IMG/VR virus record: IMGVR_UViG_3300014969_000001
Location: 1-64,000 of that record
Direction: 5' to 3' (one strand)
From: a virus
Lineage: Duplodnaviria > Caudoviricetes
Length of the DNA stretch: 64,000 bases
Shown: one piece after another, positions 1-64,000 of the stretch
Position numbering within the stretch: position 1 is the stretch's first letter
How the letters are laid out: every line of letters begins with the position of its first letter
Notes under the pieces: generated by a model
What the model saw: the letters and a program-made list of their open reading frames with translations, nothing else
Databases searched by the model: none
Told to the model about the DNA's origin: nothing
Program-made: the position numbers and the translations under genes

Positions 1-57
1 GCTATGCCAAAAGCAAAGCCTGGCCAATACTTTGGAGTAAACCTAAAATTAAGATAA
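1..57 (+). CDS. 3' end of upstream late gene (partial)
   Basis: Open frame from window edge (AMPKAKPGQYFGVNLKLR) ending TAA 1 nt before the next ATG at 59. Confidence 0.5.
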   Translation, partial: AMPKAKPGQYFGVNLKLR

Positions 58-58
58 G

Positions 59-3000
59 ATGGAAACTCAGAATACATTTGCTAAGATGCTGATTTCGGAT
101 GCCAGTCCTCTGAATGCAGGTCCGGATCTACTTACTGCATCACAGCATATAGAATTCCTTAGCAATGGTAAAGATGAGTTTATCTTACAGAATACCGATG
201 GTACAGAATATATTGGTTCTTTGAATACTGGTTTTGTTCCAATAGGTATCGGAACTTTTAATAAGGTCGCTTATATTGTCAGCTATAATCCATTATTAAA
301 TCTTACTGAGATCGGTTCATTTCCGAGCCCGGAACCTTTTAAGACAGAAGGTAAATTACAGTATCAGTATCTTCCTTTACAGAACTTTAAAACTGGAAAT
401 TCTTATGGCGCATTTCAGAGTACCAAGTTTGGTTATTCTCTGAACCAGGCTGTACGAGTTGAGGTGCAACCAGCTTTCGATGGGACAGTGAACCTTATCT
501 TACAGGATACTGTGCATCCTGAGATTATGGTAAACACACGCTTTAGTGTGACTGACAATATGGAATACCGTATTGTCGATCGCTCCGGCGTGGATTCTAA
601 TCTTTATGATGAGAACTCCTTTGGTTCCACGCTCAACTTGTTCAGCCGTTCTCCTTACCTGATGGGCTGTGAGTTTGTCGGTCTTGAAATTGGTGGACAG
701 GCGAAGCTTGGGAATTATCGTTTTTTCGTGAGGTATTCTACTCAGGATGGTAATGAAACGGATGTAATGGCAGAAACCTTTCCGATATCAGTTATCTATG
801 GAAAGAATGCTAAAACACTTCGTGGTGGCAAGAACAATGAGCCAAGTGATAAACGGGTTCATTTACGAATGACCAACCTGGATCCTGTTTATCCATTCCT
901 GCGGATCTATTACACGTATGCTGCCGGCGATATGGAAACTACAGTGCTTGCTTACCAATTGCGGCAGTTAGTTCCTACCCGTGGAGCAAAGACATTAGAT
1001 TTCTATTTCAGTGGAATTGAAGAAAGCTTACCAGTAGGGGAAACTTCGCTTTCACTTGCAATGGCTACGCTGGATCACTTTCAGGGAATGGCTCAGATCA
1101 ACAATCAGCTAGTGCTTGTTGGTGGCCAGGAAAAGTCAAGGGATACTGACTTGCTTGCTAACTTTGCAAAGCATATTACAATAGGTCATAAAGAGGTGAA
1201 GATGCATGCACCTGGTTATAATTCTGATCTATTATCAGTTCTTGATACACATCTTAATGAGGATTTGCTTTCTACTACTCCTGTAGTTGATAATAATATT
1301 AAAAAGCCTGATATTCTTGTAGGTGCTCCGGGTGGTTATCTGAATCCATGGAATGCTAACAGATATGCCGGTTACATGGGAGGTGAGGCTACTCCATTTT
1401 CTGTGAAGTTTATCTTCACTGATGGCACAATGTCGCCAGCCTATCCATGCATGGGTATTGATAATGTCACCAATGGACAACAGTTGAATACACTCTATCC
1501 TAATCATCAAGGATTAGTAGATACTGTTAGTGGTCCTGTTTATAATGGATGGCTAACAGCAAATGGAACCAACGTATCTGGTATTTACCGCTTTCCTAAT
1601 CGAAATTCTCCTGGTGTTCCTCCTATTCTTACGAATCAGATATTTTCTGTGAATGGGGTTACCTTCCAGATTCCTGAACTTACCAGAACAGTTTATGAAG
1701 ATATTCGGAAGTTTACGATTGGGGTACAATTCTTCAGAGGTGAACGCAAACCAGATGCAATCGCTCAGGGATACCTCATACCTACTGTATCAGTATTAAA
1801 AGAAAGAGATGACACTTGGACTTATAAAGACCATGTTGATACAGCTTATGGAACACTTGCAAATCTCAAATTTGTACCAGCTCTCCGTGGTGGATTAGAA
1901 GGTATTCATAAAGAGAGAACAGGTAATGGAAGCTATAATAAATATGGCATATTTCCTGTCTGGTTTTATAGACTTCATACTGCTGGTAATGATATCCTTT
2001 CTCTATTTAGATATGCTTTCCTGAGTTGTGATGTTTTGGGAGATCCGGATAAGATGGGTGATATTCTGAATCAACGGGTACAACGAACAGTTAAGATTCT
2101 TTCAGTTGCAATAGCTCAGAGTGCTGCCAGAGTAAGATGGAATACAGTTGATAATAATGAAAATCAATATGTGCCTTCAGTCTATGTGGCTACAAATATG
2201 TACAATCCAAGTCCTCAATTTGATCCGAATAAGAAAGCGGATTTATCTTGGGTACCGGCTTATTCTGACAACTTCAATCAAGGTCAATTCAGTTCGCATG
2301 CAAAGTTTGCTGCAAAATTAAACGACACTGATAAAGTCGAAATAGATATTAATTTCAATAGCTATGTGGGTGTAGTTTTTAAAAATCAGATAAACCCACA
2401 CATGCCAATTAATATCACTTCTTTAAGTGATCAGGATGGTCCTGCTGCTAGTGATAGAGATTCATGGTCAGGTGGCCAAAATTATTTTCAATGTCAGGTT
2501 GGTTTTCTGGCAAACATCTATAAGGATCAGGGCCAACTAAAAACATCAGATCTGCCTTTAACTTATTCCAATATTTCTACTATCCGCTATACACCGATAT
2601 CGCCTCGCCTTTATTGGAAGAAAGATGCAGCGGTAGCGGGTTCTGATGATACCAATAGCCTTGAAAGCTTACTTGATACAGATAGAAAGTTATTGTTGTT
2701 TGGTGGTGATATTTACATTGCTACAGCGATGCGCCGCCTTTATACAAATAGTTATTGGGATACATCAAAGCCAGATGCATATAATGCAGGGATTGGTACA
2801 ACGGTACAAATATGTAATGAAAGCATCTATAATCCTGCGTGGCGCCATCCACAGACGGAGGATGCCAATGAGCTGTTTACGGCAGGCTATGACCGAACAT
2901 TTGCCCCATATGTTGCACAGGATGAGCAATGGTACTGGGATGACTATAAACTAAATTCCTTTCGACGAGGAAGATTACGGGAAACGTCAGGATCAAATCG

Positions 3001-4195
3001 AGGTTATAGCTACCGTAGTTCAGCGATCATACATATTGCAGATTCACCAGAAGCACCATTCAGAGCAAACATGCACCCGAACAGGGTTTATGTAACTGAG
3101 CCTTATAATCCGTCGGCTTTTGTGAATGGGTATAGAACCCTTCTCCCGTTGTCCTCACGCGATTATAATCTTGAGCTAGGTCCAATTACCACCGCGCACT
3201 CAAGTGAAGGCAGGCTCGTTCTGGTGCATGAAAAAGGCATATCCTCAATGGGCCTCAATGAACGGATAGAAGCAGGTAAGGATTCTACCGGCGTTGTATA
3301 TGCAGAGCCGGGTTCGACACTTCCCCCGGTGGCGAGAAGGGATTCATCTGAATTCGGCAGTACATGGGGATTCTCTACCTGTGTATCTGACAGCTTTGTG
3401 TATGGTGTAGATGTCAATTCCCATAAGATCTGGCAGCACAATAACCAGGGAGCTGTAACGCTTATCTCTGATCAGTCTATTCAAGGCTTCCTGAAACAAT
3501 GGACCTCGGCTTATATAAAGGTTCATCAGAAGATATGTGATTATGATATCAGATCGCAATGGGATCGGCTTACCGGTAATGTGTATTTCAACTTCTACAT
3601 GAAGAATGCCTGGAATTTTAACTACCGTGTTCTTAATACTGGCCGGCCATCTGACTGGTTCAATAATGGCAATTGCTTTACGCTTGTGTATTCTGAAACG
3701 ATGAAGGTCTGGAACTGCACAAATGCATACCGTCCATTGCTATACTTTAGTGCGCTTGATAATTTTTATTCTTTCCCTCTCACCGCTCCCTATGAAAGAA
3801 TGTTTCAGCATGGCGTTAAGGTAACTTCGGCAGGGCAGAAGAATTGCGGTAACTTCTATGGTACAGATTATCCATTCTACTTTGAGTTCATTGTAAGAGG
3901 TAAGCAGATCGCGCAGGTATTCGACACGCTAGAGATGGGTTGCTCTCCGACCTATCCGGCCTGGCTTGAGCTGACTACAGCTGATGGCACTTATAAGCAG
4001 ATGATCCGGCATACGCGCAGCTTACGCACAGATAATGCTCATTATCGTAAAGGAAGAATGTATATCGAACTTGAGAACCGTATCCGTCGGAATAGATTAG
4101 AAGAAGAATATCTCCGAATTCGTGTAGGGTATGAAACGAGGGATAAGGTATTTATAAATTTAATAAAAACGCACCATCGTGAATCCTATACTTAG
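59..4195 (+). CDS. crAss-like tail stabilisation / muzzle protein
   Basis: 1378 aa beta-rich protein (GNYRFFVRYSTQDGNETD, FGSTWGFS, VYGVD..KIW, FYFEFIV); size and position just upstream of cargo and vRNAP genes match crAss-like gene order. Confidence 0.7.
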   Translation: METQNTFAKMLISDASPLNAGPDLLTASQHIEFLSNGKDEFILQNTDGTEYIGSLNTGFVPIGIGTFNKVAYIVSYNPLLNLTEIGSFPSPEPFKTEGKLQYQYLPLQNFKTGNSYGAFQSTKFGYSLNQAVRVEVQPAFDGTVNLILQDTVHPEIMVNTRFSVTDNMEYRIVDRSGVDSNLYDENSFGSTLNLFSRSPYLMGCEFVGLEIGGQAKLGNYRFFVRYSTQDGNETDVMAETFPISVIYGKNAKTLRGGKNNEPSDKRVHLRMTNLDPVYPFLRIYYTYAAGDMETTVLAYQLRQLVPTRGAKTLDFYFSGIEESLPVGETSLSLAMATLDHFQGMAQINNQLVLVGGQEKSRDTDLLANFAKHITIGHKEVKMHAPGYNSDLLSVLDTHLNEDLLSTTPVVDNNIKKPDILVGAPGGYLNPWNANRYAGYMGGEATPFSVKFIFTDGTMSPAYPCMGIDNVTNGQQLNTLYPNHQGLVDTVSGPVYNGWLTANGTNVSGIYRFPNRNSPGVPPILTNQIFSVNGVTFQIPELTRTVYEDIRKFTIGVQFFRGERKPDAIAQGYLIPTVSVLKERDDTWTYKDHVDTAYGTLANLKFVPALRGGLEGIHKERTGNGSYNKYGIFPVWFYRLHTAGNDILSLFRYAFLSCDVLGDPDKMGDILNQRVQRTVKILSVAIAQSAARVRWNTVDNNENQYVPSVYVATNMYNPSPQFDPNKKADLSWVPAYSDNFNQGQFSSHAKFAAKLNDTDKVEIDINFNSYVGVVFKNQINPHMPINITSLSDQDGPAASDRDSWSGGQNYFQCQVGFLANIYKDQGQLKTSDLPLTYSNISTIRYTPISPRLYWKKDAAVAGSDDTNSLESLLDTDRKLLLFGGDIYIATAMRRLYTNSYWDTSKPDAYNAGIGTTVQICNESIYNPAWRHPQTEDANELFTAGYDRTFAPYVAQDEQWYWDDYKLNSFRRGRLRETSGSNRGYSYRSSAIIHIADSPEAPFRANMHPNRVYVTEPYNPSAFVNGYRTLLPLSSRDYNLELGPITTAHSSEGRLVLVHEKGISSMGLNERIEAGKDSTGVVYAEPGSTLPPVARRDSSEFGSTWGFSTCVSDSFVYGVDVNSHKIWQHNNQGAVTLISDQSIQGFLKQWTSAYIKVHQKICDYDIRSQWDRLTGNVYFNFYMKNAWNFNYRVLNTGRPSDWFNNGNCFTLVYSETMKVWNCTNAYRPLLYFSALDNFYSFPLTAPYERMFQHGVKVTSAGQKNCGNFYGTDYPFYFEFIVRGKQIAQVFDTLEMGCSPTYPAWLELTTADGTYKQMIRHTRSLRTDNAHYRKGRMYIELENRIRRNRLEEEYLRIRVGYETRDKVFINLIKTHHRESYT

Positions 4196-6674
4196 ACCAT
4201 ACCGAAGATACGCAGCTGGCGCTCCTATCAGTAAATTACAGATGGGTACGATGGCGGCACAAGCCGTTGGCAACATGATGCCAGGCGCACAGCAATATGA
4301 AGATGAGGACAGCAATTATATTGCTCAGATGAATAAGCGGCAGCAGCAAAGCGGCCAGATCACTGATACTGCTTCTAATCTTTTAATGTCTACAGGTAAT
4401 CCAATAGGTGTGGGTATCGGTGCCGGGTTGATGCTGGGCTCAAAAGCTGATGCTGCAATACAGAAAAAATTGAAGGATGAAGAAGGCTTTTACAAGTCTG
4501 ATTCAGCCCGCTTCTGGGGTAAAGCATCTGAGAATATTCTGAATCCTGTAGCTGCTATCAGTAATCAGATAGACTTTCTTGGTAATAAAGATTACTCTCT
4601 TTCTGATAAGCTATTCCATGGCAATAGGGTGCAGAAGGAGATGGAGCAGAAAGCGAAGGAAGAATTAAGATTAAAAAAACAGGCAAAAGCCAATGAACTT
4701 GCCAATAGCTTATCAGCTGGTCAGTTCGGTGAATCGATTATGAGCCAATCCTTCCAACCTGGAGGGCGCATTTTATATCCTCAGAGAGCTATCCCATTAT
4801 CTGCTCAACAAATAGCTAATAATGTAGAAAGAGGAAAAGCAATGGTGCAAGCACGCAATCTCTCTTATCTTAGAAATGCTGCGAATATTGCTTCTTTAGC
4901 AAGAGGTATTCCAGAACCAATTTCTCAGGGTATAGGTTGGGGAGGCGCAGTAATTAGCGCAGGACTAAATGCTAAAGATGCCTATAATGCTTATCAAAAA
5001 GGCGATTATATGGAAGCAGCTAATCAGGCAGCACAAGCAGGATTAGAGGTTATTCCTGGTGGAACAGCAGCATTTAGAACAGCTGAAAATGTGATCCCAA
5101 AAGTTGTCGGTGAAGGTATGGCTATGTATAATGATTATAAGCAAGGACAGAATGAAATGGAAGCTGCTCGACATAAAAGAGAAAATGGAGGTAGGATCTT
5201 ATTCCCTCATAGAATTTTTAAAGGTGGTGGAGTAACTACACCAGTTACTAAACCAATTGCTAAACCTTTGAATATTGCAGCTACTGCACAAGACAGTATG
5301 GACCTATATAATAGTGCTAAAGCTGTACAGGATTATTACACCAATAAGAATACTTTCGCTAAAGGCATATATTCACAAGGTACTACATTAGGAACTAATA
5401 ACCAGACTCAAGCAAACATCTTTGAGAATCTGGATTGGGGTGCTCAGACTGCAAAAGATAGAGCAGCAGCAGGTGAAACAACCAGGATATCTGAAGCAGG
5501 TAAGGTTACTGACAGAGTGATGGCCCCTGAAGAATATAGAACTGATATTGATAAGAATAGATTTACACAACGTGAAGTACAGCAACGTATTATAGATAAA
5601 GATTCACCTGCACCATTATATGATAGGAGAATTAAACCTCAGTTAGATGTATCATACAAAGGTCTAACTGGTCCTATGAAGGGTGATGAAGTACAAATGT
5701 ATGGTTATGACCCTATTGCTGTTAAACCTTGGCATTCAATGTCTACTGTTGAACAGAAATTGAGAGTAGCTAAATATGGCTTTCCTCCGGGAATAACTGC
5801 TATTGTAGAGAAACCCGCTCTTGAACAAATGACAGGCAGAGGCACATCTATTCAACCTACTGTTGCTCCTGTTGTCAATCCTGTAGTTGCTCCTATTCCA
5901 ATGCAACGTGCGCCAGTTCAAACTCAACCTACAACTACTCCTGTACCTGAGAAAGCCACTAGAAGGAATACAGACCCATTTCAAAGAAATGTACTCAATG
6001 AAGTTATGACTGATAGGGGGCATTATGTTCAGAAAAAAGTTAAAGTTCTTTCAAATAGAGAAAAAGCTGCTGCAGCCAAACATGAAAATGGTGGCCGGAT
6101 TCTCTATGCTAAAGGTGGTGGAATACATATAAAGAAATCACACAAAGGCCTATTTACTGCGAAAGCCAAAGCAGCTGGCATGAGTGTTCAGGCATTTGCC
6201 AGACACGTTCTTGCTAATAAAGAAAAGTATTCCGCTGCTACAGTAAAGCAAGCTAACTTCGCCAGAAACGCTTCTAAGTGGAAACATGAAGAAGGTGGTG
6301 TAATCCAGAAATTATCCAGCGGTGGTCGCATTCTGTTCCCAAGTAGAATCCTCTCAAAAGAGCTACCTCAAAAAACGATTGTAAATTACAAACGCGGGGG
6401 TGCAATTATCTTAGGAGGTAAACGCCATGAAGATGAATCCCTCACTGATCTTGGCAAAGGAAATCCTATAATGGATACTGAAGGCAAGGTAGCTGAAACT
6501 GAGGTAGGCGAATTGCTATTGAGCTTACAGCAGACTAAAAGAATCATGGAGCTTTATAACCAGGCGAAACGTGAGCCAGGCAATGCAAAAACCTTACTGA
6601 CTGAATTAGGACGTGAGATGCGTGATATTGTGATGACAGAAACTATTGATAAGTCAGGAGAATATAACCTATGA
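4179..6674 (+). CDS. Virion cargo (ejection) protein with repeated xxGGRIL motifs
   Basis: 831 aa; four GGRIL(Y/F) repeats; crAss-type block GIHIKKSHKGLFT..KQANFARNASKWKH; C-terminal GGKRH...AETEVGE domain; follows the muzzle gene. Confidence 0.65.
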   Translation: MNPILRPYRRYAAGAPISKLQMGTMAAQAVGNMMPGAQQYEDEDSNYIAQMNKRQQQSGQITDTASNLLMSTGNPIGVGIGAGLMLGSKADAAIQKKLKDEEGFYKSDSARFWGKASENILNPVAAISNQIDFLGNKDYSLSDKLFHGNRVQKEMEQKAKEELRLKKQAKANELANSLSAGQFGESIMSQSFQPGGRILYPQRAIPLSAQQIANNVERGKAMVQARNLSYLRNAANIASLARGIPEPISQGIGWGGAVISAGLNAKDAYNAYQKGDYMEAANQAAQAGLEVIPGGTAAFRTAENVIPKVVGEGMAMYNDYKQGQNEMEAARHKRENGGRILFPHRIFKGGGVTTPVTKPIAKPLNIAATAQDSMDLYNSAKAVQDYYTNKNTFAKGIYSQGTTLGTNNQTQANIFENLDWGAQTAKDRAAAGETTRISEAGKVTDRVMAPEEYRTDIDKNRFTQREVQQRIIDKDSPAPLYDRRIKPQLDVSYKGLTGPMKGDEVQMYGYDPIAVKPWHSMSTVEQKLRVAKYGFPPGITAIVEKPALEQMTGRGTSIQPTVAPVVNPVVAPIPMQRAPVQTQPTTTPVPEKATRRNTDPFQRNVLNEVMTDRGHYVQKKVKVLSNREKAAAAKHENGGRILYAKGGGIHIKKSHKGLFTAKAKAAGMSVQAFARHVLANKEKYSAATVKQANFARNASKWKHEEGGVIQKLSSGGRILFPSRILSKELPQKTIVNYKRGGAIILGGKRHEDESLTDLGKGNPIMDTEGKVAETEVGELLLSLQQTKRIMELYNQAKREPGNAKTLLTELGREMRDIVMTETIDKSGEYNL

Positions 6675-6919
6675 GCTTGAAACCCAAACCAAAAAAACCC
6701 GCCACTGATGTCGGCATGGTTCAGATGAATGGTGTAAATGGAAAGGCAGAAAAAATCCTGAAAGGGAGTGAACGCATCTTCTCTCGACAGGACACCAAAA
6801 AAATCGTACAAAAAGCTAAAGTAGCTGAGGATGAGAATATGCTATATGATCTTGGTTCAATGATATCAAAGATGATTGAGAAGCAGGATAAGTTAGGTCC
6901 AGAATACACAACTGATTAA
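6671..6919 (+). CDS. Small conserved crAss-like virion/cargo protein
   Basis: 82 aa with GSERIFSRQDTKKI...LG...QD..PEY pattern recalled from crAss-like phages; resembles the C-terminus of the upstream ORF; ATGA overlap. Confidence 0.6.
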   Translation: MSLKPKPKKPATDVGMVQMNGVNGKAEKILKGSERIFSRQDTKKIVQKAKVAEDENMLYDLGSMISKMIEKQDKLGPEYTTD

Positions 6920-6939
6920 TAACTCTAAATTATAAGACC

Positions 6940-7365
6940 ATGAATTACATTGAGAAATATGGCAATCGCAAACGCGAACCTAGAAAGTTTCAAGGAGGAG
7001 GAGATATGCCTGGAGCAGCAGCACCAGAAGGAGCACCAGCAGGACCGCCACCGGGAGCCGGAGCGCCACCGGCAGGAGGAGAGATAGAATCTATGCTTCG
7101 GGAATTTGTAACGACACAGGACCCGCAATTAGCTGTACAGATCTGTACTATGATGGCGGCACAAATGGGTATTGAAGCTCCTGCACCGGCTGCACCGGAA
7201 GGTGGTGGTGCTCCTACCGAAATGCCGGGTGGTGCCGGAATGCCAGGCGCACCTACAGGAGCGGGAGCAGGTGGAATGCCAATGGGTAAACGTGGTATGT
7301 CAATACCAGTTCGTACACAGATGCGCACTTTTGCAAAACCGACAGTTATCAAACCTAAACTCTAA
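6940..7365 (+). CDS. Small Pro/Ala/Gly-rich crAss-like cargo protein
   Basis: 141 aa; RKFQGGG N-terminus, QDPQLAVQIC helical core, GKRG C-terminal motif. Confidence 0.6.
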   Translation: MNYIEKYGNRKREPRKFQGGGDMPGAAAPEGAPAGPPPGAGAPPAGGEIESMLREFVTTQDPQLAVQICTMMAAQMGIEAPAPAAPEGGGAPTEMPGGAGMPGAPTGAGAGGMPMGKRGMSIPVRTQMRTFAKPTVIKPKL

Positions 7366-7370
7366 TTGTC

Positions 7371-8540
7371 ATGCCTGTAGTTCGTAAACCTGTAGTTCGC
7401 AAACCTGTAGCACCAGTAGCACCTATAGCGCCTCCTGTATTGATGCCAACTGCAAAACCTGGTCCTCAATACTATAGAGATCCTAATGCTATTGAAACTA
7501 GCAGAAATACTTATGAGCTACAGACTAGCAATAATCCATATGAGAATTTACAAAGATCTGCTCAATATGATTATAGTCCAGATCGTGTAACAGCTCCGCC
7601 AACACCGGTACCAGTAACGCAATTTACTCCTTCTCCGGAATGGTATACTCAAACAGGTGGAGCAGCTGGTGCAATGCCACCACCTGTAATACCAGCAGGT
7701 CCACATTCTACTGCAGCAGATCAAAGAAATCAAACTGCTATGGGTGGCCTGAAAAGAATAGGGGAATCAATACAAAATAATCCACTCGGAGCAATCAATA
7801 CCGGACTTGGAGTAGCTGGACTTGCTATGTATGCCACAGCTAAAAGGCCTGGTCAATTAGCTCGCCCAGCTACACTTACTTCCGAGATTCCTGTGCAATC
7901 CTATGAAGATGATCGCGCGCGCGCGCAAGCTGCTCAGGCTGCTACTATGAGCACCGGACAGATGGGATTACAACGTCAGGCAGGAAGTGACATAAATTCT
8001 TATATTGCAGGTATGCAGAATTTGCAGGGCCAACAAATAGGAGCTAATGCCGACCTCAATCAAAAGATCATGGATCTTCGTCGTGCTGATGCTACAGCCG
8101 CCGCAGCACAGCGAAACGAGGATACCAAATACAACCTTGCAACACAACGCTCATATGATGAAGCCATCTACAATGAGAAGGTCGGTAGATTCAATGAACA
8201 ACGTGCCAAAGGTGAAAAGCTGGCTCAGTCCTCTCTAGAATATTGGAATGCTAAGAATACTGAAGATCGTCAGTATGCTGAGAATATCAAGAAACAAAAA
8301 GGTGAACAGGCTAAATTAGCTTTCGATGCTGAATTACGTGACCTCTCTACCCGATATGGTACAGTTCCTGGTTTAGCTCAGATGACTCCAGAGCAACAGG
8401 TAGAAGCAACAAAAGCAAATAATTTAGCCCGGGAAGCAGAACGTACTGAATTATATAAACGCTATGGTATTGTTCCAGGAGCATCACCAATTGAAGGAAT
8501 AGCAAAAGCACCAGATTTAAAAAGATCAGTAACCCAATAA
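7371..8540 (+). CDS. Putative cargo/ejection protein with a hydrophobic segment and coiled coil
   Basis: 389 aa; Pro-rich N-terminus, LGAINTGLGVAGLAMYA hydrophobic stretch, Q/A-rich coiled coil. Confidence 0.55.
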   Translation: MPVVRKPVVRKPVAPVAPIAPPVLMPTAKPGPQYYRDPNAIETSRNTYELQTSNNPYENLQRSAQYDYSPDRVTAPPTPVPVTQFTPSPEWYTQTGGAAGAMPPPVIPAGPHSTAADQRNQTAMGGLKRIGESIQNNPLGAINTGLGVAGLAMYATAKRPGQLARPATLTSEIPVQSYEDDRARAQAAQAATMSTGQMGLQRQAGSDINSYIAGMQNLQGQQIGANADLNQKIMDLRRADATAAAAQRNEDTKYNLATQRSYDEAIYNEKVGRFNEQRAKGEKLAQSSLEYWNAKNTEDRQYAENIKKQKGEQAKLAFDAELRDLSTRYGTVPGLAQMTPEQQVEATKANNLAREAERTELYKRYGIVPGASPIEGIAKAPDLKRSVTQ

Positions 8541-8544
8541 GATT

Positions 8545-10848
8545 ATGCTAAGACCGAACAGATTACACCGGAAAGTACAGAAGCTTCAAGAAGGTGGATA
8601 CATCTCGCAAATAGGAAAAACAATAGGGAAAACCTCACTTGCTAGTGGGGTTTTGCCGCAAATAGGGACAGCGTTAGACCAAGCAATTCCCGGGCTCACG
8701 CTTACCTATAAACCAATAGAACGCGCACTTCCCCCAGATCTCGCATCTATTCCTATTGCTCTTAAAGCAGAATCTTCGAAAGTAGCTGCAGAGAAACAGA
8801 AAGCCGGTCAGGATGTATTCACGAAAGCTATCGCCGATAAAGGTTTTAAACCCTGGCAGCAAGCTAAGCTGCAATCTGATATGCAGGCTGTCCGTGATGA
8901 GATAAAGAATAACCTGACTTCAGATCCTAATTACTACTCAAGTAGTCTTAATGCTCATAACCTTGAGAGTTCATTAAATTCTCTCGTTTCGAGTGAGCGT
9001 ATGTCTGTCTTTCAGAATCAACTGAAAGAAATAGAGTCAATGCAAAATCATATTAAAGCAGAGAAAATAGGAGAGAATACCTATCTGGATGCTGACAATA
9101 AAGTGCATTATAATCCTAGGACTGGAAAACAACTAACCTATAATGAATACCTCAATACTATAAGCACAGGTGCCGCATCAGATCCATTCGTTCAGGAGTT
9201 ATTGCAGACTTCTAAAAGACCTGAAGGATTTGTGTCTTTCTATAAAGGAGCAGGACAGATACCGGAAGATGTCACAAGTGAAATAGCAAAGTTTGTAAAT
9301 GCTGTAAAACCAGATACAGTAACCAGAGGTGGTGATATTAAAGGTATAGATTTACAACAAGCTGATGCCGCAAATATTTGGGCAAACTTTAAAAGCTATG
9401 ATAAAACATTCTCATCTACTGAAAAGAAGATGAATGCTTTATCTACAATGCTAAAAACGAACTGGCGTGACTTACTTGGTCCAAGAGCACAATATGCAGT
9501 TGAAGAAGAAGGAAGAAAGAAATTCCTGAACTCACAATGGGACTATAATGGTGAAAAAATGTCTGGCGCTGCTTTAATGCAGGGTGATGATAAGATGAAG
9601 GCATTTGCTCAGCAAAAGCAAGAAGCACAAACTAATAATGTCATTAATGATATTATCAAGAATCAAACAGATCTTGGCAGAGTTACTACAGATATTTATA
9701 AAACTCAATCAAATCGTGAAAGAGTGGTAGCTCCTGCTGCACCGGATTCAGGAGGTGTTGGTGCTGGTGCAGATGGAGAAATCCTTGACCGTCCTACTAT
9801 ACTGGATGCACAAAGTTATCTCGCAACAAGTAAGGATGCTCCATTAACTTTTGGATTTGCACAGGACAAAGTGAATATCCCAATCATAGCGACATCAACT
9901 AAACAACCTGATGCTACTAAAACATTCGATAAAGTTAATATCACAGCAGCGACAGGTTATGATATTTCTCAACAAGGATGGACTAGTAGCCGAACTGCTC
10001 CATTGCCATTAAATTATAATCTTGTTGGAGCTACTCATCAAAAGAATGTTGTTGTTCCTGTTTATACCGGAATTAAAATAGCTAAAGATGGTTCAAAGTT
10101 ACCAAGTGATCCTAATGTTAAAAGTATACTTGTTTCAGATGGTACTGCAGGGGATGCAAAAAGACATGGTGTACCTATGCATTTTGAAGGAGGAGGACCG
10201 CCTAAAGTTAGGTATGATAAAGATTGGGGATATAATTATGTAGAAGATGATAAAGGCAATCGCTATGTAGTAGAAAATAAGTCATTTGAAGTATGGTCAG
10301 GTAAGCAAGAAGGAATGTTAGATAAGGATGTTACTATTTTAAAACCGGATGATAAGAGTAGTTCACAGGTCAAATATGAAGGTCGTAACTTCAGTGATGA
10401 GAAAAATGAAGATTATATCCGGAAAAAGAAAGATGCTAAAAATAGAACTGTATTAGAACCTACACCTCAATATGACACTGCAATAAAGGCTTATACCCTT
10501 GCTATGCAAAATCGCTTTCAAGAAGAACTGGCAACAAATAAAGAACAGATAGAAGCAGATCCAGATATCTATAAAGCGATTCATGCAAAATATGCACAAG
10601 CACTTGGTGGAGAATCCTATGCTTTTGATGGTAAAAAATGGAAAGCGAAGACTTATAAAAGTCCACTGCAATTAATGAATGAATTAAGGGATGATCCATT
10701 TAAATCTCAATTATTAGCAAAGAAGATAAATGCTGAACTTGCCAATTATGAGAATGGCCTTCGCTATAAAACATTAGAAAGAACATTACCACAAGAAAAA
10801 GCTATAGCTCCATCTTCTACACAAACCAATACCTATACACAACAATAA
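8545..10848 (+). CDS. Putative cargo protein
   Basis: 767 aa; starts with the KLQEGG motif shared with the other cargo proteins; directly upstream of vRNAP. Confidence 0.55.
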   Translation: MLRPNRLHRKVQKLQEGGYISQIGKTIGKTSLASGVLPQIGTALDQAIPGLTLTYKPIERALPPDLASIPIALKAESSKVAAEKQKAGQDVFTKAIADKGFKPWQQAKLQSDMQAVRDEIKNNLTSDPNYYSSSLNAHNLESSLNSLVSSERMSVFQNQLKEIESMQNHIKAEKIGENTYLDADNKVHYNPRTGKQLTYNEYLNTISTGAASDPFVQELLQTSKRPEGFVSFYKGAGQIPEDVTSEIAKFVNAVKPDTVTRGGDIKGIDLQQADAANIWANFKSYDKTFSSTEKKMNALSTMLKTNWRDLLGPRAQYAVEEEGRKKFLNSQWDYNGEKMSGAALMQGDDKMKAFAQQKQEAQTNNVINDIIKNQTDLGRVTTDIYKTQSNRERVVAPAAPDSGGVGAGADGEILDRPTILDAQSYLATSKDAPLTFGFAQDKVNIPIIATSTKQPDATKTFDKVNITAATGYDISQQGWTSSRTAPLPLNYNLVGATHQKNVVVPVYTGIKIAKDGSKLPSDPNVKSILVSDGTAGDAKRHGVPMHFEGGGPPKVRYDKDWGYNYVEDDKGNRYVVENKSFEVWSGKQEGMLDKDVTILKPDDKSSSQVKYEGRNFSDEKNEDYIRKKKDAKNRTVLEPTPQYDTAIKAYTLAMQNRFQEELATNKEQIEADPDIYKAIHAKYAQALGGESYAFDGKKWKAKTYKSPLQLMNELRDDPFKSQLLAKKINAELANYENGLRYKTLERTLPQEKAIAPSSTQTNTYTQQ

Positions 10849-10864
10849 TCAAAAACTTAGCCAT

Positions 10865-13800
10865 ATGAGTCCAGATCCGAACACTGCAAATAAGAAAGCA
10901 AAATCTAAAGCTACAGACCTGACATTTGATGAAGTTGAGAAACAGAAAGCAGCGATGCAGGATGATGAAGCGCCTGATAATTTTCTCACGCAATCTTTTA
11001 GAAGTGGATTAGCAAATCCAATACAGGAAGAGCCGCCGATTTCTACAGAATCTACTACAGAAGCTTCTGATGATTTTGATCCTGAAACAGATTACCTATT
11101 ACCATTTAAGAAATCCAAACGGAAGAAAGGTAATCGTATCGCTAAGACTAAGGATGAAGTTGATAGAGAAAAAAGACTTCAAGCAGAACTTACTTCATTT
11201 GATCAGGGTGCACCTGGAATGGATGCTTTGAAGTTGGGTAGGGAAACTCCTGATGTGCTTCGCAAAGCTTTCATGGAGCAGATCAATAAAAAGCTTGGAG
11301 GTTATGAGGTTGCCACTCCCTTTGATATAGAGAATGATCTTGTTAAAGATGCCTGGGATAACTCAGCTTTGAAAACCAGAAAGTTTGAAAATGCCAAAGG
11401 TGAAGAACAGGATTTTACTGGTTCCGGATATGACAAGCAAATAATTACTGGTAATGAAGCTGGTATCATTACTGAGCAAGTTGTTCCTCGCGCTCCTGTT
11501 GGTTCTGATAAGTTTAATCCTATGGGCCATGATCCTGGTCTTGGAGAAACAATTGATGCTGTAGGAACTGCATTAACGAATCAAAAAAACAGAATCTTTG
11601 ATTCAGCAGCAGGTCAAGGTTTTGCTAAGCTCTTTGATCCTGATTTTGACAAGACTGTATATAAAGTTCTTGCTCCGGGTATTGGTAAAGATGGTGCGCC
11701 TATTATGAAGGAATATGTAGGCACGCGTGCGCAATTGGCACAGAATAATATCAATGCTTATAACTTTTATGGTTTAGCCAATAAGAATACCTACTTCTTT
11801 GATGATATGGCAAAGTCCTTTGGGAACTGGGCACTAAGCAAAGATGATGACCTTATTGGTACAGCTAAAGCAGTGCAGTCTATTGGTCGTATGGTAGCAA
11901 GACCTTTTAGCTGGGCTTTTGGTGATAATAAAGACTGGCAGGATAAATACGAAGAAACCTGGATAGACAAGGCTTATCGTCGCACTCGTGAAGATACACA
12001 GCGTTCTTCTTTAACGCTTTCAGAAAATGCAATGAATACCTTTAGTGCTGGCTGGATTGCTGCAGGTATAGGTAGTTCTATAGGTTCACTTATTGACTTT
12101 ACTGTAGCTGGTAGTACCATTAAAGGTGCTGCCGGTGTGGGTTCCTTAGCCTTTAAAATGGGTGGAATAGGTGAGGCTGCTTTATTGAATGTAGGAAGAT
12201 TTGGAGGTACAGCTGCTATCACTGGTGTGGCTGCTTTCCATGCTGCAAAGGATGCCGGTCTTTCTGATGAGGAAGCAGGTCTTTATACTATCATTGCAGG
12301 TGGTCTTTCATCTGCTATAGAATCAGCTGGATTGTTCAGTAATGATGCTATGCGGAAATGGTTGCTTGGTGGCAAGCATAAAGATCTGGCAAAAGATATG
12401 GTTAAGCTCTTTGCTATTGAAGCCGAAAAGAAAGGTGGTAAAGCAGCAGCAGGAGCAGCCATAGGAGCAGTTACCCGTGAATCAGCAGAAGAAGTTTCAA
12501 AGAAATTGTGGCCTAAGATGATAGAATCTTTAGGTGCAGTAGCCAGAGGAAGTGGTAGATTTCTTGGCAAGATAGACCCGAAGGTAATGGCTGAAGAAGG
12601 CGTTACAGAAGGTTTGCAATCCTTATCAGATCAGACAGTCCAGGTATTATTCAACAATACTGTTCTAAAGCATAGAGAAGCAGGTAAAGGTAAATTCGAT
12701 GATCTTAATTCTATTGCTGATATTAGAATCAAGGAAGCATTAGGTGAAGCTTTTATTGGTGCTCTTACTTCTGCCGGTACATCTGTATTCATGCATGGTG
12801 GTCCAAGTATTGGCGAGTATGTAAAAGATGGCAAATCCCGGGAAATGATTCTTGGCCTGGATAAACTACTTCAGGAAGGTCGTCTGACTAAAGATCAATA
12901 TGATAATCATGTTCAGACTATCAAGTTTGTTGAAGCAAAGCTTAATGAAAAAGAAGATGTTTACAAGAGCTTCAGCAGACACAAATTAAAAAATCAGTTT
13001 GATAGAGAAGTAACGCAGCTTATCTCTGAAAAGGTAGATGCTCAAACGCGGGTAGATAAAGCCAAAACAGCGCGTGATGCTTTCATGTCTAAGATAGGAG
13101 GTGAGAATGCTTCTAAAACTATATCACCTCAAGAACAAACACAATTAGATAAACTGACAAATGACCTTGATTCAGCGCAGGCGATTGTAGATGCAAAGGA
13201 TTCGGCAATCGATAATTATAAGGATACCGCTTACATTTCAAATAGAACCAAAGAAATCTCTGACAATAATCTTAAACTTCAAGATTTAAAGAAGTTTAAT
13301 TCAGAGAAAAGTATTGGCGTTAATGAGCCACCTGCTAATAATCTGGGTGTGATCATGGCGCGTGACAGTGTTGTAAATGAGCGTGGTGATGGTCTTAAAG
13401 CTGCTTTCCGTCATGATTCCGAATTCCAATTAGGGTTTGATGAATATGGTAAAGAGAAGTCTGATGTAGATAAAGCTGAACTAAAAAGAAAACTCACCAA
13501 CGACCTAATATCCACAAAAGCATACCTCCATCCTACACTGAATACTGATAAGAATCGCGCAATAATGGAAGAACTTATGGGAGAGAAAGCAAAGGAGTTT
13601 CTTCCACTAAGTCAGAAACAGCAGAAAGAATACCACACTGTACTTCAGGAAAGAAATGATTATGCTGAAAGAGTAATGAATGCCATTCCTCTTGCAAAAC
13701 AGACAAATGATATTGAAGCTGTAGCGAAAGAGCAAGGTGTAAAACCTGTGGATTTGGAATATGCTATTCTTCATGCTGATGCTGGTAATCCAGATACAGC

Positions 13801-16800
13801 AAGACGAGTTGTTCAAGAATCATTTGAACATGATGCTCCGGATTCTTATAAAGAATCCAGAAAGAAAACATTAGAAAATGAAGATTTAATACGACATGCT
13901 TATAATGCACAGGAAGATCTTGAATCTGCCTTTGAAACACCGGAATTATCACAGCCACATCTTTCCAAACAACGCTATCAGGCGGGCAATAAATTCTTTC
14001 AGGCTTTCCATGGTTTAGCACATCTTGTCTTTAATTCCAGGGATTATGGAATAACGCCTGCAATGTGGCATTCAAGATCAAATAGTTCTTTAATTACAAG
14101 CCGTCTTACTAAAAACGAAAATAAGATACTACAGACGATTGCAGCAGCTACAGGAAGGCCAATAGCAATGCATGTCATGGATGCACCGGGTATGGTGGAT
14201 GAGAATGACATACCAGACCGGAAAGGTTTTTTTGATGAGCCTAATAGTCTTGTTGTGATAATGGCTGATATGAAGCGCATGGAAATAGATAAGAAATACC
14301 GGAAAGAGGTATTTGCTACTGTCCTCCATGAGTACCGTCACCACATGACAAATGAAGCTGTAGGCCGGATGTTCACTTCCTGGATAAAATGTAAGAAGAA
14401 TAATGTTCCATTAACTCCTGAAGCAAAGCAGTATCAGCGTTTATTTGATCTTTCGAAATTAACTTATAATCTTCTTATAAAAGATGAGAAGCTTCATAAT
14501 GAATACTTTCTGAATGTTGCTCATGGAAATATACAGGGTAATACCTTTAATACCTTCACAGGAGCGAATGAATCTTTCACGATGGTGAAGGAATTTTTAT
14601 CAGAAGTTCAGAGTAGTGAGGTATTGCAAAAGGCTATTTCTACTATCAACCTTAATGATAAAGGCCTTCGTGATAGTCTTAATAAGATCTATAACTATGA
14701 TGAGATTCCTAAGACCGGTTCTCATTCTTTACTGAAAGAAGTATGGACACAACTCAATAAGGTGTTCACTTCTATATCCAGATTATTTACTCCTGGGGAA
14801 CGTGTGCTTTTGAAAGAAGCTATCACTTTAATGAATAGCATTCCTTTAAGTAAGTATGCTGTAAACTTTGATATTCCATCTGCTGGTGAGGCACAGAGAG
14901 CTGCTGAAAATACAATGGTAAGCACTCCTGACCATCCTACTGTGACGTCTGATAATCCGCGCAGGATGGACAACTTTGTGGAGAACATGAAGCCAGTCAA
15001 TTTGCTTTCTGACATGGATGTTCCTTCAGTTGCAGAAGTAGCAGAAACGATACTCATGCAATATCAGAAAGCTATAACTGATCCGGATACAGGCCGGCCA
15101 CTTCCGGAATTGCTGGAGATTGCTTCAGATATCAATGAGAGTGATCCTAATACACCGCGTAATATCTTCATTAGAGAAGTACAGGATTCCTTAGACTACT
15201 GGATCCAAAAGAACAACTATGATAAAAAATCCTTAAAGGTTGTTTTTTTCCAGGGTACCAACCAGTTCCTTGTAAGCTGGAATACACTGACTGGTTCAAC
15301 AGAGCGTCTTTTCTTCAATAAAGATGGCAGTCGTGCACAGATAAACTCCAATATCTTTAATGATACTGAATGGAATGAAGTAGTTAATGATGATTTCTAC
15401 GAAGCTTTTGGTACTAATTGGCTTGATAATAATGCTAGTGCTACAAGATTCCTGCTTAATCAATTTGAAAAAGCAAGAGGAAAAGGTTTTAAAGGTCGAA
15501 TAACGCTACGTCAGGATCCAGGTTATGAACACACATTAGGTGATACATCAAAGACCGGGAATATTTATATCATGCATCTTGATGAAGATAGCCGGGCAAT
15601 AACTCCTATTGGTGTCCTTCCTGCTTTAGCTGCTCCAGCTGTTACTGCTGCTTTGAATGCCGGCGCTCAGGTAACTTGTGAAGTTGTTGAAAAAGCTTCA
15701 GGTTTAGGTCATGCCCTATGGGTAAAACGTGATATAATTGGTGGTATTCAAAGAGTAGAACATAAAGACAATATCAAGACGAAAGAAGATATTGAACTTA
15801 TGAAAGCAAATGGCTTTGAATTTGAAACTGGTCTATTCCCAACAGTACACATTACATTCAAATCCGTTGAGGGTACCTCATTAAAAGAGATAAAGAATCT
15901 CACCCGCGACCAATACACCTTTCATGATAATAGTGTTGAAATAGATACTGCAGAAACTCATTTCATGACAAGGGAAGAACTTGCAATGAGTCGCACTCCA
16001 AGTATGTATGATGCCTTCCAGGTAGAAACACATTCCTTCTATGATAATGGGCCTACAGAAGTTGATGATGAAGTATCTGCCAAGATAGACTTTCATGAAG
16101 AACGGATGCGCCGTCTGCTCCGCTATAAAGCAGCCTGGCGTGCGGATCTTAGCGATGAGGATATTATACTCTTTGCCAATGACCTTTTAAGCAAAGCTAT
16201 TGATGACCTTCAGGATCAGTTTCCAGATGTTCCTGCTCTGGAGAATTTCGGTTTTGATACACCGCAAAAGCTTGGTGAATTCCATGTTAGTCTTATTGAA
16301 GAAGAACTTAAAAGAGTCAAATTTGAATCGAACAGGAAAGTTTCTAGTGGGTGGAATGGTGAATCTATTAACCCTAACTCTACTACTTCAGAACTTATCA
16401 AATATGATGTAGAGCGAATGATGTTCTTTGATGAGAATGGTAAGTTCGGACATATGACTTACTCTGATGCCAAAGACATTCTTTCTCTGGCAGCCACAAA
16501 TATTAGATCGTTTGCTGAACTGACAGATAATCTAAGAAAGATGTCAAAGGATAAGTTTAACTCACGTCGTCGCCGGAATATCGCATATTCTCTTTACCGC
16601 AACTATACAATGGAGCGGCCTGCCGGTGATCAGGAACTATTCGAAAAAGCAAAAAACTCTTATGTATCGCAGTTAGGTGGCTATATCCATCATGATGCTG
16701 TGGCTTACTCAAAGGATGGCGATGGTACCCGTGTGACAACTCTTGGTAAAGGTCAGGATGGCAAGAATGAATTCGACCGTGTGATATCCAAGATGATGGT

Positions 16801-19800
16801 TAGGGTTGAAAAAATAAAAGCTAAATATGAGGAAAGAAAAGCAAAATTTGAAAGTACGCATAAAGACCAAAAATACATGTCGCTTTATAAATACTTTGAA
16901 ATATATACTGGTCAATTACCTTATAAAGATCCGACAAGAACAGATATGATGCCTGGCATCAATAAGATTGGTTCATTAAAGGATACAGTAAATGGTAATA
17001 CACTAGGCATTCCGGGATATATAGCACCCAATGGTAAACAGGTAAAAGTTCTTACTGATGAAGAATATAACCAGGCAAAAGAATTGCTTGCAAAATTCTT
17101 CGATCTGCTGGATATTGAGTTGCCAATGTCAGTGCTTGATAGAAAGTTGTTGAATCCTGATGAGATATCTGAAGCTAATCAGGTTATGCTCGAACTATAC
17201 CAGCAGCAACTTATCAAAACCCGCAATGAAGAATGGGATAAAATGATGGATGCCTGGGATGCAGTAGCGGAAAGCACCAAGGAATTGCCACGAACATTGG
17301 ACGTGACGCAACGATTATCCAGAGTTGATGCAGACCAGATTCCAGTTGAATTCTCAACCTACATGGAAGCTATGAACCGAAGCAACAAGCTAATCACTTC
17401 CTCTGATCTTGCTCCGCTTTTGGGTGATGGTTTAGATGCTATTGGTTCATTCACTATGAATGACTCACAAGCTGATGCTGTCTTTGATAAAGATAATCCA
17501 AAGACCATCTTTAGTAATACAGAGCAGTTCCATAGTACCTTTTATAAAGGGGATGGTGTCTATACTATTCCTGGCCATGGACCGGTGCATATCAGGCACT
17601 ATAAGACTGCAATGGCATCAGAATTTACAAAGCCACAACTGGAAGCACTCGCACAATATGAAGGCTATGAGAATCTTGATGAGATGTATAATAATGGCGA
17701 TGAAGGTACCAAAGCCTTCTTCATGGGACAAGAGCCAAAGGTTATGTATCGCATTAGTCCTGTGCTTGCCAATGCCGGTGTTTATAACCGAAGTGATGTA
17801 GTTGCTTTAGTTCCTCGTCTTGATGGCACCATGACAATGCCTGCTACTGAACTAAAGAATGCTATTGATGCAAGAGTGAAATTCTCTACCCTTAAAGAAA
17901 ATGAACGTACTGCTGCTGCTGATTTAAACCTTGCTAAATACCTTGAAAAGATTGGCTATACAGAAAGTGAACCAGGTATCTGGGAACTGAAATCTACAGT
18001 AGATCTGCGGGAATCCGGACTGGCACGACCAGACAAAGACCAATGGCTCGCAGATGAAGATGCTATCATTAAACAGCATGTTGAATCTAAATCAAAAGAA
18101 CTTGCAGAAAATGTGCATCTAAGCGGAGAAAGACCCATGTACCAGTATCACATGGTCGAATTCAACAAAAGTGGTAAAGAGTTTAATCCTGAAACAAAAG
18201 TAGATAAGTATTCTCCGGAATTTAAGAGCCTTCCTTACATCGAACTTTACTTACAGCTTGCAGCCTATCTTACAAATGGCAAAACATATGAAAATAAAGT
18301 AGCTGTTGCAGGTGGTATAAAAGCACACTTTGCAGATGGCCTCCCACTGGATTTAAAAACCCGGGAAATAAAAGTTGCCGTCGAAGAAGAAATGAAACGC
18401 CGCGGTGATTTTGAAACTCCTGACTTTTACTTTGATCCTACCAATACAAAGATACATGCTCATAAGATAAAGTCTTATGCTGATACTATCTATGAAAGAT
18501 TGGCCACAGATAAGAAAGAAATTCTCCGCTATCAAAATCATGAGATCTGGCAGAACAATATCATTATCGATCACCTAAATGAATATGGTACTACTGCACG
18601 TCCTAAGATGGTTGGTGGTATCTTTAGTAAGGAAGATGCAAGTAATAATACTGACTACAGAACGGCAAGCAATATGGAATTTCTCTATATGCATGCCAGC
18701 CATTTTGTAGGCACATCTACTTCTGGTGAAGGTAAATACTATGGTCATATTGGTGATGTGCCTTCTGATAAAGGAAGAAACCTAGTTTATCCACTCAAAC
18801 GCATACCTCCTAAAAATTACAAAGGAGAAATTAAACGCATCCAACGTGTAGAGGCGAAGCGTATGGAGCTTGCCGAACAAGCTTTTACTGATGCTTTAAT
18901 AGAAGCTCCTCTGGTTAAAGGAGGACAAGAAGTAAGAGTTCCGGTATTGGATGAGAATGGTGTGCAGAAAATTAGTAAGCGTACCAATGAGCCAATGACC
19001 AGGCTTGCAGATAGTGGTGTTTTCTTACTGCGTCATCATATTGATAAAGATGGTAAAGTAGTAATAGACCACAAAGCCTTTGATAAACTTGCGGTTAATG
19101 TAGACTTCATTCGTGCTACTGAAGGTGGTGTTCCTGAAAGTAAGGGAGGTAGGCCATTAGTGTTTGAAGGTAAAGAAGGAGATCCACGCAATGGTATGCC
19201 GCTTTACATAAAAGGTAATATCTTCAATACAAAGAACCACTTCTTTGCTGGACAGTCAGAAGATCAGATTCATACTGAACTAATGAAACAGGCTACCCAG
19301 GCCTATGCTGAATATGCAGCTAAAGGTTTCCAGATGCCGGTAGCATCTGACTGGATAGAGCAGAATAATCCAAATAAGATTATTGAGTCACAACAAAGAG
19401 AAAGGGATAGACTCAATGACCGATTAACTTATCTGTATCAAGAAAGAAGTATTGCTGCTTTAAAAGGGGTAGATGAACGTGCCAATCTTGCAAATGACAT
19501 TCTCAATGCCAAAGAAACCATTAAAAAATATGATGATGAGATAGCTCCATTAAAGGAAGAAATTGAACAACGTGAGAAGAATTATGCCATAGATCTTGAA
19601 GCAAAGCGCTTGGAAACATTCAAGAATATGATGTTCAATCACCTTATCAATCGCTATCACTTATCACAATTATTGCAGGGAGATTACATCTTCTATGGCA
19701 ATGGTATTGATGACAACTTTACTTCGCTGAGCAAACGGATGGCTGGTACTTATGCACCGGCACAGATGCCTGTATTCGAAGAAGGCAAGCATAAAGGTAA

Positions 19801-22800
19801 GATGATAGCCTTGCGTGATGTAACTGACAACTTGAGCGACCAGGCCATACTTGCTTCTGTCTACTATGATGAGGAAGAAAAGAAATATAAAGTCGATAAA
19901 GAGAAATCACGATCAATCCCTACAAACAGAACTGATGCACAGGGATATATTTCAGAACGTTTCGATCCTGTATTCCAGGCTGCATTAGGTTCTCTTGGTG
20001 GATTCAGAGCACCTTATAAGCCTGTAATGTTCGGCCATGATGACAATGGATTAGAACGTGCAATGCCTATTTATCTAAAACTGTCACTCACTAAAATTCC
20101 AGATCCGGATACAATAGCTGGCTCCGCCTTCTATGTGGAGTATCCGCAACTTGAGCAATTTGCCCGTAAGTTCTATGATGCCGGCGCTGATATTGCAGTA
20201 TTTGAATCCGGTATCAAATCAGGTTTAAAGGCTCTTAATCATTGGGATGATGGTGACTATAGAACCCAGGAAATTGACCTTCGAATGCTTGGAGTTCAGA
20301 ACAATCCTTCCCATGAGTTACATGAAGATGATACTATCCGTGACCTTATCCAGATGGAAAAGCAGATGGGGGATATGGATAATTACTTTGGTGAAGGTGG
20401 TTTATTCGAATACTGGGCTATCAAGTCTGCTATCCTTCAGACAAAGACTGATAACTATTTCCGGAATAATCTTGATGACATCGATACCCTCTATACAAAT
20501 TTAAAAGAGGAAATGCTTAAACGTGACCATACCAAAGGTTTGGGTATGGCACTGGATAATAAGATGCGTCTTGATAATCCACGCATTGCTACACTCATGG
20601 AGAATATGGTTGCTAGCGGCCTATTCATCAATACAGCATCGGAGAAGAAGCTTGGCTCTAAGCTTATCAATATGTCTGATGTGGGCTATACCCGTCCTTC
20701 CTATCAGGTAGTAGATGGCAAGATAGTGAAAGCCGGTAATATGGAACTGCAATGGATGGGACCTCGCCGGGCGACTGAGCTTTCAGAAAAGCAGCTTCTG
20801 GATTTATTGCATCGTCAGGAAGAAGGAGAGCAAGTCTTTGAGGACAATGATCCTTCCGGTTATATTCTCGACGACAAAGGCACCGTTAAGATTTATCCTG
20901 CAGATATCCTGGTACCAAAACAAGACCACTACAATATTGGTGATCCGCTAATGGCAGCACGTATCCCGGGTTCAGGAAAGAACTCTGTAGTTGCTTCCGA
21001 GATCGTAGGTTTCCTTCCTGCAGATATGAACAATGTGACTGTAGTAGGTAAAGCCGGACCTGGAGTAATGGGCTTTGACTTTGATATTGACGGCTTCTTT
21101 GTATGGAGGAAGTCTATTGATCCAAAGATGAATGAAGCGAACAGGATGTTCGACATCTTCTTTGACAAGATGCTTGAGATGAAGAACTACATGGAGGTTA
21201 CTTCACCGGTATCTACAGACCGTCTTAAAGAGCTTGCCAACTTCCTTGATAAGAACCGCCAACTGGTAAATGAGCAGAAGGGAATTAAGCCATATGACCG
21301 CTTTACCCTGATGCGTCAGATACAATTGAAAGACCTGAATGGTGAAGGTTCTACATCGATCGGTATCGTTGCTTCTGCTTATGGTGCACATTCTGTATTC
21401 TCACAATTGGGGATGTCATTACAGGATAATTATGTGGAAGGAAACAAATTCTTCCAGCCACATATGTTCAATAGACGCGGGTATCTTGTAGATAATACTT
21501 TAAAGAAGGCTTATGCAACCAGATCTATTGGTTCTAATGGAGAGGAATCAATGGTATTTGATGCCTTCGTTCAGTTACTGAATGCTTCTACAGATAATGC
21601 CAAGCTGCAATACTTAGGTCGTCTTGGATTGAATGGCCAGACAATGCCGGTTGTACTCGACATGATCTCGCATGGTGTGAACATGGAGTATGCTATCCTA
21701 TTTGTAAATCAGCCTATCATTCAGGAATACATAGATGAGGAATTCAGACGGCGTGGTGCAGTTACTGAAAGTGACTTTACAGATACCTATCTGAAAGTTC
21801 AGCAAAAGTATGAGAAGGCCACGCGGGTATATGAACCTGGCTATGAATATAACCCTACAAATGAGAAAGGAGAAACAACGAATGAGAACGCTATTTACAG
21901 AGTTGTAAAACATCCTCAGATGGGCCTTGTAACCAGCTTAGAAGATCGTAATAACGTCAGCTATCGTGAACTGGAAGAAGCCTATGAACCTGAAAGTACA
22001 TTTGCTTCTGATGCTACAAGAGCAGAGAATTTAAAACGTCAGCTTTCCATACTTGAGAAGTTCAAATATTATAAGTCACTTCAAAAGGTTACTGGTGATG
22101 GCGCACGTCTTGTAAAGTTTGCATCTGAATATCCTACTACGATGCTTGACCTTGCAGATAATATTCATAGGATAGAGAAAATATTAGGTAACTATGATAG
22201 TGAAAAAGAACGCTGGGTAGGACAGTCACTTGATATGGAGAAGCTGATCTATGGTCCGGATGATAAGCTTTTTTCTGGTAATGTATGGCATCCATATTAC
22301 CGCAACCAATTCAATACATTAAAAAAATTGCTTAACTGGTATGGAGGGCGTGAAGTTAATTTATATGCCCATCCAATGATTATGTTTAACCATAAGAAGA
22401 TGACTGAGGGTAAAGACCTCGCTACCCAGGAAAAACTAATGCAGGGTTTCTATGCTTATGTTCTTTCTGCTGATGAGCGTTTATCTCCTTCTATTCTTAC
22501 TGGCGATAAATACACCCAGCCATGGCAATTTGTAGATGAAGCAGCGCAACTTGTATCAAAGTTACAGGCTGAATATCCTAACAACTATTTCCTGAAATAC
22601 ATGAAGGTTGAAAAACCTAAAACTGATTTCGAAGGAAATACTACTGGTACATATAAGATAGCCTTCAACCGGTATCAGGCAATTACTCCTGAATTAGAGG
22701 TTAAGATTGCTAAAGCGTGGGATGAACTTCCGGAAGCTTATAAGTATGGTGAGATGACTGTGAACATTAAGCATATGCTATTGGCAAACCTTGCCCATAC

Positions 22801-24919
22801 GAAAGGTTTCAAGTATAGTGGATTCTCTTATGGTTCCCTTATCCCTATTGAGGTAATGCAAGAGTTTGATAGGCACATTCAAAGTTTCCATGATGCCCTG
22901 GAAGAATTAAGAAGATCACCGCATGATAGGGAATTCCATTTCTTCACACCTGAAGAACAGCAGGCCTATATAAATATGCCGGAGGAAGCTCGCGCTATGA
23001 TTACAAATGATGATTTTGAAATGCCTTTTCAGGAATCAATCGCAGATGTTTTCAGAGAACAAGATAATATAAATGAGGAAAAGGTCAGCAAGTTTGCATT
23101 GCTTACCGGTATTGAGGAATCACGCATCCATGAATTGCTGAACCATGAAATAGAATTAAAAAAGATAGTAAACCTCAGTGATTTCAAACGACAAGGATAC
23201 CTCAATAATCCAAAGTTAATTCCCACTATTGAACAAAATTCATGGAATAAGGCACAGGGGAAAGACCATACTTATGGTGGTGGCCACCGCATAGATTTTG
23301 ATACCAGAAGCAATAAGCATTTTTATGTAAAAGCTAACAATGAAAACTTTACTCTGGATCAACCTATGAATTTCACTGATCAGGATGGTAATGAATACAA
23401 TAGTATTGCTCATGCTTATGCTTCTACTTGTGAAGGTTCATTTAATGCTGCTAACTATGAACGCTTCAAAGATCTTAATTCCTTTAGCGAACAACCAGAA
23501 TTATGGGATATCTATAAAAGTTTGCCAGTTAATAAGAGTAAACTTAATGAACTCACCTTTGAAGCATACACTCAGAACAGAAATGGTGAACTGTTAGATA
23601 CTGGTAATCAGCAACTGGTTATGCGGAATGATTTTCATATCGATCCAGAAGTGCTTGAGAGTGTTCGTTCTCAATTATCTAAAGAGGATTGGGTAATAAA
23701 TGGTATAGAGGCAGGTCAGGGCCATAGAGGTGGATTAAAGCAAAACTTCGATACGGCTGGTAATGAAGTGAGTATTTCTATTATGTCTAACCCGAAATCT
23801 TTCTTTATCAAAGGCATGCTTAGTCAGCTTGAAAGGACTGAAGGTATTGTGAAGATCATACGTCGTCAGCAGGATGGCAATAAGGTTGTATCACGTCCTG
23901 TCATTTATGAAGTTGTAGATGCTCATGATGTATATGTAGTTGGTAGCGGAATGCAAACTGAGTTCACATTGAATGAAACTGCCTTTAAGCCTGTAAATGG
24001 TGTGCTTCAATACAAGCGTGAATATGGAAAGAGCTTTACTGAATCTCTCAAGAAGTATGTTTCAGAAAGTTATAAAGAGGCTGATGAAGCTTTCCTTGCA
24101 CCAGCTACACGGGTAGATGGATTTGATGATAATTATCTGGAAGAAGGGATTGTAGAGGATAGAGATAATATTGTCGGACTCAAAGAGCAGCCAAATTTAT
24201 TATCTATTGCACGTCGCACATTGAATGAGCTTAAAGCAAAAGGCATCGATTCAAAAGAGTTGCTTGCTGACTGGGGTAAGGAAACCAAATATGCCTTTCC
24301 GAATATGACCAAGCTTCTTGATTACTATATGAATGGTAAGGACAGGGCCTTGTTGCTTGTTGCTAAGAAGCAGGTTGGATGGCTTACTGGTACTGCACCG
24401 CTCATGGCTTATGAGCTTGGTAAATTGCCTGTATCAATGAATATTGTCAGAAGCAAGGAAGAGAAACAGGATATGTTCAGACGCAGCGAGATACGGCCGG
24501 CGACAGACCTTAGTAAATATGCCAATGCAACGCCAGGTATGAATGGCTATGAGCTAATGTTGGATGGTGCGCGGATAGGTCATGTCTTAATGGATGGCCC
24601 TCTGGTTAAAGAGCTAAACATAAGATCTGAGTATCAATCAGGCCGCTTGGCTACCAAGCTTATCAATGGTGTGAGAAAGCTCAATCCTGGTCAGTCATTA
24701 CGCTTTGATGATGTGAGTGAGCCAGCCATTATGCGGATAGCAAGGAAGCTAGGTATACAGGAGGAAACAGCTACAAGTGTTGCTTTAAAACCTTATATTG
24801 AAAAGGATCCTGCAGTGATTGAACAGGAAATAGAAGCAGACCACCAAGCAACTATTGCCAGACGTGTTCAGGAGAACCATGATACCCAGGATAAAATAGA
24901 TCAATGCCTAAACGGATAG
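10865..24919 (+). CDS. Giant virion-packaged DNA-dependent RNA polymerase (crAss-like, fused), polyvalent
   Basis: 4684 aa; catalytic GFDFDIDG (nt 21077-21091) as in phi14:2 gp66-type vRNAP, plus RTDAQGY, YLKLS, FESGIKSG, ARIP, TDNAK..LGLN; zincin HEYRH...EFLSE at 14327; N-terminal hydrophobic helices. Confidence 0.9.
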   Translation: MSPDPNTANKKAKSKATDLTFDEVEKQKAAMQDDEAPDNFLTQSFRSGLANPIQEEPPISTESTTEASDDFDPETDYLLPFKKSKRKKGNRIAKTKDEVDREKRLQAELTSFDQGAPGMDALKLGRETPDVLRKAFMEQINKKLGGYEVATPFDIENDLVKDAWDNSALKTRKFENAKGEEQDFTGSGYDKQIITGNEAGIITEQVVPRAPVGSDKFNPMGHDPGLGETIDAVGTALTNQKNRIFDSAAGQGFAKLFDPDFDKTVYKVLAPGIGKDGAPIMKEYVGTRAQLAQNNINAYNFYGLANKNTYFFDDMAKSFGNWALSKDDDLIGTAKAVQSIGRMVARPFSWAFGDNKDWQDKYEETWIDKAYRRTREDTQRSSLTLSENAMNTFSAGWIAAGIGSSIGSLIDFTVAGSTIKGAAGVGSLAFKMGGIGEAALLNVGRFGGTAAITGVAAFHAAKDAGLSDEEAGLYTIIAGGLSSAIESAGLFSNDAMRKWLLGGKHKDLAKDMVKLFAIEAEKKGGKAAAGAAIGAVTRESAEEVSKKLWPKMIESLGAVARGSGRFLGKIDPKVMAEEGVTEGLQSLSDQTVQVLFNNTVLKHREAGKGKFDDLNSIADIRIKEALGEAFIGALTSAGTSVFMHGGPSIGEYVKDGKSREMILGLDKLLQEGRLTKDQYDNHVQTIKFVEAKLNEKEDVYKSFSRHKLKNQFDREVTQLISEKVDAQTRVDKAKTARDAFMSKIGGENASKTISPQEQTQLDKLTNDLDSAQAIVDAKDSAIDNYKDTAYISNRTKEISDNNLKLQDLKKFNSEKSIGVNEPPANNLGVIMARDSVVNERGDGLKAAFRHDSEFQLGFDEYGKEKSDVDKAELKRKLTNDLISTKAYLHPTLNTDKNRAIMEELMGEKAKEFLPLSQKQQKEYHTVLQERNDYAERVMNAIPLAKQTNDIEAVAKEQGVKPVDLEYAILHADAGNPDTARRVVQESFEHDAPDSYKESRKKTLENEDLIRHAYNAQEDLESAFETPELSQPHLSKQRYQAGNKFFQAFHGLAHLVFNSRDYGITPAMWHSRSNSSLITSRLTKNENKILQTIAAATGRPIAMHVMDAPGMVDENDIPDRKGFFDEPNSLVVIMADMKRMEIDKKYRKEVFATVLHEYRHHMTNEAVGRMFTSWIKCKKNNVPLTPEAKQYQRLFDLSKLTYNLLIKDEKLHNEYFLNVAHGNIQGNTFNTFTGANESFTMVKEFLSEVQSSEVLQKAISTINLNDKGLRDSLNKIYNYDEIPKTGSHSLLKEVWTQLNKVFTSISRLFTPGERVLLKEAITLMNSIPLSKYAVNFDIPSAGEAQRAAENTMVSTPDHPTVTSDNPRRMDNFVENMKPVNLLSDMDVPSVAEVAETILMQYQKAITDPDTGRPLPELLEIASDINESDPNTPRNIFIREVQDSLDYWIQKNNYDKKSLKVVFFQGTNQFLVSWNTLTGSTERLFFNKDGSRAQINSNIFNDTEWNEVVNDDFYEAFGTNWLDNNASATRFLLNQFEKARGKGFKGRITLRQDPGYEHTLGDTSKTGNIYIMHLDEDSRAITPIGVLPALAAPAVTAALNAGAQVTCEVVEKASGLGHALWVKRDIIGGIQRVEHKDNIKTKEDIELMKANGFEFETGLFPTVHITFKSVEGTSLKEIKNLTRDQYTFHDNSVEIDTAETHFMTREELAMSRTPSMYDAFQVETHSFYDNGPTEVDDEVSAKIDFHEERMRRLLRYKAAWRADLSDEDIILFANDLLSKAIDDLQDQFPDVPALENFGFDTPQKLGEFHVSLIEEELKRVKFESNRKVSSGWNGESINPNSTTSELIKYDVERMMFFDENGKFGHMTYSDAKDILSLAATNIRSFAELTDNLRKMSKDKFNSRRRRNIAYSLYRNYTMERPAGDQELFEKAKNSYVSQLGGYIHHDAVAYSKDGDGTRVTTLGKGQDGKNEFDRVISKMMVRVEKIKAKYEERKAKFESTHKDQKYMSLYKYFEIYTGQLPYKDPTRTDMMPGINKIGSLKDTVNGNTLGIPGYIAPNGKQVKVLTDEEYNQAKELLAKFFDLLDIELPMSVLDRKLLNPDEISEANQVMLELYQQQLIKTRNEEWDKMMDAWDAVAESTKELPRTLDVTQRLSRVDADQIPVEFSTYMEAMNRSNKLITSSDLAPLLGDGLDAIGSFTMNDSQADAVFDKDNPKTIFSNTEQFHSTFYKGDGVYTIPGHGPVHIRHYKTAMASEFTKPQLEALAQYEGYENLDEMYNNGDEGTKAFFMGQEPKVMYRISPVLANAGVYNRSDVVALVPRLDGTMTMPATELKNAIDARVKFSTLKENERTAAADLNLAKYLEKIGYTESEPGIWELKSTVDLRESGLARPDKDQWLADEDAIIKQHVESKSKELAENVHLSGERPMYQYHMVEFNKSGKEFNPETKVDKYSPEFKSLPYIELYLQLAAYLTNGKTYENKVAVAGGIKAHFADGLPLDLKTREIKVAVEEEMKRRGDFETPDFYFDPTNTKIHAHKIKSYADTIYERLATDKKEILRYQNHEIWQNNIIIDHLNEYGTTARPKMVGGIFSKEDASNNTDYRTASNMEFLYMHASHFVGTSTSGEGKYYGHIGDVPSDKGRNLVYPLKRIPPKNYKGEIKRIQRVEAKRMELAEQAFTDALIEAPLVKGGQEVRVPVLDENGVQKISKRTNEPMTRLADSGVFLLRHHIDKDGKVVIDHKAFDKLAVNVDFIRATEGGVPESKGGRPLVFEGKEGDPRNGMPLYIKGNIFNTKNHFFAGQSEDQIHTELMKQATQAYAEYAAKGFQMPVASDWIEQNNPNKIIESQQRERDRLNDRLTYLYQERSIAALKGVDERANLANDILNAKETIKKYDDEIAPLKEEIEQREKNYAIDLEAKRLETFKNMMFNHLINRYHLSQLLQGDYIFYGNGIDDNFTSLSKRMAGTYAPAQMPVFEEGKHKGKMIALRDVTDNLSDQAILASVYYDEEEKKYKVDKEKSRSIPTNRTDAQGYISERFDPVFQAALGSLGGFRAPYKPVMFGHDDNGLERAMPIYLKLSLTKIPDPDTIAGSAFYVEYPQLEQFARKFYDAGADIAVFESGIKSGLKALNHWDDGDYRTQEIDLRMLGVQNNPSHELHEDDTIRDLIQMEKQMGDMDNYFGEGGLFEYWAIKSAILQTKTDNYFRNNLDDIDTLYTNLKEEMLKRDHTKGLGMALDNKMRLDNPRIATLMENMVASGLFINTASEKKLGSKLINMSDVGYTRPSYQVVDGKIVKAGNMELQWMGPRRATELSEKQLLDLLHRQEEGEQVFEDNDPSGYILDDKGTVKIYPADILVPKQDHYNIGDPLMAARIPGSGKNSVVASEIVGFLPADMNNVTVVGKAGPGVMGFDFDIDGFFVWRKSIDPKMNEANRMFDIFFDKMLEMKNYMEVTSPVSTDRLKELANFLDKNRQLVNEQKGIKPYDRFTLMRQIQLKDLNGEGSTSIGIVASAYGAHSVFSQLGMSLQDNYVEGNKFFQPHMFNRRGYLVDNTLKKAYATRSIGSNGEESMVFDAFVQLLNASTDNAKLQYLGRLGLNGQTMPVVLDMISHGVNMEYAILFVNQPIIQEYIDEEFRRRGAVTESDFTDTYLKVQQKYEKATRVYEPGYEYNPTNEKGETTNENAIYRVVKHPQMGLVTSLEDRNNVSYRELEEAYEPESTFASDATRAENLKRQLSILEKFKYYKSLQKVTGDGARLVKFASEYPTTMLDLADNIHRIEKILGNYDSEKERWVGQSLDMEKLIYGPDDKLFSGNVWHPYYRNQFNTLKKLLNWYGGREVNLYAHPMIMFNHKKMTEGKDLATQEKLMQGFYAYVLSADERLSPSILTGDKYTQPWQFVDEAAQLVSKLQAEYPNNYFLKYMKVEKPKTDFEGNTTGTYKIAFNRYQAITPELEVKIAKAWDELPEAYKYGEMTVNIKHMLLANLAHTKGFKYSGFSYGSLIPIEVMQEFDRHIQSFHDALEELRRSPHDREFHFFTPEEQQAYINMPEEARAMITNDDFEMPFQESIADVFREQDNINEEKVSKFALLTGIEESRIHELLNHEIELKKIVNLSDFKRQGYLNNPKLIPTIEQNSWNKAQGKDHTYGGGHRIDFDTRSNKHFYVKANNENFTLDQPMNFTDQDGNEYNSIAHAYASTCEGSFNAANYERFKDLNSFSEQPELWDIYKSLPVNKSKLNELTFEAYTQNRNGELLDTGNQQLVMRNDFHIDPEVLESVRSQLSKEDWVINGIEAGQGHRGGLKQNFDTAGNEVSISIMSNPKSFFIKGMLSQLERTEGIVKIIRRQQDGNKVVSRPVIYEVVDAHDVYVVGSGMQTEFTLNETAFKPVNGVLQYKREYGKSFTESLKKYVSESYKEADEAFLAPATRVDGFDDNYLEEGIVEDRDNIVGLKEQPNLLSIARRTLNELKAKGIDSKELLADWGKETKYAFPNMTKLLDYYMNGKDRALLLVAKKQVGWLTGTAPLMAYELGKLPVSMNIVRSKEEKQDMFRRSEIRPATDLSKYANATPGMNGYELMLDGARIGHVLMDGPLVKELNIRSEYQSGRLATKLINGVRKLNPGQSLRFDDVSEPAIMRIARKLGIQEETATSVALKPYIEKDPAVIEQEIEADHQATIARRVQENHDTQDKIDQCLNG

Positions 24920-24923
24920 CCTT

Positions 24924-27900
24924 ATGAAATGCCCGAACTTAAAACACCCCGACGCACAAAAGCTTATTGCCAAGATTGGCATGTTTGAATTCTTTAAAGA
25001 ATATGCACGCAATGGCTACGAGATACCAGATCCGGATGGATATGCAGATTCACTTCAGGGAGTTAATGCCTCCCTGAAGATTGTTGATGCCATTGCTTCG
25101 CCGGCAACTCAGAAGCTATTTGACAAATTCTATCAGAAGGATCCTGGTAAGTTCTTTAAGGAGCTTTTACAGCAGGGAGCCAATAAGCAGCAGATACAAA
25201 TGCTTCAGGATTTATTGACTACTAAACCGGTAGACAATCTCTATGATATGGCTGCCGATGTACTGGCTCACCTTGCCTATACTGTAGAAATGAAGACTGC
25301 TATAAAGGATAAGGAACAGGGAAAGTCGGAAATGTTCATTGAAGAAGTTCCTTTTCCTGATTTTTGGGAAGCAGGTGAAGGTGGACCTACTGTAGATTAT
25401 GTAGTAAACCAACAGTTTGCCGGAGAAACGTTTCCTCGTAATATCGGAACCTTTGAAAGCCGTTCTGAAGCAGAAGCATTCATGCATACAGAGCAGGCTA
25501 GACAAGATGTAGAAGAACTTGGAAAACCTACCAAGCACTATGAACACATGATTGTTCCAGGTGGGGTGAATTATAAAGAAATAGAAATTCGCACACCGGA
25601 AATTTCACCTACGATTAAAGGCCATGCTGCATTTGCTACAGATAAAGGTATTGGCTGGTTCCGTACAGATGAGGCTGATACGAATGCAGGAAAAGTTCGC
25701 CGCGTTCTTGAAATGCAATCTGACCTATTTCAGAAAGGTCGTCAGCTTAAAGAAATTTCAGAGCCTAACCTTGAAGATGAAACTGTAGCTGCAATGGTAG
25801 CTGGAGAGCTTGCACAGGTCGCTCATGAGGCAGGTCAGTATCCAGAGGGAGTATCACAGTACCAGGCTAAAGTAGCAGCAATCAATCAGGCCAGAGCTAC
25901 AACGGCAGCAGGAAACATCCTTGAGATAGAGGAGAACAAAAACCGGAACAACTTCATGCAGTTACTCAATGATGGTAGTTGGGTGAATTTCTTTATTAAA
26001 TCCATAGTGCAGGATTCAGTAAAGAAAGGCTTTGAAAAACTTCGTTTTCCTGCGGGTGCTACTGCTTCAGCAATACAGCAACATACTGAGGTATTACAGA
26101 GCATAAAAAACATGGATAATAATATAGATAAATGGAAAGCTAATATTATTGATCTGCAAGATAAGCTGAAACTGCTACCAGAAGGAGATGAACAACTTAC
26201 TAAAGAACTGCAAAATGCGAATGAAACATTATCGAACTACGAAAGTCTGCGAAGTGAATATGATGAAACTGAAGCAGACATCAAAGCAGTCAAGGCCTAC
26301 TATGAAGACCGCGTACAGAATATTCTCACCAAAACCTATCCGACAAATAGGATCACGGATGAGCATAGTAACGAATGGTTTGAAGTTGCCCTCGATAAAG
26401 AACGTGATCTTTCTCCTATTAGCTTTTATGACAACCAGCCTACGCCGCCGGCAGAGCACTATGAAGTAGAACCTGACTTTATTAATACTGCTTTTCAGAA
26501 AGGCAAAGATGGACTTCGCCATGTCTATTCAGGAAATAGCGTTCTTGGACAGATAGGAACACCAGAAGCCTATAGCCGGTACCTTGACAATATCTTTCCA
26601 AACAGTATCGTAAAAGATATTGTATGGCGCAGTGGACGTGAATACTATGCAGACACCAAAACCCCGTTCGTTTACTTCTCTAAGGACCGCGAGCAAGTTA
26701 AGAACTATAATGCTTCGCATATTAGTACCAATAGTAATATTGCTGAGCGTGACGCTCTACCGATTATCCAGCAAAATGTCCTTCAAGAACTTTTCGACAA
26801 AGGAGATATCAGTAGTGATTTTATTGATTTTGTTGAGCAGCGCTACCGGTACGAATACAAAGCGCTAAAACAGCAGATTCCGGAAGCGATAAAGGAATAC
26901 AATAAATATACCTCAATAGAAAATAATCACCCACAACTAAATGAGCTACGTCAGTTCGAACAGCTTCACAACCTTGTCAAGATAGAAACTGAAGAAGATC
27001 TTATAAAGACGCAGCAGCCGCACTATGACCAGGCTCTGAGAGATTATCAGGCACTGTATAATAAGTTCTCCTCATACCACAGAGAAAGTCCTGTAGACCT
27101 CATAGAAGCTGCTATAATCAATCTTACTAATCCAGCTGATGCCGGCTCTGATGCAATGGGCCATACTGATTCTTATAATCAGGGATATGATGGCGCCATC
27201 TCTTCCGATGGCAATGGCATTCTTGTAAGCAGAACCAGAGGGCAAGTGCATATGCTTGGCTCCAATGAGGACATGCATAACTTCAAGGAGTTTGTCGAAG
27301 GGGAAGAAAAGCGTGATATGAATTCCTTCTTTGACAATACCATGTTCAAGCAGGAATGGAATACCATGGATACTTCCCTACAACAGGAAGAGATCAAGGT
27401 AAAGATGGATGTCTTTGGTGGTGACTACAATGACCTTTTAACTGGAAAGCTTCTTTGGACAGATGAGATGCAAGGGTATTTCTGGAATGCAGCACAAAAG
27501 CGGAACTACACCTATGATGAGTATGCTACGAAAAGATATTTTGAATACCAGGATAATAAGCAGCATCTGAAAGAACTTTATGACAAGATAAAGAAACACA
27601 ACTATCTTGGAGTAGATGCTAATGGTAATTCTGTCACCAGTTTTCAAGACCTTGAAGCAGAATACTTCAAGATCATGAAGTTTGGAAATGTTGAGAAGGA
27701 ATTAATGGGTGAGGTATTCATGTTGATTGCCGACAAAATGACCAAGTACAGGGTAACGGAACAATGTACTCTTACTGCAAGATTAAACCCTGAATTAGAT
27801 CCTGACAATATCCGTCAAACAGACTTAAATGTATGGGATAAAATTATCCATGCTAAGTCTGACTTCAATATCACTCATGCCGGGATGCAGCATATTTCAA

Positions 27901-29996
27901 AGGAAACTTCCCAAAGAATGAGAAAGATAGAGGCAGAAATGCACCAGACAAACCTGGATCTTCACATGAATATATTGGCACTTGAAGCAGCACACTATGC
28001 ATTCCATGGTGAGAAGATGCCAAATGAAGCGAAGCGCGCAATGCTAAAGCCTGTGAAAGCAAATGAGCCTTTCAACTGGATGTATGAAAAGGACAGGCAT
28101 GGTGAATACACACAGGAAGCTATTAAGAAGAACAGTGCAATATTTCGGAATGAAGTAAATATTATGAACTCACAACCCGGTACACTTCGGGGGAAGCTTG
28201 CAGAAGAACGCATTCGATTCTATGAATATCTGGCTACTACAGGTTATAACCTATTGAAAGCAACTGGTTATGAAGATCCATCACCAACTAATTTTCTGAT
28301 GCCAAAGTTAAAGATGGACTTTGCAGAAGCATATAGTCGTGCTGGTTTATTCACTGCCTATATTGGTTTGGTTCAACAGGATTATAATGAAGTATATAAC
28401 CGCATAAAGGTAAATTATAAAGGCCAGACCAAGAGAGTAGATGAATGGCGGGAGGAATTGTATAAGCCAACTAGGGGTTTTATAGATAAGGTAAAAGCAC
28501 CAAGAGATTTTAACAAGATCCTTGATATTGCCAATGACATGATCGTGAATGGCGAAACAGATGTAAATGCAATGGAGCTAAGTACAATTGTATCTTCCTT
28601 TGCAAATTCTAATGAACTACCATTCCGTTCACTAAAGAAGAAGGATAGCTTCTCTATCAATACACACAAGGCATTATCATCACATTTTAATGCACTTATC
28701 TTTAAGAAGCATATGGACCCGATGGTTCCGACCTTACATGCAATATCTGCATACTATAAGATGAGTTCAGCAAAGAATCCTGAATACTATAAGAACAACC
28801 TGAAGTTCATTGAGAACTATGCAGACTTGTTCTTATTTAAAAGGATGGATGATATGTCGAATGCACCAATTGCAAAAGTAGCAGAACAAGTCGCATCAGC
28901 AGCTATCCTTACCTATATGGGTATGGCAGTAAAATCATCAACTGTAAACGTTCTTGGTGGGTTTAAAAGTGGCATGATGGAAATGATCGGTGAAGAAGGA
29001 TGGGTAGAAGGTCCGAAGAAATACATGCGAGGCATGAAGCGATTGTTTGGTGGAAACCTTTTTGCCAAATGGGGAAGGATGAATAACTTTCTCTTTGATG
29101 AAAAGGCTTCTGCTATCCTGGAATACTATAAGATAAACAACTTCACCAGATCGGAGTCAGAAGGTACAGGAGAGTTCTTCAATTATATCAGGAATAAGCT
29201 TTTATTTATTACAGAGAATTCGGAGATTCTTATTCGTGGTATTCCTCTGATGGCAGAGTTTACCCAAGAGCAGCTTGATGCTTTTGATTACAACTATGAT
29301 ACTGGAGAGCTAAGAATAGTACCAGGTAAAAAGAATCTGTTACCAACTGAAGAAACAGTAAACAGATGGAAGTACGACATCTCTAAAGAGCTTGGTAACG
29401 TTGATCCGGAAAACCGTCGTGGCTTCCACCGGAATGTCTTTATGAAAGCTGCTTTCTTACTGAAAGGTTCATGGATTATAGACTACTTTCAAAATCGTTG
29501 GAGAAAGGAATGGTACGATGAGAATGGTAGAAAGCGTGAAGGTTACTATAGAACATTGACGCGATTGATTTCAGATCATAAGATGTTTATTGCAAAGATG
29601 CAGGGGCAAGAAAAATTCACACCTTTAGAGCAAAAGAATTTAAGGAAAGTGATATTCGACCTTATGGTTAAATCTGCATTTGTACTTATGAATTCTAGTT
29701 TAGGTGGTGAAAGTGAGCAAGGAAGGAAGTATCGCAAATGGCTTGCAAGTCTTAACAGCCAGATGTTCTTATTCATGAGTCCAAAGGAGATGCTTGGTTT
29801 GGCAAAAGATCCATTTGCTGCATTAGGTATTATTGAAAAGGCATTGACAGCTTTAGACTATCTGACACAGCTTGAGCTTACAAAAGCTGGTAAATCTGCT
29901 GCACAATTAATACCAGGTCATCAGGTTGTAGAAGATGTTTATGGCACGTTAAATCCGAATGCTCCTAAATCGCATCGGAAAAAGACTGAGGAATAG
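24924..29996 (+). CDS. Large polyvalent virion cargo protein with an ART-PolyVal-like domain
   Basis: 1690 aa; GGVNYKE..GHAAF..GWFRTD..RVLEMQSDLFQKG polyvalent-protein domain; IGT..YSRYLDNIFPNS.VKDIVWR..VYFS..NP..GYDGAI..HMLGS ART-like block; helical C-terminal half. Confidence 0.65.
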   Translation: MKCPNLKHPDAQKLIAKIGMFEFFKEYARNGYEIPDPDGYADSLQGVNASLKIVDAIASPATQKLFDKFYQKDPGKFFKELLQQGANKQQIQMLQDLLTTKPVDNLYDMAADVLAHLAYTVEMKTAIKDKEQGKSEMFIEEVPFPDFWEAGEGGPTVDYVVNQQFAGETFPRNIGTFESRSEAEAFMHTEQARQDVEELGKPTKHYEHMIVPGGVNYKEIEIRTPEISPTIKGHAAFATDKGIGWFRTDEADTNAGKVRRVLEMQSDLFQKGRQLKEISEPNLEDETVAAMVAGELAQVAHEAGQYPEGVSQYQAKVAAINQARATTAAGNILEIEENKNRNNFMQLLNDGSWVNFFIKSIVQDSVKKGFEKLRFPAGATASAIQQHTEVLQSIKNMDNNIDKWKANIIDLQDKLKLLPEGDEQLTKELQNANETLSNYESLRSEYDETEADIKAVKAYYEDRVQNILTKTYPTNRITDEHSNEWFEVALDKERDLSPISFYDNQPTPPAEHYEVEPDFINTAFQKGKDGLRHVYSGNSVLGQIGTPEAYSRYLDNIFPNSIVKDIVWRSGREYYADTKTPFVYFSKDREQVKNYNASHISTNSNIAERDALPIIQQNVLQELFDKGDISSDFIDFVEQRYRYEYKALKQQIPEAIKEYNKYTSIENNHPQLNELRQFEQLHNLVKIETEEDLIKTQQPHYDQALRDYQALYNKFSSYHRESPVDLIEAAIINLTNPADAGSDAMGHTDSYNQGYDGAISSDGNGILVSRTRGQVHMLGSNEDMHNFKEFVEGEEKRDMNSFFDNTMFKQEWNTMDTSLQQEEIKVKMDVFGGDYNDLLTGKLLWTDEMQGYFWNAAQKRNYTYDEYATKRYFEYQDNKQHLKELYDKIKKHNYLGVDANGNSVTSFQDLEAEYFKIMKFGNVEKELMGEVFMLIADKMTKYRVTEQCTLTARLNPELDPDNIRQTDLNVWDKIIHAKSDFNITHAGMQHISKETSQRMRKIEAEMHQTNLDLHMNILALEAAHYAFHGEKMPNEAKRAMLKPVKANEPFNWMYEKDRHGEYTQEAIKKNSAIFRNEVNIMNSQPGTLRGKLAEERIRFYEYLATTGYNLLKATGYEDPSPTNFLMPKLKMDFAEAYSRAGLFTAYIGLVQQDYNEVYNRIKVNYKGQTKRVDEWREELYKPTRGFIDKVKAPRDFNKILDIANDMIVNGETDVNAMELSTIVSSFANSNELPFRSLKKKDSFSINTHKALSSHFNALIFKKHMDPMVPTLHAISAYYKMSSAKNPEYYKNNLKFIENYADLFLFKRMDDMSNAPIAKVAEQVASAAILTYMGMAVKSSTVNVLGGFKSGMMEMIGEEGWVEGPKKYMRGMKRLFGGNLFAKWGRMNNFLFDEKASAILEYYKINNFTRSESEGTGEFFNYIRNKLLFITENSEILIRGIPLMAEFTQEQLDAFDYNYDTGELRIVPGKKNLLPTEETVNRWKYDISKELGNVDPENRRGFHRNVFMKAAFLLKGSWIIDYFQNRWRKEWYDENGRKREGYYRTLTRLISDHKMFIAKMQGQEKFTPLEQKNLRKVIFDLMVKSAFVLMNSSLGGESEQGRKYRKWLASLNSQMFLFMSPKEMLGLAKDPFAALGIIEKALTALDYLTQLELTKAGKSAAQLIPGHQVVEDVYGTLNPNAPKSHRKKTEE

Positions 29997-30017
29997 CCGG
30001 GGTAAAGAAAAATTTTT

Positions 30018-30025
30018 TACCTTTG
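30018..30025 (+). promoter_or_regulatory. Bacteroidota sigma70-type -7 box (TACCTTTG)
   Basis: Exact TAnnTTTG consensus in intergenic DNA, about 70 nt upstream of a terminator; no clear -33 box. Confidence 0.6.
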
Positions 30026-30027
30026 TG

Positions 30028-30121
30028 ATAAGGGATAATATCTAAATCTATAGAAAGAGCATTCATCATTTTTACTCTTGTATTGAAGGTTAAAGGAGCC
30101 GGGCTTATGTCCGGCTTTTTT
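30028..30121 (+). ncRNA. Putative antisense small RNA B
   Basis: Bounded by TACCTTTG and a terminator; AAGAG/CTCTT stem displaying CATTCATCATTTTTA; 8-10 nt complementarity to several start regions. Confidence 0.5.
30097..30121 (+). terminator. Intrinsic terminator
   Basis: AGCCGGGC-TTAT-GTCCGGCT followed by a T run. Confidence 0.85.
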
Positions 30122-30193
30122 ATTTGTGCGTTTTTTTCGTATCCATTTCCAAACGTATGGTAATGAGAACGTTCAACTAAAAAATTTAACTTT

Positions 30194-31615
30194 ATGGAAA
30201 ATCACTCAAATCAACCAAACCGACCATTTCAACCAAGAAAGCCTAGAAAGATTACCTTGCGGTATATCCTTATATCCATAGGTGCATTGTTCATCATTAT
30301 TGCCGGCATTGGTTTATATGTTGTTTCCTGTGAGAAGGAAACTGATACTGGTCCTACAACTGGTAAGATGATAGAGGGAACTGAAACTGAAGATACTACT
30401 CAGTCAAAGCCACAGGCTTCAGCAGCCAGAGCGGAGAATCTTTTGTATGAGGAAACCTGTGAGTCAGGTGCCTTCTTTGCTACAGCTCACAGCAGGGAGA
30501 ACAATGGTTCTGCTTATACAGCTTCCTATGTAACTGCACCAGTATTCCAGGGTCTGAAGTCAGCCCGCTTTGAGATAAGGAAGGATATGGTAAAAGTAGG
30601 TTCCGCACAAAGCTATCGTTCTGAGGTGGTAATTATCAAGGGCGATGCCTATCCCAATTTTCCTAGAGATATATGGTATTCTTACGCTTTGCTTATACCA
30701 TCCAAGGGACAGGAAACGGACACCTATCGGGATTGTATTACTCAATGGTATGAGGATGGCACTGATGAAACTACTGTTCGGATAGAGCGCGGTAAAGCCT
30801 TCCTGGAAGTATGCCCTCCTGCCGGAGAAACTAAATTAATGAAATACGATTTATTCGGTACCGGCTCAACGCAAAGCACTAGCGGCTTGAGTACATTGAA
30901 TGAAATACCCAAGGATGAGTGGCACGAATTTGTGTACCATTTTATTCACTCAATGGGAAGTGATGGTTTAATTGAGGTATGGCGTGATGGTGTAAAGATA
31001 CATACAATCAAAGGCCGGAACATGCACTTGAAATTACCAAAGTGGAAGCTCGGTCTTTATAAGTCCAGCATGGGAAGTTCCTCGCTGTATTCACGGGTAA
31101 TCTTCTTTGACAATGTGCGGGTAGGCAATACAAGCTCTACACTTGCTACGATGGTTTCCGGAGCCGTAACTGGAGCGCCAACACCTGTGCCACCTATAAC
31201 TACAGAACCAGTACCTCCTACTCAACCAACAGCACCAACCGCACCAGTAGCACCAATACCAGGACAGCAAATCACAGGCTTTGAAATAGTCAATGCTATA
31301 ATAGACAAACCGATCGGTGCACTTCCTGAAGGAGCTGTGATTGATATGAAAGCAGCAAAACTAGAGAAGATCAATATCAAAGCGAATGCAGTTGCTGGTG
31401 TAGGAAGTATCAAGTTTGAGCTGACAGGACCACAGAGCAAAAGCAGAGTAGATGGTAAGGTACCATTCGCTGCTCTTGGTGATGATGGTTCAGGCAATTA
31501 CTATTCATGGATTCCGGCACCTGGTAAGTATACCTTAAAGGCCACCCCATATGCAACTACAAATGGAAGTGGCCCTGCAGGTCCGGTTACTACTCTCACG
31601 TTTACTATCAAGTAG
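30194..31615 (+). CDS. Predicted surface lipoprotein with polysaccharide lyase (heparin lyase I-like jelly-roll) domain and C-terminal Ig-like domain
   Basis: Hydrophobic signal ending VVS-C then acidic EKETD; RSEV, WYSYALLIP, ITQW, WHEFVYH, GLIEVWRDG, KWKLGLYK, FDNVRVG; Pro/Thr linker. Confidence 0.7.
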   Translation: MENHSNQPNRPFQPRKPRKITLRYILISIGALFIIIAGIGLYVVSCEKETDTGPTTGKMIEGTETEDTTQSKPQASAARAENLLYEETCESGAFFATAHSRENNGSAYTASYVTAPVFQGLKSARFEIRKDMVKVGSAQSYRSEVVIIKGDAYPNFPRDIWYSYALLIPSKGQETDTYRDCITQWYEDGTDETTVRIERGKAFLEVCPPAGETKLMKYDLFGTGSTQSTSGLSTLNEIPKDEWHEFVYHFIHSMGSDGLIEVWRDGVKIHTIKGRNMHLKLPKWKLGLYKSSMGSSSLYSRVIFFDNVRVGNTSSTLATMVSGAVTGAPTPVPPITTEPVPPTQPTAPTAPVAPIPGQQITGFEIVNAIIDKPIGALPEGAVIDMKAAKLEKINIKANAVAGVGSIKFELTGPQSKSRVDGKVPFAALGDDGSGNYYSWIPAPGKYTLKATPYATTNGSGPAGPVTTLTFTIK

Positions 31616-32054
31616 TAACTAACTGAGAGTGAATTTTATTACACACCCAATCATGATAGCCCAGGATAGTATGATTGAAGATGATATCATGCTTCCAGTT
31701 GCTGAGGGTGAATTCATCGTGCTGGCTATCCTTTTCGTAAAGTTTATTATCTGAATTTTCAGCAATGAGTTCATTCGTCGGATAGCCATCAAGGGCTCGG
31801 GTTATCCGGCGAAGTTCTCTGGTTGAAGCATTACCATTCTCTAGTGGAGTCATTTCATCCTCCGTATCCAGGATAGCATCTGTTTCACCTTTAACAATAA
31901 TGGCATCTTCATCTTCATCGTATAAGTCTTCATTTTCATGGAAACTTTTAGTGATAATTGCGTCAGCTTCATCTTGATCATTTGCTTTTACCGTGTAAGT
32001 TGTATTGTTCCATACGGTAACCTTTTGATGTATTTCAAAGTAATACTCACTCAT
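31608..32054 (-). CDS. Hypothetical acidic protein
   Basis: 148 aa ORF with A-rich leader; 3' end overlaps the convergent lyase gene. Confidence 0.7.
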   Translation of the reverse strand: MSEYYFEIHQKVTVWNNTTYTVKANDQDEADAIITKSFHENEDLYDEDEDAIIVKGETDAILDTEDEMTPLENGNASTRELRRITRALDGYPTNELIAENSDNKLYEKDSQHDEFTLSNWKHDIIFNHTILGYHDWVCNKIHSQLVTT

Positions 32055-32143
32055 TGTTTTATATTTTTTAAGGTTGATTGATAGTTTCCCTGAACAGTTT
32101 GCTATCTAATTAATTACTTGTGGTTTTCTCATTAAGCCAAACT

Positions 32144-32180
32144 AAAAAGCAACTCTGTCCTGGTAGAGTTGCTTTTTTTT
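32144..32180. terminator. Bidirectional intrinsic terminator
   Basis: AAAAAGCAACTCT-loop-AGAGTTGCTTTTTTTT. Confidence 0.8.
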
Positions 32181-32189
32181 ATTGTGTGG

Positions 32190-32450
32190 TTATTCGTCCC
32201 CTTTCTTAAAGAGATTCTTTCTTATGACTGTGTACTTCATCTGCTCATAATCCCGGCGGCGCTTTGCTCTCTTATTTGAGAACTCATGCTGCTTATTTAT
32301 GGAATATTGCTCACAGAAATGATCTACTGCTAACTGGCGAATCTCAAAGCCATCCCAGGCACCCGGGATATTATTGACCATCTCAATCAGATCCTGTGCG
32401 AAGGTATCGGCAATCTCATGCGCGATTCTTAGTTGTTCTTCCTTCGTCAT
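32190..32450 (-). CDS. Hypothetical protein
   Basis: 86 aa ORF, TAATG-coupled to the upstream gene. Confidence 0.7.
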   Translation of the reverse strand: MTKEEQLRIAHEIADTFAQDLIEMVNNIPGAWDGFEIRQLAVDHFCEQYSINKQHEFSNKRAKRRRDYEQMKYTVIRKNLFKKGDE

Positions 32451-32839
32451 TAGTTCTGGCTGGCTAAGTGATCGGTTATACTTCCGGTTGTATGGTCAGC
32501 TACCAGATGAAAGTCTACAGCCTCAGATAGATCTGTGAGGTCATTGTTTACCTTTCCGGTTAAGTCAGCCATTACCTTCAGCATATTCGCTGTATTGGTT
32601 AAGGCTTCATTCCTGGCTTTCTTGTTGCCGCCGAACTCTTCCAGCTTGGCCACCAGTCTTACACTATTGTCAGGCTTGATCTGTAAGCAGGAGTAAGAGG
32701 GATTTATCCTTACACAGAACTCGCCCATTCCCTGACCATAGTGAGGCTTATGCAGAACTACTGCTGCAGCGACATCATACTTGTCTAATACCGCTTTGAT
32801 TTCTTCCATCGCGGCTTTCAATGTTGGTGAATAATTCAT
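32450..32839 (-). CDS. Hypothetical protein
   Basis: 129 aa ORF (LKAAMEEIKAVLDKYDVAAAVVLH). Confidence 0.75.
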   Translation of the reverse strand: MNYSPTLKAAMEEIKAVLDKYDVAAAVVLHKPHYGQGMGEFCVRINPSYSCLQIKPDNSVRLVAKLEEFGGNKKARNEALTNTANMLKVMADLTGKVNNDLTDLSEAVDFHLVADHTTGSITDHLASQN

Positions 32840-32861
32840 ATCAAAGTTTTAAGGTTTGCAC

Positions 32862-32893
32862 AAAAAAAACCCGAACAGGCTATTGTTCGGGTT
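32862..32893 (-). terminator. Intrinsic terminator
   Basis: Minus strand AACCCGAACA-loop-TGTTCGGGTT followed by a T run. Confidence 0.85.
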
Positions 32894-32948
32894 GGTAACT
32901 GAATTTTGGCGGGCGTGCGAGTAATTCGAACGTTTATACGTTTATTCT

Positions 32949-33962
32949 CTAGGTTGGTCCACATCCTTCTCCGAAAGCTCCGGACGGCATTATCCATTCT
33001 TCCGATCGCATGATGATGGATTCATAATAGTTCTTGCTAAGAGCGAGCGCCATTATATCCTTGTTCATCTCATAAGCTTTCCCCTGCTGCACTCTTTCCA
33101 TAACCGGTATCTTCCTATGGATGGTAGTCTTAAACTCGCTCTCATAGTCTGCAATAACTTTCACCTGGTCAGGATTCAAGGCATTGAGTGAAGCCCACTG
33201 GTCATTGTTTCCAAAGATACAAGCTGAACAGCTACATCGGTTCCATCCAAGATAATAGCAAGGATGAACCCGGATATTATACTTCTTGATTATATCCCAC
33301 ACTTTCTGCTCCTTCCATTTATGAACGGGCCTCCAGTGATCGACATGGCGCTTCTTACAGTTGGTATAATAATGAGATCCGAATACCTCATATTTAGCCC
33401 GGGCAGCACTTTCTTCCGCTCTCTCCCCTGTGATTATTAGGGTTCTCTTTCCTTCAAATCGTTTCTGAGCAGTGATAGCTGCATTCATTACCATTATCTT
33501 GAGATAAGCGGAACACCACCGCACAGAGAGGTCGGCTGATACTTGCGGGAATTTCCGGCGGGTATTAAGCTTCGGGGAAGTACCACCTCTCACATGCAGT
33601 CCTCCCCCTGGGCTTTCAAAAACAACTGGGCCGGTTGGCTGATTCTGCCGGAGCATTTCCCTCTCAAATCCTCCTTCTCTCCAGCTATAATAGATTGGGC
33701 TTCCCATTACTCTGGAGAACTGTAAGCAGTAATCATCCGTCACCGGCCAGTCCATAAGCTTGCTTCCCTCTATGCCATCTATTCTGTGATGCCATAGTTC
33801 TATTTTACTAGCTGGCACACCAAGTTCATGTAGACGAAGATAAGAAGCTATTGAATCTTTCCCACCAGAGAAGGCAACTATAATATAATCGTAGGAATAG
33901 AGGTCGGGTATAAATTCGGGTGGTTCCCGTGTTGGTTCTTCATTGAATAGATTCAGCTGCAT
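32949..33962 (-). CDS. PAPS-reductase family (PP-loop, Fe-S) protein
   Basis: AFSGGKDS PP-loop, RWCSAYLK, GERAEESAAR, HPCYYLGWNRCSCSAC. Confidence 0.85.
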   Translation of the reverse strand: MQLNLFNEEPTREPPEFIPDLYSYDYIIVAFSGGKDSIASYLRLHELGVPASKIELWHHRIDGIEGSKLMDWPVTDDYCLQFSRVMGSPIYYSWREGGFEREMLRQNQPTGPVVFESPGGGLHVRGGTSPKLNTRRKFPQVSADLSVRWCSAYLKIMVMNAAITAQKRFEGKRTLIITGERAEESAARAKYEVFGSHYYTNCKKRHVDHWRPVHKWKEQKVWDIIKKYNIRVHPCYYLGWNRCSCSACIFGNNDQWASLNALNPDQVKVIADYESEFKTTIHRKIPVMERVQQGKAYEMNKDIMALALSKNYYESIIMRSEEWIMPSGAFGEGCGPT

Positions 33963-33996
33963 GATTTTATAGGCTATGAATTTTAACTATTAAAAA

Positions 33997-34008
33997 ATCA
34001 AAAGGAGA
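33997..34008 (-). promoter_or_regulatory. Phage promoter-like motif copy 1 (TCTCCTTTTGAT)
   Basis: Repeated intergenic motif 35 nt upstream of the ATG, adjoining a terminator U-tract. Confidence 0.65.
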
Positions 34009-34011
34009 GAA

Positions 34012-34046
34012 AAAAGAAAAGGCCTAACCATTGCTGATCAGACCTT
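34012..34046 (-). terminator. Intrinsic terminator
   Basis: Minus strand AAGGTCTGATCA-GCAA-TGGTTAGGCCTT followed by TTCTTTTT; G-U pairs make it minus-strand specific. Confidence 0.8.
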
Positions 34047-34086
34047 CACTTAGCCTATAAGAACCGTTATGCCGAACTGTCTTATA
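34012..34086 (-). ncRNA. Putative multi-target antisense small RNA A
   Basis: Host promoter TTG-N20-TATATTTG upstream; TATAAGA/TCTTATA stem displaying CGGCAT; 12-bp GNRA terminator hairpin; complementary to many start-codon regions. Confidence 0.65.
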
Positions 34087-34089
34087 AAG

Positions 34090-34120
34090 CAAATATACTC
34101 ATTGGGTGTTCCAGAACCAA
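34090..34120 (-). promoter_or_regulatory. Bacteroidota sigma70-type promoter
   Basis: Minus strand TTG, 20-nt spacer, TATATTTG(C). Confidence 0.65.
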
Positions 34121-34125
34121 GAGTA

Positions 34126-34296
34126 TTATATTATTATCTTACCATAATGGTCAAGATGTATACGATCTCCATTTGCATTCTGCATAGTAACAGTCCTAAT
34201 CTTCTTATCATTGATTGTATTAACATTTATTCCTTTAATGAAGTAGCCTTGAAGTTGCATCTCCTCTACCTTTATATCTTGTCTGCTCTTTGACAT
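34126..34296 (-). CDS. Small hypothetical protein (56 aa, not in ORF track)
   Basis: MSKSRQDIKVEEMQLQGYFIKG...HYGKIII; TAATG overlap with the thermonuclease stop. Confidence 0.6.
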   Translation of the reverse strand: MSKSRQDIKVEEMQLQGYFIKGINVNTINDKKIRTVTMQNANGDRIHLDHYGKIII

Positions 34297-34637
34297 TACT
34301 TTTTTCTTTTGTAGACAATTGCTAATCCTTTTTCAATCATATGCTGATTTACATTCTCACCATCGAGATAAACAGTAGCCAGATATCTACCGAAAGCATC
34401 AGCCTTTTCAGTATTTATGATGACATATCTATCAAGAAGAATCTCTATCAGATATTGCTTCGCTGCATTGGCTACAGTGCGTTCTTCTTCTACTTTCGAG
34501 TGAAGCTCTGGCGCATTGATTCCAACTAATCTCAGCCGTTGTTTCAAGCTTGAATCAAAGCCGAGATCAATGATTACATCAATGGTATCGCCATCCACTA
34601 CATTCTTAACAATTGCTTTATAGTTATACAGTTCCAT
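34296..34637 (-). CDS. Thermonuclease (SNase family)
   Basis: VVDGDTIDV, RLRLVGINAPE, DAFGRYLA, VNQHMIEKGLA. Confidence 0.92.
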   Translation of the reverse strand: MELYNYKAIVKNVVDGDTIDVIIDLGFDSSLKQRLRLVGINAPELHSKVEEERTVANAAKQYLIEILLDRYVIINTEKADAFGRYLATVYLDGENVNQHMIEKGLAIVYKRKK

Positions 34638-34641
34638 AAGT

Positions 34642-34767
34642 TTAATTTAGGTAAGCTGAATAAATCAAAAAGGCAAGGTATATTATATACCCACCTATTG
34701 TTGAACCTACAAATAACCCTAACAGGAAAGCATATTTAGCATTAAGGGATTTTCTATCATCATTCAT
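34642..34767 (-). CDS. Small membrane protein (41 aa, not in ORF track)
   Basis: MNDDRKSLNAKYAFLLGLFVGSTIGGYIIYLAFLIYSAYLN; fills the intergenic gap; single TM helix. Confidence 0.6.
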   Translation of the reverse strand: MNDDRKSLNAKYAFLLGLFVGSTIGGYIIYLAFLIYSAYLN

Positions 34768-34805
34768 AGTATTGAGGGGTTTTGGTTTTTTGTGAGGTAT
34801 AAGTT

Positions 34806-35114
34806 TTAGTTTATTCTCTCTCTCTTTTGGTCAAACTTCTTTGCTTTATTTGCAGTTCCGAGAATGGAAAACATTTTAAAAACAACCATATAATGACCAT
34901 TACCATATTTCTCTACTGTATGCAGGTGCACTCCTAGTGCGGGTTTCTTTTCTACTGATCTATCCCAGGTTTCACTTTCTATCCTAAAGGCCACGTCCCA
35001 GTTCATGTGCCAGCGGTAATCTATTTCCTCTATGGCAACATCAAGCATGCGCGATATGTGCGCACGCAGGATGTTTATAGCCGCAGGGAGCTTCTTCTTC
35101 TCTACTTTCTTCAT
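34806..35114 (-). CDS. Hypothetical protein
   Basis: 102 aa ORF in the operon. Confidence 0.65.
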   Translation of the reverse strand: MKKVEKKKLPAAINILRAHISRMLDVAIEEIDYRWHMNWDVAFRIESETWDRSVEKKPALGVHLHTVEKYGNGHYMVVFKMFSILGTANKAKKFDQKRERIN

Positions 35115-35117
35115 TAA

Positions 35118-35978
35118 TTAAAATTGGTGTGCTAATCTTTCTAATACATCTGCTGGAGTATGACCATCCCACTCAGGAGCTTGCTCCAGAACAGTACAGA
35201 ATTGTTCGCATTCATTCCAATATGATTCTGGAAGGTGGTAAGTGATCTGCTGACCATTGGTAGTAAACATACCTAATACAAACCAGCCACCACCGAATGC
35301 CGGCTTACCATCGCTATGGTTCTTGGAGATCCAAGGGCTTTCATCAATCGCACAAAGAGCCATCTTACAAAGTCCGATGAACAATCTGTTGCGGTGCTTA
35401 TAGAGTTCATCAAAGGAATGATAACCATCACTGATTTCACCTTTATCAAGTGCTACAGTATCCTTGATAAGTTTATTGATTTGCTCCAACGCCGGCTTAC
35501 CAAAATATTCTTCACCGCCATCACGATAAACTTCATTGGCAAACTTCGCTTCATCAGCCATAAAGGAATGATGGTTATTCACAATACGATTATAAACGTT
35601 CCGCTTCAAAGCATCCAGGTCTACAAAGTCATTCTCCTTTGTCGGACCATCATAGCGCGAAGAGAAAGTGAACTTCGGTCTGCTCTCATCATTTACCAGT
35701 ACACCTTTCTCTCTCTCACGCTTAGAAAGATTCCAGTTGGTGAAATCATCGAAGCGATCGAGAAGATCAATAGAATCTGACAACTGTTGCTCAGTCATGC
35801 CAAGCATGATATCGCTTTCGATTGAAACCTTCTTGCCATAGATACCCTCATCATCATTCTCGATGATCTCAGTGATACCATTACAAACTGTTTCAAGACC
35901 GATCGGATAATACGGGCTTTGGCGGATAGCAGCTTCTGCAATAGCCGCAGTAAGCTCACTTAGAAAAATGTACATCAT
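35118..35978 (-). CDS. WDGH-motif phage protein
   Basis: C-terminal ISDGYHSFDELYKHR...QITYHL...EWDGHTPADVLERL. Confidence 0.75.
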   Translation of the reverse strand: MMYIFLSELTAAIAEAAIRQSPYYPIGLETVCNGITEIIENDDEGIYGKKVSIESDIMLGMTEQQLSDSIDLLDRFDDFTNWNLSKREREKGVLVNDESRPKFTFSSRYDGPTKENDFVDLDALKRNVYNRIVNNHHSFMADEAKFANEVYRDGGEEYFGKPALEQINKLIKDTVALDKGEISDGYHSFDELYKHRNRLFIGLCKMALCAIDESPWISKNHSDGKPAFGGGWFVLGMFTTNGQQITYHLPESYWNECEQFCTVLEQAPEWDGHTPADVLERLAHQF

Positions 35979-35984
35979 ATAGAT

Positions 35985-36878
35985 TTATTTAGTGTAATAG
36001 TTAATTGTCGTGTGTATTTCCTTTACAGGTTTAATGTCTACCCTCTCTTCACAATGGATCCTCGGGCAGTTCTTGCAATGCTCATAATCCCCTATTGGCT
36101 TCCACTTATGCTTCTCCCGGTAAGTCTTAATGATCGCATAAGCATTCCGAATAGCAGTCTTGGTTTCCTCTAAGCGTAAACCTGAACGAAGAACTTCCAT
36201 TACATCGAAGTCAAGAGCGCGGCTTTTATAGTCAGCAACCCAATACACAAATTGGTTCTGCTCCTGCTTGATATCATCCAGAGCAATCATCATCAGGTAA
36301 GCCATCATGTGATCACGCAGATAGAAGTTACCCCATCCATAATCACCATCCGGCTTCTTGAAAGTAGACTTCAATCCGGAAGTAACTTCTAACCTCAGAA
36401 TAGCTGGTTCCCCATGATAGTAGATAAGAGCATCTGCAAAGTCAGTAAGCCTTACATAATCATTGTAGGCATAGTTGAACTCATAGAAAGGATCTATAAT
36501 CTCAATCCCATAATCCTGGTGACGCTCTTTGAATATGCGTGCCTGCTCTAATATGCGAGCTTCTTCAGCACTCATCTTATTGTTCCGGAGCCTTTGAATT
36601 ACCGGCGGTTCTTCGCATCCAGGTGGAAGTTGCTCAAAGATATGATATAAAAGAAAGCGGCGCTTTAGTTCATTTTGTGTAATGGGAGCAATATCTGTTT
36701 TCCCTACAAAATAAGAATAATACATCGCCGGGCAATAGCCCTCATTCTTCAGATACTTAATCCCAGATGGACAGATCTCGGTAAGCATCGCCTTTAGTTC
36801 CTCTACCTGGGCAAGAGCCTTCTTCGCCATCTGTTCGATAAGCGCAAGGTTCTTGCCTTTCATCCCTTCATTCATCAT
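35985..36878 (-). CDS. PD-(D/E)XK / Cas4-like nuclease-fold protein, possibly degenerate
   Basis: N-terminal CP and C-terminal CKNCPRIHC cysteines; DFADALI..ILRLEVT at the catalytic position; adjacent to the helicase. Confidence 0.5.
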   Translation of the reverse strand: MMNEGMKGKNLALIEQMAKKALAQVEELKAMLTEICPSGIKYLKNEGYCPAMYYSYFVGKTDIAPITQNELKRRFLLYHIFEQLPPGCEEPPVIQRLRNNKMSAEEARILEQARIFKERHQDYGIEIIDPFYEFNYAYNDYVRLTDFADALIYYHGEPAILRLEVTSGLKSTFKKPDGDYGWGNFYLRDHMMAYLMMIALDDIKQEQNQFVYWVADYKSRALDFDVMEVLRSGLRLEETKTAIRNAYAIIKTYREKHKWKPIGDYEHCKNCPRIHCEERVDIKPVKEIHTTINYYTK

Positions 36879-36881
36879 ACC

Positions 36882-38333
36882 CTAGTACAATAAATGGTAA
36901 TCCCTTAATTCATTGAATCGCTCATCACAGCCAAGCAGAATATCATTGCCGGCTTTACCATCACGGTTCTTCTCATTGATAAGGATCAGCTTACCCTTCG
37001 TGCTCCAGCCTTTCATGCCATCATAATCGATTGCCATAAAATGCCGGAAAGGGCGCCATGTCATGCATACTACATCCGACTTAGCCTCTATACCTACCGA
37101 CTCCATGAGCAAGCCTTTATTCGGACGATAGAATACTTTCTTCTGTGCTTCCCCTTTCTCCGCTTCCTTAGTCAGTTGCGAGAGAACGATGGCTGTATCC
37201 TTATTATCACGGGCAAAGGACTTCATCACATCCATGATAGAGTCTACCTCACGACGAGTATCAAAGCTCCCTTTCTCAACCTCTCCCAAATGGTCAAGGA
37301 TCTTCACAACGTGCTTATCCCGATACTTCAGCGAGTGCATCTTGCCTTTAGATTTCAGCTTCTTGGAATTGAGAGTGAGATATTCAATATCTAATGGCCA
37401 GCTAGTAACTTCTTTATAAGCATCAAGCAATCTATCTCGCTCTGCATCTGTAAGAGGCTTAACTATCAGCTCACCATTGTCATACTTCGCACCTTGATTA
37501 GTCAGCTGATGCTCCGTTAGCTGTGCCACATTTGTGATCAGACGAGTAACCACTCGCTCTTCAGACATTTCCAGTGAGAAGAATTGGATGCGTGTGTGGT
37601 TCGCTTTAATCGTCATTGGATTCTCCGGACCATATCGTCTACAGAGCCGACATATCAGGTCAATACAAAACATCGTCTTGCCTGAACCGGGGGAACCACC
37701 GAAAGTATAAACACGATCTCTCTTAAACCCCCCGAACTGCATATCCCATGCTTTAAGGCCAGTCATTAATCCGGGGATATTCTTATCAGGATTCAATGCC
37801 CGCTCTACCACATTCGTTGCAGCTGTCTTTACAGACATCCCCTGCTTACCAGTTTCAAGTTGCATCATGGCATTGGTGATTGTATCTGTCACCTTCTCCA
37901 TTGGTTCATTATCTAAGAACTGACGATAAGCCAGCTGAAAGATATTGTTGTTTATTATCCGCTGCTGGAAAGCAGAGCGAAGTATTTCTAGCATCTCCTT
38001 ACCGGACAACTCCACATAGACACTCATGATCTGCTTCAAAGTAGAACTAAGGAATTCATATTCCCCCTGCTTTGCGCGTGCTGTGATCGCATTAAACATT
38101 CCTGCTTCACTTACATCAAGACCTTGCAGAGCAAGCTCAGAGAGCCAGCCGAATAAAGTCCTCATGCCATTATGAGTGAAGAAAGTAGTTCTTGCATCTT
38201 CAAGCATCAACATCCTGTGATCCTGGTCGGCACGAATAAGGTATGCCATAAATTGTAATTCGATGTCAGCTCTCACGAGTCTTGCATCTAGCGCGTTGCG
38301 CACTTCCTGCGCATTTTCAAATTCACTATTCAT
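36882..38333 (-). CDS. dnaB: Replicative DNA helicase, DnaB family
   Basis: GGSPGSGKT Walker A, FFSLEMS, ILDHL, VLSQL, IEAKSDVV, KNRDG. Confidence 0.92.
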   Translation of the reverse strand: MNSEFENAQEVRNALDARLVRADIELQFMAYLIRADQDHRMLMLEDARTTFFTHNGMRTLFGWLSELALQGLDVSEAGMFNAITARAKQGEYEFLSSTLKQIMSVYVELSGKEMLEILRSAFQQRIINNNIFQLAYRQFLDNEPMEKVTDTITNAMMQLETGKQGMSVKTAATNVVERALNPDKNIPGLMTGLKAWDMQFGGFKRDRVYTFGGSPGSGKTMFCIDLICRLCRRYGPENPMTIKANHTRIQFFSLEMSEERVVTRLITNVAQLTEHQLTNQGAKYDNGELIVKPLTDAERDRLLDAYKEVTSWPLDIEYLTLNSKKLKSKGKMHSLKYRDKHVVKILDHLGEVEKGSFDTRREVDSIMDVMKSFARDNKDTAIVLSQLTKEAEKGEAQKKVFYRPNKGLLMESVGIEAKSDVVCMTWRPFRHFMAIDYDGMKGWSTKGKLILINEKNRDGKAGNDILLGCDERFNELRDYHLLY

Positions 38334-38358
38334 AAATAAGGGATTAAGATTGGTTTAT

Positions 38359-38532
38359 TTATTTTGTTCGAAAAGTAATAGTATGACCACACCATTCATA
38401 TTTTATGAACTTCATCTTACTTACTACATCGTTGATTATATCTTCTGAAATAATCAGAGGGAGAGGATCATCACGCTTAGGAAATTCATAGAATCCTATG
38501 AACTCCTTCATTGAATACCATTTTACTTTCAT
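38359..38532 (-). CDS. Small hypothetical protein
   Basis: Likely start MKVKW at 38532, 1 nt after the upstream stop. Confidence 0.5.
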   Translation of the reverse strand: MKVKWYSMKEFIGFYEFPKRDDPLPLIISEDIINDVVSKMKFIKYEWCGHTITFRTK

Positions 38533-38533
38533 C

Positions 38534-38719
38534 TTATATCTGTGTAAATTCAGTTTCCCACCTTGTAAGAGTGCATGTATAGAAATTTGAAGCATCATAA
38601 TAGGTCACAGCATCGAGCCACTCCCCAGTATCAGGATGCTTCATCTTTCCTCTATTCAGAAAGACATATTGCTTTCCCTTGTGTATGTAGATATCACCGT
38701 ACTTGATCTTGTTCTTCAT
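38534..38719 (-). CDS. DUF1653-like small protein
   Basis: GDIYIHKGKQY...KHPDTGEWLDAVTY...F pattern; likely start MKNKIK at 38719. Confidence 0.6.
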   Translation of the reverse strand: MKNKIKYGDIYIHKGKQYVFLNRGKMKHPDTGEWLDAVTYYDASNFYTCTLTRWETEFTQI

Positions 38720-39005
38720 CAGGCATCTTAAATTCAGGTACAAATGTTCCATCAGCACTTAAAAGGAATTTACCCCATTCATCATCACTGACATAGCCAG
38801 CTTTATGTAAAAGGTCCACGAGTGTCATAATCCTATCAGTCATTCTAGTTTGCTCCTGCCAGGAATAAGCTTCAATAGTTCTTTCACCAAGGTTTATTAG
38901 TTCACCACTAAGTGAACCCCTCACTATATTGCTTTCCCTGTGTGGTGGTGTTTTCAGCTTCTGCTGTAACTGGCCGACCTCTAATATCATTGCTGCATAA
39001 TTCAT
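38694..39005 (-). CDS. Hypothetical protein
   Basis: ORF with probable ATGA-coupled start at 39005. Confidence 0.6.
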   Translation of the reverse strand: MNYAAMILEVGQLQQKLKTPPHRESNIVRGSLSGELINLGERTIEAYSWQEQTRMTDRIMTLVDLLHKAGYVSDDEWGKFLLSADGTFVPEFKMPDEEQDQVR

Positions 39006-39232
39006 TCTGGTACCCATTCTCCTTTCCGATACTCCAAGCCGAAGTGATCTTCTAAGATTACATGGTTGTCATGCTTGTCAAATACCGGAGTCATGTGTGT
39101 ACCATTCCTCCAGATCGTCAGCATGACCTTTCCTCTGTCTTCCGGATACTGGCTACCAATACAGACATAGCTGCGGTCAGGAAGATCCTCAGACCATACC
39201 TTTCCTCCTCCTGATTCATAGTAATAGTTCAT
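39002..39232 (-). CDS. Hypothetical protein
   Basis: Probable start MNYYY at 39232. Confidence 0.55.
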   Translation of the reverse strand: MNYYYESGGGKVWSEDLPDRSYVCIGSQYPEDRGKVMLTIWRNGTHMTPVFDKHDNHVILEDHFGLEYRKGEWVPE

Positions 39233-39233
39233 C

Positions 39234-39491
39234 TTACTGCTTGCGTTTAATTGGTAATTCTTTAAATGGTGTAACCCCATCACCTTTGCGATAAGTGCTG
39301 TTGTCTAACACTACCCCTATCTCATCTTCATCAAGGATAGGATTGGCACGCTCCCACTCTTCCAGCGTACCCCGGCGAAGCTCAATTCTTGACTGCTTGT
39401 AGTTGGTTACATGGCGCAGCATAACCAAAAGTCTTCCATTGGCCATATCCAGATCGTACTGGAGTCTATCAATTTGTTCCTGTTCTGTCAT
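39234..39491 (-). CDS. Small protein with Mtd N-terminal / phage hyaluronidase N-terminal-like domain
   Basis: IELRRGTLEEWERANPILDEDEIGV......KGDGVTPFKELP. Confidence 0.7.
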   Translation of the reverse strand: MTEQEQIDRLQYDLDMANGRLLVMLRHVTNYKQSRIELRRGTLEEWERANPILDEDEIGVVLDNSTYRKGDGVTPFKELPIKRKQ

Positions 39492-39493
39492 AA

Positions 39494-39973
39494 TTAAAAT
39501 AGTCTGGTTTGTCCTGTTGCTTTACAATCATACAATACATTTAATCTGTCACGCAAAGCCTCTGTGTATTCATCATATACCTGGCGCACATTATACATTT
39601 CATCAAAGCTCTTGTACTTCCAGAGAATATAGCGCGTGCTATAATTAGCTCTTAGTTCTTCTTCCTCACTCAGATCAACTGCTCCTATGAATTCCGGATA
39701 ACCTTTATGCTTCAGGTTGCGAACCATTGTTCCAAAGTCATCCGGCACCATGAGAGCTACAGTAATGATGCTGTAGTTATTCTGATCACCTACACCGGAC
39801 TTCTTATGCTTCTTGTAGTTTACAAGTGTAGTGGTGGTAACATTCTGACCATCCACTACACTATGAACCTGAACCTTCTTCTTCCGTGGCTTTCCAGGCT
39901 TTGGCCGGTAGAATACAGCGAGCATAGGAAACAGATCTTTGACGACTTGCGGCCATTGCTTTTTATCTTGCAT
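39494..39973 (-). CDS. Hypothetical basic protein ending in clamp-binding-like QTRLF
   Basis: 159 aa ORF. Confidence 0.65.
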   Translation of the reverse strand: MQDKKQWPQVVKDLFPMLAVFYRPKPGKPRKKKVQVHSVVDGQNVTTTTLVNYKKHKKSGVGDQNNYSIITVALMVPDDFGTMVRNLKHKGYPEFIGAVDLSEEEELRANYSTRYILWKYKSFDEMYNVRQVYDEYTEALRDRLNVLYDCKATGQTRLF

Positions 39974-39976
39974 ATT

Positions 39977-40363
39977 TTAATTGTTGAAAAGATGGATGTC
40001 ATAACGATCCATCAGCTTATCAAACTTCTTATGGAATTTACTTTCCTCCCTTATGTGATATCCTCTCTGTCCTAAGATCAGGAATACCCGTTCGCGTATG
40101 TTTTTCTTTACTTTCTTGGATACCCTCACCATATTGTGAATGAGGTATTGACCTTCTACAAAGTTCTTGAATGCGACATTATAGGCATATGCGGCATGCT
40201 CCTCTGTATCATAAGATCCCAGATGAACACGAACATTCTCTATGTAGAAAGATGTAACCCACTGTTCTGCTTTTGGAGAAAAACAGACTCCATAGAAGTC
40301 TGATGACGTTCTTCCAAGGAGTCTGCTTCTTACTTGCTTTGCGAGCTTTATATTCTTAGTCAT
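39977..40363 (-). CDS. AP2 DNA-binding domain protein
   Basis: SSDFYGVCF..W...HLGSYDTEEHAAYAYN. Confidence 0.8.
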   Translation of the reverse strand: MTKNIKLAKQVRSRLLGRTSSDFYGVCFSPKAEQWVTSFYIENVRVHLGSYDTEEHAAYAYNVAFKNFVEGQYLIHNMVRVSKKVKKNIRERVFLILGQRGYHIREESKFHKKFDKLMDRYDIHLFNN

Positions 40364-40682
40364 GCTCTTCCGGAGTATATTTGATAGGGCGGATCATATG
40401 ATGATTCTCAAGCCGCAGCTTCCAGAATTTATTATGCACCTGCATGGAAAACCGGTTTACATACATCGGCTTATCCTGCTGCTCCCGAACGCGGATAATC
40501 TTTTCCATTAGCTCCTCCGGATTCGTTTCCCCGCTATTCAAAGCAGCTAAAAGGATATTCCTTGCTTGCTGTGCTTCATTCGGATTGTCATTATAGCTAG
40601 AGCCATATTCAATCCGTAGCTTGTCATAAATTTCGTTTACATCTAGCTGACTGTACATTTTCTTAGTTGGCACTTTGTTCAT
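40356..40682 (-). CDS. Hypothetical protein
   Basis: 108 aa; first gene after a promoter-like motif. Confidence 0.7.
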   Translation of the reverse strand: MNKVPTKKMYSQLDVNEIYDKLRIEYGSSYNDNPNEAQQARNILLAALNSGETNPEELMEKIIRVREQQDKPMYVNRFSMQVHNKFWKLRLENHHMIRPIKYTPEEHD

Positions 40683-40717
40683 GTTCGTTTGTTATAGGCT
40701 AAAATTAATTTAGAAAA

Positions 40718-40730
40718 ATCAGAAGGAGAA
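40718..40730 (-). promoter_or_regulatory. Phage promoter-like motif copy 2 (TTCTCCTTCTGAT)
   Basis: 36 nt upstream of ATG 40682. Confidence 0.6.
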
Positions 40731-40737
40731 AAATAGC

Positions 40738-41826
40738 CTATCCAATCAATAGGCTATTGTAGTAATCTCTCAGTTCATATAATCCCCTTCCTTCGTTCTT
40801 CTTGATGATTGTCAGTAGTTTGGTCAGATCATTGGCCTTGCTATCCACTATCGGCTTATTGGCTGGGATTATCCCCCACTGGTTGTATAGGTTCTCTGCA
40901 GCAAGCTTTCCTGTATTCCGTGGCAAGTTGGTCTTCTTATCTATCTTGTCGAAGTCATCATCCATAATAGAATACCACACGGGAGCGACACTTTTCATAA
41001 GCTGAAAGGTGTTGAAGTCAAGCCTGGCATTCTCTCCTGACAATGGAATTGCCGGCAAGCCTATAGCAGATATGAATGATAGAGTATCCCGATTCCCTGC
41101 AGTAAGAAATCCTACTTCAGCTTTGGCCGGCAGCATATGCAAGCAGAAGATATCCTCAGTCGCCTTGATATTCGAGGTCCACTTGAATTGCGGATTGTCT
41201 GTGAATGGCCGGTAGATCTTCTTGCGCTTTGCTTTCGGGAATGTCCAGGCAAAGATGGGATTCTTAGCCTTCTCATAGATAGTTACCGCCTTTGGCTTAT
41301 CATCATCATAGCTGGTGATTGTAAAGCTGCTGCACACGGTAGTATAAGCCTGATCCAATACCTCCGGAGTAATGTAGCTCGCGGTAAAATATTCAAGCTC
41401 CTCTCGCTTCCAGGCTCTGTCATTGGTGACTATCTCGATCGGCTTATTAACCTTTGGCTTTGCATACATAGTGCGTAGATTAACCACGCCTGTAAAGCAG
41501 CCATTTTCTATGAGTAGAATCTTCTCCTTTGCATAAGCTACAGCCTGCCGGAATCCTTCACCTCCTGCATTCTCATCGAGTCCCAGCCATGCCTTTAGGA
41601 ATTGCCAATGATCACCTTCCTGGCTCTTACCACTCATATTGAAAGCGGAGTAATGCCACATCCCAGTTTTCTGACTTCTATAGACACGGAAACTCGGATG
41701 CTTCTCTTCCAGGAATGGCGAGCATATACTTTTGTTCGGAGCGAACTTTGGATCTTTGATACAGTGGTAATAGACTGCTAAACCGTAGTCTAACAACCTA
41801 TTCAATTCCTCTACAGACAGATTCAT
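40738..41826 (-). CDS. DNA primase (crAss-like, Zn-finger plus TOPRIM)
   Basis: ICSPFLEEKHPSFRVY..GD, KIYRPF, KWTSN, TAGNRDT, LSGEN, MDDD...G. Confidence 0.8.
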   Translation of the reverse strand: MNLSVEELNRLLDYGLAVYYHCIKDPKFAPNKSICSPFLEEKHPSFRVYRSQKTGMWHYSAFNMSGKSQEGDHWQFLKAWLGLDENAGGEGFRQAVAYAKEKILLIENGCFTGVVNLRTMYAKPKVNKPIEIVTNDRAWKREELEYFTASYITPEVLDQAYTTVCSSFTITSYDDDKPKAVTIYEKAKNPIFAWTFPKAKRKKIYRPFTDNPQFKWTSNIKATEDIFCLHMLPAKAEVGFLTAGNRDTLSFISAIGLPAIPLSGENARLDFNTFQLMKSVAPVWYSIMDDDFDKIDKKTNLPRNTGKLAAENLYNQWGIIPANKPIVDSKANDLTKLLTIIKKNEGRGLYELRDYYNSLLIG

Positions 41827-41827
41827 A

Positions 41828-42223
41828 CTATCCTGGCAATAATGGCTTGAACTTCGTGTTCTTAATGGCTTCTATATGATTTGCTGTGCTGCCATCTTTC
41901 ATATTGACAGCATCCATCCAGCTAATCTTTCGGAGTGCATCAGGTAAGCCATTAGCCATTATTGCGGGGCGGGATTCCACCTTATAGCAATCATCGACGA
42001 TAATATTTCCTTCATCTATTATAACCTGGTTCTTAATCCCCAATAGCTTTAGCGATAATCGCTTGAGGAATGTAGGTCTATAAATAAATGAGGTAACGAT
42101 AAATTCTGTAATCTCCCCTTCCTTACAGAACCCTTTTAATTCCTGTGGTGGATCTACAAACATTACTGAGAATGGCGGATCTGGAATTCCTGCAAAGTGG
42201 GAGTTTTTGATGAGGTTGTTCAT
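41828..42223 (-). CDS. Hypothetical protein
   Basis: 131 aa ORF; out-of-frame ATG 13 nt upstream. Confidence 0.6.
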   Translation of the reverse strand: MNNLIKNSHFAGIPDPPFSVMFVDPPQELKGFCKEGEITEFIVTSFIYRPTFLKRLSLKLLGIKNQVIIDEGNIIVDDCYKVESRPAIMANGLPDALRKISWMDAVNMKDGSTANHIEAIKNTKFKPLLPG

Positions 42224-42267
42224 TGAATGATGGCATAACGTTAGTTTTATTTTATTGAAACGAAATA

Positions 42268-42280
42268 ATCAAAAGGAGAA
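42268..42280 (-). promoter_or_regulatory. Phage promoter-like motif copy 3
   Basis: TTCTCCTTTTGAT in intergenic DNA. Confidence 0.65.
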
Positions 42281-42289
42281 AAACACTCA

Positions 42290-42565
42290 CTAATTCTTAT
42301 TCCATCGCGTCTTAAAAATGGCGCTATCCCCGGCAACAATGCGATAGTCAGGACGACGGGTGAATACTGGCTTTAAGGTCGGATATTCATGGCTGCATAT
42401 TGCGCCACATGCCCGACACCAGTACACCGTCGGCTGACTAAAGCCGGATGCTACAGAGAATATTTCTACGGAATTATGGTAAGGCCCGAACGGGCAGTTT
42501 GGATCTGGTGGAAACAGAAACTTCTTAACCGCTCTAAGAAGGCGGCGATATTTGTGTACTAACAT
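42290..42565 (-). CDS. Small putative Zn-binding protein
   Basis: CPFGPYH...WCRACGA. Confidence 0.6.
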   Translation of the reverse strand: MLVHKYRRLLRAVKKFLFPPDPNCPFGPYHNSVEIFSVASGFSQPTVYWCRACGAICSHEYPTLKPVFTRRPDYRIVAGDSAIFKTRWNKN

Positions 42566-42610
42566 TCGGCATAATGTTTAGTGGTTAATAAAATTTATTG
42601 TAATACAAAA

Positions 42611-42800
42611 TGTTCCGGTGGGATTCTTACCCACATCTATTTCTGAGAATGGCAAACAGAAATATATACAGCCTACTCAGGACTAAGTTCGGGATTGCTA
42701 AAGATGCAACAAAATAGCAAGCCCATTGTAACCCTGCCATTTCACTTGGGGTTTCACCACTGGACTACGTTACAGTTTCACGAGGGGGTGCGCCCCTCTT
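42611..42800 (-). ncRNA. Putative structured ncRNA (multi-stem, loop-loop pairing, T-arm-like 3' end)
   Basis: At least 5 stems within a 280-nt gene-free gap; 7-bp loop-loop complement; strand inferred from context. Confidence 0.5.
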
Positions 42801-42844
42801 TCTGACACGGGCATAATGTATGTATCTATCGGTTGCAAGATAGA

Positions 42845-43138
42845 TTAAAAGTCAATATCCTGCAACGGCTCTTCTGTAGGTTTCTTCTGCCATGCAGGAA
42901 CCTGGTCCTTTGGAACACCATAGAAACTTTTGGCATCCTCATCATAGCGAAAGTCTTTCAGATAGTAGTGGTTCTCTCGATTGGCTTCAGAATTACCTTC
43001 TTTAAAGTATTCATCAAGCCCGTGATGATGAAAGAATTCAGCAAGATTATCCGCTTGCAACGGGTTTTGCACATAGAATGTAACAGTAAAAGGCAGAACT
43101 ACTTCAGTATCTGCCGGAGTATCAAATATATTGCTCAT
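42845..43138 (-). CDS. Hypothetical acidic protein
   Basis: 97 aa ORF ending QDIDF. Confidence 0.7.
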   Translation of the reverse strand: MSNIFDTPADTEVVLPFTVTFYVQNPLQADNLAEFFHHHGLDEYFKEGNSEANRENHYYLKDFRYDEDAKSFYGVPKDQVPAWQKKPTEEPLQDIDF

Positions 43139-43207
43139 ATAAATTGTTTTATAATTGGATGAATTTTCTCAACTTTAAGAAATTAGTTTGCGTTTAATCT
43201 TATATAT

Positions 43208-43357
43208 GCCGGAAAGATATTGGGCTACGGTTTAAATCATTTCGATATCATGTTCAGATGGCGCTGAACTAACGGCTTAAAGTTATTCGAACCAGCTATC
43301 ATTGCCTTCGGGCTTTTTTAGCTGGTTCACTTTTTATATGCAATATATCGAATAACT
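43208..43357. other. Nested inverted repeats / structured intergenic element
   Basis: AGTTATTCGA..TCGAATAACT, GAACCAGCTA..TAGCTGGTTC, GCC-TTCG-GGC, GTTCAG..CTGAAC. Confidence 0.45.
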
Positions 43358-43358
43358 C

Positions 43359-43922
43359 TCACTTCTTCAAGGACTTACTAATTTCCTTGTCAATTAATTG
43401 ATCATAAAATAAAGGTGCAGAATCTAATAGCTTGGCCCTAGTCTTTTCAACTATCTTCTGCTGCTTCTTCTTTTCCTTTGCTTTCTTAATAGCCCACTTT
43501 TGTTTATCAAGGAATTGCTCATAGGCATGCCAGTCATCATTTATTACTAACATTCTCCACTTTGTTTCAAGGCGCTTCCAAGCAGGATCACCAAGCCGCG
43601 GTGCCTGGTCATTCATCTTGGATTCCCATAGCGTGATGAACTTCTGCAGCTCATATAACTGCATCCATCCATCATTGCTTACCCTGAATTGCCCGGTTAG
43701 AGAGGATACTTTTTCTTTCCTCTTTTGTACTAACCAGAACTCACTCAGCGTCATATTACCAAGCCCATGTATAATGTCCACTCTGGAATTGAAATGCTCC
43801 TGGTAACGCGCTAAATCCTTCAGAGGGATATTGCCTAAGAGTGTGCTTTCCGGCATCTTCTCTTTCAGCCAGTTCCTGATATCCTCCGGATACAGGATCT
43901 TATCATAAGTAAGTAAGTTCAT
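43359..43922 (-). CDS. Hypothetical protein coupled to the PRTRC ThiF gene
   Basis: 187 aa; ATGA overlap; C-terminal APLFYDQL. Confidence 0.7.
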   Translation of the reverse strand: MNLLTYDKILYPEDIRNWLKEKMPESTLLGNIPLKDLARYQEHFNSRVDIIHGLGNMTLSEFWLVQKRKEKVSSLTGQFRVSNDGWMQLYELQKFITLWESKMNDQAPRLGDPAWKRLETKWRMLVINDDWHAYEQFLDKQKWAIKKAKEKKKQQKIVEKTRAKLLDSAPLFYDQLIDKEISKSLKK

Positions 43923-44755
43923 ATCTTTGGTACTGGAATATTTGCTTGTAGATCACTTTCTAAATTCAGATAGAAGCCGTGGCGTTCCATGTGGACCTTA
44001 CGAAATAGCTGCCATATTAATCTCATTCCCCGAGTGGCAAGCTCCGAGTTAATGAACAGATCCTGGTGAGCCAATGCCTCTGCCAATGAACAACTCGGCT
44101 CATTGGTTACATCTTCTGGCTCCGGTTCCCACAACTCGGGATGCAATTCGAATAGATGAGGAAGTTTACCATTAAAGCACAACTCCTCTGCCAAGTGCGA
44201 AGGAACTTCCGGCTGTTGAATATCTCCGAATGTTCCCATGATTGCCTGACCTGAATTCTTGCTATTGCCAAAGTCCAGCCAGTAATACAAAGAACTCTCC
44301 CTTGCCCGCTGGCTACCCTGATTCCTTAACTGCTCTGCAGCATCCAAAGCTACTGTATGAAATATCTCCTGTCTGGCCACTCTATTATCCACACAGCTGA
44401 TAAGGATATTCGGAAGATAAAACATCTGCTCACAGGCTGTAATCTCATCGAATCTTTCCGGTACCGCTCTCCAGTTAAGGCCAAAGTGATTTGCTCTGCT
44501 TATCAAAGCTTCAGCCTTGCTCATTCCCACTTCCGCTGGAAAGAATAGCTGTCGGCCAAGATTTGCCGGTGATACTTCATCAGGATCGAATGCAGTTACA
44601 TCAAGGCCAGGATGACCAAGAGCCTTCAATGACAAATGGATCTTGATAAGATGGCTGAGCACATGGGAGCCAGTTCCTCCCACACCCACCAAAGCTACAC
44701 GCAAAGGATGCGTGGGCCCTAAAATATATGTCGCTGTTGCGTGTTTCGTTATCAT
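43919..44755 (-). CDS. PRTRC system ThiF (E1-like) protein
   Basis: VGVGGTGSH, FDPDEVSPANLGRQLF, ISCVDN, WLDFGN, PSCSLAEALAHQDLFIN. Confidence 0.92.
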   Translation of the reverse strand: MITKHATATYILGPTHPLRVALVGVGGTGSHVLSHLIKIHLSLKALGHPGLDVTAFDPDEVSPANLGRQLFFPAEVGMSKAEALISRANHFGLNWRAVPERFDEITACEQMFYLPNILISCVDNRVARQEIFHTVALDAAEQLRNQGSQRARESSLYYWLDFGNSKNSGQAIMGTFGDIQQPEVPSHLAEELCFNGKLPHLFELHPELWEPEPEDVTNEPSCSLAEALAHQDLFINSELATRGMRLIWQLFRKVHMERHGFYLNLESDLQANIPVPKI

Positions 44756-45591
44756 AATTGATTAAATGGCTTTAATACTTTCGGTACCCGACTATCACTT
44801 AATGGAATCAATAAGATTGATGGATAACCCTTAATTCCAGAACGCTTTTCCATTAGATTCCAGAATTGAATAAGTGTACCTCTCCACCGTTTAGGTCTTG
44901 GAATACCATGCTCTGCTGTAAAGTATGATCCCCAAAATGCGCGGGAATATTCCTGCATTATCCAGGTGAAGTCTACCTTCTCAGTCATGCTGATCTTTGC
45001 AGTTCCCAAACATACACGCCCATCACCCGACACATTCCAGAAAGGAGCATTACAAAGCTGAAAGGATAACGTACCATCTTCATCACGCTTCGGCTGCTTT
45101 TTCATCGCATAAACATAGAGCGTGTCGCCATAAACTAAGAAAAGCATATGTGGAGTCGTTGCTGTAAAAGAATCCTCCTCACGCTTCTCATTCATCCTGT
45201 GAGAGATTACCCTTCTCTTGGAAGGCTCCCACCAGCAGCATACTACTGTGGCATCCTCATCATAAGCGAAAAGCATATTCGGCGGGATAGGCTTTCTCAA
45301 TTCAAACTGTGTGGCCACCGTATCGCCATCGCTGGATACACGGCTTCGCTGCTCCAACACACTCATAAACTTAGCACAGTTCTCCGCAGTCAATGGCATC
45401 GCTTCACCAAAGCCGAAGTTAGACCGACCCGGTATGCCCTTCATTAAATGCATCGCCGGAAATACTTCGCAATCCTCCGGACCATAAGGCCGGCTATATA
45501 ATACCAATGCTGCATGAGGAAACAGCGGGCTTACCGTCATCTTATCGTAGGTAGCATTCGGGGTTTTTATTGTAGATGTATCTTGTTGCAT
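44752..45591 (-). CDS. PRTRC system protein B (prokaryotic E2 family D)
   Basis: PHMLFLV..LYVYAMK..APFWNV..GRVCLG..FWGSYFT. Confidence 0.85.
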   Translation of the reverse strand: MQQDTSTIKTPNATYDKMTVSPLFPHAALVLYSRPYGPEDCEVFPAMHLMKGIPGRSNFGFGEAMPLTAENCAKFMSVLEQRSRVSSDGDTVATQFELRKPIPPNMLFAYDEDATVVCCWWEPSKRRVISHRMNEKREEDSFTATTPHMLFLVYGDTLYVYAMKKQPKRDEDGTLSFQLCNAPFWNVSGDGRVCLGTAKISMTEKVDFTWIMQEYSRAFWGSYFTAEHGIPRPKRWRGTLIQFWNLMEKRSGIKGYPSILLIPLSDSRVPKVLKPFNQL

Positions 45592-47119
45592 TTTTATAGA
45601 ATTTCAAATCTTTGAGTGATAAATTATAATCCCTTTCCCTTACACATTCAGGAGCCATTGACAGCAATGTAAGCAATGGACCATAGCACTTAGTTGCAGG
45701 TCGTATCGGCTCATTTGCTTTGAAGGCATGACCATAGCACCAGCCATGATCTGGCAGCTCATAGCTCTCCTGAAGAATCGTTTGTTTGTGGTATTTGTCA
45801 AATTGATTACCTGCTTCAAAAGCAGTTTCAAAGTAAGACTCCGGATCCATACACCCATCATTGTAATCGATATTCGGATTATCAATCATGAATCCTGGCC
45901 AGTTTTTGGCGGGCTCTCGCTTAATCATTCTGAAAGCTGAGGTAGCTAATGCATGAATCTGCGGATCACATGGCAAATCCTTCTTTAAAAGCATCTCTAC
46001 CACCATCTCTGAATATCGCTTGGTCTTATTCAGCCATTGCTGCATATAAGTATTGAAGTCCATCGTGCGATAATAATTCACACAAGCCATCAATTCAGCT
46101 TTGAATTCATTGGCCACTCTCTTTGCTTCACGCTTAGCAAATCGCATGATCTTTAGCAGCCTGGTATTCGAAGTGCGGTGCATTTGCGAGTGCATTTTAT
46201 ACCATTCCTTCCGCTTCTTATCAAAGATTGGAATAGCATTCTGATAAATATTATCACACACAAGCTTTATCTGAGCTGCAGTAATAGTGCGGATACTAAA
46301 AGTATTTTCTTCCTTCTTCGTTATTCTCTTTGCTACTATATCCTCCTCTTCCGGAAAAGTAATATGATAATCTGTACCATAAGTAGCCATTGTATCATAA
46401 AGAAGGTGAATCATATTCTCATGGTACTGGCTCTTTCTCCAATGATCTTCCGTCGCTTCTGCAGGAACATACATTCCCATCAGCAGCCGGCTTCTAATCA
46501 TCTGCACAGTATGAAGCAGCAATGTTCCCGAATACTTATCCTTCTGCATCAGCCTGTGGCACCAGAAGTAATTGAAGGGAGTAGGATTATTAGCTGGCAT
46601 CGACCACATATAATTGTAGCCATAGTAAATCTGATTACCATTTCCTAACACCCACACACGAGTAGGATAGCTCTGACCGAATGAACCATGCGTATGAGCA
46701 CATGAATTCAACCGCCAGTTACTCCATCCGGTACCGTGATTATGGAGATAGTTATGGAACCATGCCGCCATCCAAGTAATATCCGCAGGAAGAGAAAGCT
46801 GACCGCATACCTCATTATAAGCATCGAGGAATCCCGGGGCATCCCGCAATTCCTCTCTGAAGCTATCAGCTATCTCATCTGTACAGTTAAAAGGATTCTC
46901 ACCATAATGGTCATCCTCCAATAGATATAAGGGTGGAAGGCTTAGAACAGGATTGGCAAGCCAATTGTCCTGACTAACCGCGGTTTCCGATTGTTGTCGG
47001 GGATTCTGTTTTCTGCTAAGAAGTTGGCAATAGTTGCTCCGATTAATTTTGCTTCTTGTTCCTCGGCTGGAAATTCTTGTGGCAACTCTGGCTTTGGGTT
47101 GTCTGAATATTTTTTGCAT
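45542..47119 (-). CDS. PRTRC-associated protein (position of protein F)
   Basis: 525 aa ORF between the Ub-like and E2-like genes; assignment by synteny only. Confidence 0.5.
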   Translation of the reverse strand: MQKIFRQPKARVATRISSRGTRSKINRSNYCQLLSRKQNPRQQSETAVSQDNWLANPVLSLPPLYLLEDDHYGENPFNCTDEIADSFREELRDAPGFLDAYNEVCGQLSLPADITWMAAWFHNYLHNHGTGWSNWRLNSCAHTHGSFGQSYPTRVWVLGNGNQIYYGYNYMWSMPANNPTPFNYFWCHRLMQKDKYSGTLLLHTVQMIRSRLLMGMYVPAEATEDHWRKSQYHENMIHLLYDTMATYGTDYHITFPEEEDIVAKRITKKEENTFSIRTITAAQIKLVCDNIYQNAIPIFDKKRKEWYKMHSQMHRTSNTRLLKIMRFAKREAKRVANEFKAELMACVNYYRTMDFNTYMQQWLNKTKRYSEMVVEMLLKKDLPCDPQIHALATSAFRMIKREPAKNWPGFMIDNPNIDYNDGCMDPESYFETAFEAGNQFDKYHKQTILQESYELPDHGWCYGHAFKANEPIRPATKCYGPLLTLLSMAPECVRERDYNLSLKDLKFYKNATRYIYNKNPECYLR

Positions 47120-47144
47120 TCGTCTGGCATAACGGGTTTACAAT

Positions 47145-47411
47145 TTACAATTTTGAGAATTCTGTTTCGATTTCTTCAAGGCGATCTTCAGTATGTTCTT
47201 CAATAAGCTTGAATAGCTTTTCTATGAACTTCCTATCACTATTAGAAATATCTTTGGTAATAGAAAAAGAACGGCCACCATTTCCTCTGATTGATATAGA
47301 AGCAGGAGAAGAATCATACTCCTTTATTTCTTCAATCATTTTCATGCGTTTCTTCATTTCTAATAATTCGTCGCGATTAGCCATCGCTTTCATGTAGGTG
47401 ATTTCTTCCAT
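47145..47411 (-). CDS. Hypothetical protein
   Basis: 88 aa ORF inside the PRTRC cluster. Confidence 0.7.
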   Translation of the reverse strand: MEEITYMKAMANRDELLEMKKRMKMIEEIKEYDSSPASISIRGNGGRSFSITKDISNSDRKFIEKLFKLIEEHTEDRLEEIETEFSKL

Positions 47412-47423
47412 ATCTCTTAAATG

Positions 47424-47446
47424 AAAAGGGTGACTTTCGCCACCCC
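47424..47446 (-). terminator. Intrinsic terminator
   Basis: Minus strand GGGTGGC-GAAA-GTCACCC-TTTT. Confidence 0.7.
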
Positions 47447-47461
47447 TTGATAATCTATTTC

Positions 47462-47659
47462 TTATTTCAATTTTGCTATTTCTTCATTACATTCTTTAAT
47501 AGCAAAATCATCTATTAAAGCATTGTGTAATGGAGCATTATCTACATATCGTTTAGCAGCCCAATCTTTCCAAGACTTTTTGATTTCCTGAATCTTCGCA
47601 TCTCTGTCATCACGCTTGCATTCAAAACTCCATTCCTCTCTATCAAAATGACCTGCCAT
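47462..47659 (-). CDS. Hypothetical protein
   Basis: 65 aa; TAATG-coupled to the Ub-like gene. Confidence 0.6.
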   Translation of the reverse strand: MAGHFDREEWSFECKRDDRDAKIQEIKKSWKDWAAKRYVDNAPLHNALIDDFAIKECNEEIAKLK

Positions 47660-47883
47660 TATCCTTTCTCCCCTGCTGCCGGTGAGAACAAATACTCTAC
47701 TCCTGTAGCTGTTGGGATTGGACCTTGCAGACTTGCAGTAGCGATATCAGGATGGACATCCATGAAGAATTTGCGAAGTTGCTCCATGCTCATATCCGGA
47801 TTTACATCTGGTAGCATTATCGTTACATCTTTGCCTTTTTCCTTCTTTGTATATTTTATTGATCTTTCAAGTGTGAGTACCAT
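47659..47883 (-). CDS. PRTRC system protein C (ubiquitin-like)
   Basis: LER..Y...LPDVNPDMS.EQ...HPDIATASLQGP...YLF...GEKG with C-terminal Gly. Confidence 0.88.
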   Translation of the reverse strand: MVLTLERSIKYTKKEKGKDVTIMLPDVNPDMSMEQLRKFFMDVHPDIATASLQGPIPTATGVEYLFSPAAGEKG

Positions 47884-47910
47884 TGTTTTATTTTTTGAGG
47901 TATTGAATTA

Positions 47911-48615
47911 CTATAATTGTGTTTGTCCCCCTGCTCCCGTTACTCTATACTTCTCAGCTTGCTCGGCTAATCCTGCTGCTTGCTCATGCGTCATAGCGAA
48001 TCCCATAGCGAGCTTCTGTGCTTCAATCACATTCTGGCCACCGATCTTCATCTTATCCATAAGCGAGTTGTATTTAGCTGGACTCATCGCCGGCTTTGGA
48101 GCTTGTGGCGCTGCAGGTCTTGGAGGAGTGGGCGCAAATCCTGGGCGTGGTGGTGTCGGTGCTGGTGGTCTTGCGATATTCTGAACTACACCAACTGGAG
48201 CTACAGGAGAACCTTCATGCAGCGATAAAGCATGCTGTTCTTCTTCACCTGCTTCATCCTCTACAGCTTTCTTGGCAGATGCCAGGCTCTTAGTTGCATT
48301 CTTCGCCGACGAACCTTTACTGATAGCATTTGTAGCTTTATCGATAGACTTAATACCAGAAGCCACAGTGCTGAATCTGCTCATTGCCTCATTAAGTGGA
48401 TTCAATAATTCAGTAATGAAACTGAAATCAAGCTTCTCCGGAGTATCAGTCAATGCCATTGGCTGGATCTTACCAAAGGCATCTTTTACATCCTGACTTG
48501 CAGAAGCAGAAATTCTTGGAATCACACCTACAGTAAGCTTATCCCCGATTTTAAAGATTGTCAATGTAAGGCTTTCACCTTCGTTCAATTGGTCTGCGAT
48601 TGTTTTAAACAGCAT
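47911..48615 (-). CDS. PRTRC system protein E
   Basis: MLFKTI...LTVGVIP...PMALTDTPEKLD..F...L.P N-terminal domain plus low-complexity tail; start moved to 48615. Confidence 0.8.
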   Translation of the reverse strand: MLFKTIADQLNEGESLTLTIFKIGDKLTVGVIPRISASASQDVKDAFGKIQPMALTDTPEKLDFSFITELLNPLNEAMSRFSTVASGIKSIDKATNAISKGSSAKNATKSLASAKKAVEDEAGEEEQHALSLHEGSPVAPVGVVQNIARPPAPTPPRPGFAPTPPRPAAPQAPKPAMSPAKYNSLMDKMKIGGQNVIEAQKLAMGFAMTHEQAAGLAEQAEKYRVTGAGGQTQL

Positions 48616-48655
48616 AAGTTTTGCTTTTTTATGATTAGAAATTATTACTAAAAAT

Positions 48656-48697
48656 ATCAAAAGGAGAAAGAACCCCACAAATCTGCAGGGTTCTTTC
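48656..48697 (-). promoter_or_regulatory. Terminator hairpin fused to phage promoter-like motif copy 4
   Basis: Minus strand GAAAGAACCC..GGGTTCTTTC running directly into TCCTTTTGAT. Confidence 0.7.
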
Positions 48698-48700
48698 CAA

Positions 48701-51700
48701 TTAAAATAATGAAGTCTGTACAGCTACTGCCGGAAGCTTCCTTGTAACTCTTGGCGGTGGAGTCAGCCTGATAGCATCAGAAGGAGTCACTATCATGACC
48801 TCGGGCCTCTCAGTAAAGAGTGGCATCGTCGATGCTTCCTTTGCGTCATCATCCTCCTCTCTTTCCGGCTCTTTTGGTAAACCTATGATGCCTGGAATAT
48901 CCGTCGGGAAATCTACCAGTGTGATAAGATGGCTGATATCATACTGATCAAGTTGCGGTCCTTCAGTAAGCTCTTCATGCTTCTCCTGCTTTGGCTCCTT
49001 CAGGAGTGGCGTTTGGTCACCTTGCTTATCCTCAATAGCGATTGCTCCACGCTGCACAATAAACTGCTTCAGCATTTCTTCTTCGCCTTGCTCATTGTCT
49101 GGATTGATATAGGTCGTTGCCTGGCTATAATTAATAACCTCACGCTTCACTATACCCATGATGGCAAGCTCCTTCGCTTCTGTTGGTGTGATGTGCGTTA
49201 GTACAAATCTCTCCAACCTGCTGACAGTTCGCTTCACTACAGCCTGGCCAGTGCCAACGAGAACACGATAACCATCATCAAGCTTCTGCCGGATCTGTTC
49301 ATAAGAAAGATAGATACCTCCCTTTACCATTCCAAGATTCTGCATAGTCTTCATCATAAGGTCATGTGGAAGCACGCGCCCTATGAATCGCTCTCCTGGA
49401 AGCTGAACTGCAATAACTCTGTAATCAGAATCATGCTCTTCCTCATCGAAGAAGTTGCGCTGCTCACTTCTTACTGCAATGTTCGCCCAAACCGGAATGA
49501 TGGCGCCAGTAATTACATGAAGCGTTTGCTCCTTGATAGATGGCGTAGCTTCAATCTGCTTATTCCAAAGCTCCATACCAAGCGATGTAGGTATAGATTC
49601 ATCACCGGTACCATTCCGCATACTGATATCTAACTCCTCCCGAGAATAGAGCATTGCTGAAGTCGGACCTACCCTGCGATAGATTTCCTTCTTAGAGCCA
49701 TCGCCTTCAATGGTCGTGCTTACATGCGTATGCACAAAGATATTCCCTGATTTCTTATTCTTATAGAATCCTTGGAAATGACCACCACCAAGCTTCTGCT
49801 CTCCGGAAGAAGAAAGATAAACACCCTCACGAGCATGCTCCGCAGTTACAAACTTCCGCTTAACCTGCGTCTTTAACTCCACAAGATAAGTCTTTGCTCC
49901 TGTTTCAGCATCCTTGTGAATCAGCTGTTGTGATACTTTCTCTATCTTATCAGCTTTCAGATACTCCATACCGGTTTCAAGCTCACCTCTCTCCCTTGCT
50001 TGCTCGATAAGCATGACCATGATATTATACCACACCTCAAACACGTTCTTCTGCATATCACAATGCAGCGCAAGTAATCGATTCAGGAACTGAGTAACTG
50101 GTGGCATCTTTGGAGCATCACCACCACCACCTTCAAGCTTGCTCTTAGCAAATCCCATCTGCCGACAAACTTCAGTATAGCTAAGGCCTTGCTCTGCAAA
50201 TTCACCATAGCGAAGTCCTCTGAAGAAAGCCTGTATTGCTGATGATGCATAAGGCCCTTCCAGGTTATCCTCCGGCTTAAATATCCCTCCGGATGCAGCC
50301 TTACGATTACCTTTGGTGAGAGAACCTAATTGCTCAATCCTGCGAGCTATAGAAGTGATAAATCGCTTCTGCCCTGGCAAATCTGTAGTAGCGAGCTTAT
50401 ACTTCGGCGGCACGCGCTGATTATTCCTGTGCGACCTTCCTAAGCCCTGAATAGCCTTATCAGCAATCCATCCCATCTGACCACCATAATGAACACGACG
50501 CTGCTGATTGAGAGAGTTCAGGTCTGAATGAAATGAACGACCAGTACCACCTGCTTCCGAGAAGATGATGATACGGCGCTTGCCAGCCATAAACTCACGG
50601 GTTTCAGCCGAGCACTTGCGCTTTCCGCGTGTTTCCCTTACAAGCTTATGATCTACATTTACATATCGCTCGCTTCTGCCTGTAACCTCTGCTACATTCT
50701 CATGGCCGAAGTGCTCCAAGATCATATCCAAAGCACCTTTCGGCACCTGAATATCTGCAATCTTTAAGAGCAATTCATCACGCATCTGAATAGCCATTGG
50801 ATCCAATAAGAATTCCTCCATTGGCACAAGTTCCGGCTTCTTAGTGACAGGATTAAGCTTAACCTCCATCTTCTGATTGCCATCTTCATCCAACACAGCT
50901 TTCTTCACTGGCTCCGAAGATGTGGTATTCCCTGTCCACACTTCTTCATACATCACAATCGGATAATGCTTTCTGATCAAGTCAATCAATGCATCCTTTG
51001 GACTTATATCCAGGTTGTCATAGCCATCACCGCTAATGATAGCATTCTTCACCGCTCTACCAGTTGCTGCTTCTTCTGTATTTACTAGCTGAAAGACGCA
51101 TGAATTATCCTGAGCCAACTCCATTTCCATATCCTTCAGGACTGTAGGCATCTGCAATGAAGTAAGCAGCTGATTAAAGAAGCGCTGCATAGTACCATAG
51201 AACTGCGCAAGCACTTGTCCTTTAGCCTGGCGATTCTGCCCTGCACCAGTTAGCTCTAAAGCTTCCTCGATATAGACAAGAGCCAGCTGCCAGCCATCAC
51301 AAGCATCATCATAGATCTTCCGCTGCGCTTCTGTAAGCTTGTGCTCCAATACCTCAAACTCAGTACCCGAATAGGATAAAGAAGTCGCCCGATATAAACC
51401 AAGCGCTTTCATATCCTTAGCGATTAATTCCATTCCGAGCATGCCAGTAGCATTTACTTTGCTCACGAAGGCTTCCGTATCAGCAAAGGCATTTGAGTGC
51501 GGCCCTGCTAATCCCATGCGCTCTACAGCATAAGCCAGATTGCTTACTTCCGTTGCTGCAGTAGCTGATGCCATAGCTATTACAGCTTCCGGCATGGCAT
51601 TGATAAGCTCAATACCCTGCACCGCTTTCTTAGCTACCTTCTTGGCACCACGCTTACCAGATTCAGATAGGGAATTCTTCAGCTCATGGCTTTCATCATA

Positions 51701-53461
51701 GAGAATGATATCCGGCTTCCAATCTACAAGCTGCTTAAACCGATCGGTTCCTTTCGTCTTGACAGTAAGCACACCATTCTCATCCCGCGTTTCCTTAATG
51801 TGCTGCTTCCGAGATGCCATCATGTAAGTTGAGAAGATGATTCCCGATTCGAGTGTTATATCCCCTTTCAATTTCTCATGGGGAATGATAAACTTCTCAT
51901 CGCCGCCTATCCATTTCCAATCCCGGATTGCATCATTAATCAGCTCACCGGTCTTTGAAACCCACAAGATCTTCCGCATACCCTTCATCATGCAAGCCAT
52001 CGCCACAGCTGCTAACTGCGCTCCCTTGCCTACTCCGGTTCCATCGCCGACGAGGAAAGTCTTTCTTGTCCTTGTACCAGGAATCCTTTGCGCATTAGAA
52101 TTCATGGCATAGAACAATCCTTCCAGCTGCACATCAGACAGACGGCCGCTAGTGATAATCTCCCTCGGAAAGCTAAACTTCACTCTTGGAATAGGCGGCT
52201 TTACTGCTCGCATAGCATCGGATTCTACCAATGCTACTTTATGCGGCTTTGCTAATGGATGATAGAGAAATGGCTTATAGTTCATGAAAAGCTCAATCTC
52301 CTCATCTTCCTCTATCTTCAACTGTGCCATCACTGCTTTCCGTATTGGCGGTGGTGGTGGAAGCACCGGCTTACGGATTGGTGGCGGCGGCGGTAATACA
52401 GGCTTAGCTGGCATTTCGGCTGGATATTCCTCGATTCTTCCAGGAAGCGGAACGATCGCTTTCACTTCACGCTTAGCTCGCTTTCTGAGCGGATCTAATA
52501 ATGTGAATAGTTCACCCACTCTCTCCACCTGACCAATATAAACCGGTTCATTTACAGTCGGTCCGGTTTTATCGATGATTACTAATCGTGTATTAAATGA
52601 GGTACCGAATTTCTTATAGAAGTTCTCTGGTACTCCAATATTACATCTGATAGTATATCCAAGTGATATCTTCTTCCAGAATGCCTTATAGCTATCTGCG
52701 GCAAAGTGCATCCCTGCATCTCCATCTCTGCCTCCTGGAAGGATTGCTACTACCCGGCCACCATCGGCAAGCTGCATTAAAGCTTTCTCTAAATGGTTCG
52801 ATGCCACATAGCGCGATGATACCCCTTTCATTCCCTCGCTTGAGAATGGAGGATTCATTAGGATTACATCTGGCTTCAGCTTTGGATAATAGGCGAAGAT
52901 CTGGCATGCATCACTCCGCTGCAGCATCTTAAACTTATCATGCTCCCCTACTGGCAAAGCATTTATCAGATCCTTTACAAGCGTAAAGCGATAAGGCTCA
53001 TATTCATTTACCCATAGCGCCTTTGGATGCGCGAGAGAAGCGAATGTAGCCAGGCCAAGCAATCCTGCTGATGGCTCCATAACTGTATCATCCGGCATAA
53101 TCCCTGCAGCCCACGCTGCTATATAAGCAAAGTGAGGCGGCGTAGAGAACTGCTGAAAGGCAAGCATCTGATCAGTCCTGGCATTGTGGGTAGGAAGCTT
53201 ATTCAGATCATCTACTATCTGCTTGTAGAATATAGCAGCACGATCAAGCCCGACAGCCAGAGAAAAGGTGCCGGCCGACTGATGGCGTTCTATAATATAC
53301 AAGTTGTGGGCTATCTGTAAAGCATCCCACAGTTGTGTGCGGTCACTTACATAACCGATAGCGTCGGCCAGCTTATATAGCTGGTCATGGGACAGGTCTT
53401 TCTGCCCCACGAACTGGCGCTTTATTACTTGCGCCAGTTCAATGAGTTGTTCATTCTTCAT
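48701..53461 (-). CDS. N6-adenine methyltransferase fused to strawberry-notch SF2 helicase
   Basis: QQFSTPP, MEPSAG, MNPPFS; LSDVQLE, GDGTGVGKG, DESH, AEVTGRS, SEAGGTG, IQGLGRSHRNNQ. Confidence 0.9.
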   Translation of the reverse strand: MKNEQLIELAQVIKRQFVGQKDLSHDQLYKLADAIGYVSDRTQLWDALQIAHNLYIIERHQSAGTFSLAVGLDRAAIFYKQIVDDLNKLPTHNARTDQMLAFQQFSTPPHFAYIAAWAAGIMPDDTVMEPSAGLLGLATFASLAHPKALWVNEYEPYRFTLVKDLINALPVGEHDKFKMLQRSDACQIFAYYPKLKPDVILMNPPFSSEGMKGVSSRYVASNHLEKALMQLADGGRVVAILPGGRDGDAGMHFAADSYKAFWKKISLGYTIRCNIGVPENFYKKFGTSFNTRLVIIDKTGPTVNEPVYIGQVERVGELFTLLDPLRKRAKREVKAIVPLPGRIEEYPAEMPAKPVLPPPPPIRKPVLPPPPPIRKAVMAQLKIEEDEEIELFMNYKPFLYHPLAKPHKVALVESDAMRAVKPPIPRVKFSFPREIITSGRLSDVQLEGLFYAMNSNAQRIPGTRTRKTFLVGDGTGVGKGAQLAAVAMACMMKGMRKILWVSKTGELINDAIRDWKWIGGDEKFIIPHEKLKGDITLESGIIFSTYMMASRKQHIKETRDENGVLTVKTKGTDRFKQLVDWKPDIILYDESHELKNSLSESGKRGAKKVAKKAVQGIELINAMPEAVIAMASATAATEVSNLAYAVERMGLAGPHSNAFADTEAFVSKVNATGMLGMELIAKDMKALGLYRATSLSYSGTEFEVLEHKLTEAQRKIYDDACDGWQLALVYIEEALELTGAGQNRQAKGQVLAQFYGTMQRFFNQLLTSLQMPTVLKDMEMELAQDNSCVFQLVNTEEAATGRAVKNAIISGDGYDNLDISPKDALIDLIRKHYPIVMYEEVWTGNTTSSEPVKKAVLDEDGNQKMEVKLNPVTKKPELVPMEEFLLDPMAIQMRDELLLKIADIQVPKGALDMILEHFGHENVAEVTGRSERYVNVDHKLVRETRGKRKCSAETREFMAGKRRIIIFSEAGGTGRSFHSDLNSLNQQRRVHYGGQMGWIADKAIQGLGRSHRNNQRVPPKYKLATTDLPGQKRFITSIARRIEQLGSLTKGNRKAASGGIFKPEDNLEGPYASSAIQAFFRGLRYGEFAEQGLSYTEVCRQMGFAKSKLEGGGGDAPKMPPVTQFLNRLLALHCDMQKNVFEVWYNIMVMLIEQARERGELETGMEYLKADKIEKVSQQLIHKDAETGAKTYLVELKTQVKRKFVTAEHAREGVYLSSSGEQKLGGGHFQGFYKNKKSGNIFVHTHVSTTIEGDGSKKEIYRRVGPTSAMLYSREELDISMRNGTGDESIPTSLGMELWNKQIEATPSIKEQTLHVITGAIIPVWANIAVRSEQRNFFDEEEHDSDYRVIAVQLPGERFIGRVLPHDLMMKTMQNLGMVKGGIYLSYEQIRQKLDDGYRVLVGTGQAVVKRTVSRLERFVLTHITPTEAKELAIMGIVKREVINYSQATTYINPDNEQGEEEMLKQFIVQRGAIAIEDKQGDQTPLLKEPKQEKHEELTEGPQLDQYDISHLITLVDFPTDIPGIIGLPKEPEREEDDDAKEASTMPLFTERPEVMIVTPSDAIRLTPPPRVTRKLPAVAVQTSLF

Positions 53462-53479
53462 GCAGAATAAATTGATTAT

Positions 53480-54037
53480 TTAAACTTCGGTCATATAAAT
53501 GCTATCACCTTCCCGATGAGTATCATAAGGTTTTTGAAGAGCAATTTTAGCTAACCACTTCTTACTGTAACGATCTACAACAGCATGGCCTGTGTATTCA
53601 TTGATGTAGAATGGCTCCATGTTGTTGTCATCATTGGCAAATTCAGTATCCGTATCATGAACGAAGATAAGGCGCTCATTTTGCTCAAAATGAGGATTCA
53701 GGCTCTGCTCTTCAATAATATTACGAGCTACATCTATACCATCTTTATGGTACAAATTTAAGCAGGCATTACCATGAAAGCAGCCACCTTTCTCCATATC
53801 GGAAACGATACCGCAATCTTCCGGAAGCACTAATGTTTCCTTATTGAGTGCGATAAATGTTCCTTTACGCTTTCCGATTGGCACGATCTCCAGGCATAAT
53901 TCATCCTTTGAATTGAGTCCTGTGCTCTTAACCTTTCCACGAATAGAAGAAGTCATAGCCATTCCATTGATTGTGAAGGCTGCTACAATTTTGCCGAGAT
54001 AAGCGGCTCTTGGGATTTGATTTTCTGTGTTTGGCAT
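53480..54037 (-). CDS. Hypothetical protein
   Basis: Start moved to MPNTEN at 54037; FHGNACLNL and HAVVDR blocks. Confidence 0.7.
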   Translation of the reverse strand: MPNTENQIPRAAYLGKIVAAFTINGMAMTSSIRGKVKSTGLNSKDELCLEIVPIGKRKGTFIALNKETLVLPEDCGIVSDMEKGGCFHGNACLNLYHKDGIDVARNIIEEQSLNPHFEQNERLIFVHDTDTEFANDDNNMEPFYINEYTGHAVVDRYSKKWLAKIALQKPYDTHREGDSIYMTEV

Positions 54038-54065
54038 AACAGTTAGGTTTAAATTAATTTGAAAT

Positions 54066-54114
54066 ATCAAAAGGAGAAAAGACAACAAAAAAAGGGCAGC
54101 CATAAGCCGCCCCC
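54066..54114 (-). promoter_or_regulatory. Terminator plus phage promoter-like motif copy 5
   Basis: Minus strand GGGCGGC-TTATG-GCTGCCC-T7, then TTTTCTCCTTTTGAT. Confidence 0.7.
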
Positions 54115-54139
54115 TTAACCTTATATGTAATTTATGGTA

Positions 54140-56143
54140 TTACCACTCTAAATCATCTGGCTGATCAGAAGCAACCTGCATTACAGGCTTAACTTCCTGC
54201 TTTAGCACTTCTGCTGATACAGGTCTGATATAAGTACCATCAGTGTAAAGCATGCCGGTATTCTCAGCATAAATCCATTCACCTTCACTTTCATTATCAC
54301 CTGGACCTACATGCCAATAGCAATCCTGCTCAGCAATCTTCTCACCTTTCTTCAAAGCGCGATATCCTTCTGGAATCTCTAACTTAAAGGGCTCTGCAAC
54401 TGGATTCGAAGTTTCAATTTCAGAAGTTTCTTCCAGCACACGAAGTACGAAGAAGTCATCTGCTGGTTTCACAGTAGTTGCCACGCGCTCTGTAGGAATC
54501 GGCAGCCATTCGGTACCATCCATACCGATGTAGATATCTTCAGGATATAGACGCATTCCTACGCCAACAACCATATAGCCTTCTGGTACTTCACACTGGT
54601 CTTGCCATCTGTCTGTAATTATATCCTTAGTCAGTTCCTTAGACACATCGTTAGACATGCTAGACGTTTCGTTAGACATAATAACCTCTTTAGCATTGTC
54701 TATAGCTTCTTCTGCTGCAGCAATAATAGACTCAACTTTAGACACGGTTGCAGGTTCTTCTGGATATTGCTCATCTACCACTACAACTGCTACTGCAGGA
54801 CGAATAAAGAACCAGCCTTCACTAGCATCAGACTTCTTAACCTTCTTGCCGATTCTATCTGCAGTTACTTCATCCCAGTAATCCTGACCTTCCGCATCTT
54901 TATTCAGGAAGTAATCACCTTCCTTGATAGTCATCAATGCACCAAGCAATTCATAACCATCCGGAGCAATAGGCAATGCAACTTCAGCTATCACCTTCTT
55001 TACCTTTTCTGCTTTGGCAGTTGGAGTAGGTTCTGATGTTATGAGTGCCTCTTGTTCTTTTATAATTTCTTCAACAGTTCCGAATTCCGGATTTGCATAA
55101 GAAAGACGCTCTCCTACCATCGGAGCATCGGCAGTAATTGGTACCTCAGTATAGACATTTGTACCATTCTCAAACTCCTTCACATGAGTTGCCTTCAAGA
55201 AGTTATCCAGCTTCAATGCATAGAAATTGAAAGCTTGCAAATACTTGCCATGGAATTCCAATAGCGACAGATCTGTATCTCTCAAAGCTTCATTGATAGC
55301 CTGATAGCATTGCCATGCAGAACCACCACCTTGCTCAGTCTTAATCCGATAGTCATAGTGCGAGTGGAAGATTAGATAGTGCATATCTTTTGCCACACGA
55401 TCATCAATCACTTCTTCAAGGCCTGAATAGTCCTTGTGCTTAATACAAGCCTGCACATAATGCATCCGGGCAATAATAGCTTTGATATCTTCCAATGACA
55501 ACCATCTGTCCTGAAGCTTCTCAATGCTGTTCACGATGTGCATGGCGTGTGATGAATAGTTATCTAAAATATCCACCAACTTTGGAATTACATCGGAATA
55601 CAGATTCGCTTCATCCCCTTTCATGAGGTATCGATCTGAAGGAATATTAATAGCATTCGTGTCCATATAGCGGGCTCCAAATGTTACTTCCAGGCGCTTC
55701 TTCTCTAATGAATACAAGCAGGAAAGCACCATCTGATACTTGCGCTCATCACCGATCGGAATCTGGAATAAGATGCGACCATAGCGAATACTTACATCTA
55801 CCTGGTCCTCATAGTTAAGAGTACCTTCTTCAGTAAGCTCCTGTTCTTCTTCCCGGCTTTCATCAAGCAATTCCCTTGTATTAGGCTTACCTGAGCGACC
55901 TACCATTACCTGCTTGCCATTCACGCTTGTAACAGACAAATGCGAAGCATACAAAGTAGGAACACCGATACGCCCTATTGAATTCTCATAGCGTAAGAGT
56001 GTGCTCATTATTTCCTCATACACATCGAACGGACGCACTGTCATTATATCCGTTTCAGAGTGCTTGAGTTCATTTACCGTGATCTCACGAATCTTTGTAC
56101 CATTGGACAGTAAATTAACTGCCATATCAAGAGTCATCTTCAT
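54140..56143 (-). CDS. Protein with possible DUF932-like N-terminus and three C-terminal P(E/D)GY repeats
   Basis: Start moved to MKMTLD at 56143; three ~55-aa repeats; acidic end DDLEW. Confidence 0.6.
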   Translation of the reverse strand: MKMTLDMAVNLLSNGTKIREITVNELKHSETDIMTVRPFDVYEEIMSTLLRYENSIGRIGVPTLYASHLSVTSVNGKQVMVGRSGKPNTRELLDESREEEQELTEEGTLNYEDQVDVSIRYGRILFQIPIGDERKYQMVLSCLYSLEKKRLEVTFGARYMDTNAINIPSDRYLMKGDEANLYSDVIPKLVDILDNYSSHAMHIVNSIEKLQDRWLSLEDIKAIIARMHYVQACIKHKDYSGLEEVIDDRVAKDMHYLIFHSHYDYRIKTEQGGGSAWQCYQAINEALRDTDLSLLEFHGKYLQAFNFYALKLDNFLKATHVKEFENGTNVYTEVPITADAPMVGERLSYANPEFGTVEEIIKEQEALITSEPTPTAKAEKVKKVIAEVALPIAPDGYELLGALMTIKEGDYFLNKDAEGQDYWDEVTADRIGKKVKKSDASEGWFFIRPAVAVVVVDEQYPEEPATVSKVESIIAAAEEAIDNAKEVIMSNETSSMSNDVSKELTKDIITDRWQDQCEVPEGYMVVGVGMRLYPEDIYIGMDGTEWLPIPTERVATTVKPADDFFVLRVLEETSEIETSNPVAEPFKLEIPEGYRALKKGEKIAEQDCYWHVGPGDNESEGEWIYAENTGMLYTDGTYIRPVSAEVLKQEVKPVMQVASDQPDDLEW

Positions 56144-56188
56144 TTTAATGAGGGTTTTTGGTTTTAACTTAAAATTTTTTATAGTTAA

Positions 56189-56240
56189 ACAGGCGGCCAC
56201 CCCCCTCTAAACTAAATCGTTCAGAGAGGGCAGCCACTGT
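56189..56240 (-). terminator. Long hairpin (terminator or RNase III-type site)
   Basis: About 20-bp stem with G-U pairs on the minus strand; weak U tract. Confidence 0.5.
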
Positions 56241-56244
56241 TTAA

Positions 56245-56976
56245 TTAGAATGGTAGATCATTGTCTTCTTCTTCTTCAGTGAACATTGCTGTTACTGTAC
56301 CCATTTGCGATGTCTTTGCTTCTGGAGCTGCGGCTGCAGCTGCTGCACTTGTATTCACCGCCGGCGCTGCTGCTGTAGTTGCAGCTGGCTTTGGATTAGG
56401 ATTAGGACGCATCCAGTCAAACTTACCAGACCAATAATCAAAGCTATCCACTTTATTGATAAAACGGATCTGCTGATAGAATTTACCTTCAGGATGCGTT
56501 GATACTGTTGGCCAGTCATAAGTCACACAAGCTTCTTTGCCAACGAGCTTATATTGCTCATCACATTTAACCGCCGAATTAAGATTCTGAACCAAGCCTT
56601 TCAACTTGTTCACTTCCAAAGTATCGACAATGCTTGATACCTTGCTGAAAGGAACATTGAAAACTTTCAGGAGAATATCACGCAATCTATTCAGCTGCTT
56701 AATATTGATTTCCTTGAAGCCTAATCCTGGCTGACCTGGATCTATTAAGCCTGAGTTCTTGTCAAGCATAAAATAATCATCGCTTTCGAAAACCGGCTGG
56801 CCTTCTTTCACAAAGCCTGTATCGAATACAATGCTAAGGATGAAATGCCCTTTATCAGTATAGCGATGGGTTACACCCACTACCGGCCAGATATAAATGC
56901 CTCTCTTGAGGAATTTACCTTCTTTGCTTTCTGCTAATACTTGTTCTTCTGTTTTTTCAAATTCAATCTTTGCCAT
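56245..56976 (-). CDS. Putative single-stranded DNA-binding protein
   Basis: Beta-rich N-terminus, Ala/Pro linker, acidic tail EEEEDNDLPF. Confidence 0.6.
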   Translation of the reverse strand: MAKIEFEKTEEQVLAESKEGKFLKRGIYIWPVVGVTHRYTDKGHFILSIVFDTGFVKEGQPVFESDDYFMLDKNSGLIDPGQPGLGFKEINIKQLNRLRDILLKVFNVPFSKVSSIVDTLEVNKLKGLVQNLNSAVKCDEQYKLVGKEACVTYDWPTVSTHPEGKFYQQIRFINKVDSFDYWSGKFDWMRPNPNPKPAATTAAAPAVNTSAAAAAAAPEAKTSQMGTVTAMFTEEEEDNDLPF

Positions 56977-57024
56977 AAGCTTTTGTAGTTGTTTAATTTG
57001 TAAAAATTATAATGATTTAAATAA

Positions 57025-57040
57025 ATCAAAAGGAGAAAAA
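57025..57040 (-). promoter_or_regulatory. Phage promoter-like motif copy 6
   Basis: TTTTTCTCCTTTTGAT 49 nt upstream of ATG 56976. Confidence 0.65.
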
Positions 57041-57041
57041 A

Positions 57042-57392
57042 TTACATATTCTCCTCTCTGTCTTTCTTAAAGTAGGGTACTTCCATTGCCCAATCCTCTG
57101 TATCTTCAGGATCAATGATAAAGGAATAGCCATTGTCATTCACTTCGACGCTATGGCATTTCTTACAGGCCTTAGCATTAAAGTAAAAGCCTGTACCACC
57201 ATAAGCAGTATAGGCTATAAGCTTCTCATGACTTCCACAGATACATATTCCGGAAGAACCCTGACGCCATTTCTGATTGACTTTATACCTATCTTGGTAT
57301 AGACGACTGCAGGGATGATCGCTGCTGCCGCTATACTCAAAGTACCAGATAGTATTGTCAGCGAACTTTACAGCTCCGACTGCATTACTCAT
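57042..57392 (-). CDS. Putative Zn-binding protein
   Basis: GAVKFAD..WYFEY.G.SD, CICG...ACKKC. Confidence 0.65.
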   Translation of the reverse strand: MSNAVGAVKFADNTIWYFEYSGSSDHPCSRLYQDRYKVNQKWRQGSSGICICGSHEKLIAYTAYGGTGFYFNAKACKKCHSVEVNDNGYSFIIDPEDTEDWAMEVPYFKKDREENM

Positions 57393-58687
57393 GCTTCAAC
57401 TGCTTGTGTTGCCGGCTCTACAAACTCTACTTTCAAATCTCCGCCTTCATGGTCTACTTGTTCTATAAAGAACTGCAATCCATTGGCATCACCCCAAGCG
57501 AGTATCATATCCATTGTTTTGTTGCTTAAACGGTCTGCAACGAAGCGCAAGAACTTAGCCTTCTTCATAAGCGGCAACTGTAACTGCAATGCCGCCATCT
57601 GAAGGGTTGCTGTATTGATAGTGGATTTATTAAATGGTAATTCCCCCAAGAATAAGCCATCCTCATTGAAAGTCATTCCTTTCACCGGGATATTGCTTTC
57701 CTCTATCATCTGGCGCTTCTTAGCATTTAAAGCTGCCAGTTCTTCCTTAGCTTCACGCGCTTGCTTATCAGCTTCATGCATCTCTACATTGCGAGCGGCA
57801 CCAGCTTTTGCTTTGCGGATCTCAATATTGCGCGCTTCCTGGTTACTGAAAGCTTCACGAAGGGATTCCACATCTTTCGGAGCATTGTTCGGCTTCTCTA
57901 ACCACTCACAGCCTTTATTAATGCGGCTGATAACTGATCGCTTCTCATTGGCTATTTCATCTAGGCGATTCATCAAAGCTGATACCTCATCATCTAAGTT
58001 CTCAATCCTTGTGCGCATAGCAGCAATCTCGCTTATGATCCCAAGATGCTTTGTATTAAATGCCAAAGCCTTTTCAAGATTCTCATAAGATGCCTGTACT
58101 GATAGTTCTTCTTCGCTGACCAGGCTATAGTCATAAGTTGTATTCTGACATAAAGTATCAAGCTCTTTCGCGCGCTTCTCTTTATATCTCGCATTCTCCT
58201 GAGCAAGCTTTATCTGACTGTCTATTTCTTCAAAGTCTATTCCTGTGATGCTTTTAATGAACTCCAGCTGATCCTTTGGCTGCATCATGAACAGACTATC
58301 AAGATCTAAGTCCACTACACCGATAATCTCATCCAGAACTGTTCTGCCAGCCTTTAAAGCACCCTTCACATTAGAAGCAGTTACAGTAAGCTTATTGCCA
58401 TCTTTCTTGTCAAACTGTGAATGAACTGTATAACTCACACCAGCATCATCTTTCAAATGAATCTCAGCAAAAGCTGATTGAGCATTTGTATTTACAAGAT
58501 TGGTAGGCTGATCACCTGCAAGCTTTTTAGGAAGCTTCTTTGTAAGAGTCTTGAAGATGGCATCCAATAAGGAAGTTTTACCCATTCCATTATCAGCTGT
58601 CACCCATACATGGCGACCATTAACATCTAAATCAATGCGGCCATCAAGACGGCGGTAATTCTCAATTATTACTTTTTCGATTTTCAT
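57389..58687 (-). CDS. SMC/RecN-like AAA ATPase with coiled coil
   Basis: MKIEKVIIENY, ADNGMGKTSLLDAI, long coiled coil, QFFIEQV. Confidence 0.8.
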   Translation of the reverse strand: MKIEKVIIENYRRLDGRIDLDVNGRHVWVTADNGMGKTSLLDAIFKTLTKKLPKKLAGDQPTNLVNTNAQSAFAEIHLKDDAGVSYTVHSQFDKKDGNKLTVTASNVKGALKAGRTVLDEIIGVVDLDLDSLFMMQPKDQLEFIKSITGIDFEEIDSQIKLAQENARYKEKRAKELDTLCQNTTYDYSLVSEEELSVQASYENLEKALAFNTKHLGIISEIAAMRTRIENLDDEVSALMNRLDEIANEKRSVISRINKGCEWLEKPNNAPKDVESLREAFSNQEARNIEIRKAKAGAARNVEMHEADKQAREAKEELAALNAKKRQMIEESNIPVKGMTFNEDGLFLGELPFNKSTINTATLQMAALQLQLPLMKKAKFLRFVADRLSNKTMDMILAWGDANGLQFFIEQVDHEGGDLKVEFVEPATQAVEA

Positions 58688-58980
58688 ATTATTGAAGGTA
58701 GAGGTAACGGATTTTCTTTAGTTCCTATTTGCCCAGTTACAGGCCAATCCTTATTAAAGTCATAGCGACTCTTTAAGCACTTAGCATGATAGGGTGGTTC
58801 ATCATCCATGAATATAACCAGATCTGCTTTCAGGAATTCAGCACGATTCCGAACATCATAGAAAGTTATTTCTTCGCACGCTTTCTTCTCGGCTTCTTTG
58901 CGCAAACCAGAGCGAGCGATCTTTAGAATGCGGGGAAGTCTATCTTCCACCGCATCTAAATATTGACTAATTCCCGACAT
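58684..58980 (-). CDS. Hypothetical protein
   Basis: 98 aa; translationally coupled on both sides. Confidence 0.7.
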   Translation of the reverse strand: MSGISQYLDAVEDRLPRILKIARSGLRKEAEKKACEEITFYDVRNRAEFLKADLVIFMDDEPPYHAKCLKSRYDFNKDWPVTGQIGTKENPLPLPSII

Positions 58981-59618
58981 TAAAGCTTAGACTCTACTTG
59001 ATTCTCTACTAAATCTTCTTTTGATTGAACAGGTTTAGTAGAGGGCTTATCAATATCTGAATCGCTGCCGGCTTTACCAGTTACATCAGTCTTAATAGAA
59101 TCAAGAATCTTATTAAGGCCATGCAACAATTCGATAGCCTCAATCATATTCTCATTTTTCTTATTCTTCACGATAGCTACAAAATCCACCATCTTAGAAT
59201 CCGGCGTAGATTTCTTCATGAACTCACCCATGAATAGATTCACGCGCTCAGATAATGTCCGGTCAAAGTGACCTCTGATAGAAGTGCTATTCTCACCAAG
59301 CATATAGAATACAGCACAAGCTTCATCATAAGGCAGATCTTGCTCATCTACCCATTTAACCAGGCTTATCAATGTCTGTGACATGATATCTAGCTGATGC
59401 TGCATCTTAAAGTTCAGCATACCTTCTCTTTTTTCGATAGCTTCCAGGCAGGCTGCAACGATCTTTTCTCCTGAAAGCTCCATTACCTGTGCAATAGTTT
59501 CCTTCACAGAATTCATAATGATTTTGGCCATGCCTTCTGAAAGAAAGGTGAATCTTTCTTCAGAGATGCAAAACAGACCTGATACAGTTGGAGCGGAAGC
59601 GTTAATAGTAAATCTCAT
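58980..59618 (-). CDS. Hypothetical protein
   Basis: 212 aa ORF. Confidence 0.7.
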   Translation of the reverse strand: MRFTINASAPTVSGLFCISEERFTFLSEGMAKIIMNSVKETIAQVMELSGEKIVAACLEAIEKREGMLNFKMQHQLDIMSQTLISLVKWVDEQDLPYDEACAVFYMLGENSTSIRGHFDRTLSERVNLFMGEFMKKSTPDSKMVDFVAIVKNKKNENMIEAIELLHGLNKILDSIKTDVTGKAGSDSDIDKPSTKPVQSKEDLVENQVESKL

Positions 59619-59655
59619 GATTTTGTTGTTTTGAGGGTTTATGTTTATTTAATAA

Positions 59656-60408
59656 TTAAAAATCGTCGTTACTTAATGGCTTCTGAGCTGCCATTACATT
59701 AGTAAAATATCGTTTGAAATATTCATAGTTGTTGAGCATGAATGATTCGCCATTCAGCATTGTCTGACAGCGCACACGCTCGGGATCGGTAATTGGTAAA
59801 TCCTTGAATAGATCCTGCAATTCTACTATTTGTTCCGGAGTGGCCGGAGTCTTGAATTTATTGGCTGCCTTAGCTTTCTGATCCGGAGAGGTTACTTCTG
59901 TTCCTATCTCACCAGTTGCACCTTGCATTTCCTCTAATGGCGTTGCTTCATAGCCTGCCATCTGAGCAAGATGCCCGAATACCATTCTGCATACTTTACC
60001 ACCGGCTCTTGTCTGAGCCATTGATTCCAATGAGAATGCTTTCCACTTATCCTTACCACCACCTTCCTGATTATCACAAGAAGCCCAGGCTCTGCCTATG
60101 ACACGATTGGTTGTATTGTGAACTAACTCTACACATGATCGATATTTAAGCACACCAGGCTGAATATGGCTAAGGTCATCAAGGCTTACACCACGCACTG
60201 AACAGCCGAATTGAGCTGCTACATATTGCCATACTTCAAAGTAAATATGCTTTTTACCAGTAATCATCTTAGCACCATTTGTAGCCTGGATATAGGTATC
60301 AAGGTCATAAGCCATGCTTTGCACAAGTGCAATATTACTCATGCGATTTAAATGGTCAATTGAGGGATCAGTTAGACGCAAAGCTGCGCCATCTACATTA
60401 TTTTCCAT
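59656..60408 (-). CDS. Putative ssDNA-annealing recombinase (Rad52/Sak/ERF-like)
   Basis: KKHIYFEVWQ, GRAWASC..E, SMAQTRA.GK, GYEATPLEEM. Confidence 0.65.
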   Translation of the reverse strand: MENNVDGAALRLTDPSIDHLNRMSNIALVQSMAYDLDTYIQATNGAKMITGKKHIYFEVWQYVAAQFGCSVRGVSLDDLSHIQPGVLKYRSCVELVHNTTNRVIGRAWASCDNQEGGGKDKWKAFSLESMAQTRAGGKVCRMVFGHLAQMAGYEATPLEEMQGATGEIGTEVTSPDQKAKAANKFKTPATPEQIVELQDLFKDLPITDPERVRCQTMLNGESFMLNNYEYFKRYFTNVMAAQKPLSNDDF

Positions 60409-60444
60409 ATAATGAAAGAATTAGGGATGAATTATTTTAAGGAA

Positions 60445-60459
60445 ATCAAGAGGAGAAAA
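60445..60459 (-). promoter_or_regulatory. Phage promoter-like motif copy 7 (TTTTCTCCTCTTGAT)
   Basis: Overlaps the stop codon of the upstream gene; 37 nt from ATG 60408. Confidence 0.6.
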
Positions 60460-60658
60460 TAAACCAAGGCCAGAAAATGCCTTTGATAAATCCGATGATC
60501 AGACTAATAGCAATACTGAAAGGACCATAGCCATTCTCAAACATATATGCAGCTTGATAATGGATTGAATAGATAGCTATACCGGCGGCATAGAAGATAG
60601 CAAGCACATAGAGGACTTGCCCAAACATAGATGGTTCAGTTGATTGTTTCATCGGCAT
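60446..60658 (-). CDS. Small membrane protein (2 TM)
   Basis: 70 aa hydrophobic ORF ending IFWPWFIFSS; has its own host-type promoter. Confidence 0.7.
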   Translation of the reverse strand: MPMKQSTEPSMFGQVLYVLAIFYAAGIAIYSIHYQAAYMFENGYGPFSIAISLIIGFIKGIFWPWFIFSS

Positions 60659-60688
60659 TGACGGTTATTAGCGAAGGCTAAAAGATAA

Positions 60689-60718
60689 GCAAACTTACGG
60701 AATTAACCATAAGTTTGC
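60689..60718. promoter_or_regulatory. Back-to-back Bacteroidota -7 boxes (TAAGTTTGC on both strands)
   Basis: GCAAACTTA-N12-TAAGTTTGC inverted repeat. Confidence 0.6.
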
Positions 60719-60739
60719 AATCTTCAAATAGATGTTATA

Positions 60740-61918
60740 CTAAAGAGTTTTGGCGACAACATAACCGAGTTCTTCGGCCATTGCTTTAACTGCTTTCAGC
60801 TTTTCTTTGCGTAATTCCTTCTCACATTGCTGCTGCCACATGAGTTCAAGATTCATGGCTACCTCTTCTTCAATAAGGTTTTCCAGGTAGTCATTAAAGT
60901 CCATTGCCGCTTTGTATTCATCAATTCCATAGATCATCCACTTAGCAGCTTCTATGTATTTCTGAATGCTTAGTATAGCAAAGTAAACTCCACTATGGTC
61001 ATAGTTTACTTTCCCCTCCGAATTGATTTCTTCTTCCAGATTCGATAATGAATTCTCAAGATCATTAAGTAAACCATTAAGAGTAGAAATTTTGTCAATA
61101 CCAAACCAGCCATTACTACGCCCAAAGAAGCCGCTTCTTTCACCGTTTCCGAGTTGATCATAATAATCCAGTTCAGTTACATCACGATTAGCCCAATCAG
61201 TTATCATTGCCTTTATATCTGCCCAGGTTGTAAGCTCATCTAAAGATGGATATCTGGTAGACTTCACACGCTGGTCATAATCATGAAAGGAAATCTCATG
61301 CGGAAGAATAGCTACGCCATCATAGCTATAAGCAAGTAAATAACCTTCAGCTTCACGCTCTGCTTTATATAGTTCAGGATGGGCTTTGCGTTGGCGTTGA
61401 AGGATACCATAGTCACCATTTGTATAAGCGCGTTTTGCCGGTACATTTACGATTGTCCAGCCTTCTTTCATTGGCTGATTCTGACCAGGATCCCATGGAC
61501 GGTTTACTATACCCTTATTCACTGCATAAGCTAATGCTCTTGGAAACAATTCATTCTGATAGAATTGTGAAGAGCTATTAGCACAGCCACCCATTCTTTC
61601 CAATAAACCATTTGCTTCATGCTCCAGCCATTGGTCATAAGCATGCGTGACATTGATATTATTCTCTACTGTCCAAAGTAAGAGTTTCTTCTTTTTAACT
61701 GGCCACCAATCCCAATCTTTCTTAGCAACAAGTTTATTACAAATTTCCAGCAAATCATCATTGTCTTTTGTTTGGTATATCTTGACATTAGCAGCGATAT
61801 ATCCCCCACGTTCATAATTATCTTTAAAGGCAAGACCATCATCATAGATGGCCTTACCAATAGCGAGTAATTCAACATTCGTTTTTGCTTGTAAATCTAG
61901 TTCTTTATACTGCTTCAT
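60740..61918 (-). CDS. Hypothetical protein
   Basis: 392 aa; GFFGRSNGWFG block. Confidence 0.75.
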   Translation of the reverse strand: MKQYKELDLQAKTNVELLAIGKAIYDDGLAFKDNYERGGYIAANVKIYQTKDNDDLLEICNKLVAKKDWDWWPVKKKKLLLWTVENNINVTHAYDQWLEHEANGLLERMGGCANSSSQFYQNELFPRALAYAVNKGIVNRPWDPGQNQPMKEGWTIVNVPAKRAYTNGDYGILQRQRKAHPELYKAEREAEGYLLAYSYDGVAILPHEISFHDYDQRVKSTRYPSLDELTTWADIKAMITDWANRDVTELDYYDQLGNGERSGFFGRSNGWFGIDKISTLNGLLNDLENSLSNLEEEINSEGKVNYDHSGVYFAILSIQKYIEAAKWMIYGIDEYKAAMDFNDYLENLIEEEVAMNLELMWQQQCEKELRKEKLKAVKAMAEELGYVVAKTL

Positions 61919-61925
61919 GTGAGTT

Positions 61926-62279
61926 TTAATCTAAAAATCTGAGGTATTGAAATTGTATGATTGTTGAGTGTTCTTTGCCAACAATAAAACTAGAAACCTT
62001 TAAACTATTCTTGAGAATCTTACCTACACCTTCATAGTGTTTATAACCAAAAGGGCCATCTGCAAGAGCATAAACAGCATTTCCCATTAAAGGCGGATCT
62101 ACATCCGGAACAAATTGATATATAACCTTGCTTTCATGAATTTTAAAGAATTGGCCTTCTTTAAGCTTTCGGATTGTATTGTTTCTTTCCACTTCTATTT
62201 TCTTTGCTTCAACACCAGTTGAAATATTGTCGATAATTGAGTGCAACTTCTTGAATTTGTCGCTATGGTATTTTGTCAT
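61926..62279 (-). CDS. Hypothetical protein
   Basis: 117 aa ORF. Confidence 0.7.
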   Translation of the reverse strand: MTKYHSDKFKKLHSIIDNISTGVEAKKIEVERNNTIRKLKEGQFFKIHESKVIYQFVPDVDPPLMGNAVYALADGPFGYKHYEGVGKILKNSLKVSSFIVGKEHSTIIQFQYLRFLD

Positions 62280-62593
62280 GAGTTCAGGATTATAGCTTTC
62301 TCGATTGCATCTGTCAGGAATTTAGTTCTGATGGGATAGAACTCTACTTTCTTAACCTGGGGATTATAGTAGACACCATCATAATTGCCTTCGCTATCCC
62401 TGTAAATGAATAGGAAATCTTGTGGGTTCTTTCCTTGTTCTATTAACTCATCCCATTCAAAGCTCATGACAGCTTCCATGTTGTTAGTGAGTGATACTCG
62501 CCCGTTACAGTCCTTGAGGACTATAACTTTGCGATCGAATATTCCTGTATGTTCTTCCATCTGATAATCTGAATCAAAGTGTTTCCAGCTCAT
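62276..62593 (-). CDS. Hypothetical phage protein
   Basis: SLTNNME.V...IYRDSEGNYDGV motif. Confidence 0.75.
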   Translation of the reverse strand: MSWKHFDSDYQMEEHTGIFDRKVIVLKDCNGRVSLTNNMEAVMSFEWDELIEQGKNPQDFLFIYRDSEGNYDGVYYNPQVKKVEFYPIRTKFLTDAIEKAIILNS

Positions 62594-62873
62594 TGTTTAG
62601 TTTGTTTTGGGTTTCTACTACGACTGATTGAATTACAATTAACTCGGGCCGCTCCATCATCATCTGGCCGCGGTCCTCATTGGTGCAGGCATAGTATTGG
62701 AATGGCGTGATTTCTTTAACAATATAGCCTTGACTACGCTGCACTGCTATAAAGTCGTTTATAGCTTGTGTTTCGCCTATAAAAGCGCAAACCAAAGTTA
62801 CATCGGGATTAAGGTTCTCGGTTTCGAGAATGTGAAAACAGACAGCTTGTGTCGATATTGAGAGTTCTTCCAT
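62574..62873 (-). CDS. Hypothetical protein
   Basis: 99 aa; first gene after a promoter-like motif. Confidence 0.7.
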   Translation of the reverse strand: MEELSISTQAVCFHILETENLNPDVTLVCAFIGETQAINDFIAVQRSQGYIVKEITPFQYYACTNEDRGQMMMERPELIVIQSVVVETQNKLNNELETL

Positions 62874-62898
62874 GATTGGATTAAATTAGTTTGAATAA

Positions 62899-62944
62899 AT
62901 CAAGAGGAGAAAAAAAGAGGCCACTCCCCAAAAGAAGTGACCTC
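62899..62944 (-). promoter_or_regulatory. Terminator fused to phage promoter-like motif copy 8
   Basis: Minus strand GAGGTCACTTC-loop-GGAGTGGCCTC-T7-CTCCTCTTGAT. Confidence 0.7.
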
Positions 62945-62953
62945 GAAAACAAA

Positions 62954-63442
62954 CTATTCTATTGTACTGGTTAATACTAACTGCAGTAATGTTTCGATGT
63001 CATCATCATCCACATCTGCCAGCATAATCTCCCTGTTTTGCCTAAAGATCTGTGTGGTGGTAAATTCAGGTTTATCTGGCTTTTCAATTGTATTGATATA
63101 ACTCACTGCAACCGGCAACACGCGCGTTCCTTCGTCGATGCATACAATAGCTTCATACAGGCTTTTATATCTTCCTACTACTACCAAGTGATCGTTATAG
63201 GTCCGGCCTTCTGCACCATCCTTACGATTCCATGTTTCATCATCTTCGAATGTAATGCGGTAAATATCCCACAGCTTTATAAGCTCACTACTTTGGTTCT
63301 CATTGCAGAAATCAACAATTGTCTGTGCTGCATAGAGAGGGGACATCGGGCCTTTTAATGTCCAGCCGGCCAGCTCTGTATTCGGTGTGCGCTTGCAAAT
63401 GCTTTTTACCAGCTTCACCTGTGATTTTTTCTGACTTGGCAT
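62954..63442 (-). CDS. Hypothetical protein
   Basis: 162 aa ORF. Confidence 0.7.
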   Translation of the reverse strand: MPSQKKSQVKLVKSICKRTPNTELAGWTLKGPMSPLYAAQTIVDFCNENQSSELIKLWDIYRITFEDDETWNRKDGAEGRTYNDHLVVVGRYKSLYEAIVCIDEGTRVLPVAVSYINTIEKPDKPEFTTTQIFRQNREIMLADVDDDDIETLLQLVLTSTIE

Positions 63443-63446
63443 TTCG

Positions 63447-63818
63447 TTAATTGGCTAGATTATTAAACAATGATTCCTTCAGCGTTAATAGCTGCTCCAT
63501 AGTTTTGATATGAGGAAGATAGGCATAACCGGTGCTTATGATCAGATAAACACTACAGCTGACATTCTCCCATTTAACTTCTCCTTTTGCCCGATCTGCA
63601 CTGAAATCTACATCCAGATACATATGCGGGGTATTAGGAAAGAAGAACTTAAACTCGCGCGAAAGATATTCTGCAGCTTTATCTTCATCCTTATGCACTA
63701 CATCTAACATCACTGTGAATCCGGCGGCTATAAGCTTATTCTTAATAGGCTTAGAAAGCGCCAGGAGTAATACCTGACGCTTTTCCTTTCTTGTAGCCTT
63801 AACCGGCATAGAATTCAT
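63447..63818 (-). CDS. Hypothetical protein
   Basis: 123 aa ORF. Confidence 0.7.
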   Translation of the reverse strand: MNSMPVKATRKEKRQVLLLALSKPIKNKLIAAGFTVMLDVVHKDEDKAAEYLSREFKFFFPNTPHMYLDVDFSADRAKGEVKWENVSCSVYLIISTGYAYLPHIKTMEQLLTLKESLFNNLAN

Positions 63819-64000
63819 CCATAACCTCCTTCACAACCGGATGTGTAACCTCACAGCGATAAGCAACGCCGGCCAATGTCATATTACCACTGATAATACC
63901 GGCAGCCATTAATGCCAGCACCATTCCTGCATTCTCTGAATAGTCTTTCACATCTATCCAGTATTTAGGTGGATTAGGCTGCTCAACCACATTTACTGTA
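63799..64000 (-). CDS. Hypothetical protein (5' end probably outside the window)
   Basis: Open frame reaching the window edge (WIDVKDYSENAGMVLAL..AGII). Confidence 0.6.
   Translation of the reverse strand, partial: TVNVVEQPNPPKYWIDVKDYSENAGMVLALMAAGIISGNMTLAGVAYRCEVTHPVVKEVMDEFYAG

Follow-up and report, generated by a model that had tools for sequence, protein, structure and literature searches.

Does a single small RNA act on six consecutive start codons of a crAss-like phage, or has its sequence a more local origin? The question is raised by a 34-nt minus-strand stretch, referred to here as sRNA A, in a window of 64,000 nucleotides (positions 1 to 64,000 of IMG/VR record IMGVR_UViG_3300014969_000001). 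An earlier note had proposed that this RNA pairs with the starts of six consecutive cargo/vRNAP genes. Our analysis favours, with a probability of about 0.6, a different reading in which the stretch is an "anti-start" element of the gene adjacent to it and the six sites are ordinary starts that form no sRNA A regulon.

The operon and the giant vRNAP gene

The source phage is crAss-like, comes from soil and has a genome of 101.6 kb. The six candidate sites are start regions within a tightly packed late operon on the plus strand (59-29996), and they are A/U-rich without a Shine-Dalgarno sequence. The operon includes the following gene.

10865-24919, plus strand: vRNAP gene, encoding a 4684-aa giant protein, assigned as crAss-type virion RNA polymerase from its DFDxD motif and giant homologues

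Sequence searches of the 4684-aa protein against Pfam, PHROG and PDB gave no match, and its identification therefore comes from the motif and the homologues. DFDID is found at aa 3405-3409, GFDFDxD is invariant in 11 giant homologues (3657-5502 aa), and DFDxD is the hallmark of crAss-like vRNAPs (bioRxiv 10.1101/2020.03.07.982082); judged by its sequence, the protein is the crAss-like virion RNA polymerase. Homologue and family searches with the proteins encoded upstream of vRNAP returned none, and the label "cargo" for the genes beside it, with the packaging and ejection that go with it, is putative and taken from gene order alone.

The sRNA A locus and its predicted transcription signals

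34047-34080, minus strand: sRNA A pairing stretch of 34 nt, with a sequence that reads as the earlier note assumed
34018-34047, minus strand: intrinsic terminator hairpin, a 13-pair stem followed by the T-run TCTTTTTTCT, ending the sRNA A unit or a 3′ UTR
34125-34154, minus strand: sigma-70-like promoter TTGACC-18-TATAAT with 11 of 12 consensus matches, giving a candidate sRNA A start near 34118

Only 5 such sigma-70-like sites exist on both strands of the whole 101.6-kb genome. Equally well, the stretch may form the 3′ UTR of a transcript carrying an endonuclease gene and a minus-strand 44-aa ORF (34126-34260), whose codon score of 0.22 is gene-like. No coding potential was found on either strand of the sRNA A unit. 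A real plus-strand gene at 34069-34293, which would make sRNA A a mere leader antisense, was considered and rejected, as its codon score of -0.07 resembles that of antisense ORFs (-0.11 +/- 0.11) and not that of real small genes (+0.12 +/- 0.13). An Rfam search of the window gave no match to a known RNA family, and no tRNAs were found in the window. In the predicted fold, seed 1 (GGCAUAAC) forms a hairpin loop with an opening energy of 2.9 kcal/mol, while seed 2 (CUUAUAGGCUAAGU), which needs 7.2 kcal/mol to open, belongs for the most part to the 3′ arm of the RNA's own hairpin 1; an inverted repeat (I4, 7/7) is contained within the 34 nt. Seed 2, which pairs with the vRNAP, 24924, 6671 and 6940 sites, is consequently not single-stranded as the seed of a trans-acting sRNA should be. 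The 34-mer and all six quoted target strings occur at the positions listed here, and on recomputing the six duplexes the base-pair counts of the earlier note were reproduced.

Complementarity to the adjacent start region

33949-33977, minus strand: start region of the PAPS-reductase-like gene next door (32949-33962), with which the 34-nt stretch pairs most strongly and colinearly
33994-34012, minus strand: phage promoter-like cassette TTTCTCTCCTTTTGAT, a repeated motif that separates the anti-start stretch from the start of the neighbouring gene

Relative to the start region of this adjacent gene, the 34-nt stretch is an inverted copy, colinear but imperfect. A perfect inverted repeat (I1, 10/10) has its arms at 34051-34060 and 33967-33976, 74 nt apart, and the fold of a read-through RNA reaches -43.2 kcal/mol (z = -4.3), as good a value being obtained in 0 of 200 shuffles; in this fold seed 2 and seed 1 pair colinearly with positions -14 to +12 of gene 32949-33962. 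The matched duplex between the stretch and the adjacent start has an energy of -24.9, whereas mismatched cassette/start pairs average -10.4 (sd 3.5). A terminator-promoter cassette separates the stretch from the adjacent start region, and the promoter-like part is present in about 18 near-identical minus-strand copies (34005 to 70131), each 33-57 nt ahead of a start codon. We also considered whether cis masking is common to all promoter cassettes and rejected this, since matched pairs average -11.1 against -10.4 for mismatched pairs and the other 13 cassettes are without masking; only the cassette at 34008, and perhaps that at 69318, stands out for cis complementarity.

The arrangement has a parallel in T4 genes e, soc, 49 and I-TevI, where an upstream complementary segment masks the start in read-through transcripts, and where transcripts from a promoter placed between the arms or within them escape the mask (review PMC3014915). 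The stable long-range helix of upstream segment and downstream start that marks the T4 type is found here in I1, the read-through fold and the matched duplex, and as in gene e a promoter-like cassette (at about 34005) lies between the arms. Unlike in T4, the 74 nt that separate the arms also contain a full intrinsic terminator; the upstream arm may come free as an RNA of its own. The likeness concerns the neighbouring gene 32949-33962 and not the six candidate genes, and the promoter here is a predicted one.

The sequences, the pairings, the statistics and the long-range fold are shown by the analysis; we infer that an RNA is produced, that the cassette serves as a promoter and in which direction regulation would run. 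The anti-start element would mask the start of 32949-33962 in transcripts reading through the terminator (34047-34018, minus strand), whereas transcripts begun at the cassette between the arms would be free of the mask and open to translation; a released anti-start RNA could also act on the same neighbour. Short words common to phage starts and to the neighbour's start (TAGCC, ATGCC, UAUGA) would then give the stretch short complementarity to a large number of starts. We count five of the six matches as trivial ones of this shared-word kind, and the vRNAP match is the one outlier.

Pairing at the vRNAP start

10855-10871, plus strand: vRNAP start region, -10 to +7 with the AUG covered, the sole site among the six with sRNA A complementarity above chance
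Partner segments of this pairing: ACUUAGCC and GGCUAAGU

The recomputed duplex has 14 bp with 1 G-U and 1 bulge (-16.6 kcal/mol). For seed 2 the vRNAP start ranks first of 108 gene starts at -17.6 kcal/mol, and a value as good was seen in just 1 of the 2531 internal ATG windows (per-window P 0.0004), in none of the 240 TATGA windows and in none of the 122 start regions from a related phage. With accessibility included, the site is placed third with a borderline net energy of -9.4 kcal/mol (P 0.0007), the low net value being due to seed 2 lying largely buried in the hairpin of sRNA A. The claim that pairing is better than chance thus stands for the vRNAP start (P 0.0004-0.0007 per window) and falls for the other five.

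These values, which set the site apart on four independent controls, form the case for a reading in which sRNA A is a diffusible sRNA or 3′-UTR-derived RNA that pairs with the neighbour and with vRNAP mRNA at -10 to +7, perhaps also weakly at 24917-24927, blocks 30S binding and damps or delays vRNAP synthesis; we regard it as rather unlikely. It is consistent with a pairing that covers the AUG, where small RNAs block initiation, with a target region predicted to be unstructured, and with a non-coding unit that has a promoter-like site and a terminator, as a free small RNA would. Strong accessible sRNA A matches (-9 kcal/mol or better) are also enriched at start regions, with 4 seen against 0.14 expected, and the RNA pairs with the starts of its own phage better than with those of the related phage. 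A precedent in Bacteroidota is GibS, a trans-encoded sRNA of Bacteroides thetaiotaomicron with two seed regions, which anneals across the start codons of Shine-Dalgarno-less mRNAs and represses the operon beside its own gene as well as a distant target (PMC7366714). GibS, however, is encoded by the host, has a 5′ seed that is long and single-stranded, is conserved across Bacteroides and was validated by deletion, EMSA and probing (PMC7366714), whereas sRNA A is a predicted RNA that is phage-borne, has seed 2 in a stem and is absent from the nearest relative. In the crAss-like phage phi14:2, abundant intergenic non-coding RNAs of unknown function have been described, and vRNAP belongs to the middle gene class, transcribed from sigma-70-like promoters (bioRxiv 10.1101/2020.03.07.982082); these RNAs differ from sRNA A in being long, at another genome position and without proposed targets, and no sequence relation to sRNA A was found.

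Against this reading, 0.04-0.13 matches of vRNAP grade are expected over the whole set of 108 starts, and the genome-wide P comes to no better than about 0.04-0.13, equally strong sites being present within genes. Seed-2 sites of this strength lie inside genes at 57178(-) (-18.3), 77560(-) (-18.1), and 79831 and 90049 (-17.2 kcal/mol), and the vRNAP leader itself has partners elsewhere in the genome that equal or better sRNA A. Opening the sequestered seed 2 carries its cost as given above. The stop codon of the gene upstream lies 16 nt before the vRNAP AUG, so ribosomes terminating there would be expected to sweep the pairing site. Also, the sequence of sRNA A is already explained by its stronger, colinear complementarity to the adjacent start region.

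Conservation gives it no support. No close relatives for covariation were found in the viral contigs, the metagenome or the phage collection scanned, and searches with the cargo protein and the vRNAP N-terminus returned self-matches only. The nearest relative (G001), obtained by profile search as the one full-length vRNAP relative, has a vRNAP 28% identical to that of this phage. It offers neither a homologue of sRNA A nor covariation, leaves no intergenic gap ahead of its PAPS-reductase-like gene, and carries a different vRNAP leader, whose partners of -18 to -22 kcal/mol all lie within coding sequence. A second relative, with a PAPS reductase 56% identical, is also without the intergenic gap. 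A fortuitous or secondary cross-match is, on balance, a likelier account of the vRNAP match than a functional control point, as the anti-start reading would have it.

Words shared among leaders

TAGCC is found before start codons 10 times against 1.8 expected, in 9 genes, and this enrichment explains the recurrent partial matches to sRNA A. The shared words (TTAGCCTATAA, GTTATGCC) might be a leader motif recognised by something else, for instance a protein or the ribosome, with the sRNA A locus an inverted leader copy and its complementarity a by-product of common descent or motif sharing. Such an origin would agree with the TAGCC enrichment and with the distribution of TTAGCCTATAA, which with at most one mismatch has 8 copies in the genome, 3 of them 15-20 nt before start codons and 1 forming the plus strand of the sRNA locus. 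Colinear with the leader of gene 60446-60658, that plus strand resembles a composite leader of the form TTAGCCTATAA-N8-ATGCC. But there is no gene to explain a leader at this place, the plus-strand ORF having the antisense-like codon usage noted above; no binding factor is known; and the vRNAP leader agrees much more closely with the complement of the sRNA (13 of 14 positions and one bulge) than with the motif in other leaders. We hold this explanation to be improbable, and the anti-start element is retained as the preferred one.

The other five starts

24917-24927, plus strand: start of the 1690-aa gene after vRNAP, where the TAG of TAGCC is the vRNAP stop codon; seed 2, 10 bp, -8.9 kcal/mol
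6668-6675, plus strand: start of an 82-aa gene whose ATG overlaps the upstream stop as ATGA; 8 bp, -8.6 kcal/mol
6931-6939, plus strand: leader of a 141-aa gene; 9 bp and a bulge, -7.3 kcal/mol
7364-7375, plus strand: start of a 389-aa gene (ATGCC); seed 1, 11 of 12 positions with 2 G-U, -10.2 kcal/mol
8543-8549, plus strand: start of a 767-aa gene; 7 bp, -6.6 kcal/mol

Taken together, these sites give P 0.04-0.39 against plain internal windows and about 0.12-0.51 against windows of TATGA context. The site after vRNAP has P 0.066 with internal ATG windows as the control and 0.17 with TATGA windows, and with accessibility just a 5-bp GGCAU:AUGCC contact is left. Chance level is seen at 6668-6675 (P 0.07 and 0.18 against the same two controls; net -2.2 kcal/mol, P 0.30), at 6931-6939 (P 0.38 and 0.50, and no favourable net interaction once accessibility is included) and at 8543-8549 (window P 0.39-0.51; accessibility P 0.24). 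The 7364-7375 site is marginal, with rank 6 for seed 1, a shuffle P of 0.042, window P values of 0.11 and 0.075 and an accessibility P of 0.046. The caution in the earlier note that shorter matches may be chance thus holds for 5 of the 6 sites under context-matched controls.

The six-site mean energy does beat that of shuffled RNAs (P 0.003; 0.001) and of random RNAs and is the lowest among all runs of six consecutive genes, but the signal comes mainly from vRNAP, and the P of 0.012-0.03 left without it is uncorrected for the block having been picked after looking. Raw hit counts are unspecific, since GC-richer natural 34-mers from the equivalent position of other cassettes give similar counts (14 RNAduplex hits at -16 or better for that at 42279, 13 for sRNA A). 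With individual P values of the matched-context range given above and net energies of 0 to -5.9 kcal/mol at the non-vRNAP sites, joint silencing of six consecutive cargo/vRNAP genes at their start codons is very improbable, and a six-gene sRNA A regulon is not supported. Of the proposed silencing or delay of vRNAP and the other ejected proteins, repression of vRNAP alone keeps a modest probability, while the coordinated part is not supported, with five sites at chance.

Implications for crAss-like phages

The c4 antisense RNA of phages P1 and P7 is a further comparison: it is encoded upstream and in the same direction as its target, pairs through two short segments with the downstream ribosome-binding region, is cut from the same transcript as that target, and acts through icd to control the immunity gene ant. 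Nothing points to processing of sRNA A or to a part for it in immunity. What is useful here is for the most part negative: the six-gene circuit dissolves under matched controls. For the sequence of sRNA A, a local masking device of the sort long familiar from phage T4 is the better explanation, and the vRNAP site is left as one precise candidate hypothesis. Gene regulation in crAss-like phages is poorly known, and we know of no description of such a control layer in them. That a crAss-like phage sRNA masks its neighbour's start and also pairs across the vRNAP start codon, lowering vRNAP translation, seems to us rather unlikely; if true, riboregulation would thereby be reported for the first time in the ejected-protein module of Crassvirales. 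Were the vRNAP pairing real, the phage would use a small RNA to time or limit the enzyme that it packages to start the next infection.

Pairing of sRNA A with six gene starts

The earlier note had proposed that sRNA A, a predicted RNA with a 34-nt pairing stretch (34-mer) at 34047-34080(-), acts on a regulon of six genes by pairing with their start codons, i.e. those of the giant virion RNA polymerase (vRNAP) and of five other genes (starts at 6671, 6940, 7371, 8545 and 24924). As sequence the proposal is accurate. All the strings were found where they had been placed, the 34-mer reads as assumed, and on recomputing the duplexes we reproduced the pairing descriptions: 14 bp with one bulge and one G-U at the vRNAP site (10855-10871(+), -10 to +7 of the gene; -16.6 kcal/mol), 10 bp at 24917-24927, 8 bp at 6668-6675, 9 bp plus a bulge at 6931-6939, 11 of 12 positions including two G-U at 7364-7375, and 7 bp at 8543-8549. 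The features concerned are:

10865-24919, plus strand, gene of a 4684-aa protein (vRNAP), inside the 59-29996 operon
vRNAP leader element ACUUAGCC, with GGCUAAGU as its predicted counterpart in sRNA A

A total of 108 gene starts were called and RNAduplex energies were used for scoring. The six-site mean was -14.95 as against -11.02 +/- 1.29 for dinucleotide shuffles of the 34-mer (P 0.003), and it was also below the values obtained with 250 34-mers taken at random from the genome and with the antisense strands of 107 other leaders. The set as a whole thus beats shuffled sRNAs, but on splitting the 34-mer into its two pairing segments the signal was found to come mainly from the vRNAP start. 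With seed 2 (the 17-mer UUCUUAUAGGCUAAGUG) the vRNAP start ranks best among the 108 starts at -17.6, and the other five lie between -9.8 and -6.8 (shuffle P 0.04-0.22); seed 1 contributes the 7371 start alone (-11.4, P 0.042).

Natural sequences are a stricter control than shuffled or random RNAs. Against windows inside genes the vRNAP start has a P of 0.0004 and the other five 0.04-0.38, and only one of 2531 windows centred on internal ATGs equals the vRNAP start. None of the 240 internal TATGA contexts equals it, and in this context the other five are at chance level (P 0.12-0.51), so the six-gene regulon is not upheld, and the caution already voiced in the earlier note, that the shorter matches could be chance, is borne out. 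On including opening energies, the vRNAP start retains a net -9.4 kcal/mol (rank 3 of 108, P 0.0007) and the other five fall between 0 and -5.9, the 24924 contact being reduced to a 5-bp GGCAU:AUGCC. Among 122 start regions of similar composition in a related phage, taken as a non-cognate control, the best seed-2 value was -11.6 and the best full-length value -17.0, both weaker than those of the vRNAP start (-17.6 and -20.2). By these controls the vRNAP match, unlike the other five, is therefore real as well as unusual, which leaves the vRNAP start as a statistically unusual, though unproven, candidate for sRNA A pairing.

Genome setting and identity of the vRNAP gene

The whole virus record is 101,590 bp long with direct terminal repeats, the window being its first 64 kb, and 59-29996(+) is a dense operon in which spacers are 0-20 nt or the stop and start codons overlap. 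Sequence searches of Pfam, PHROG and PDB gave no match to the 4684-aa protein. A whole-library HMMER search collected 11 giant homologues of 3657-5502 aa, a family that is covered by no library model. DFDID occupies residues 3405-3409, and GFDFDxD and HExxH are invariant across the alignment of these homologues (aa 3403-3409, and the zincin motif at aa 1155-1159, of the vRNAP). As a motif-based assignment the vRNAP label is sound because DFDxD is the hallmark of crAss-like phage virion RNA polymerases (bioRxiv 10.1101/2020.03.07.982082). The label 'cargo' for the genes upstream has gene order as its sole basis, since searches with the proteins upstream of vRNAP returned no relatives.

Weight of the vRNAP match

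The match of the vRNAP start to sRNA A is not decisive. The expected number of hits as good over 108 starts is 0.04-0.13. On scanning both strands, seed-2 sites that equal or surpass it were found within genes (-18.3 at 57178(-), -18.1 at 77560(-), others at -17.2), and the vRNAP leader has equally good partners elsewhere in its own genome. The related phage's vRNAP leader likewise has partners at -18 to -22 kcal/mol, all within coding sequence. When GC-richer, natural 34-mers taken from the corresponding position at other copies of a promoter-like cassette give raw strong matches as numerous as those of sRNA A. The predicted fold has a hairpin with seed 2 as its 3′ arm (UAUAAGA/UCUUAUA plus GC pairs) and seed 1 in its loop, the opening costs being 7.2 and 2.9 kcal/mol, respectively. 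The upstream gene ends with a stop codon 16 nt 5′ of the vRNAP AUG, and ribosomes terminating there would be expected to cover part of the site.

Use of the vRNAP site by a free sRNA A is accordingly doubtful, and we keep it at about one chance in four because of three observations. A sigma-70-like site, TTGACC-18-TATAAT, is present at 34154-34125(-), and it is one of only 5 sites that good on the two genome strands together. In the crAss-like phage phi14:2, sigma-70-like promoters serve the middle genes, that of the vRNAP among them, and there are abundant non-coding RNAs with functions unassigned (bioRxiv 10.1101/2020.03.07.982082). Also, accessible interactions of -9 kcal/mol or lower are found at four start regions (45542, 60446, vRNAP and 84674) against 0.14 expected.

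Comparison with relatives lends this no support. Neither the cargo protein nor the N-terminal part of vRNAP gave relatives on searching, and nothing close turned up when viral contigs, metagenome contigs and phage records were scanned. Among full-length relatives the nearest, a 104.6-kb record with a vRNAP of 28% identity, has no sRNA A-like sequence; its PAPS-reductase-like gene directly adjoins the upstream gene, and the leader of its vRNAP gene, AAATTCGGCAAATATG, is not related. At such identity the absence of sRNA A is weak evidence.

Recurrence of short matches

Within 25 nt ahead of start codons TAGCC was counted 10 times as against 1.8 expected. The nine genes concerned include vRNAP and the next gene, in which TAG is the vRNAP stop codon. 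When up to one mismatch is allowed, TTAGCCTATAA has 8 genome copies, of which 3 sit 15-20 nt ahead of starts and one is the plus strand of the sRNA A locus; GTTATGCC lies ahead of, or forms, several starts. The plus strand of the locus resembles a composite leader, and an RNA that mirrors one start region would therefore contact others.

Some further observations were made on the leaders and this locus. A 74-aa ORF on the plus strand of the locus was rejected as a gene as its codon usage is antisense-like. On the minus strand, a 44-aa ORF upstream of sRNA A (34126-34260(-), after the endonuclease gene) has genuine-looking codon usage, and its 3′ end holds the putative sigma-70-like promoter for sRNA A. 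Many starts are preceded at 5-20 nt by a C-rich word (AAACC, AACCC, CCTAAA; e.g. 39-58, 7352-7360, 24902-24909, 32850-32860). The counts are 6 for CCTAAA and 8 for AAACCC, where 0.44 and 0.55 would be expected, and the word may act in place of Shine-Dalgarno as an initiation signal specific to the phage or its host. The terminator hairpin at 40734-40757(-) (stem TAGCCTAT/ATAGGCTA) shares a word with the next gene's leader, TTAGCCTATAAC (40692-40702), 20 nt ahead of the ATG at 40682(-). In the ORF at 53480-54103(-) the first ATG (54103) falls within a terminator hairpin (GGGCGGC...GCTGCCC, then a T-run); the true start is probably ATGCC at 54037, downstream of the cassette at 54074, which would give one more GTTATGCC start.

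A candidate anti-start element beside the PAPS-reductase-like gene

The 34-nt stretch is followed on the minus strand by a terminator, a promoter-like cassette and the start of the PAPS-reductase-like gene (32949-33962), in that order:

34047-34018, minus strand, intrinsic terminator directly after the 34-nt stretch

About 18 copies of the cassette are present on the minus strand, each 33-57 nt ahead of a start codon. Its motif, tttTCTCCTYYTGAttatttt, is spread over 34005-64000 of the window and the genome up to 70131(-), often right after terminator hairpins, and is probably the principal promoter type of the minus-strand block in this phage.

The 34-nt stretch repeats the start region of gene 32949-33962 imperfectly and in inverted orientation, and a perfect 10-bp repeat, TTATAGGCTA/TAGCCTATAA, has one arm in each, at 34051-34060 and 33967-33976, 74 nt apart. 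When the read-through RNA is folded, both seeds, in the order seed 2 and then seed 1, find colinear partners within -14 to +12 of the gene (-43.2 kcal/mol versus -28.1 +/- 3.5 for shuffles, z = -4.3). This long-range helix, within 33945-34100(-), spans the terminator and the cassette. Mismatched cassette/start pairs gave -10.4 +/- 3.5 kcal/mol and the matched duplex -24.9, and none of the other 13 cassettes tested has such a start-region partner. Another start region of the same downstream operon (32190-32450) has a perfect 9-nt match, CACTTAGCC.

From its sequence and predicted folds, a local anti-start element for the neighbouring gene is the best reading of the 34-nt stretch. In phage T4, genes e, soc, 49 and I-TevI are untranslated on read-through transcripts and translated from promoter-proximal ones (PMC3014915), and their layout is resembled by that of the 34-nt stretch, the cassette and gene 32949-33962. 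A released sRNA A acting on its neighbour, as GibS of Bacteroides does (PMC7366714), is a compatible reading. All these findings are within known kinds of RNA control.

Follow-up and report, generated by a model that had tools for sequence, protein, structure and literature searches.

The question raised by positions 33963-34125 of this viral DNA is whether a 163-nt gap within a minus-strand replication block carries a regulatory RNA, and, if so, on which genes such an RNA would act. The analysed stretch (the window) covers the initial 64 kb of a virus record of 101,590 bp that has 123-bp direct terminal repeats and a crAss-like genome layout, with a 4684-aa ORF containing a DFDID motif, plus-strand terminase, portal and major head genes, and a replication block on the minus strand that runs from about 70076 down to 31608 and includes genes for a DnaB-like helicase, a primase and an SNase-like nuclease. 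The public runs listed as containing the sequence are of rhizosphere and soil origin, with no RNA run among them, and a lipoprotein query used as a host clue gave no match. The leaders in the genome are A-rich and have no Shine-Dalgarno motif, which is the expectation for a Bacteroidota host (PMC6847099). Upstream of the gap lies a 56-aa gene (34126-34296, minus strand) that overlaps the SNase-like gene (34296-34637) in a TAATG, and downstream of it lies a PAPS-reductase-like gene (32949-33962, minus strand); the genes upstream are closely packed, with no earlier terminator among them. No DNA matches were found in the phage collection, the exact 31-mer of the RNA was absent from viral contigs, and helicase and capsid queries for relatives returned no matches. 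Homologues of the PAPS reductase, 42-56% identical, were found at one IMG/VR locus and four metagenome loci, in unrelated contexts that do not contain the gap, and the best protein match of the neighbouring gene (60-61% identical) also stood in an unrelated context. We also considered as relatives 117 loci carrying the 16-nt phage motif, and rejected them as unrelated chance or Shine-Dalgarno-like matches.

Judging from its letters, the gap appears to hold the gene of a non-coding RNA of about 75 nt, framed by a promoter motif of the host sigma-A type and by an intrinsic terminator that folds on the minus strand only. The predicted promoter is of the Bacteroidota sigma-A type and matches TTG-N20-TAnnTTTG on the minus strand, with a -33-like TTG at 34118-34120 and a -7 box, TATATTTG, at 34090-34097, which fits TAnnTTTG and is unchanged in a natural variant, X5, in which the TTG is likewise retained and the spacer shortened from 20 to 19 nt. 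In flavobacterial promoters the TAnnTTTG box spans -12 to -5 (PMC9723704), and on this basis we placed the RNA start at A34085, the first base of the 5' hairpin and thus a purine at the hairpin base. TAnnTTTG alone has 83 genomic copies, 13 of which touch intergenic DNA (5.9% of the total), a 2.6-fold intergenic enrichment. The full pattern, TTG-N18-21-TAnnTTTG, has 8 copies genome-wide, against 6.8 expected; the four in coding regions all have a spacer of N21, and the four in intergenic DNA, where about 0.4 would be expected for this 101.6-kb genome, all have N19 or N20. Apart from the copy at the RNA unit, the intergenic ones are found at 60720-60690, before a 70-aa gene, and, as a pair, ahead of the gene that opens the structural block (70440-70537).

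The predicted RNA runs on the minus strand from A34085 to the end of the U-tract (34009-34085, about 77 nt) and has a fold of -22.7 kcal/mol (z -3.4), in the order weak hairpin (nt 1-29), open linker (nt 30-34) and terminator. The hairpin (34057-34085) consists of a 6-bp A/U-rich outer stem, a 3-bp inner stem and a GCAUAA loop. The terminator stem-loop (34018-34047) has 13 bp, including 4 G-U pairs, and a GCAA loop, and its folding energy is -17.6 kcal/mol on the minus strand versus -2.2 on the plus strand; it is followed at 33996-34017 by the U-tract (34017-34007) and then by a phage promoter-like motif with the core CTCCTTTTGAT. The self-contained minus-strand unit that the initial annotation had described could be located, with TTG, -7 box, hairpin, GCAA-loop terminator and U-tract all present, but not the free CGGCAU loop it had proposed, as the loop of the predicted fold is GCAUAA and the CGG lies inside the 3-bp inner stem. 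Two segments of this RNA are complementary to start regions of the phage. Seed 1 (RNA nt 9-23, 34063-34077, minus strand) is complementary to a GUUAUGCC-type motif and is partly buried in the hairpin stem of the predicted fold, and seed 2 (nt 26-40, 34046-34060, minus strand) is complementary to the leader motif UUAGCCU(AUA) and includes the single-stranded linker. A scan for tRNA and tmRNA found none, Rfam gave no match at the gathering score in the whole genome, and neither FopS nor GibS matched up to E = 10 in 33900-34200.

Whether the locus is instead coding could be judged from two natural variants among the DNA contigs of four runs, with one contig for each: X5, the only one that spans the whole gap (33934-34442), and X2, which covers it in pieces. 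X5 differs from the window by 37 substitutions over 33934-34442. Among the 20 listed X5 substitutions in the region where the minus-strand 56-aa ORF overlaps a plus-strand ORF (34069-34293), 13 hit the third base of a codon in the former (p 0.004), and together the 20 alter 6 of the 56 residues of that gene versus 15 residues of the plus ORF, in which they also create two stops. This substitution pattern indicates that the 56-aa gene is real and that the plus ORF is not. Translation of the plus ORF had been named beforehand as an observation that could count against an RNA at this locus; the ORF is not conserved, and we rejected it as a gene on the grounds of the two stops and the antisense pattern. 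The RNA strand has no ORF, and no conserved ORF is found on either strand.

The same variants were informative about the RNA unit. Among the changes listed for X5, none falls in 34034-34105, a stretch that takes in the -7 box and the hairpin together with both seeds and the terminator's 5' arm, and there are 20 substitutions in the contrast region 34176-34264; a coding stretch of similar length (34265-34349) is equally unchanged, so that we regard the invariance of 34034-34105 as mild support for constraint on the RNA unit and not as proof. The two changes in the terminator, at 34026 (G-U to G-C) and 34033 (loop GCAA to GAAA), both preserve the fold, and the variant RNA takes the same fold at -24.9 kcal/mol. 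The interval 34106-34121 carries two substitutions and two single-base indels, located within the promoter spacer and just upstream of the TTG, and further single-base indels occur in A/T runs at 33996 and 34009. Within the hairpin, X2 alters only 34080, at the top of the outer stem.

All target strings cited in the initial annotation were present in the sequence, and the predicted sites, which lie on the minus strand, concentrate at -21 to +9 relative to the starts. For seed 1, the predicted helices span 9-12 bp in the start regions of the genes at 47119, 42565, 42223 and 54037, and 7+6 bp in that of the gene at 60658. The site of the 525-aa gene (start 47119) lies at 47126-47135 (-16 to -7; 10 bp, -20.0 kcal/mol of stacking), that of the 91-aa gene (start 42565) at 42564-42574 (-9 to +1; 11 bp, -19.2), that of the 131-aa gene (start 42223) at 42232-42240 (-17 to -9; 9 bp, -16.7), and that of the 185-aa gene at 54033-54044, over the true start 54037 (12 bp with one G-U, -20.9). 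For the last gene, the start at 54037 was preferred to a longer ORF call because a terminator and a phage motif lie inside that extension. The AUG at 42232-42240 is the first one after the phage motif. For seed 2, the predicted helices reach 10-12 bp and involve the leaders of the genes at 32450, 40682, genome position 71664 and the adjacent 33962. The site of the 86-aa gene (start 32450) is at 32462-32471 (-21 to -12; 10 bp, -19.8) and that of the 108-aa gene (start 40682) is at 40692-40703 (-21 to -10; 12 bp, -18.3), and the leader of the PAPS-reductase-like gene carries a perfect 10-nt complement of seed 2 at 33967-33976 (-14 to -5). The seed 2 matches that had been proposed at 33967-33976 and 40692-40702 are thus present letter for letter, with helices of 10 and 12 bp, and the vRNAP start at 10865, which had also been said to pair, is complementary to this seed over 8 bp. 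The gene for a 70-aa hydrophobic protein (start 60658), which has its own host-type promoter (60720-60690), was said to carry both seeds in the order of the RNA; indeed its whole 27-nt leader and start codon (60652-60685) are a collinear complement of RNA nt 11-39, with about 24 bp in four blocks and a Duplexfold energy of -27.1 kcal/mol, a value that is not significant alone.

The initial annotation had described seed 1 as directed against start codons, and this is true of two of its five sites only. Pairing covers the start codon at 54037 and 60658, but the sites at 42232, 42565 and 47126 pair through an upstream AUG that is out of frame and precedes the main start by 7-13 nt; these three AUGs open out-of-frame ORFs of 62, 37 and 12 codons. 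The further observation that four of the paired AUGs are the first AUG downstream of the repeated phage motif was confirmed. No common annotated function was found among the target genes, and with about 8 of 109 genes as predicted targets, the global repression originally envisaged is not borne out.

Because short complementary segments are expected in any genome, the number of helices was compared with that of natural controls. Against a set of 109 genes (crude longest-ORF calls with three manual corrections and rough starts), contiguous helices of -16 kcal/mol or better in the -25 to +10 windows were formed with 8 trans genes, one of which (genome 84674-84967, minus strand) may not be a gene, versus a mean of 0.99 for natural 40-mers (fraction 4.4e-4), a statistic that ignores accessibility and in which the matches are not independent, as they belong to two motif families and amount to about two effective events. 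At -18 kcal/mol or better, in the same windows, the count was 5 versus a mean of 0.30 (fraction 5e-5), and none of 1918 other intergenic 40-mers equalled the count of the RNA at -16 or -17. Exact 9-mers with at least three G/C gave a similar picture in the -40 to +20 windows: they matched 6 trans genes, which only three loci genome-wide do (1.3e-4 of 40-mers). Among antisense copies made from real start regions, 0-5% equal the RNA (p 0-0.05). Gene-interior windows gave 0-1 such helices versus 2-4 expected, the opposite strand of the locus gave 0-1, and the helix count along the locus peaks at the 40-mer that starts at the predicted RNA start. Counted over the whole genome, 9-mer matches show no strand excess (23 on one strand vs 21 on the other), and Duplexfold, which allows loops, rated the RNA better than mononucleotide shuffles but not better than natural 40-mers (p 0.07-0.2) and is not used here as support. 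The complementarity of the seeds to ribosome-binding windows of the phage's own genes, which the initial annotation had asserted from individual matches, is therefore above natural controls by the helix and 9-mer tests, but sRNA B, which it had proposed as a partner, is not distinguished in this way, since at -16 or better no 40-mer from it pairs with more than 3 start regions, and at -17 or better the number is 0-1, near the control mean. The strongest start-region complementarity in the genome coincides with one of the very few ORF-less promoter-to-terminator units, and this is unlikely to be chance (about 1e-3).

The plus strand of the locus was also compared with the leaders. It aligns with several of them as a composite of UUAGCCU(AUA), a few nt, and GUUAUGCCRAA, so that, as can be read from the alignment, the first 40 nt of the predicted RNA are the antisense of a composite leader common to several phage genes. 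In the leaders, TTATGCC occurs 4 times versus 0.3 expected and TAGCCTA 3 times versus 0.16; the k-mer enrichments in leaders are lost after correction for multiple tests, and a 10-mer common to three gaps is not significant by itself. The phage motif (core CTCCTTTTGAT) is found in at least 12 copies upstream of minus-strand genes, several of them directly after hairpins. This phage-specific motif heads the replication-block genes, and host-type promoters head the structural block, the RNA unit and the 70-aa gene.

A precedent for an RNA of this kind exists in Bacteroides thetaiotaomicron, in which GibS and the FopS family are trans-encoded intergenic sRNAs with a sigma-A-type promoter and a Rho-independent terminator, whose 5' seed pairs at or near the start codons of several mRNAs and blocks initiation in a phylum that does not use Shine-Dalgarno sequences (PMC7366714, PMC11697453). 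The reading that we favour, which we hold only tentatively and rate as a little short of probable, is that the locus may encode a trans-acting sRNA of the GibS/FopS style that represses the phage's own genes. Host RNA polymerase would start at A34085 and stop at the terminator, giving an RNA in which a short open linker joins the 5' hairpin to the terminator hairpin, and its two seeds would pair at -21 to +9 of about eight phage mRNAs and of the directly downstream gene, where the pairing would block ribosome loading by analogy with the two Bacteroides sRNAs. The perfect 10-nt match to the leader of the next gene leaves room for an effect in cis in read-through transcripts as well, and transcripts of the upstream operon that pass through the 56-aa gene would stop at the terminator of the unit and could supply additional, 3'-UTR-derived copies. 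Since most targets lie in the replication/early block headed by the phage motif and the RNA has a host-type promoter, the likeliest role would be the translational shut-off or tuning of early genes once transcription by the host polymerase runs, a timing that we purely infer. The carrier or dormant state and the superinfection immunity that had been suggested as outcomes are not supported.

A more specific proposal can be formulated by comparison with T4. T4 RegA is a protein that shuts off early phage mRNAs by occupying their start regions, and it is the nearest functional analogue of the role proposed here, in which RNA would be used as the specificity element instead. We speculate that in a virulent crAss-like phage one host-polymerase-driven RNA might be the counterpart of RegA, and that its two seeds might read a leader code (UUAGCCU plus GUUAUGCC) in the ribosome-binding windows of some 8-12 of the phage's own early or accessory genes, including the small membrane protein gene with its whole leader covered, so that their translation would be switched off jointly at the early-to-late transition. 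In this full form the proposal is possible but doubtful.

The alternative that survives best, although we consider it unlikely, is that nothing more than an ordinary operon end is present, that is, that the hairpin and terminator are the 3' UTR of the upstream minus-strand operon (helicase through SNase-like to 56-aa gene) adjoining the restart promoter of the next gene, and that an inert relic, such as an inverted copy of a mobile leader cassette, accounts for the -7 box and the complementarity. Junctions of a terminator and the phage motif do recur across the block, the upstream genes lie close together with no terminator before this one, and the plus strand, which has an ATG followed by an open frame, resembles the leaders of that family; moreover, TAnnTTTG is not rare in any one gap, and the Duplexfold result mentioned above is in line with inert complementarity. 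However, an inert 3' UTR should vary like 34106-34125, and 34034-34105 is unaltered among the changes listed for X5; the full promoter pattern, unlike its -7 box, is found in intergenic DNA only four times; and the top start-region complementarity of the genome falls exactly in the interval from the predicted start to the terminator and is confined to that strand.

It is improbable, in our judgement, that the unit is a cis-acting leader, in which the host-type promoter would serve the PAPS-reductase-like gene and the terminator would attenuate it, so that in read-through RNA seed 2 would mask the start region (-14 to -5) and only transcripts from the phage motif would be translated. Evidence of this kind exists in the fold of the whole gap, which joins both segments around the terminator (-45 kcal/mol, z -3.7), in the perfect 10-nt inverted repeat whose arms are 74 nt apart, and in a second gap containing the 10-mer (40683-40737), where a complement is likewise present in the terminator just upstream. 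Nevertheless, no antiterminator alternative is visible in the folds, seed 1 and the seven other start regions are left unexplained, and the arrangement is compatible with trans action and does not exclude it.

We regard as very improbable that the RNA is aimed at host mRNAs, as has been proposed for FopS-like copies in other Bacteroidota phages, with the phage leader matches being secondary. It is built like host sRNAs (PMC7366714, PMC11697453), but the G/C-rich flanks of the seeds are ill-suited to the A-rich start regions typical of Bacteroidota (PMC6847099). Furthermore, the seeds are absent from 185,579 species genomes, and the signal within the phage is already above chance. The least credible alternative, to which we give hardly any weight, is that the leader motifs are operators bound by a RegA-like translational repressor or a DNA-binding regulator and appear reversed here as the locus is or was a plus-strand gene start, for although the motifs recur in leaders regardless of the RNA locus (as the TTATGCC and TAGCCTA counts indicate), the core ATAGNCTAT is nearly palindromic and T4 RegA reportedly recognises start regions with a similar UUAUG core in SELEX, the plus ORF is interrupted and its substitutions follow the pattern of an antisense to the 56-aa gene, the plus strand has no -7 box ahead of this ORF, the terminator hairpin reaches only -2.2 kcal/mol there, so that the structured and terminated unit belongs to the minus strand, and the framing of a reversed copy by a promoter and a terminator is left unexplained.

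For the favoured reading, a trans-acting RNA directed at the phage's own start regions, the comparison with known phage RNAs is instructive. P1 C4 and P4 CI belong to temperate phages, in which they are released by processing of longer transcripts, control a single operon and establish immunity. They resemble the RNA proposed here in being short phage RNAs that hold genes off by pairing at a few places in transcripts of the same phage, but the unit has its own promoter and scattered targets, and nothing about it points to lysogeny, so that this analogy, drawn in the initial annotation, is a poor fit. The likeness to GibS and FopS is closer: all are intergenic, with a sigma-A-type promoter, a terminator and 5' seeds complementary to start regions. 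The differences are that there is no similarity in sequence or covariance model, that the unit begins with a 5' hairpin where GibS and FopS have a long single-stranded 5' part, and that the predicted targets are the phage's own genes and the host would be a soil bacterium. The statement that no such RNA had been described thus stands in part, for GibS and FopS of Bacteroides do act in this way and a copy of FopS has been reported in a Bacteroides phage (PMC7366714, PMC11697453), but the predicted targeting of the phage's own genes sets the present case apart.

Other phage elements share single features with the unit. The PeSL cassettes of T4-type phages combine a promoter-early stem-loop with sigma-70-like promoters and are not reported to encode regulators (PMC2839356); they resemble only the 3' end of the unit, where the terminator hairpin is fused to the repeated promoter motif (33996-34047), and its sister copies, and the phage motif here is unlike the host consensus. 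In the virulent Pseudomonas phage PAK_P3, sRNA1 and sRNA2 are abundant, intergenic, without an assigned function and have single 11-nt matches (PMC4933390). The crAss-like phage phi14:2 makes abundant long non-coding RNAs from intergenic regions, likewise without an assigned function, and its early genes are read by an injected polymerase and its middle and late genes by the host polymerase (bioRxiv 10.1101/2020.03.07.982082). Unlike the RNA unit, none of the RNAs of PAK_P3 and phi14:2 has been tied to a set of start regions.

To our knowledge, gene timing in crAss-like phages has been described at the level of transcription only, where the virion polymerase works early and that of the host later, with no post-transcriptional regulator, and we know of almost no functional small RNAs of virulent phages. 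If the favoured reading is true, the locus would be a compact and testable phage-encoded translational switch with multiple targets, operating in a phylum that does not rely on Shine-Dalgarno pairing to begin translation. The regulon of the RNA would then be recognisable by a short leader code, and mutations in the seeds, together with compensatory mutations in the leaders, would provide a simple handle on the shut-off of early genes.

The phage-specific promoter motif, made up of the core CTCCTTTTGAT with an A/T-rich block after it, occurs in at least 12 copies across the genome, upstream of minus-strand genes in the replication block; the copies in the window lie near 33997, 40718, 42268, 48656, 54066, 57025 and 62899. 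It is often joined directly to the U-tract of a terminator. Because its reverse complement contains AAGGAG, most of the matches that databases give for the 16-mer are unrelated ribosome-binding sites. The motif also bears on the ORF called at 53480-54103, whose true start is most likely 54037 (region 54037-54140), since the 5' extension contains the phage promoter motif as well as a terminator hairpin and a U-tract, and the ATG at 54103 falls within the loop of that hairpin.

The terminator at 40732-40758 is made up of the near-palindrome ATAGCCTAT/ATAGGCTAT, and that at 32868-32893 carries ATAGCC in its loop; thus, the core of the motif targeted by seed 2 of sRNA A, the predicted ~77-nt non-coding RNA, recurs within RNA structures of the block. 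A gene-free gap of 279 nt (42566-42844) lies upstream of the 91-aa gene, a predicted target of sRNA A. This gap had been picked out separately as a structured RNA in the initial annotation, and it has no Rfam match at the gathering score. The second candidate small RNA, sRNA B (30018-30160), which had been proposed as a partner of sRNA A, contains a -7 box as well as a terminator, without a TTG at the right spacing from that box, and the pairing of its 40-mers with start regions is approximately at the control level.

In the natural variant X5, a 12-nt insertion at 34295-34296 separates the stop codon of the SNase-like gene from the ATG that opens the 56-aa gene, so that a short spacer takes the place of the TAATG overlap, with both reading frames preserved. 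The GUUAUGCC motif holds upstream AUGs at 42236, 42572 and 47130, from which out-of-frame ORFs of 37, 12 and 62 codons, respectively, overlap the main gene starts and may be regulatory upstream ORFs.

A gene for a 70-aa protein with two hydrophobic stretches, as judged by eye, occupies 60446-60720 together with its own host-type promoter (TTG-N20-TAAGTTTG). Nucleotides 11-39 of sRNA A are collinearly complementary to its predicted 27-nt leader and start codon, with roughly 24 bp distributed over four blocks; taken alone, the pairing energy is not significant. In arrangement, this gene and sRNA A resemble a trans-encoded type I toxin-antitoxin system.

Follow-up and report, generated by a model that had tools for sequence, protein, structure and literature searches.

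The DNA analyzed here (the window: 64,000 nucleotides, positions 1 to 64,000 of IMG/VR record IMGVR_UViG_3300014969_000001) carries a cassette at 43359-48615 in which all genes lie on the minus strand and are tightly packed or overlapping, with coupled start and stop codons. Read in the direction of transcription, it opens with PRTRC system protein E (47911..48615; 234 aa, ATG at 48615) and a ubiquitin-like protein (Ubl), which is PRTRC protein C of the Prok_Ub family (47659..47883; 74 aa, ending in G-E-K-G at the stop codon). A 65-aa ORF (p65; 47462..47659) with an ATG that shares bases with the stop of the Ubl gene (TAATG), an 88-aa ORF (p88; 47145..47411) and a 525-aa orphan protein (p525; 45542..47119) stand between the Ubl and an E2-like carrier, PRTRC protein B of the Prok-E2_D family (44752..45591). 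The unit is completed by a ThiF-type E1 (PRTRC system ThiF family protein; 43919..44755, 278 aa), the start of which overlaps the E2 stop by 4 nt, and by a 187-aa orphan ORF (p187; 43359..43922) that overlaps the E1 stop by the same distance and is the last gene. An earlier note had read this locus as a PRTRC cassette of E, Ub, an F-like protein, E2 and E1; family models bear out E, Ubl, E2 and E1, all of which are intact, but not the F-like protein.

When the cassette is searched with the PRTRC profile models, protein E exceeds the cut-offs of both TIGR03741 (44.7 against 37.95 bits) and Pfam PF19556 (PRTRC_E; 41 against 26 bits), and the ThiF protein scores 248.5 bits with TIGR03736 (cut-off 144.75). 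The Ubl and protein B are recognized by Pfam (PF14454, Prok_Ub, 39.5 bits; PF14460, Prok-E2_D, 79.7 bits; cut-off 25 bits for each) but lie beneath their NCBIfam cut-offs, the Ubl slightly (TIGR03738, 43.2 against 45.95 bits) and protein B at 75.2 against 131.45 bits (TIGR03737), a threshold that a Bacteroidota homologue also falls below (89.5 bits). These two low NCBIfam scores are a point against a conjugation reading. Protein E aligns with 20 homologues across its N-terminal ~75 aa, and residues 1-100 of its AF2 model have block-mean pLDDT values of 77-95, although Foldseek found no match to this model in the PDB. Whereas E in most relatives continues into a Lys/Glu-rich helix and an SSB-like acidic tail, the phage protein has a proline-rich linker and no acidic tail. 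An alternative, longer ORF for E, with a GTG start at 48678, would cross the motif that lies upstream of the cassette.

The residues expected of a conjugation pathway are retained. G71, K73 and the terminal G74 of the Ubl are invariant in 21 homologues from cassettes that lack a JAB peptidase, and all 21 end at that glycine, which the earlier note had pointed out. In the E2-like protein, P183, N186, C194 and G196 are invariant in an alignment of 14 homologues, and C194, within VCLG, is the candidate catalytic cysteine. These homologues start at a position matching M18, and the true start of the protein is probably this methionine, at 45540, one base past the stop of p525. An alignment of 14 E1 sequences shows no variation in the nucleotide-binding glycine loop (G24xG26G27xG29), in the Mg/ATP residues D57, R68, K80 and D123, in C121 or in P220-S221-C222, C222 (PSCS) being the candidate catalytic residue; both cysteine motifs proposed previously (PSCS and RVCLG) are thus confirmed as intact. 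Among solved proteins the E1 profile is closest to UBA6, UBA1, UBA3, UBA5 and SAE2, in their adenylation domains, and conjugating E1s (E 6e-8) are matched better than ThiF (1e-5) or Cap2 (2.5e-4). No solved structure was found for E2 family D or for Prok_Ub.

The remaining genes are orphans. Neither p65, p88 nor p187 matches any Pfam, NCBIfam, PHROG or PADLOC family; p65 has no counterpart in related cassettes, p88 has no tblastn match in 52 related loci, and p187 finds only itself in a search of 5.8 billion proteins and nothing usable in the ESM Atlas. The largest, p525, occupies the slot between Ubl and E2 that in other cassettes is held by PRTRC F or by a ~380-aa protein, X. It had been labeled F-like, a label that has to be withdrawn: p525 matches neither PRTRC_F (TIGR03742) nor a Pfam family such as alpha-hel2, shows no profile likeness to the proteins of the equivalent slot (hhalign probability of 2% against the X family of related cassettes), and retrieves only itself among 5.8 billion clustered proteins and 1.84 billion representatives. 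Its AF2 model has a pLDDT of 34 and nothing was retrieved from the ESM Atlas; contigs of independent soil runs (X4 and X5) partly cover the gene.

A phage-specific motif (TTTCTCCTTTTGAT...), at 48655..48667 on the minus strand, precedes the start codon of E by about 40 nt. Nine matches to TCTCCTYTTGAT occur in the window, against 1.13 expected, including the one just upstream of E (48656-48667), and the whole genome holds 18, against 0.2 in shuffles; 16 of the 18, all minus-strand copies in the non-structural arm, precede an ATG by 25-60 nt. Judged by this position, the motif is promoter-like, and the earlier placement of the cassette under a phage promoter motif agrees with this distribution. 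Its assignment to an early region, however, is not demonstrable, because the motif is in use throughout the non-structural arm, also by the genes for replication. A hairpin terminator (48665..48698, minus strand; 15-pair stem, -21.8 kcal/mol, z -5.2, 0 of 200 shuffles equally stable) closes the upstream methylase-helicase gene, and its T-run leads into the motif. In a second hairpin (47425..47448, minus strand) a GAAA loop caps a stem of 10 pairs, and UUUUCAUUU, a U-run in the transcript, comes next (-15.3 kcal/mol, z -4.16, a stability again reached by 0 of 200 shuffles); a motif scan found no copy downstream of it. A terminator had been proposed after Ub; the hairpin is real, but sits between p65, which overlaps the Ubl stop, and p88, rather than directly after Ubl. 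It is a candidate attenuator between E-Ubl-p65 and the enzyme genes.

The carrier is a complete soil phage genome of 101,590 bp (~101.6 kb) with 123-bp terminal repeats. In profile searches its TerL matches phrog_6681, its portal phrog_6547 and its capsid protein phrog_11589; tblastn with TerL retrieves chiefly crAss-like phages, among them uncultured cr phages and phages of Bacteroides and Cellulophaga, with identities of only 23-28%. A 4684-aa ORF would correspond to the giant virion-RNAP-like gene by which crAss-like phages are recognized. From its terminase, portal, capsid, ~100-kb genome and giant gene, the phage is distantly crAss-like, as the earlier note had it, an affiliation drawn from these features. 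The cassette lies between the primase (40738-41826) and DnaB (36882-38333) genes on one side and an SbcC-like gene on the other, and directly upstream of it is the methylase-helicase gene, whose methylase domain resembles phage proteins annotated as 'DarB-like antirestriction'. In three further studies of soil and rhizosphere, contigs run across both borders of the cassette; a 91-96% identical variant from an independent study is among them. The objection that the contig might be chimeric therefore fails, and the cassette persists across several soil samples. No RNA run containing the cassette sequence was found.

Relatives of the cassette are numerous. A JAB-less E-Ubl-X-E2-E1 order is shared by 37 viral contigs and 15 Bacteroidota genomes. 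Its layout is E(~210)-C(69)-X(~380)-B(~234)-ThiF(~257), and its carriers are proviruses, phage contigs and the genomes of members of Bacteroidaceae, Prevotella, Dysgonomonas, Chitinophagaceae and Flavobacteriaceae. The closest ThiF proteins are 36-48% identical to the phage E1, which lies on a long and poorly placed branch of the tree (1.13 changes per column). Genes for SSB, AAA_24, DnaB, ParB_N and phage DNA-modification domains occur in the related loci, and some loci carry SAM-cycle genes. Cassettes of the PRTRC type are widespread beyond this group, with 356 plasmid records in PLSDB encoding a ThiF of the PRTRC type alongside dozens of Bacteroidota viral contigs. The phage cassette is not a first, because others are already on record: one is annotated in Ralstonia phage Dina (NC_055026, RefSeq; gp02-gp07), one is carried by Burkholderia gladioli prophage AB2 (PMC13366799), and one by a Phocaeicola vulgatus prophage (bioRxiv 10.64898/2026.10.01.756045) that probably belongs to the Bacteroidota JAB-less type. 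The earlier framing of the locus as novel was accordingly too strong.

Several partners of canonical systems are missing. Profile searches found no Prok-JAB, JAB, RadC or PRTRC_A anywhere in the 101.6-kb genome, nor any match to PRTRC F (TIGR03742) or rhodanese; PRTRC protein A (TIGR03735) was likewise without a match, a weak search in that the control genomes gave none either. ParB_N is also absent from the whole genome, whereas the control gives matches in 11 of 14 genomes. The absence of JAB and ParB genes noted before thus extends from the window to the complete genome.

A sequence-based prediction of 2006 reportedly described PRTRC-type cassettes as systems for ubiquitin-like conjugation, and we found no biochemical test of any PRTRC cassette in the literature. 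Taken together, we judge the odds to be somewhat in favor of the cassette being a working, phage-adapted and reduced PRTRC-type ubiquitin-like conjugation unit, and by analogy Ubl conjugation is its likely activity. The E1 would adenylate the Ubl at its free C-terminal residue, Gly74, and then hold it as a thioester on Cys222 (PSCS), from which the Ubl would be handed on to the E2-like protein at Cys194 (VCLG, with PFxN upstream), and the E2 would join it to lysines of target proteins; both thioester transfer and lysine conjugation are proposed from the known chemistry of such enzymes. The Ubl would be produced already in its finished form, so that a JAB peptidase would not be needed for its maturation, and because the genome encodes no peptidase the phage would not reverse the tagging. 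With the hairpin after E-Ubl-p65, E and the tag would be made in larger amounts than the enzymes, whose genes would be reached by read-through, and p525, in the fastest-evolving slot of the cassette, may be the best candidate for target choice.

The purpose of such tagging can be addressed only tentatively. A role in anti-defense or host takeover, as suggested previously, is plausible from the gene neighborhood and by analogy; in the form that we regard as possible, if still well short of even chances, the cassette would help the phage to establish by tagging host defense or DNA-handling proteins. We are led to this because the DarB-like methylase-helicase gene adjoins the cassette upstream, because relatives sit in replication and DNA-modification neighborhoods, and because protein B is reported as a recurrent variation hotspot in the P. 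vulgatus gut prophage, ascribed to a diversity-generating retroelement (bioRxiv 10.64898/2026.10.01.756045). PADLOC assigns the cassette to no known defense or anti-defense family beyond weak Rossmann-fold matches. A bolder version, which we think doubtful but worth stating, is that a virulent crAss-like phage wields a one-way, peptidase-free Ubl tagging system as a weapon, with p525 as an E3-like module that guides the tag to immune or DNA-handling proteins of the host and with E and the tag held in excess by the attenuator.

The same chemistry could instead regulate how the phage genome is replicated, partitioned or maintained, with the tag placed on phage or host DNA-handling proteins, among which protein E, co-expressed with the tag, would be a candidate target. 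This explanation accords with the position of the cassette between the primase and DnaB genes and the SbcC-like gene, with the SSB, AAA_24, DnaB and ParB_N genes that adjoin its relatives, and with the helix and SSB-like acidic tail of most E proteins; canonical PRTRC is, moreover, defined by a ParB partner and is treated in the literature as a 'partitioning cassette' (PMC13366799). The genome has no ParB, however, the phage's own E is without the acidic tail, the partition label is an annotation habit rather than a result, and a need for partition is not obvious in a virulent-looking crAss-like phage. We consider this explanation unlikely. Phage-borne defense or superinfection exclusion, in which structural proteins of competing phages would be tagged as by the host Bil system, is suggested by the anti-phage action of the bacterial E1/E2/Ubl operons Bil and CBASS Cap2, by the many related copies in proviruses and by weak PADLOC matches of the ThiF protein to the CBASS E1-E2 and BilD models. 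Those matches are limited to the Rossmann segment (13-27 bits), with none for the E2 or Ubl; Bil and CBASS type II operons include a JAB peptidase gene, of which the phage genome has none; no integrase or lysogeny module came to notice in passing on the arm that carries the cassette; and the upstream motif is that of the phage's own non-structural genes. This role is quite improbable. A sulfur-carrier system, in which the ThiF-like enzyme would adenylate the small protein, leading to a C-terminal thiocarboxylate (as with ThiS or MoaD) to supply sulfur for cofactor or nucleic-acid modification, would share the ThiF fold and the beta-grasp protein with C-terminal Gly, and could be linked to the DNA-modification and SAM-cycle genes of some related loci. 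It is very unlikely: sulfur transfer has no place for an E2-like protein that is conserved and has an invariant cysteine, the genome is without a rhodanese, the E1 profile is nearer conjugating E1s than ThiF, and the Ubl terminus is Lys followed by one Gly rather than Gly-Gly. That the cassette is passive cargo from a Bacteroidota element, non-functional in the phage, as replacement of the F/X slot, the post-Ubl region and the E tail by orphan sequence and the long E1 branch might suggest, can be set aside with little hesitation, as every ORF and each family-invariant residue is intact, the phage's own motif and coupled start and stop codons are in place, and the cassette is retained in the 91-96% identical variant from another study.

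Returning to the conjugation reading, a cassette fully wired into the regulation of a complete crAss-like phage lends weight to the idea that Ubl tagging is deployed by mobile elements as well as by hosts. If the weapon version were true, it would be the mirror image of host Bil, which tags phage tails, and would provide a first function for the PRTRC family. The JAB-less design, ready-made tag and hypervariable slot protein yield testable predictions on maturation and target choice. Because the phage is uncultured the practical value of its own copy is limited; Ralstonia phage Dina, B. gladioli prophage AB2 and the P. vulgatus prophage are culturable carriers.

Among known systems, ThiF/ThiS and MoeB/MoaD likewise pair a ThiF-fold adenylating enzyme with a small beta-grasp protein bearing a C-terminal Gly. 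ThiS and MoaD end in Gly-Gly, whereas the phage Ubl ends in K-G, and the phage cassette has an E2-like cysteine protein and no rhodanese or biosynthesis genes. Bil (BilABCD) and CBASS Cap2/Cap3, for which, alone among bacterial systems of this kind, our literature search found experimental proof of conjugation, follow the same logic: the E1 has an adenylation domain, the E2 a cysteine, and the protein that is transferred a C-terminal Gly. They are host-borne and have a JAB partner, and their PADLOC models resemble the phage cassette only in the Rossmann segment of its E1. PRTRC (ParB-Related, ThiF-Related Cassette; TIGR03734-TIGR03742), at home on plasmids, ICEs and some temperate phages, has the E, C (Prok_Ub), B (Prok-E2_D) and ThiF families in common with it, in the order E-C-[slot]-B-ThiF, together with the invariant cysteines and G-x-K-G seen, for example, in phage Dina. 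The phage cassette differs in having no protein A (DUF2016 + JAB), F (alpha-hel2-like), ParB or D, in its B and C scoring below the NCBIfam PRTRC cut-offs, and in the orphan p525, two small ORFs and a terminator found at the slot. Dina, whose protein A combines DUF2016 with Prok-JAB, has a Ubl with a 65-aa tail beyond the domain, whereas the phage Ubl has no tail to trim. Closest in sequence is the Bacteroidota JAB-less cassette, five whole viral records of which showed no Prok-JAB. In contrast to the crAss-like carrier here, a crAss-type terminase or portal is absent from five relatives that were tested for them. The phage version has an unrelated orphan in place of X, p65, p88 and the internal terminator as insertions, and the proline-rich linker for the acidic tail of E. 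The two otherwise share the same order, with no JAB between B and ThiF, and a Ubl that ends at its terminal Gly.

Eight ORFs, all co-oriented on the minus strand, occupy 43359-48678. When these are compared with TIGRFAM/NCBIfam and Pfam profiles, the E, ubiquitin-like (Ubl), E2 and E1 genes match curated families, which bears out the earlier reading of the locus as a PRTRC-type cassette. PRTRC protein E (47911-48615) scores 44.7 bits against TIGR03741 (cut-off 37.95), and the PRTRC-type ThiF, or E1 (43919-44755), scores 248.5 bits against TIGR03736 (cut-off 144.75). The 74-aa Ubl (PRTRC C; 47659-47883) reaches 39.5 bits with Pfam Prok_Ub (25 required) and 43.2 with TIGR03738, slightly below 45.95; the E2-like protein (PRTRC B; 44752-45591) reaches 79.7 bits with Pfam Prok-E2_D (25 required) and 75.2 with TIGR03737, below 131.45. 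The 65-, 88-, 525- and 187-aa ORFs have no match in Pfam, NCBIfam, PHROGs or PADLOC. PRTRC_A, Prok-JAB, JAB, RadC, PRTRC_F, ParB_N, reverse transcriptase and rhodanese gave no match anywhere in the 101,590-bp genome, extending beyond the window the earlier observation that a JAB peptidase and ParB are lacking. Judged by these profile matches, the cassette is real and well anchored, a predicted reduced member of the known, uncharacterised PRTRC kind.

The catalytic features were analyzed in alignments of the E1 and E2 proteins, each comprising our copy and 13 homologues, among them that of the proteobacterial phage Dina. Invariant in the E1 are the GxGGxG loop, D57, R68, K80, C121-x-D123 and P220-S221-C222, and in the E2-like protein P183, N186, C194 and G196. 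The last residues of the Ubl, directly before the stop codon, are ...G-E-K-G; across 21 sequences G71, K73 and G74 do not vary, and every one stops precisely there. Since these residues are invariant, the PSCS and RVCLG motifs and the terminal glycine had been correctly picked out, and they are the most strongly constrained positions. Neither the E2 nor the Ubl profile matched a solved structure. From sequence, the most likely mechanism is ubiquitin-like conjugation via the E1, the E2-like protein and the Ubl: the E1 would adenylate Gly74 of the Ubl, hold it as a thioester on C222 and hand it to C194 of the E2-like protein, and the Ubl would then be joined to lysines of target proteins, with no phage-encoded reversal of the tagging.

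The carrier is classed in IMG/VR as a virus with direct terminal repeats (CheckV completeness 100%), and a 123-bp terminal repeat was found. Its terminase, portal and capsid genes have PHROG matches, and the terminase matches mostly crAss-like phages, yet with just 23-28% identity. By its predicted genes the carrier is a distant crAss-like phage, a type for which we found no earlier record as a PRTRC carrier; IMG/VR queries with its primase and methylase-helicase found no close relatives. The genome also encodes a 4684-aa ORF (10865-24919, plus strand), exceeding the usual size even of crAss-like virion RNA polymerase genes, and, after the long structural operon, a 473-aa protein (30194-31615, plus strand) with polysaccharide lyase domain PF14099 (E 5e-25). 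The stretch was detected in rhizosphere and soil metagenomes, with no RNA run listed as containing it. Small low-depth contigs of runs X2-X5, from three soil/rhizosphere studies other than the likely source, tile 40000-55000. Both cassette borders are bridged in X3 (43135-43762 and 48533-48813) and in X5 (42627-43403 and 48254-48757); the latter is a variant, 91-96% identical, so the lineage occurs in several soils. The phage motif described below lies on either side of the cassette and directly before it. When the terminal repeats and completeness, the crAss-like genes, the border-bridging contigs and the motif placement are taken together, the objection that the contig is chimeric can be ruled out.

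Genome-wide this upstream motif, TTTTTCTCCTYYTGATT..., is present in 18 copies, where shuffles give 0.2. Of these, 16 are minus-strand copies between 33,996 and 70,133, each 25-60 nt before an ATG and often straight after a hairpin and T-run. These well-placed copies share an extended form, TTTTTCTCCTYYTGATT(A/T)TT..GAAnTAAnT, and are densest at 64.9-70.1 kb. The TTTCTCCTTTTGAT motif resembles a phage-specific promoter, or a terminator-promoter unit, acting on the entire non-structural arm. A sigma-70 consensus scan gave 30 promoter-like sites and shuffles 25.6, no excess; that consensus is unsuited to Bacteroidota. The cassette's copy (48655-48667, minus strand) lies between the strong terminator hairpin of the upstream gene (48665-48698, minus strand; -21.8 kcal/mol, z -5.2) and the E start codon, placing the cassette behind a phage promoter-like motif as the earlier note had proposed. 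Its description of the region as early cannot be upheld, because genes all along the non-structural arm, primase and DnaB among them, come under this motif. A hairpin with a U-run (47425-47448, minus strand; -15.3 kcal/mol, z -4.2) bears out the proposed internal terminator, although it stands 3' of the 65-aa ORF, which starts with an ATG that shares bases with the Ubl stop codon, and not directly after the Ubl. No motif copy follows this hairpin, so the 88-aa, 525-aa, E2, E1 and 187-aa genes would be read-through products. It is reasonable to suppose that E and the tag would be produced in excess. M18 (45540), 1 base past the stop of the 525-aa gene, is the probable start of the E2, and the E2/E1 and E1/187-aa junctions each overlap by 4 nt. 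Further upstream, the motif copy at 54065-54076 falls inside a 207-aa ORF as listed (53480-54103, minus strand), so the ATG near 54036 is the probable start of that gene.

The slot between Ubl and E2 is filled by the 525-aa ORF (45542-47119), previously labelled F-like, a likeness that proves to be one of position only. Its protein found only itself among 5.8 billion clustered proteins (word-indexed search) and 1.84 billion representatives (HMMER), and the ESM Atlas gave no usable match; a single-sequence AF2 model was unusable (pLDDT 34). The 187-aa protein likewise found only itself among the 5.8 billion, and nothing came from the ESM Atlas. Small contigs of X4 and X5, from other soil studies, span parts of the 525-aa gene, which is therefore a real, persisting gene. 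Elsewhere the slot holds PRTRC F, in Dina, or a ~380-aa protein, X, in Bacteroidota cassettes. Membership of the highly variable X family (mean column identity 26%) was rejected by hhalign against 16 slot-equivalent X proteins (probability 2%), as was the identity of the X family with Dina F (0.2%). Because all three share the position with no detectable profile similarity, the slot is, at the level of these profiles, conserved and its occupant is not.

Homologues of the ThiF protein (36-48% identity) were found in 37 IMG/VR contigs and 15 genomes, every one of the latter from Bacteroidota (Sediminibacterium, Chitinophagaceae, Bacteroidaceae, Prevotella, Dysgonomonas, Prolixibacteraceae, Flavobacteriaceae and Tenacibaculum). 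In the ThiF tree our copy forms a long branch (1.13), its position unresolved, nearest a Sediminibacterium group. Related loci with sufficient flanking DNA read E(~210)-C(69)-X(~380)-B(~234)-ThiF(~257), with B adjoining ThiF and no gene between. Prok-JAB is absent from five whole viral records with a cassette (CheckV completeness 89-100%), two of them proviruses and one, of 97.9 kb, bearing terminal repeats. Five large records of related viruses yielded no match to a crAss-type terminase or portal, nor to Terminase_6C, so these relatives are taken as phages from their IMG/VR and CheckV classification and from the phage-type genes beside the cassette. Among 50,697 GenBank phage records, ThiF matches came only from BgVeeders33, the Ralstonia phages Dina (two records) and YO105_4, and two gut fragments, and no crAss-like genome carried a PRTRC-type ThiF.

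As to purpose, we tentatively favour an aid to phage establishment against host defences, for three reasons. Directly upstream of the cassette, with the strong terminator in between, a 1586-aa protein (48701-53461, minus strand) fuses an N6-methylase domain, 27-30% identical to phage proteins annotated as DarB-like antirestriction, to AAA_34 and Helicase_C_4, a strawberry-notch-type helicase. The slot protein is hypervariable, and a 2026 preprint describes the PRTRC protein B encoded by a P. vulgatus prophage as a recurrent sequence-variation hotspot, attributed by the authors to a diversity-generating retroelement (bioRxiv 10.64898/2026.10.01.756045). Such an element is ruled out here, the genome having no reverse transcriptase. 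The main rival, in view of the gene neighbourhoods, is that the cassette serves replication or maintenance. Phage-type replication and DNA-modification genes surround the cassette in six related loci (L004, L017, L021, L041, L045 and L046), with SSB, AAA_24, DnaB_C and ParB_N among the flanking domains. Also among them are DAM-like-phage and GNAT-phage-like domains and SAM-cycle enzymes (SAM synthetase, LuxS, PNP_UDP_1), with YWFCY in one and RadC in one. Defence against other phages is less likely, as is a sulfur-transfer system; in the E1 profile search the active adenylation domains of UBA6, UBA1, UBA3, UBA5 and SAE2 rank first (E about 1e-7), with ThiF (1e-5) and Cap2 (2.5e-4) below them. 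Carriage as inert cargo is also less likely.

Mobile E1/E2/JAB/Ubl operons were predicted by Iyer, Burroughs and Aravind in 2006, who speculated on addiction or protection roles (PMC1779556), and 356 plasmid records have a PRTRC ThiF annotation. The function of the cassette is called unstudied in a 2026 paper (PMC13366799) that reports it from B. gladioli prophage AB2, BgVeeders33 and Dina; we found no paper testing PRTRC chemistry or role. In most Bacteroidota E proteins an N-terminal domain of ~75 aa is conserved; they also have a helix rich in Lys and Glu, and their acidic C-terminal tail (..DDEENEEE) recalls that of SSB. In our E this tail gives way to a proline-rich linker and another kind of C-terminus. 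The E model is confident for residues 1-100 and had no PDB match at E <= 0.001 (Foldseek). In Dina, annotated in RefSeq as E-C-F-B-A-ThiF, protein A combines DUF2016 with Prok-JAB and the Ubl bears a 65-aa tail beyond its Prok_Ub domain; in contrast to this one JAB-bearing cassette, the Ubl of JAB-less cassettes terminates at the final glycine in 21 of 21. The simplest reading is that JAB-less cassettes would produce a tag already finished, so that a maturing peptidase would be unnecessary.
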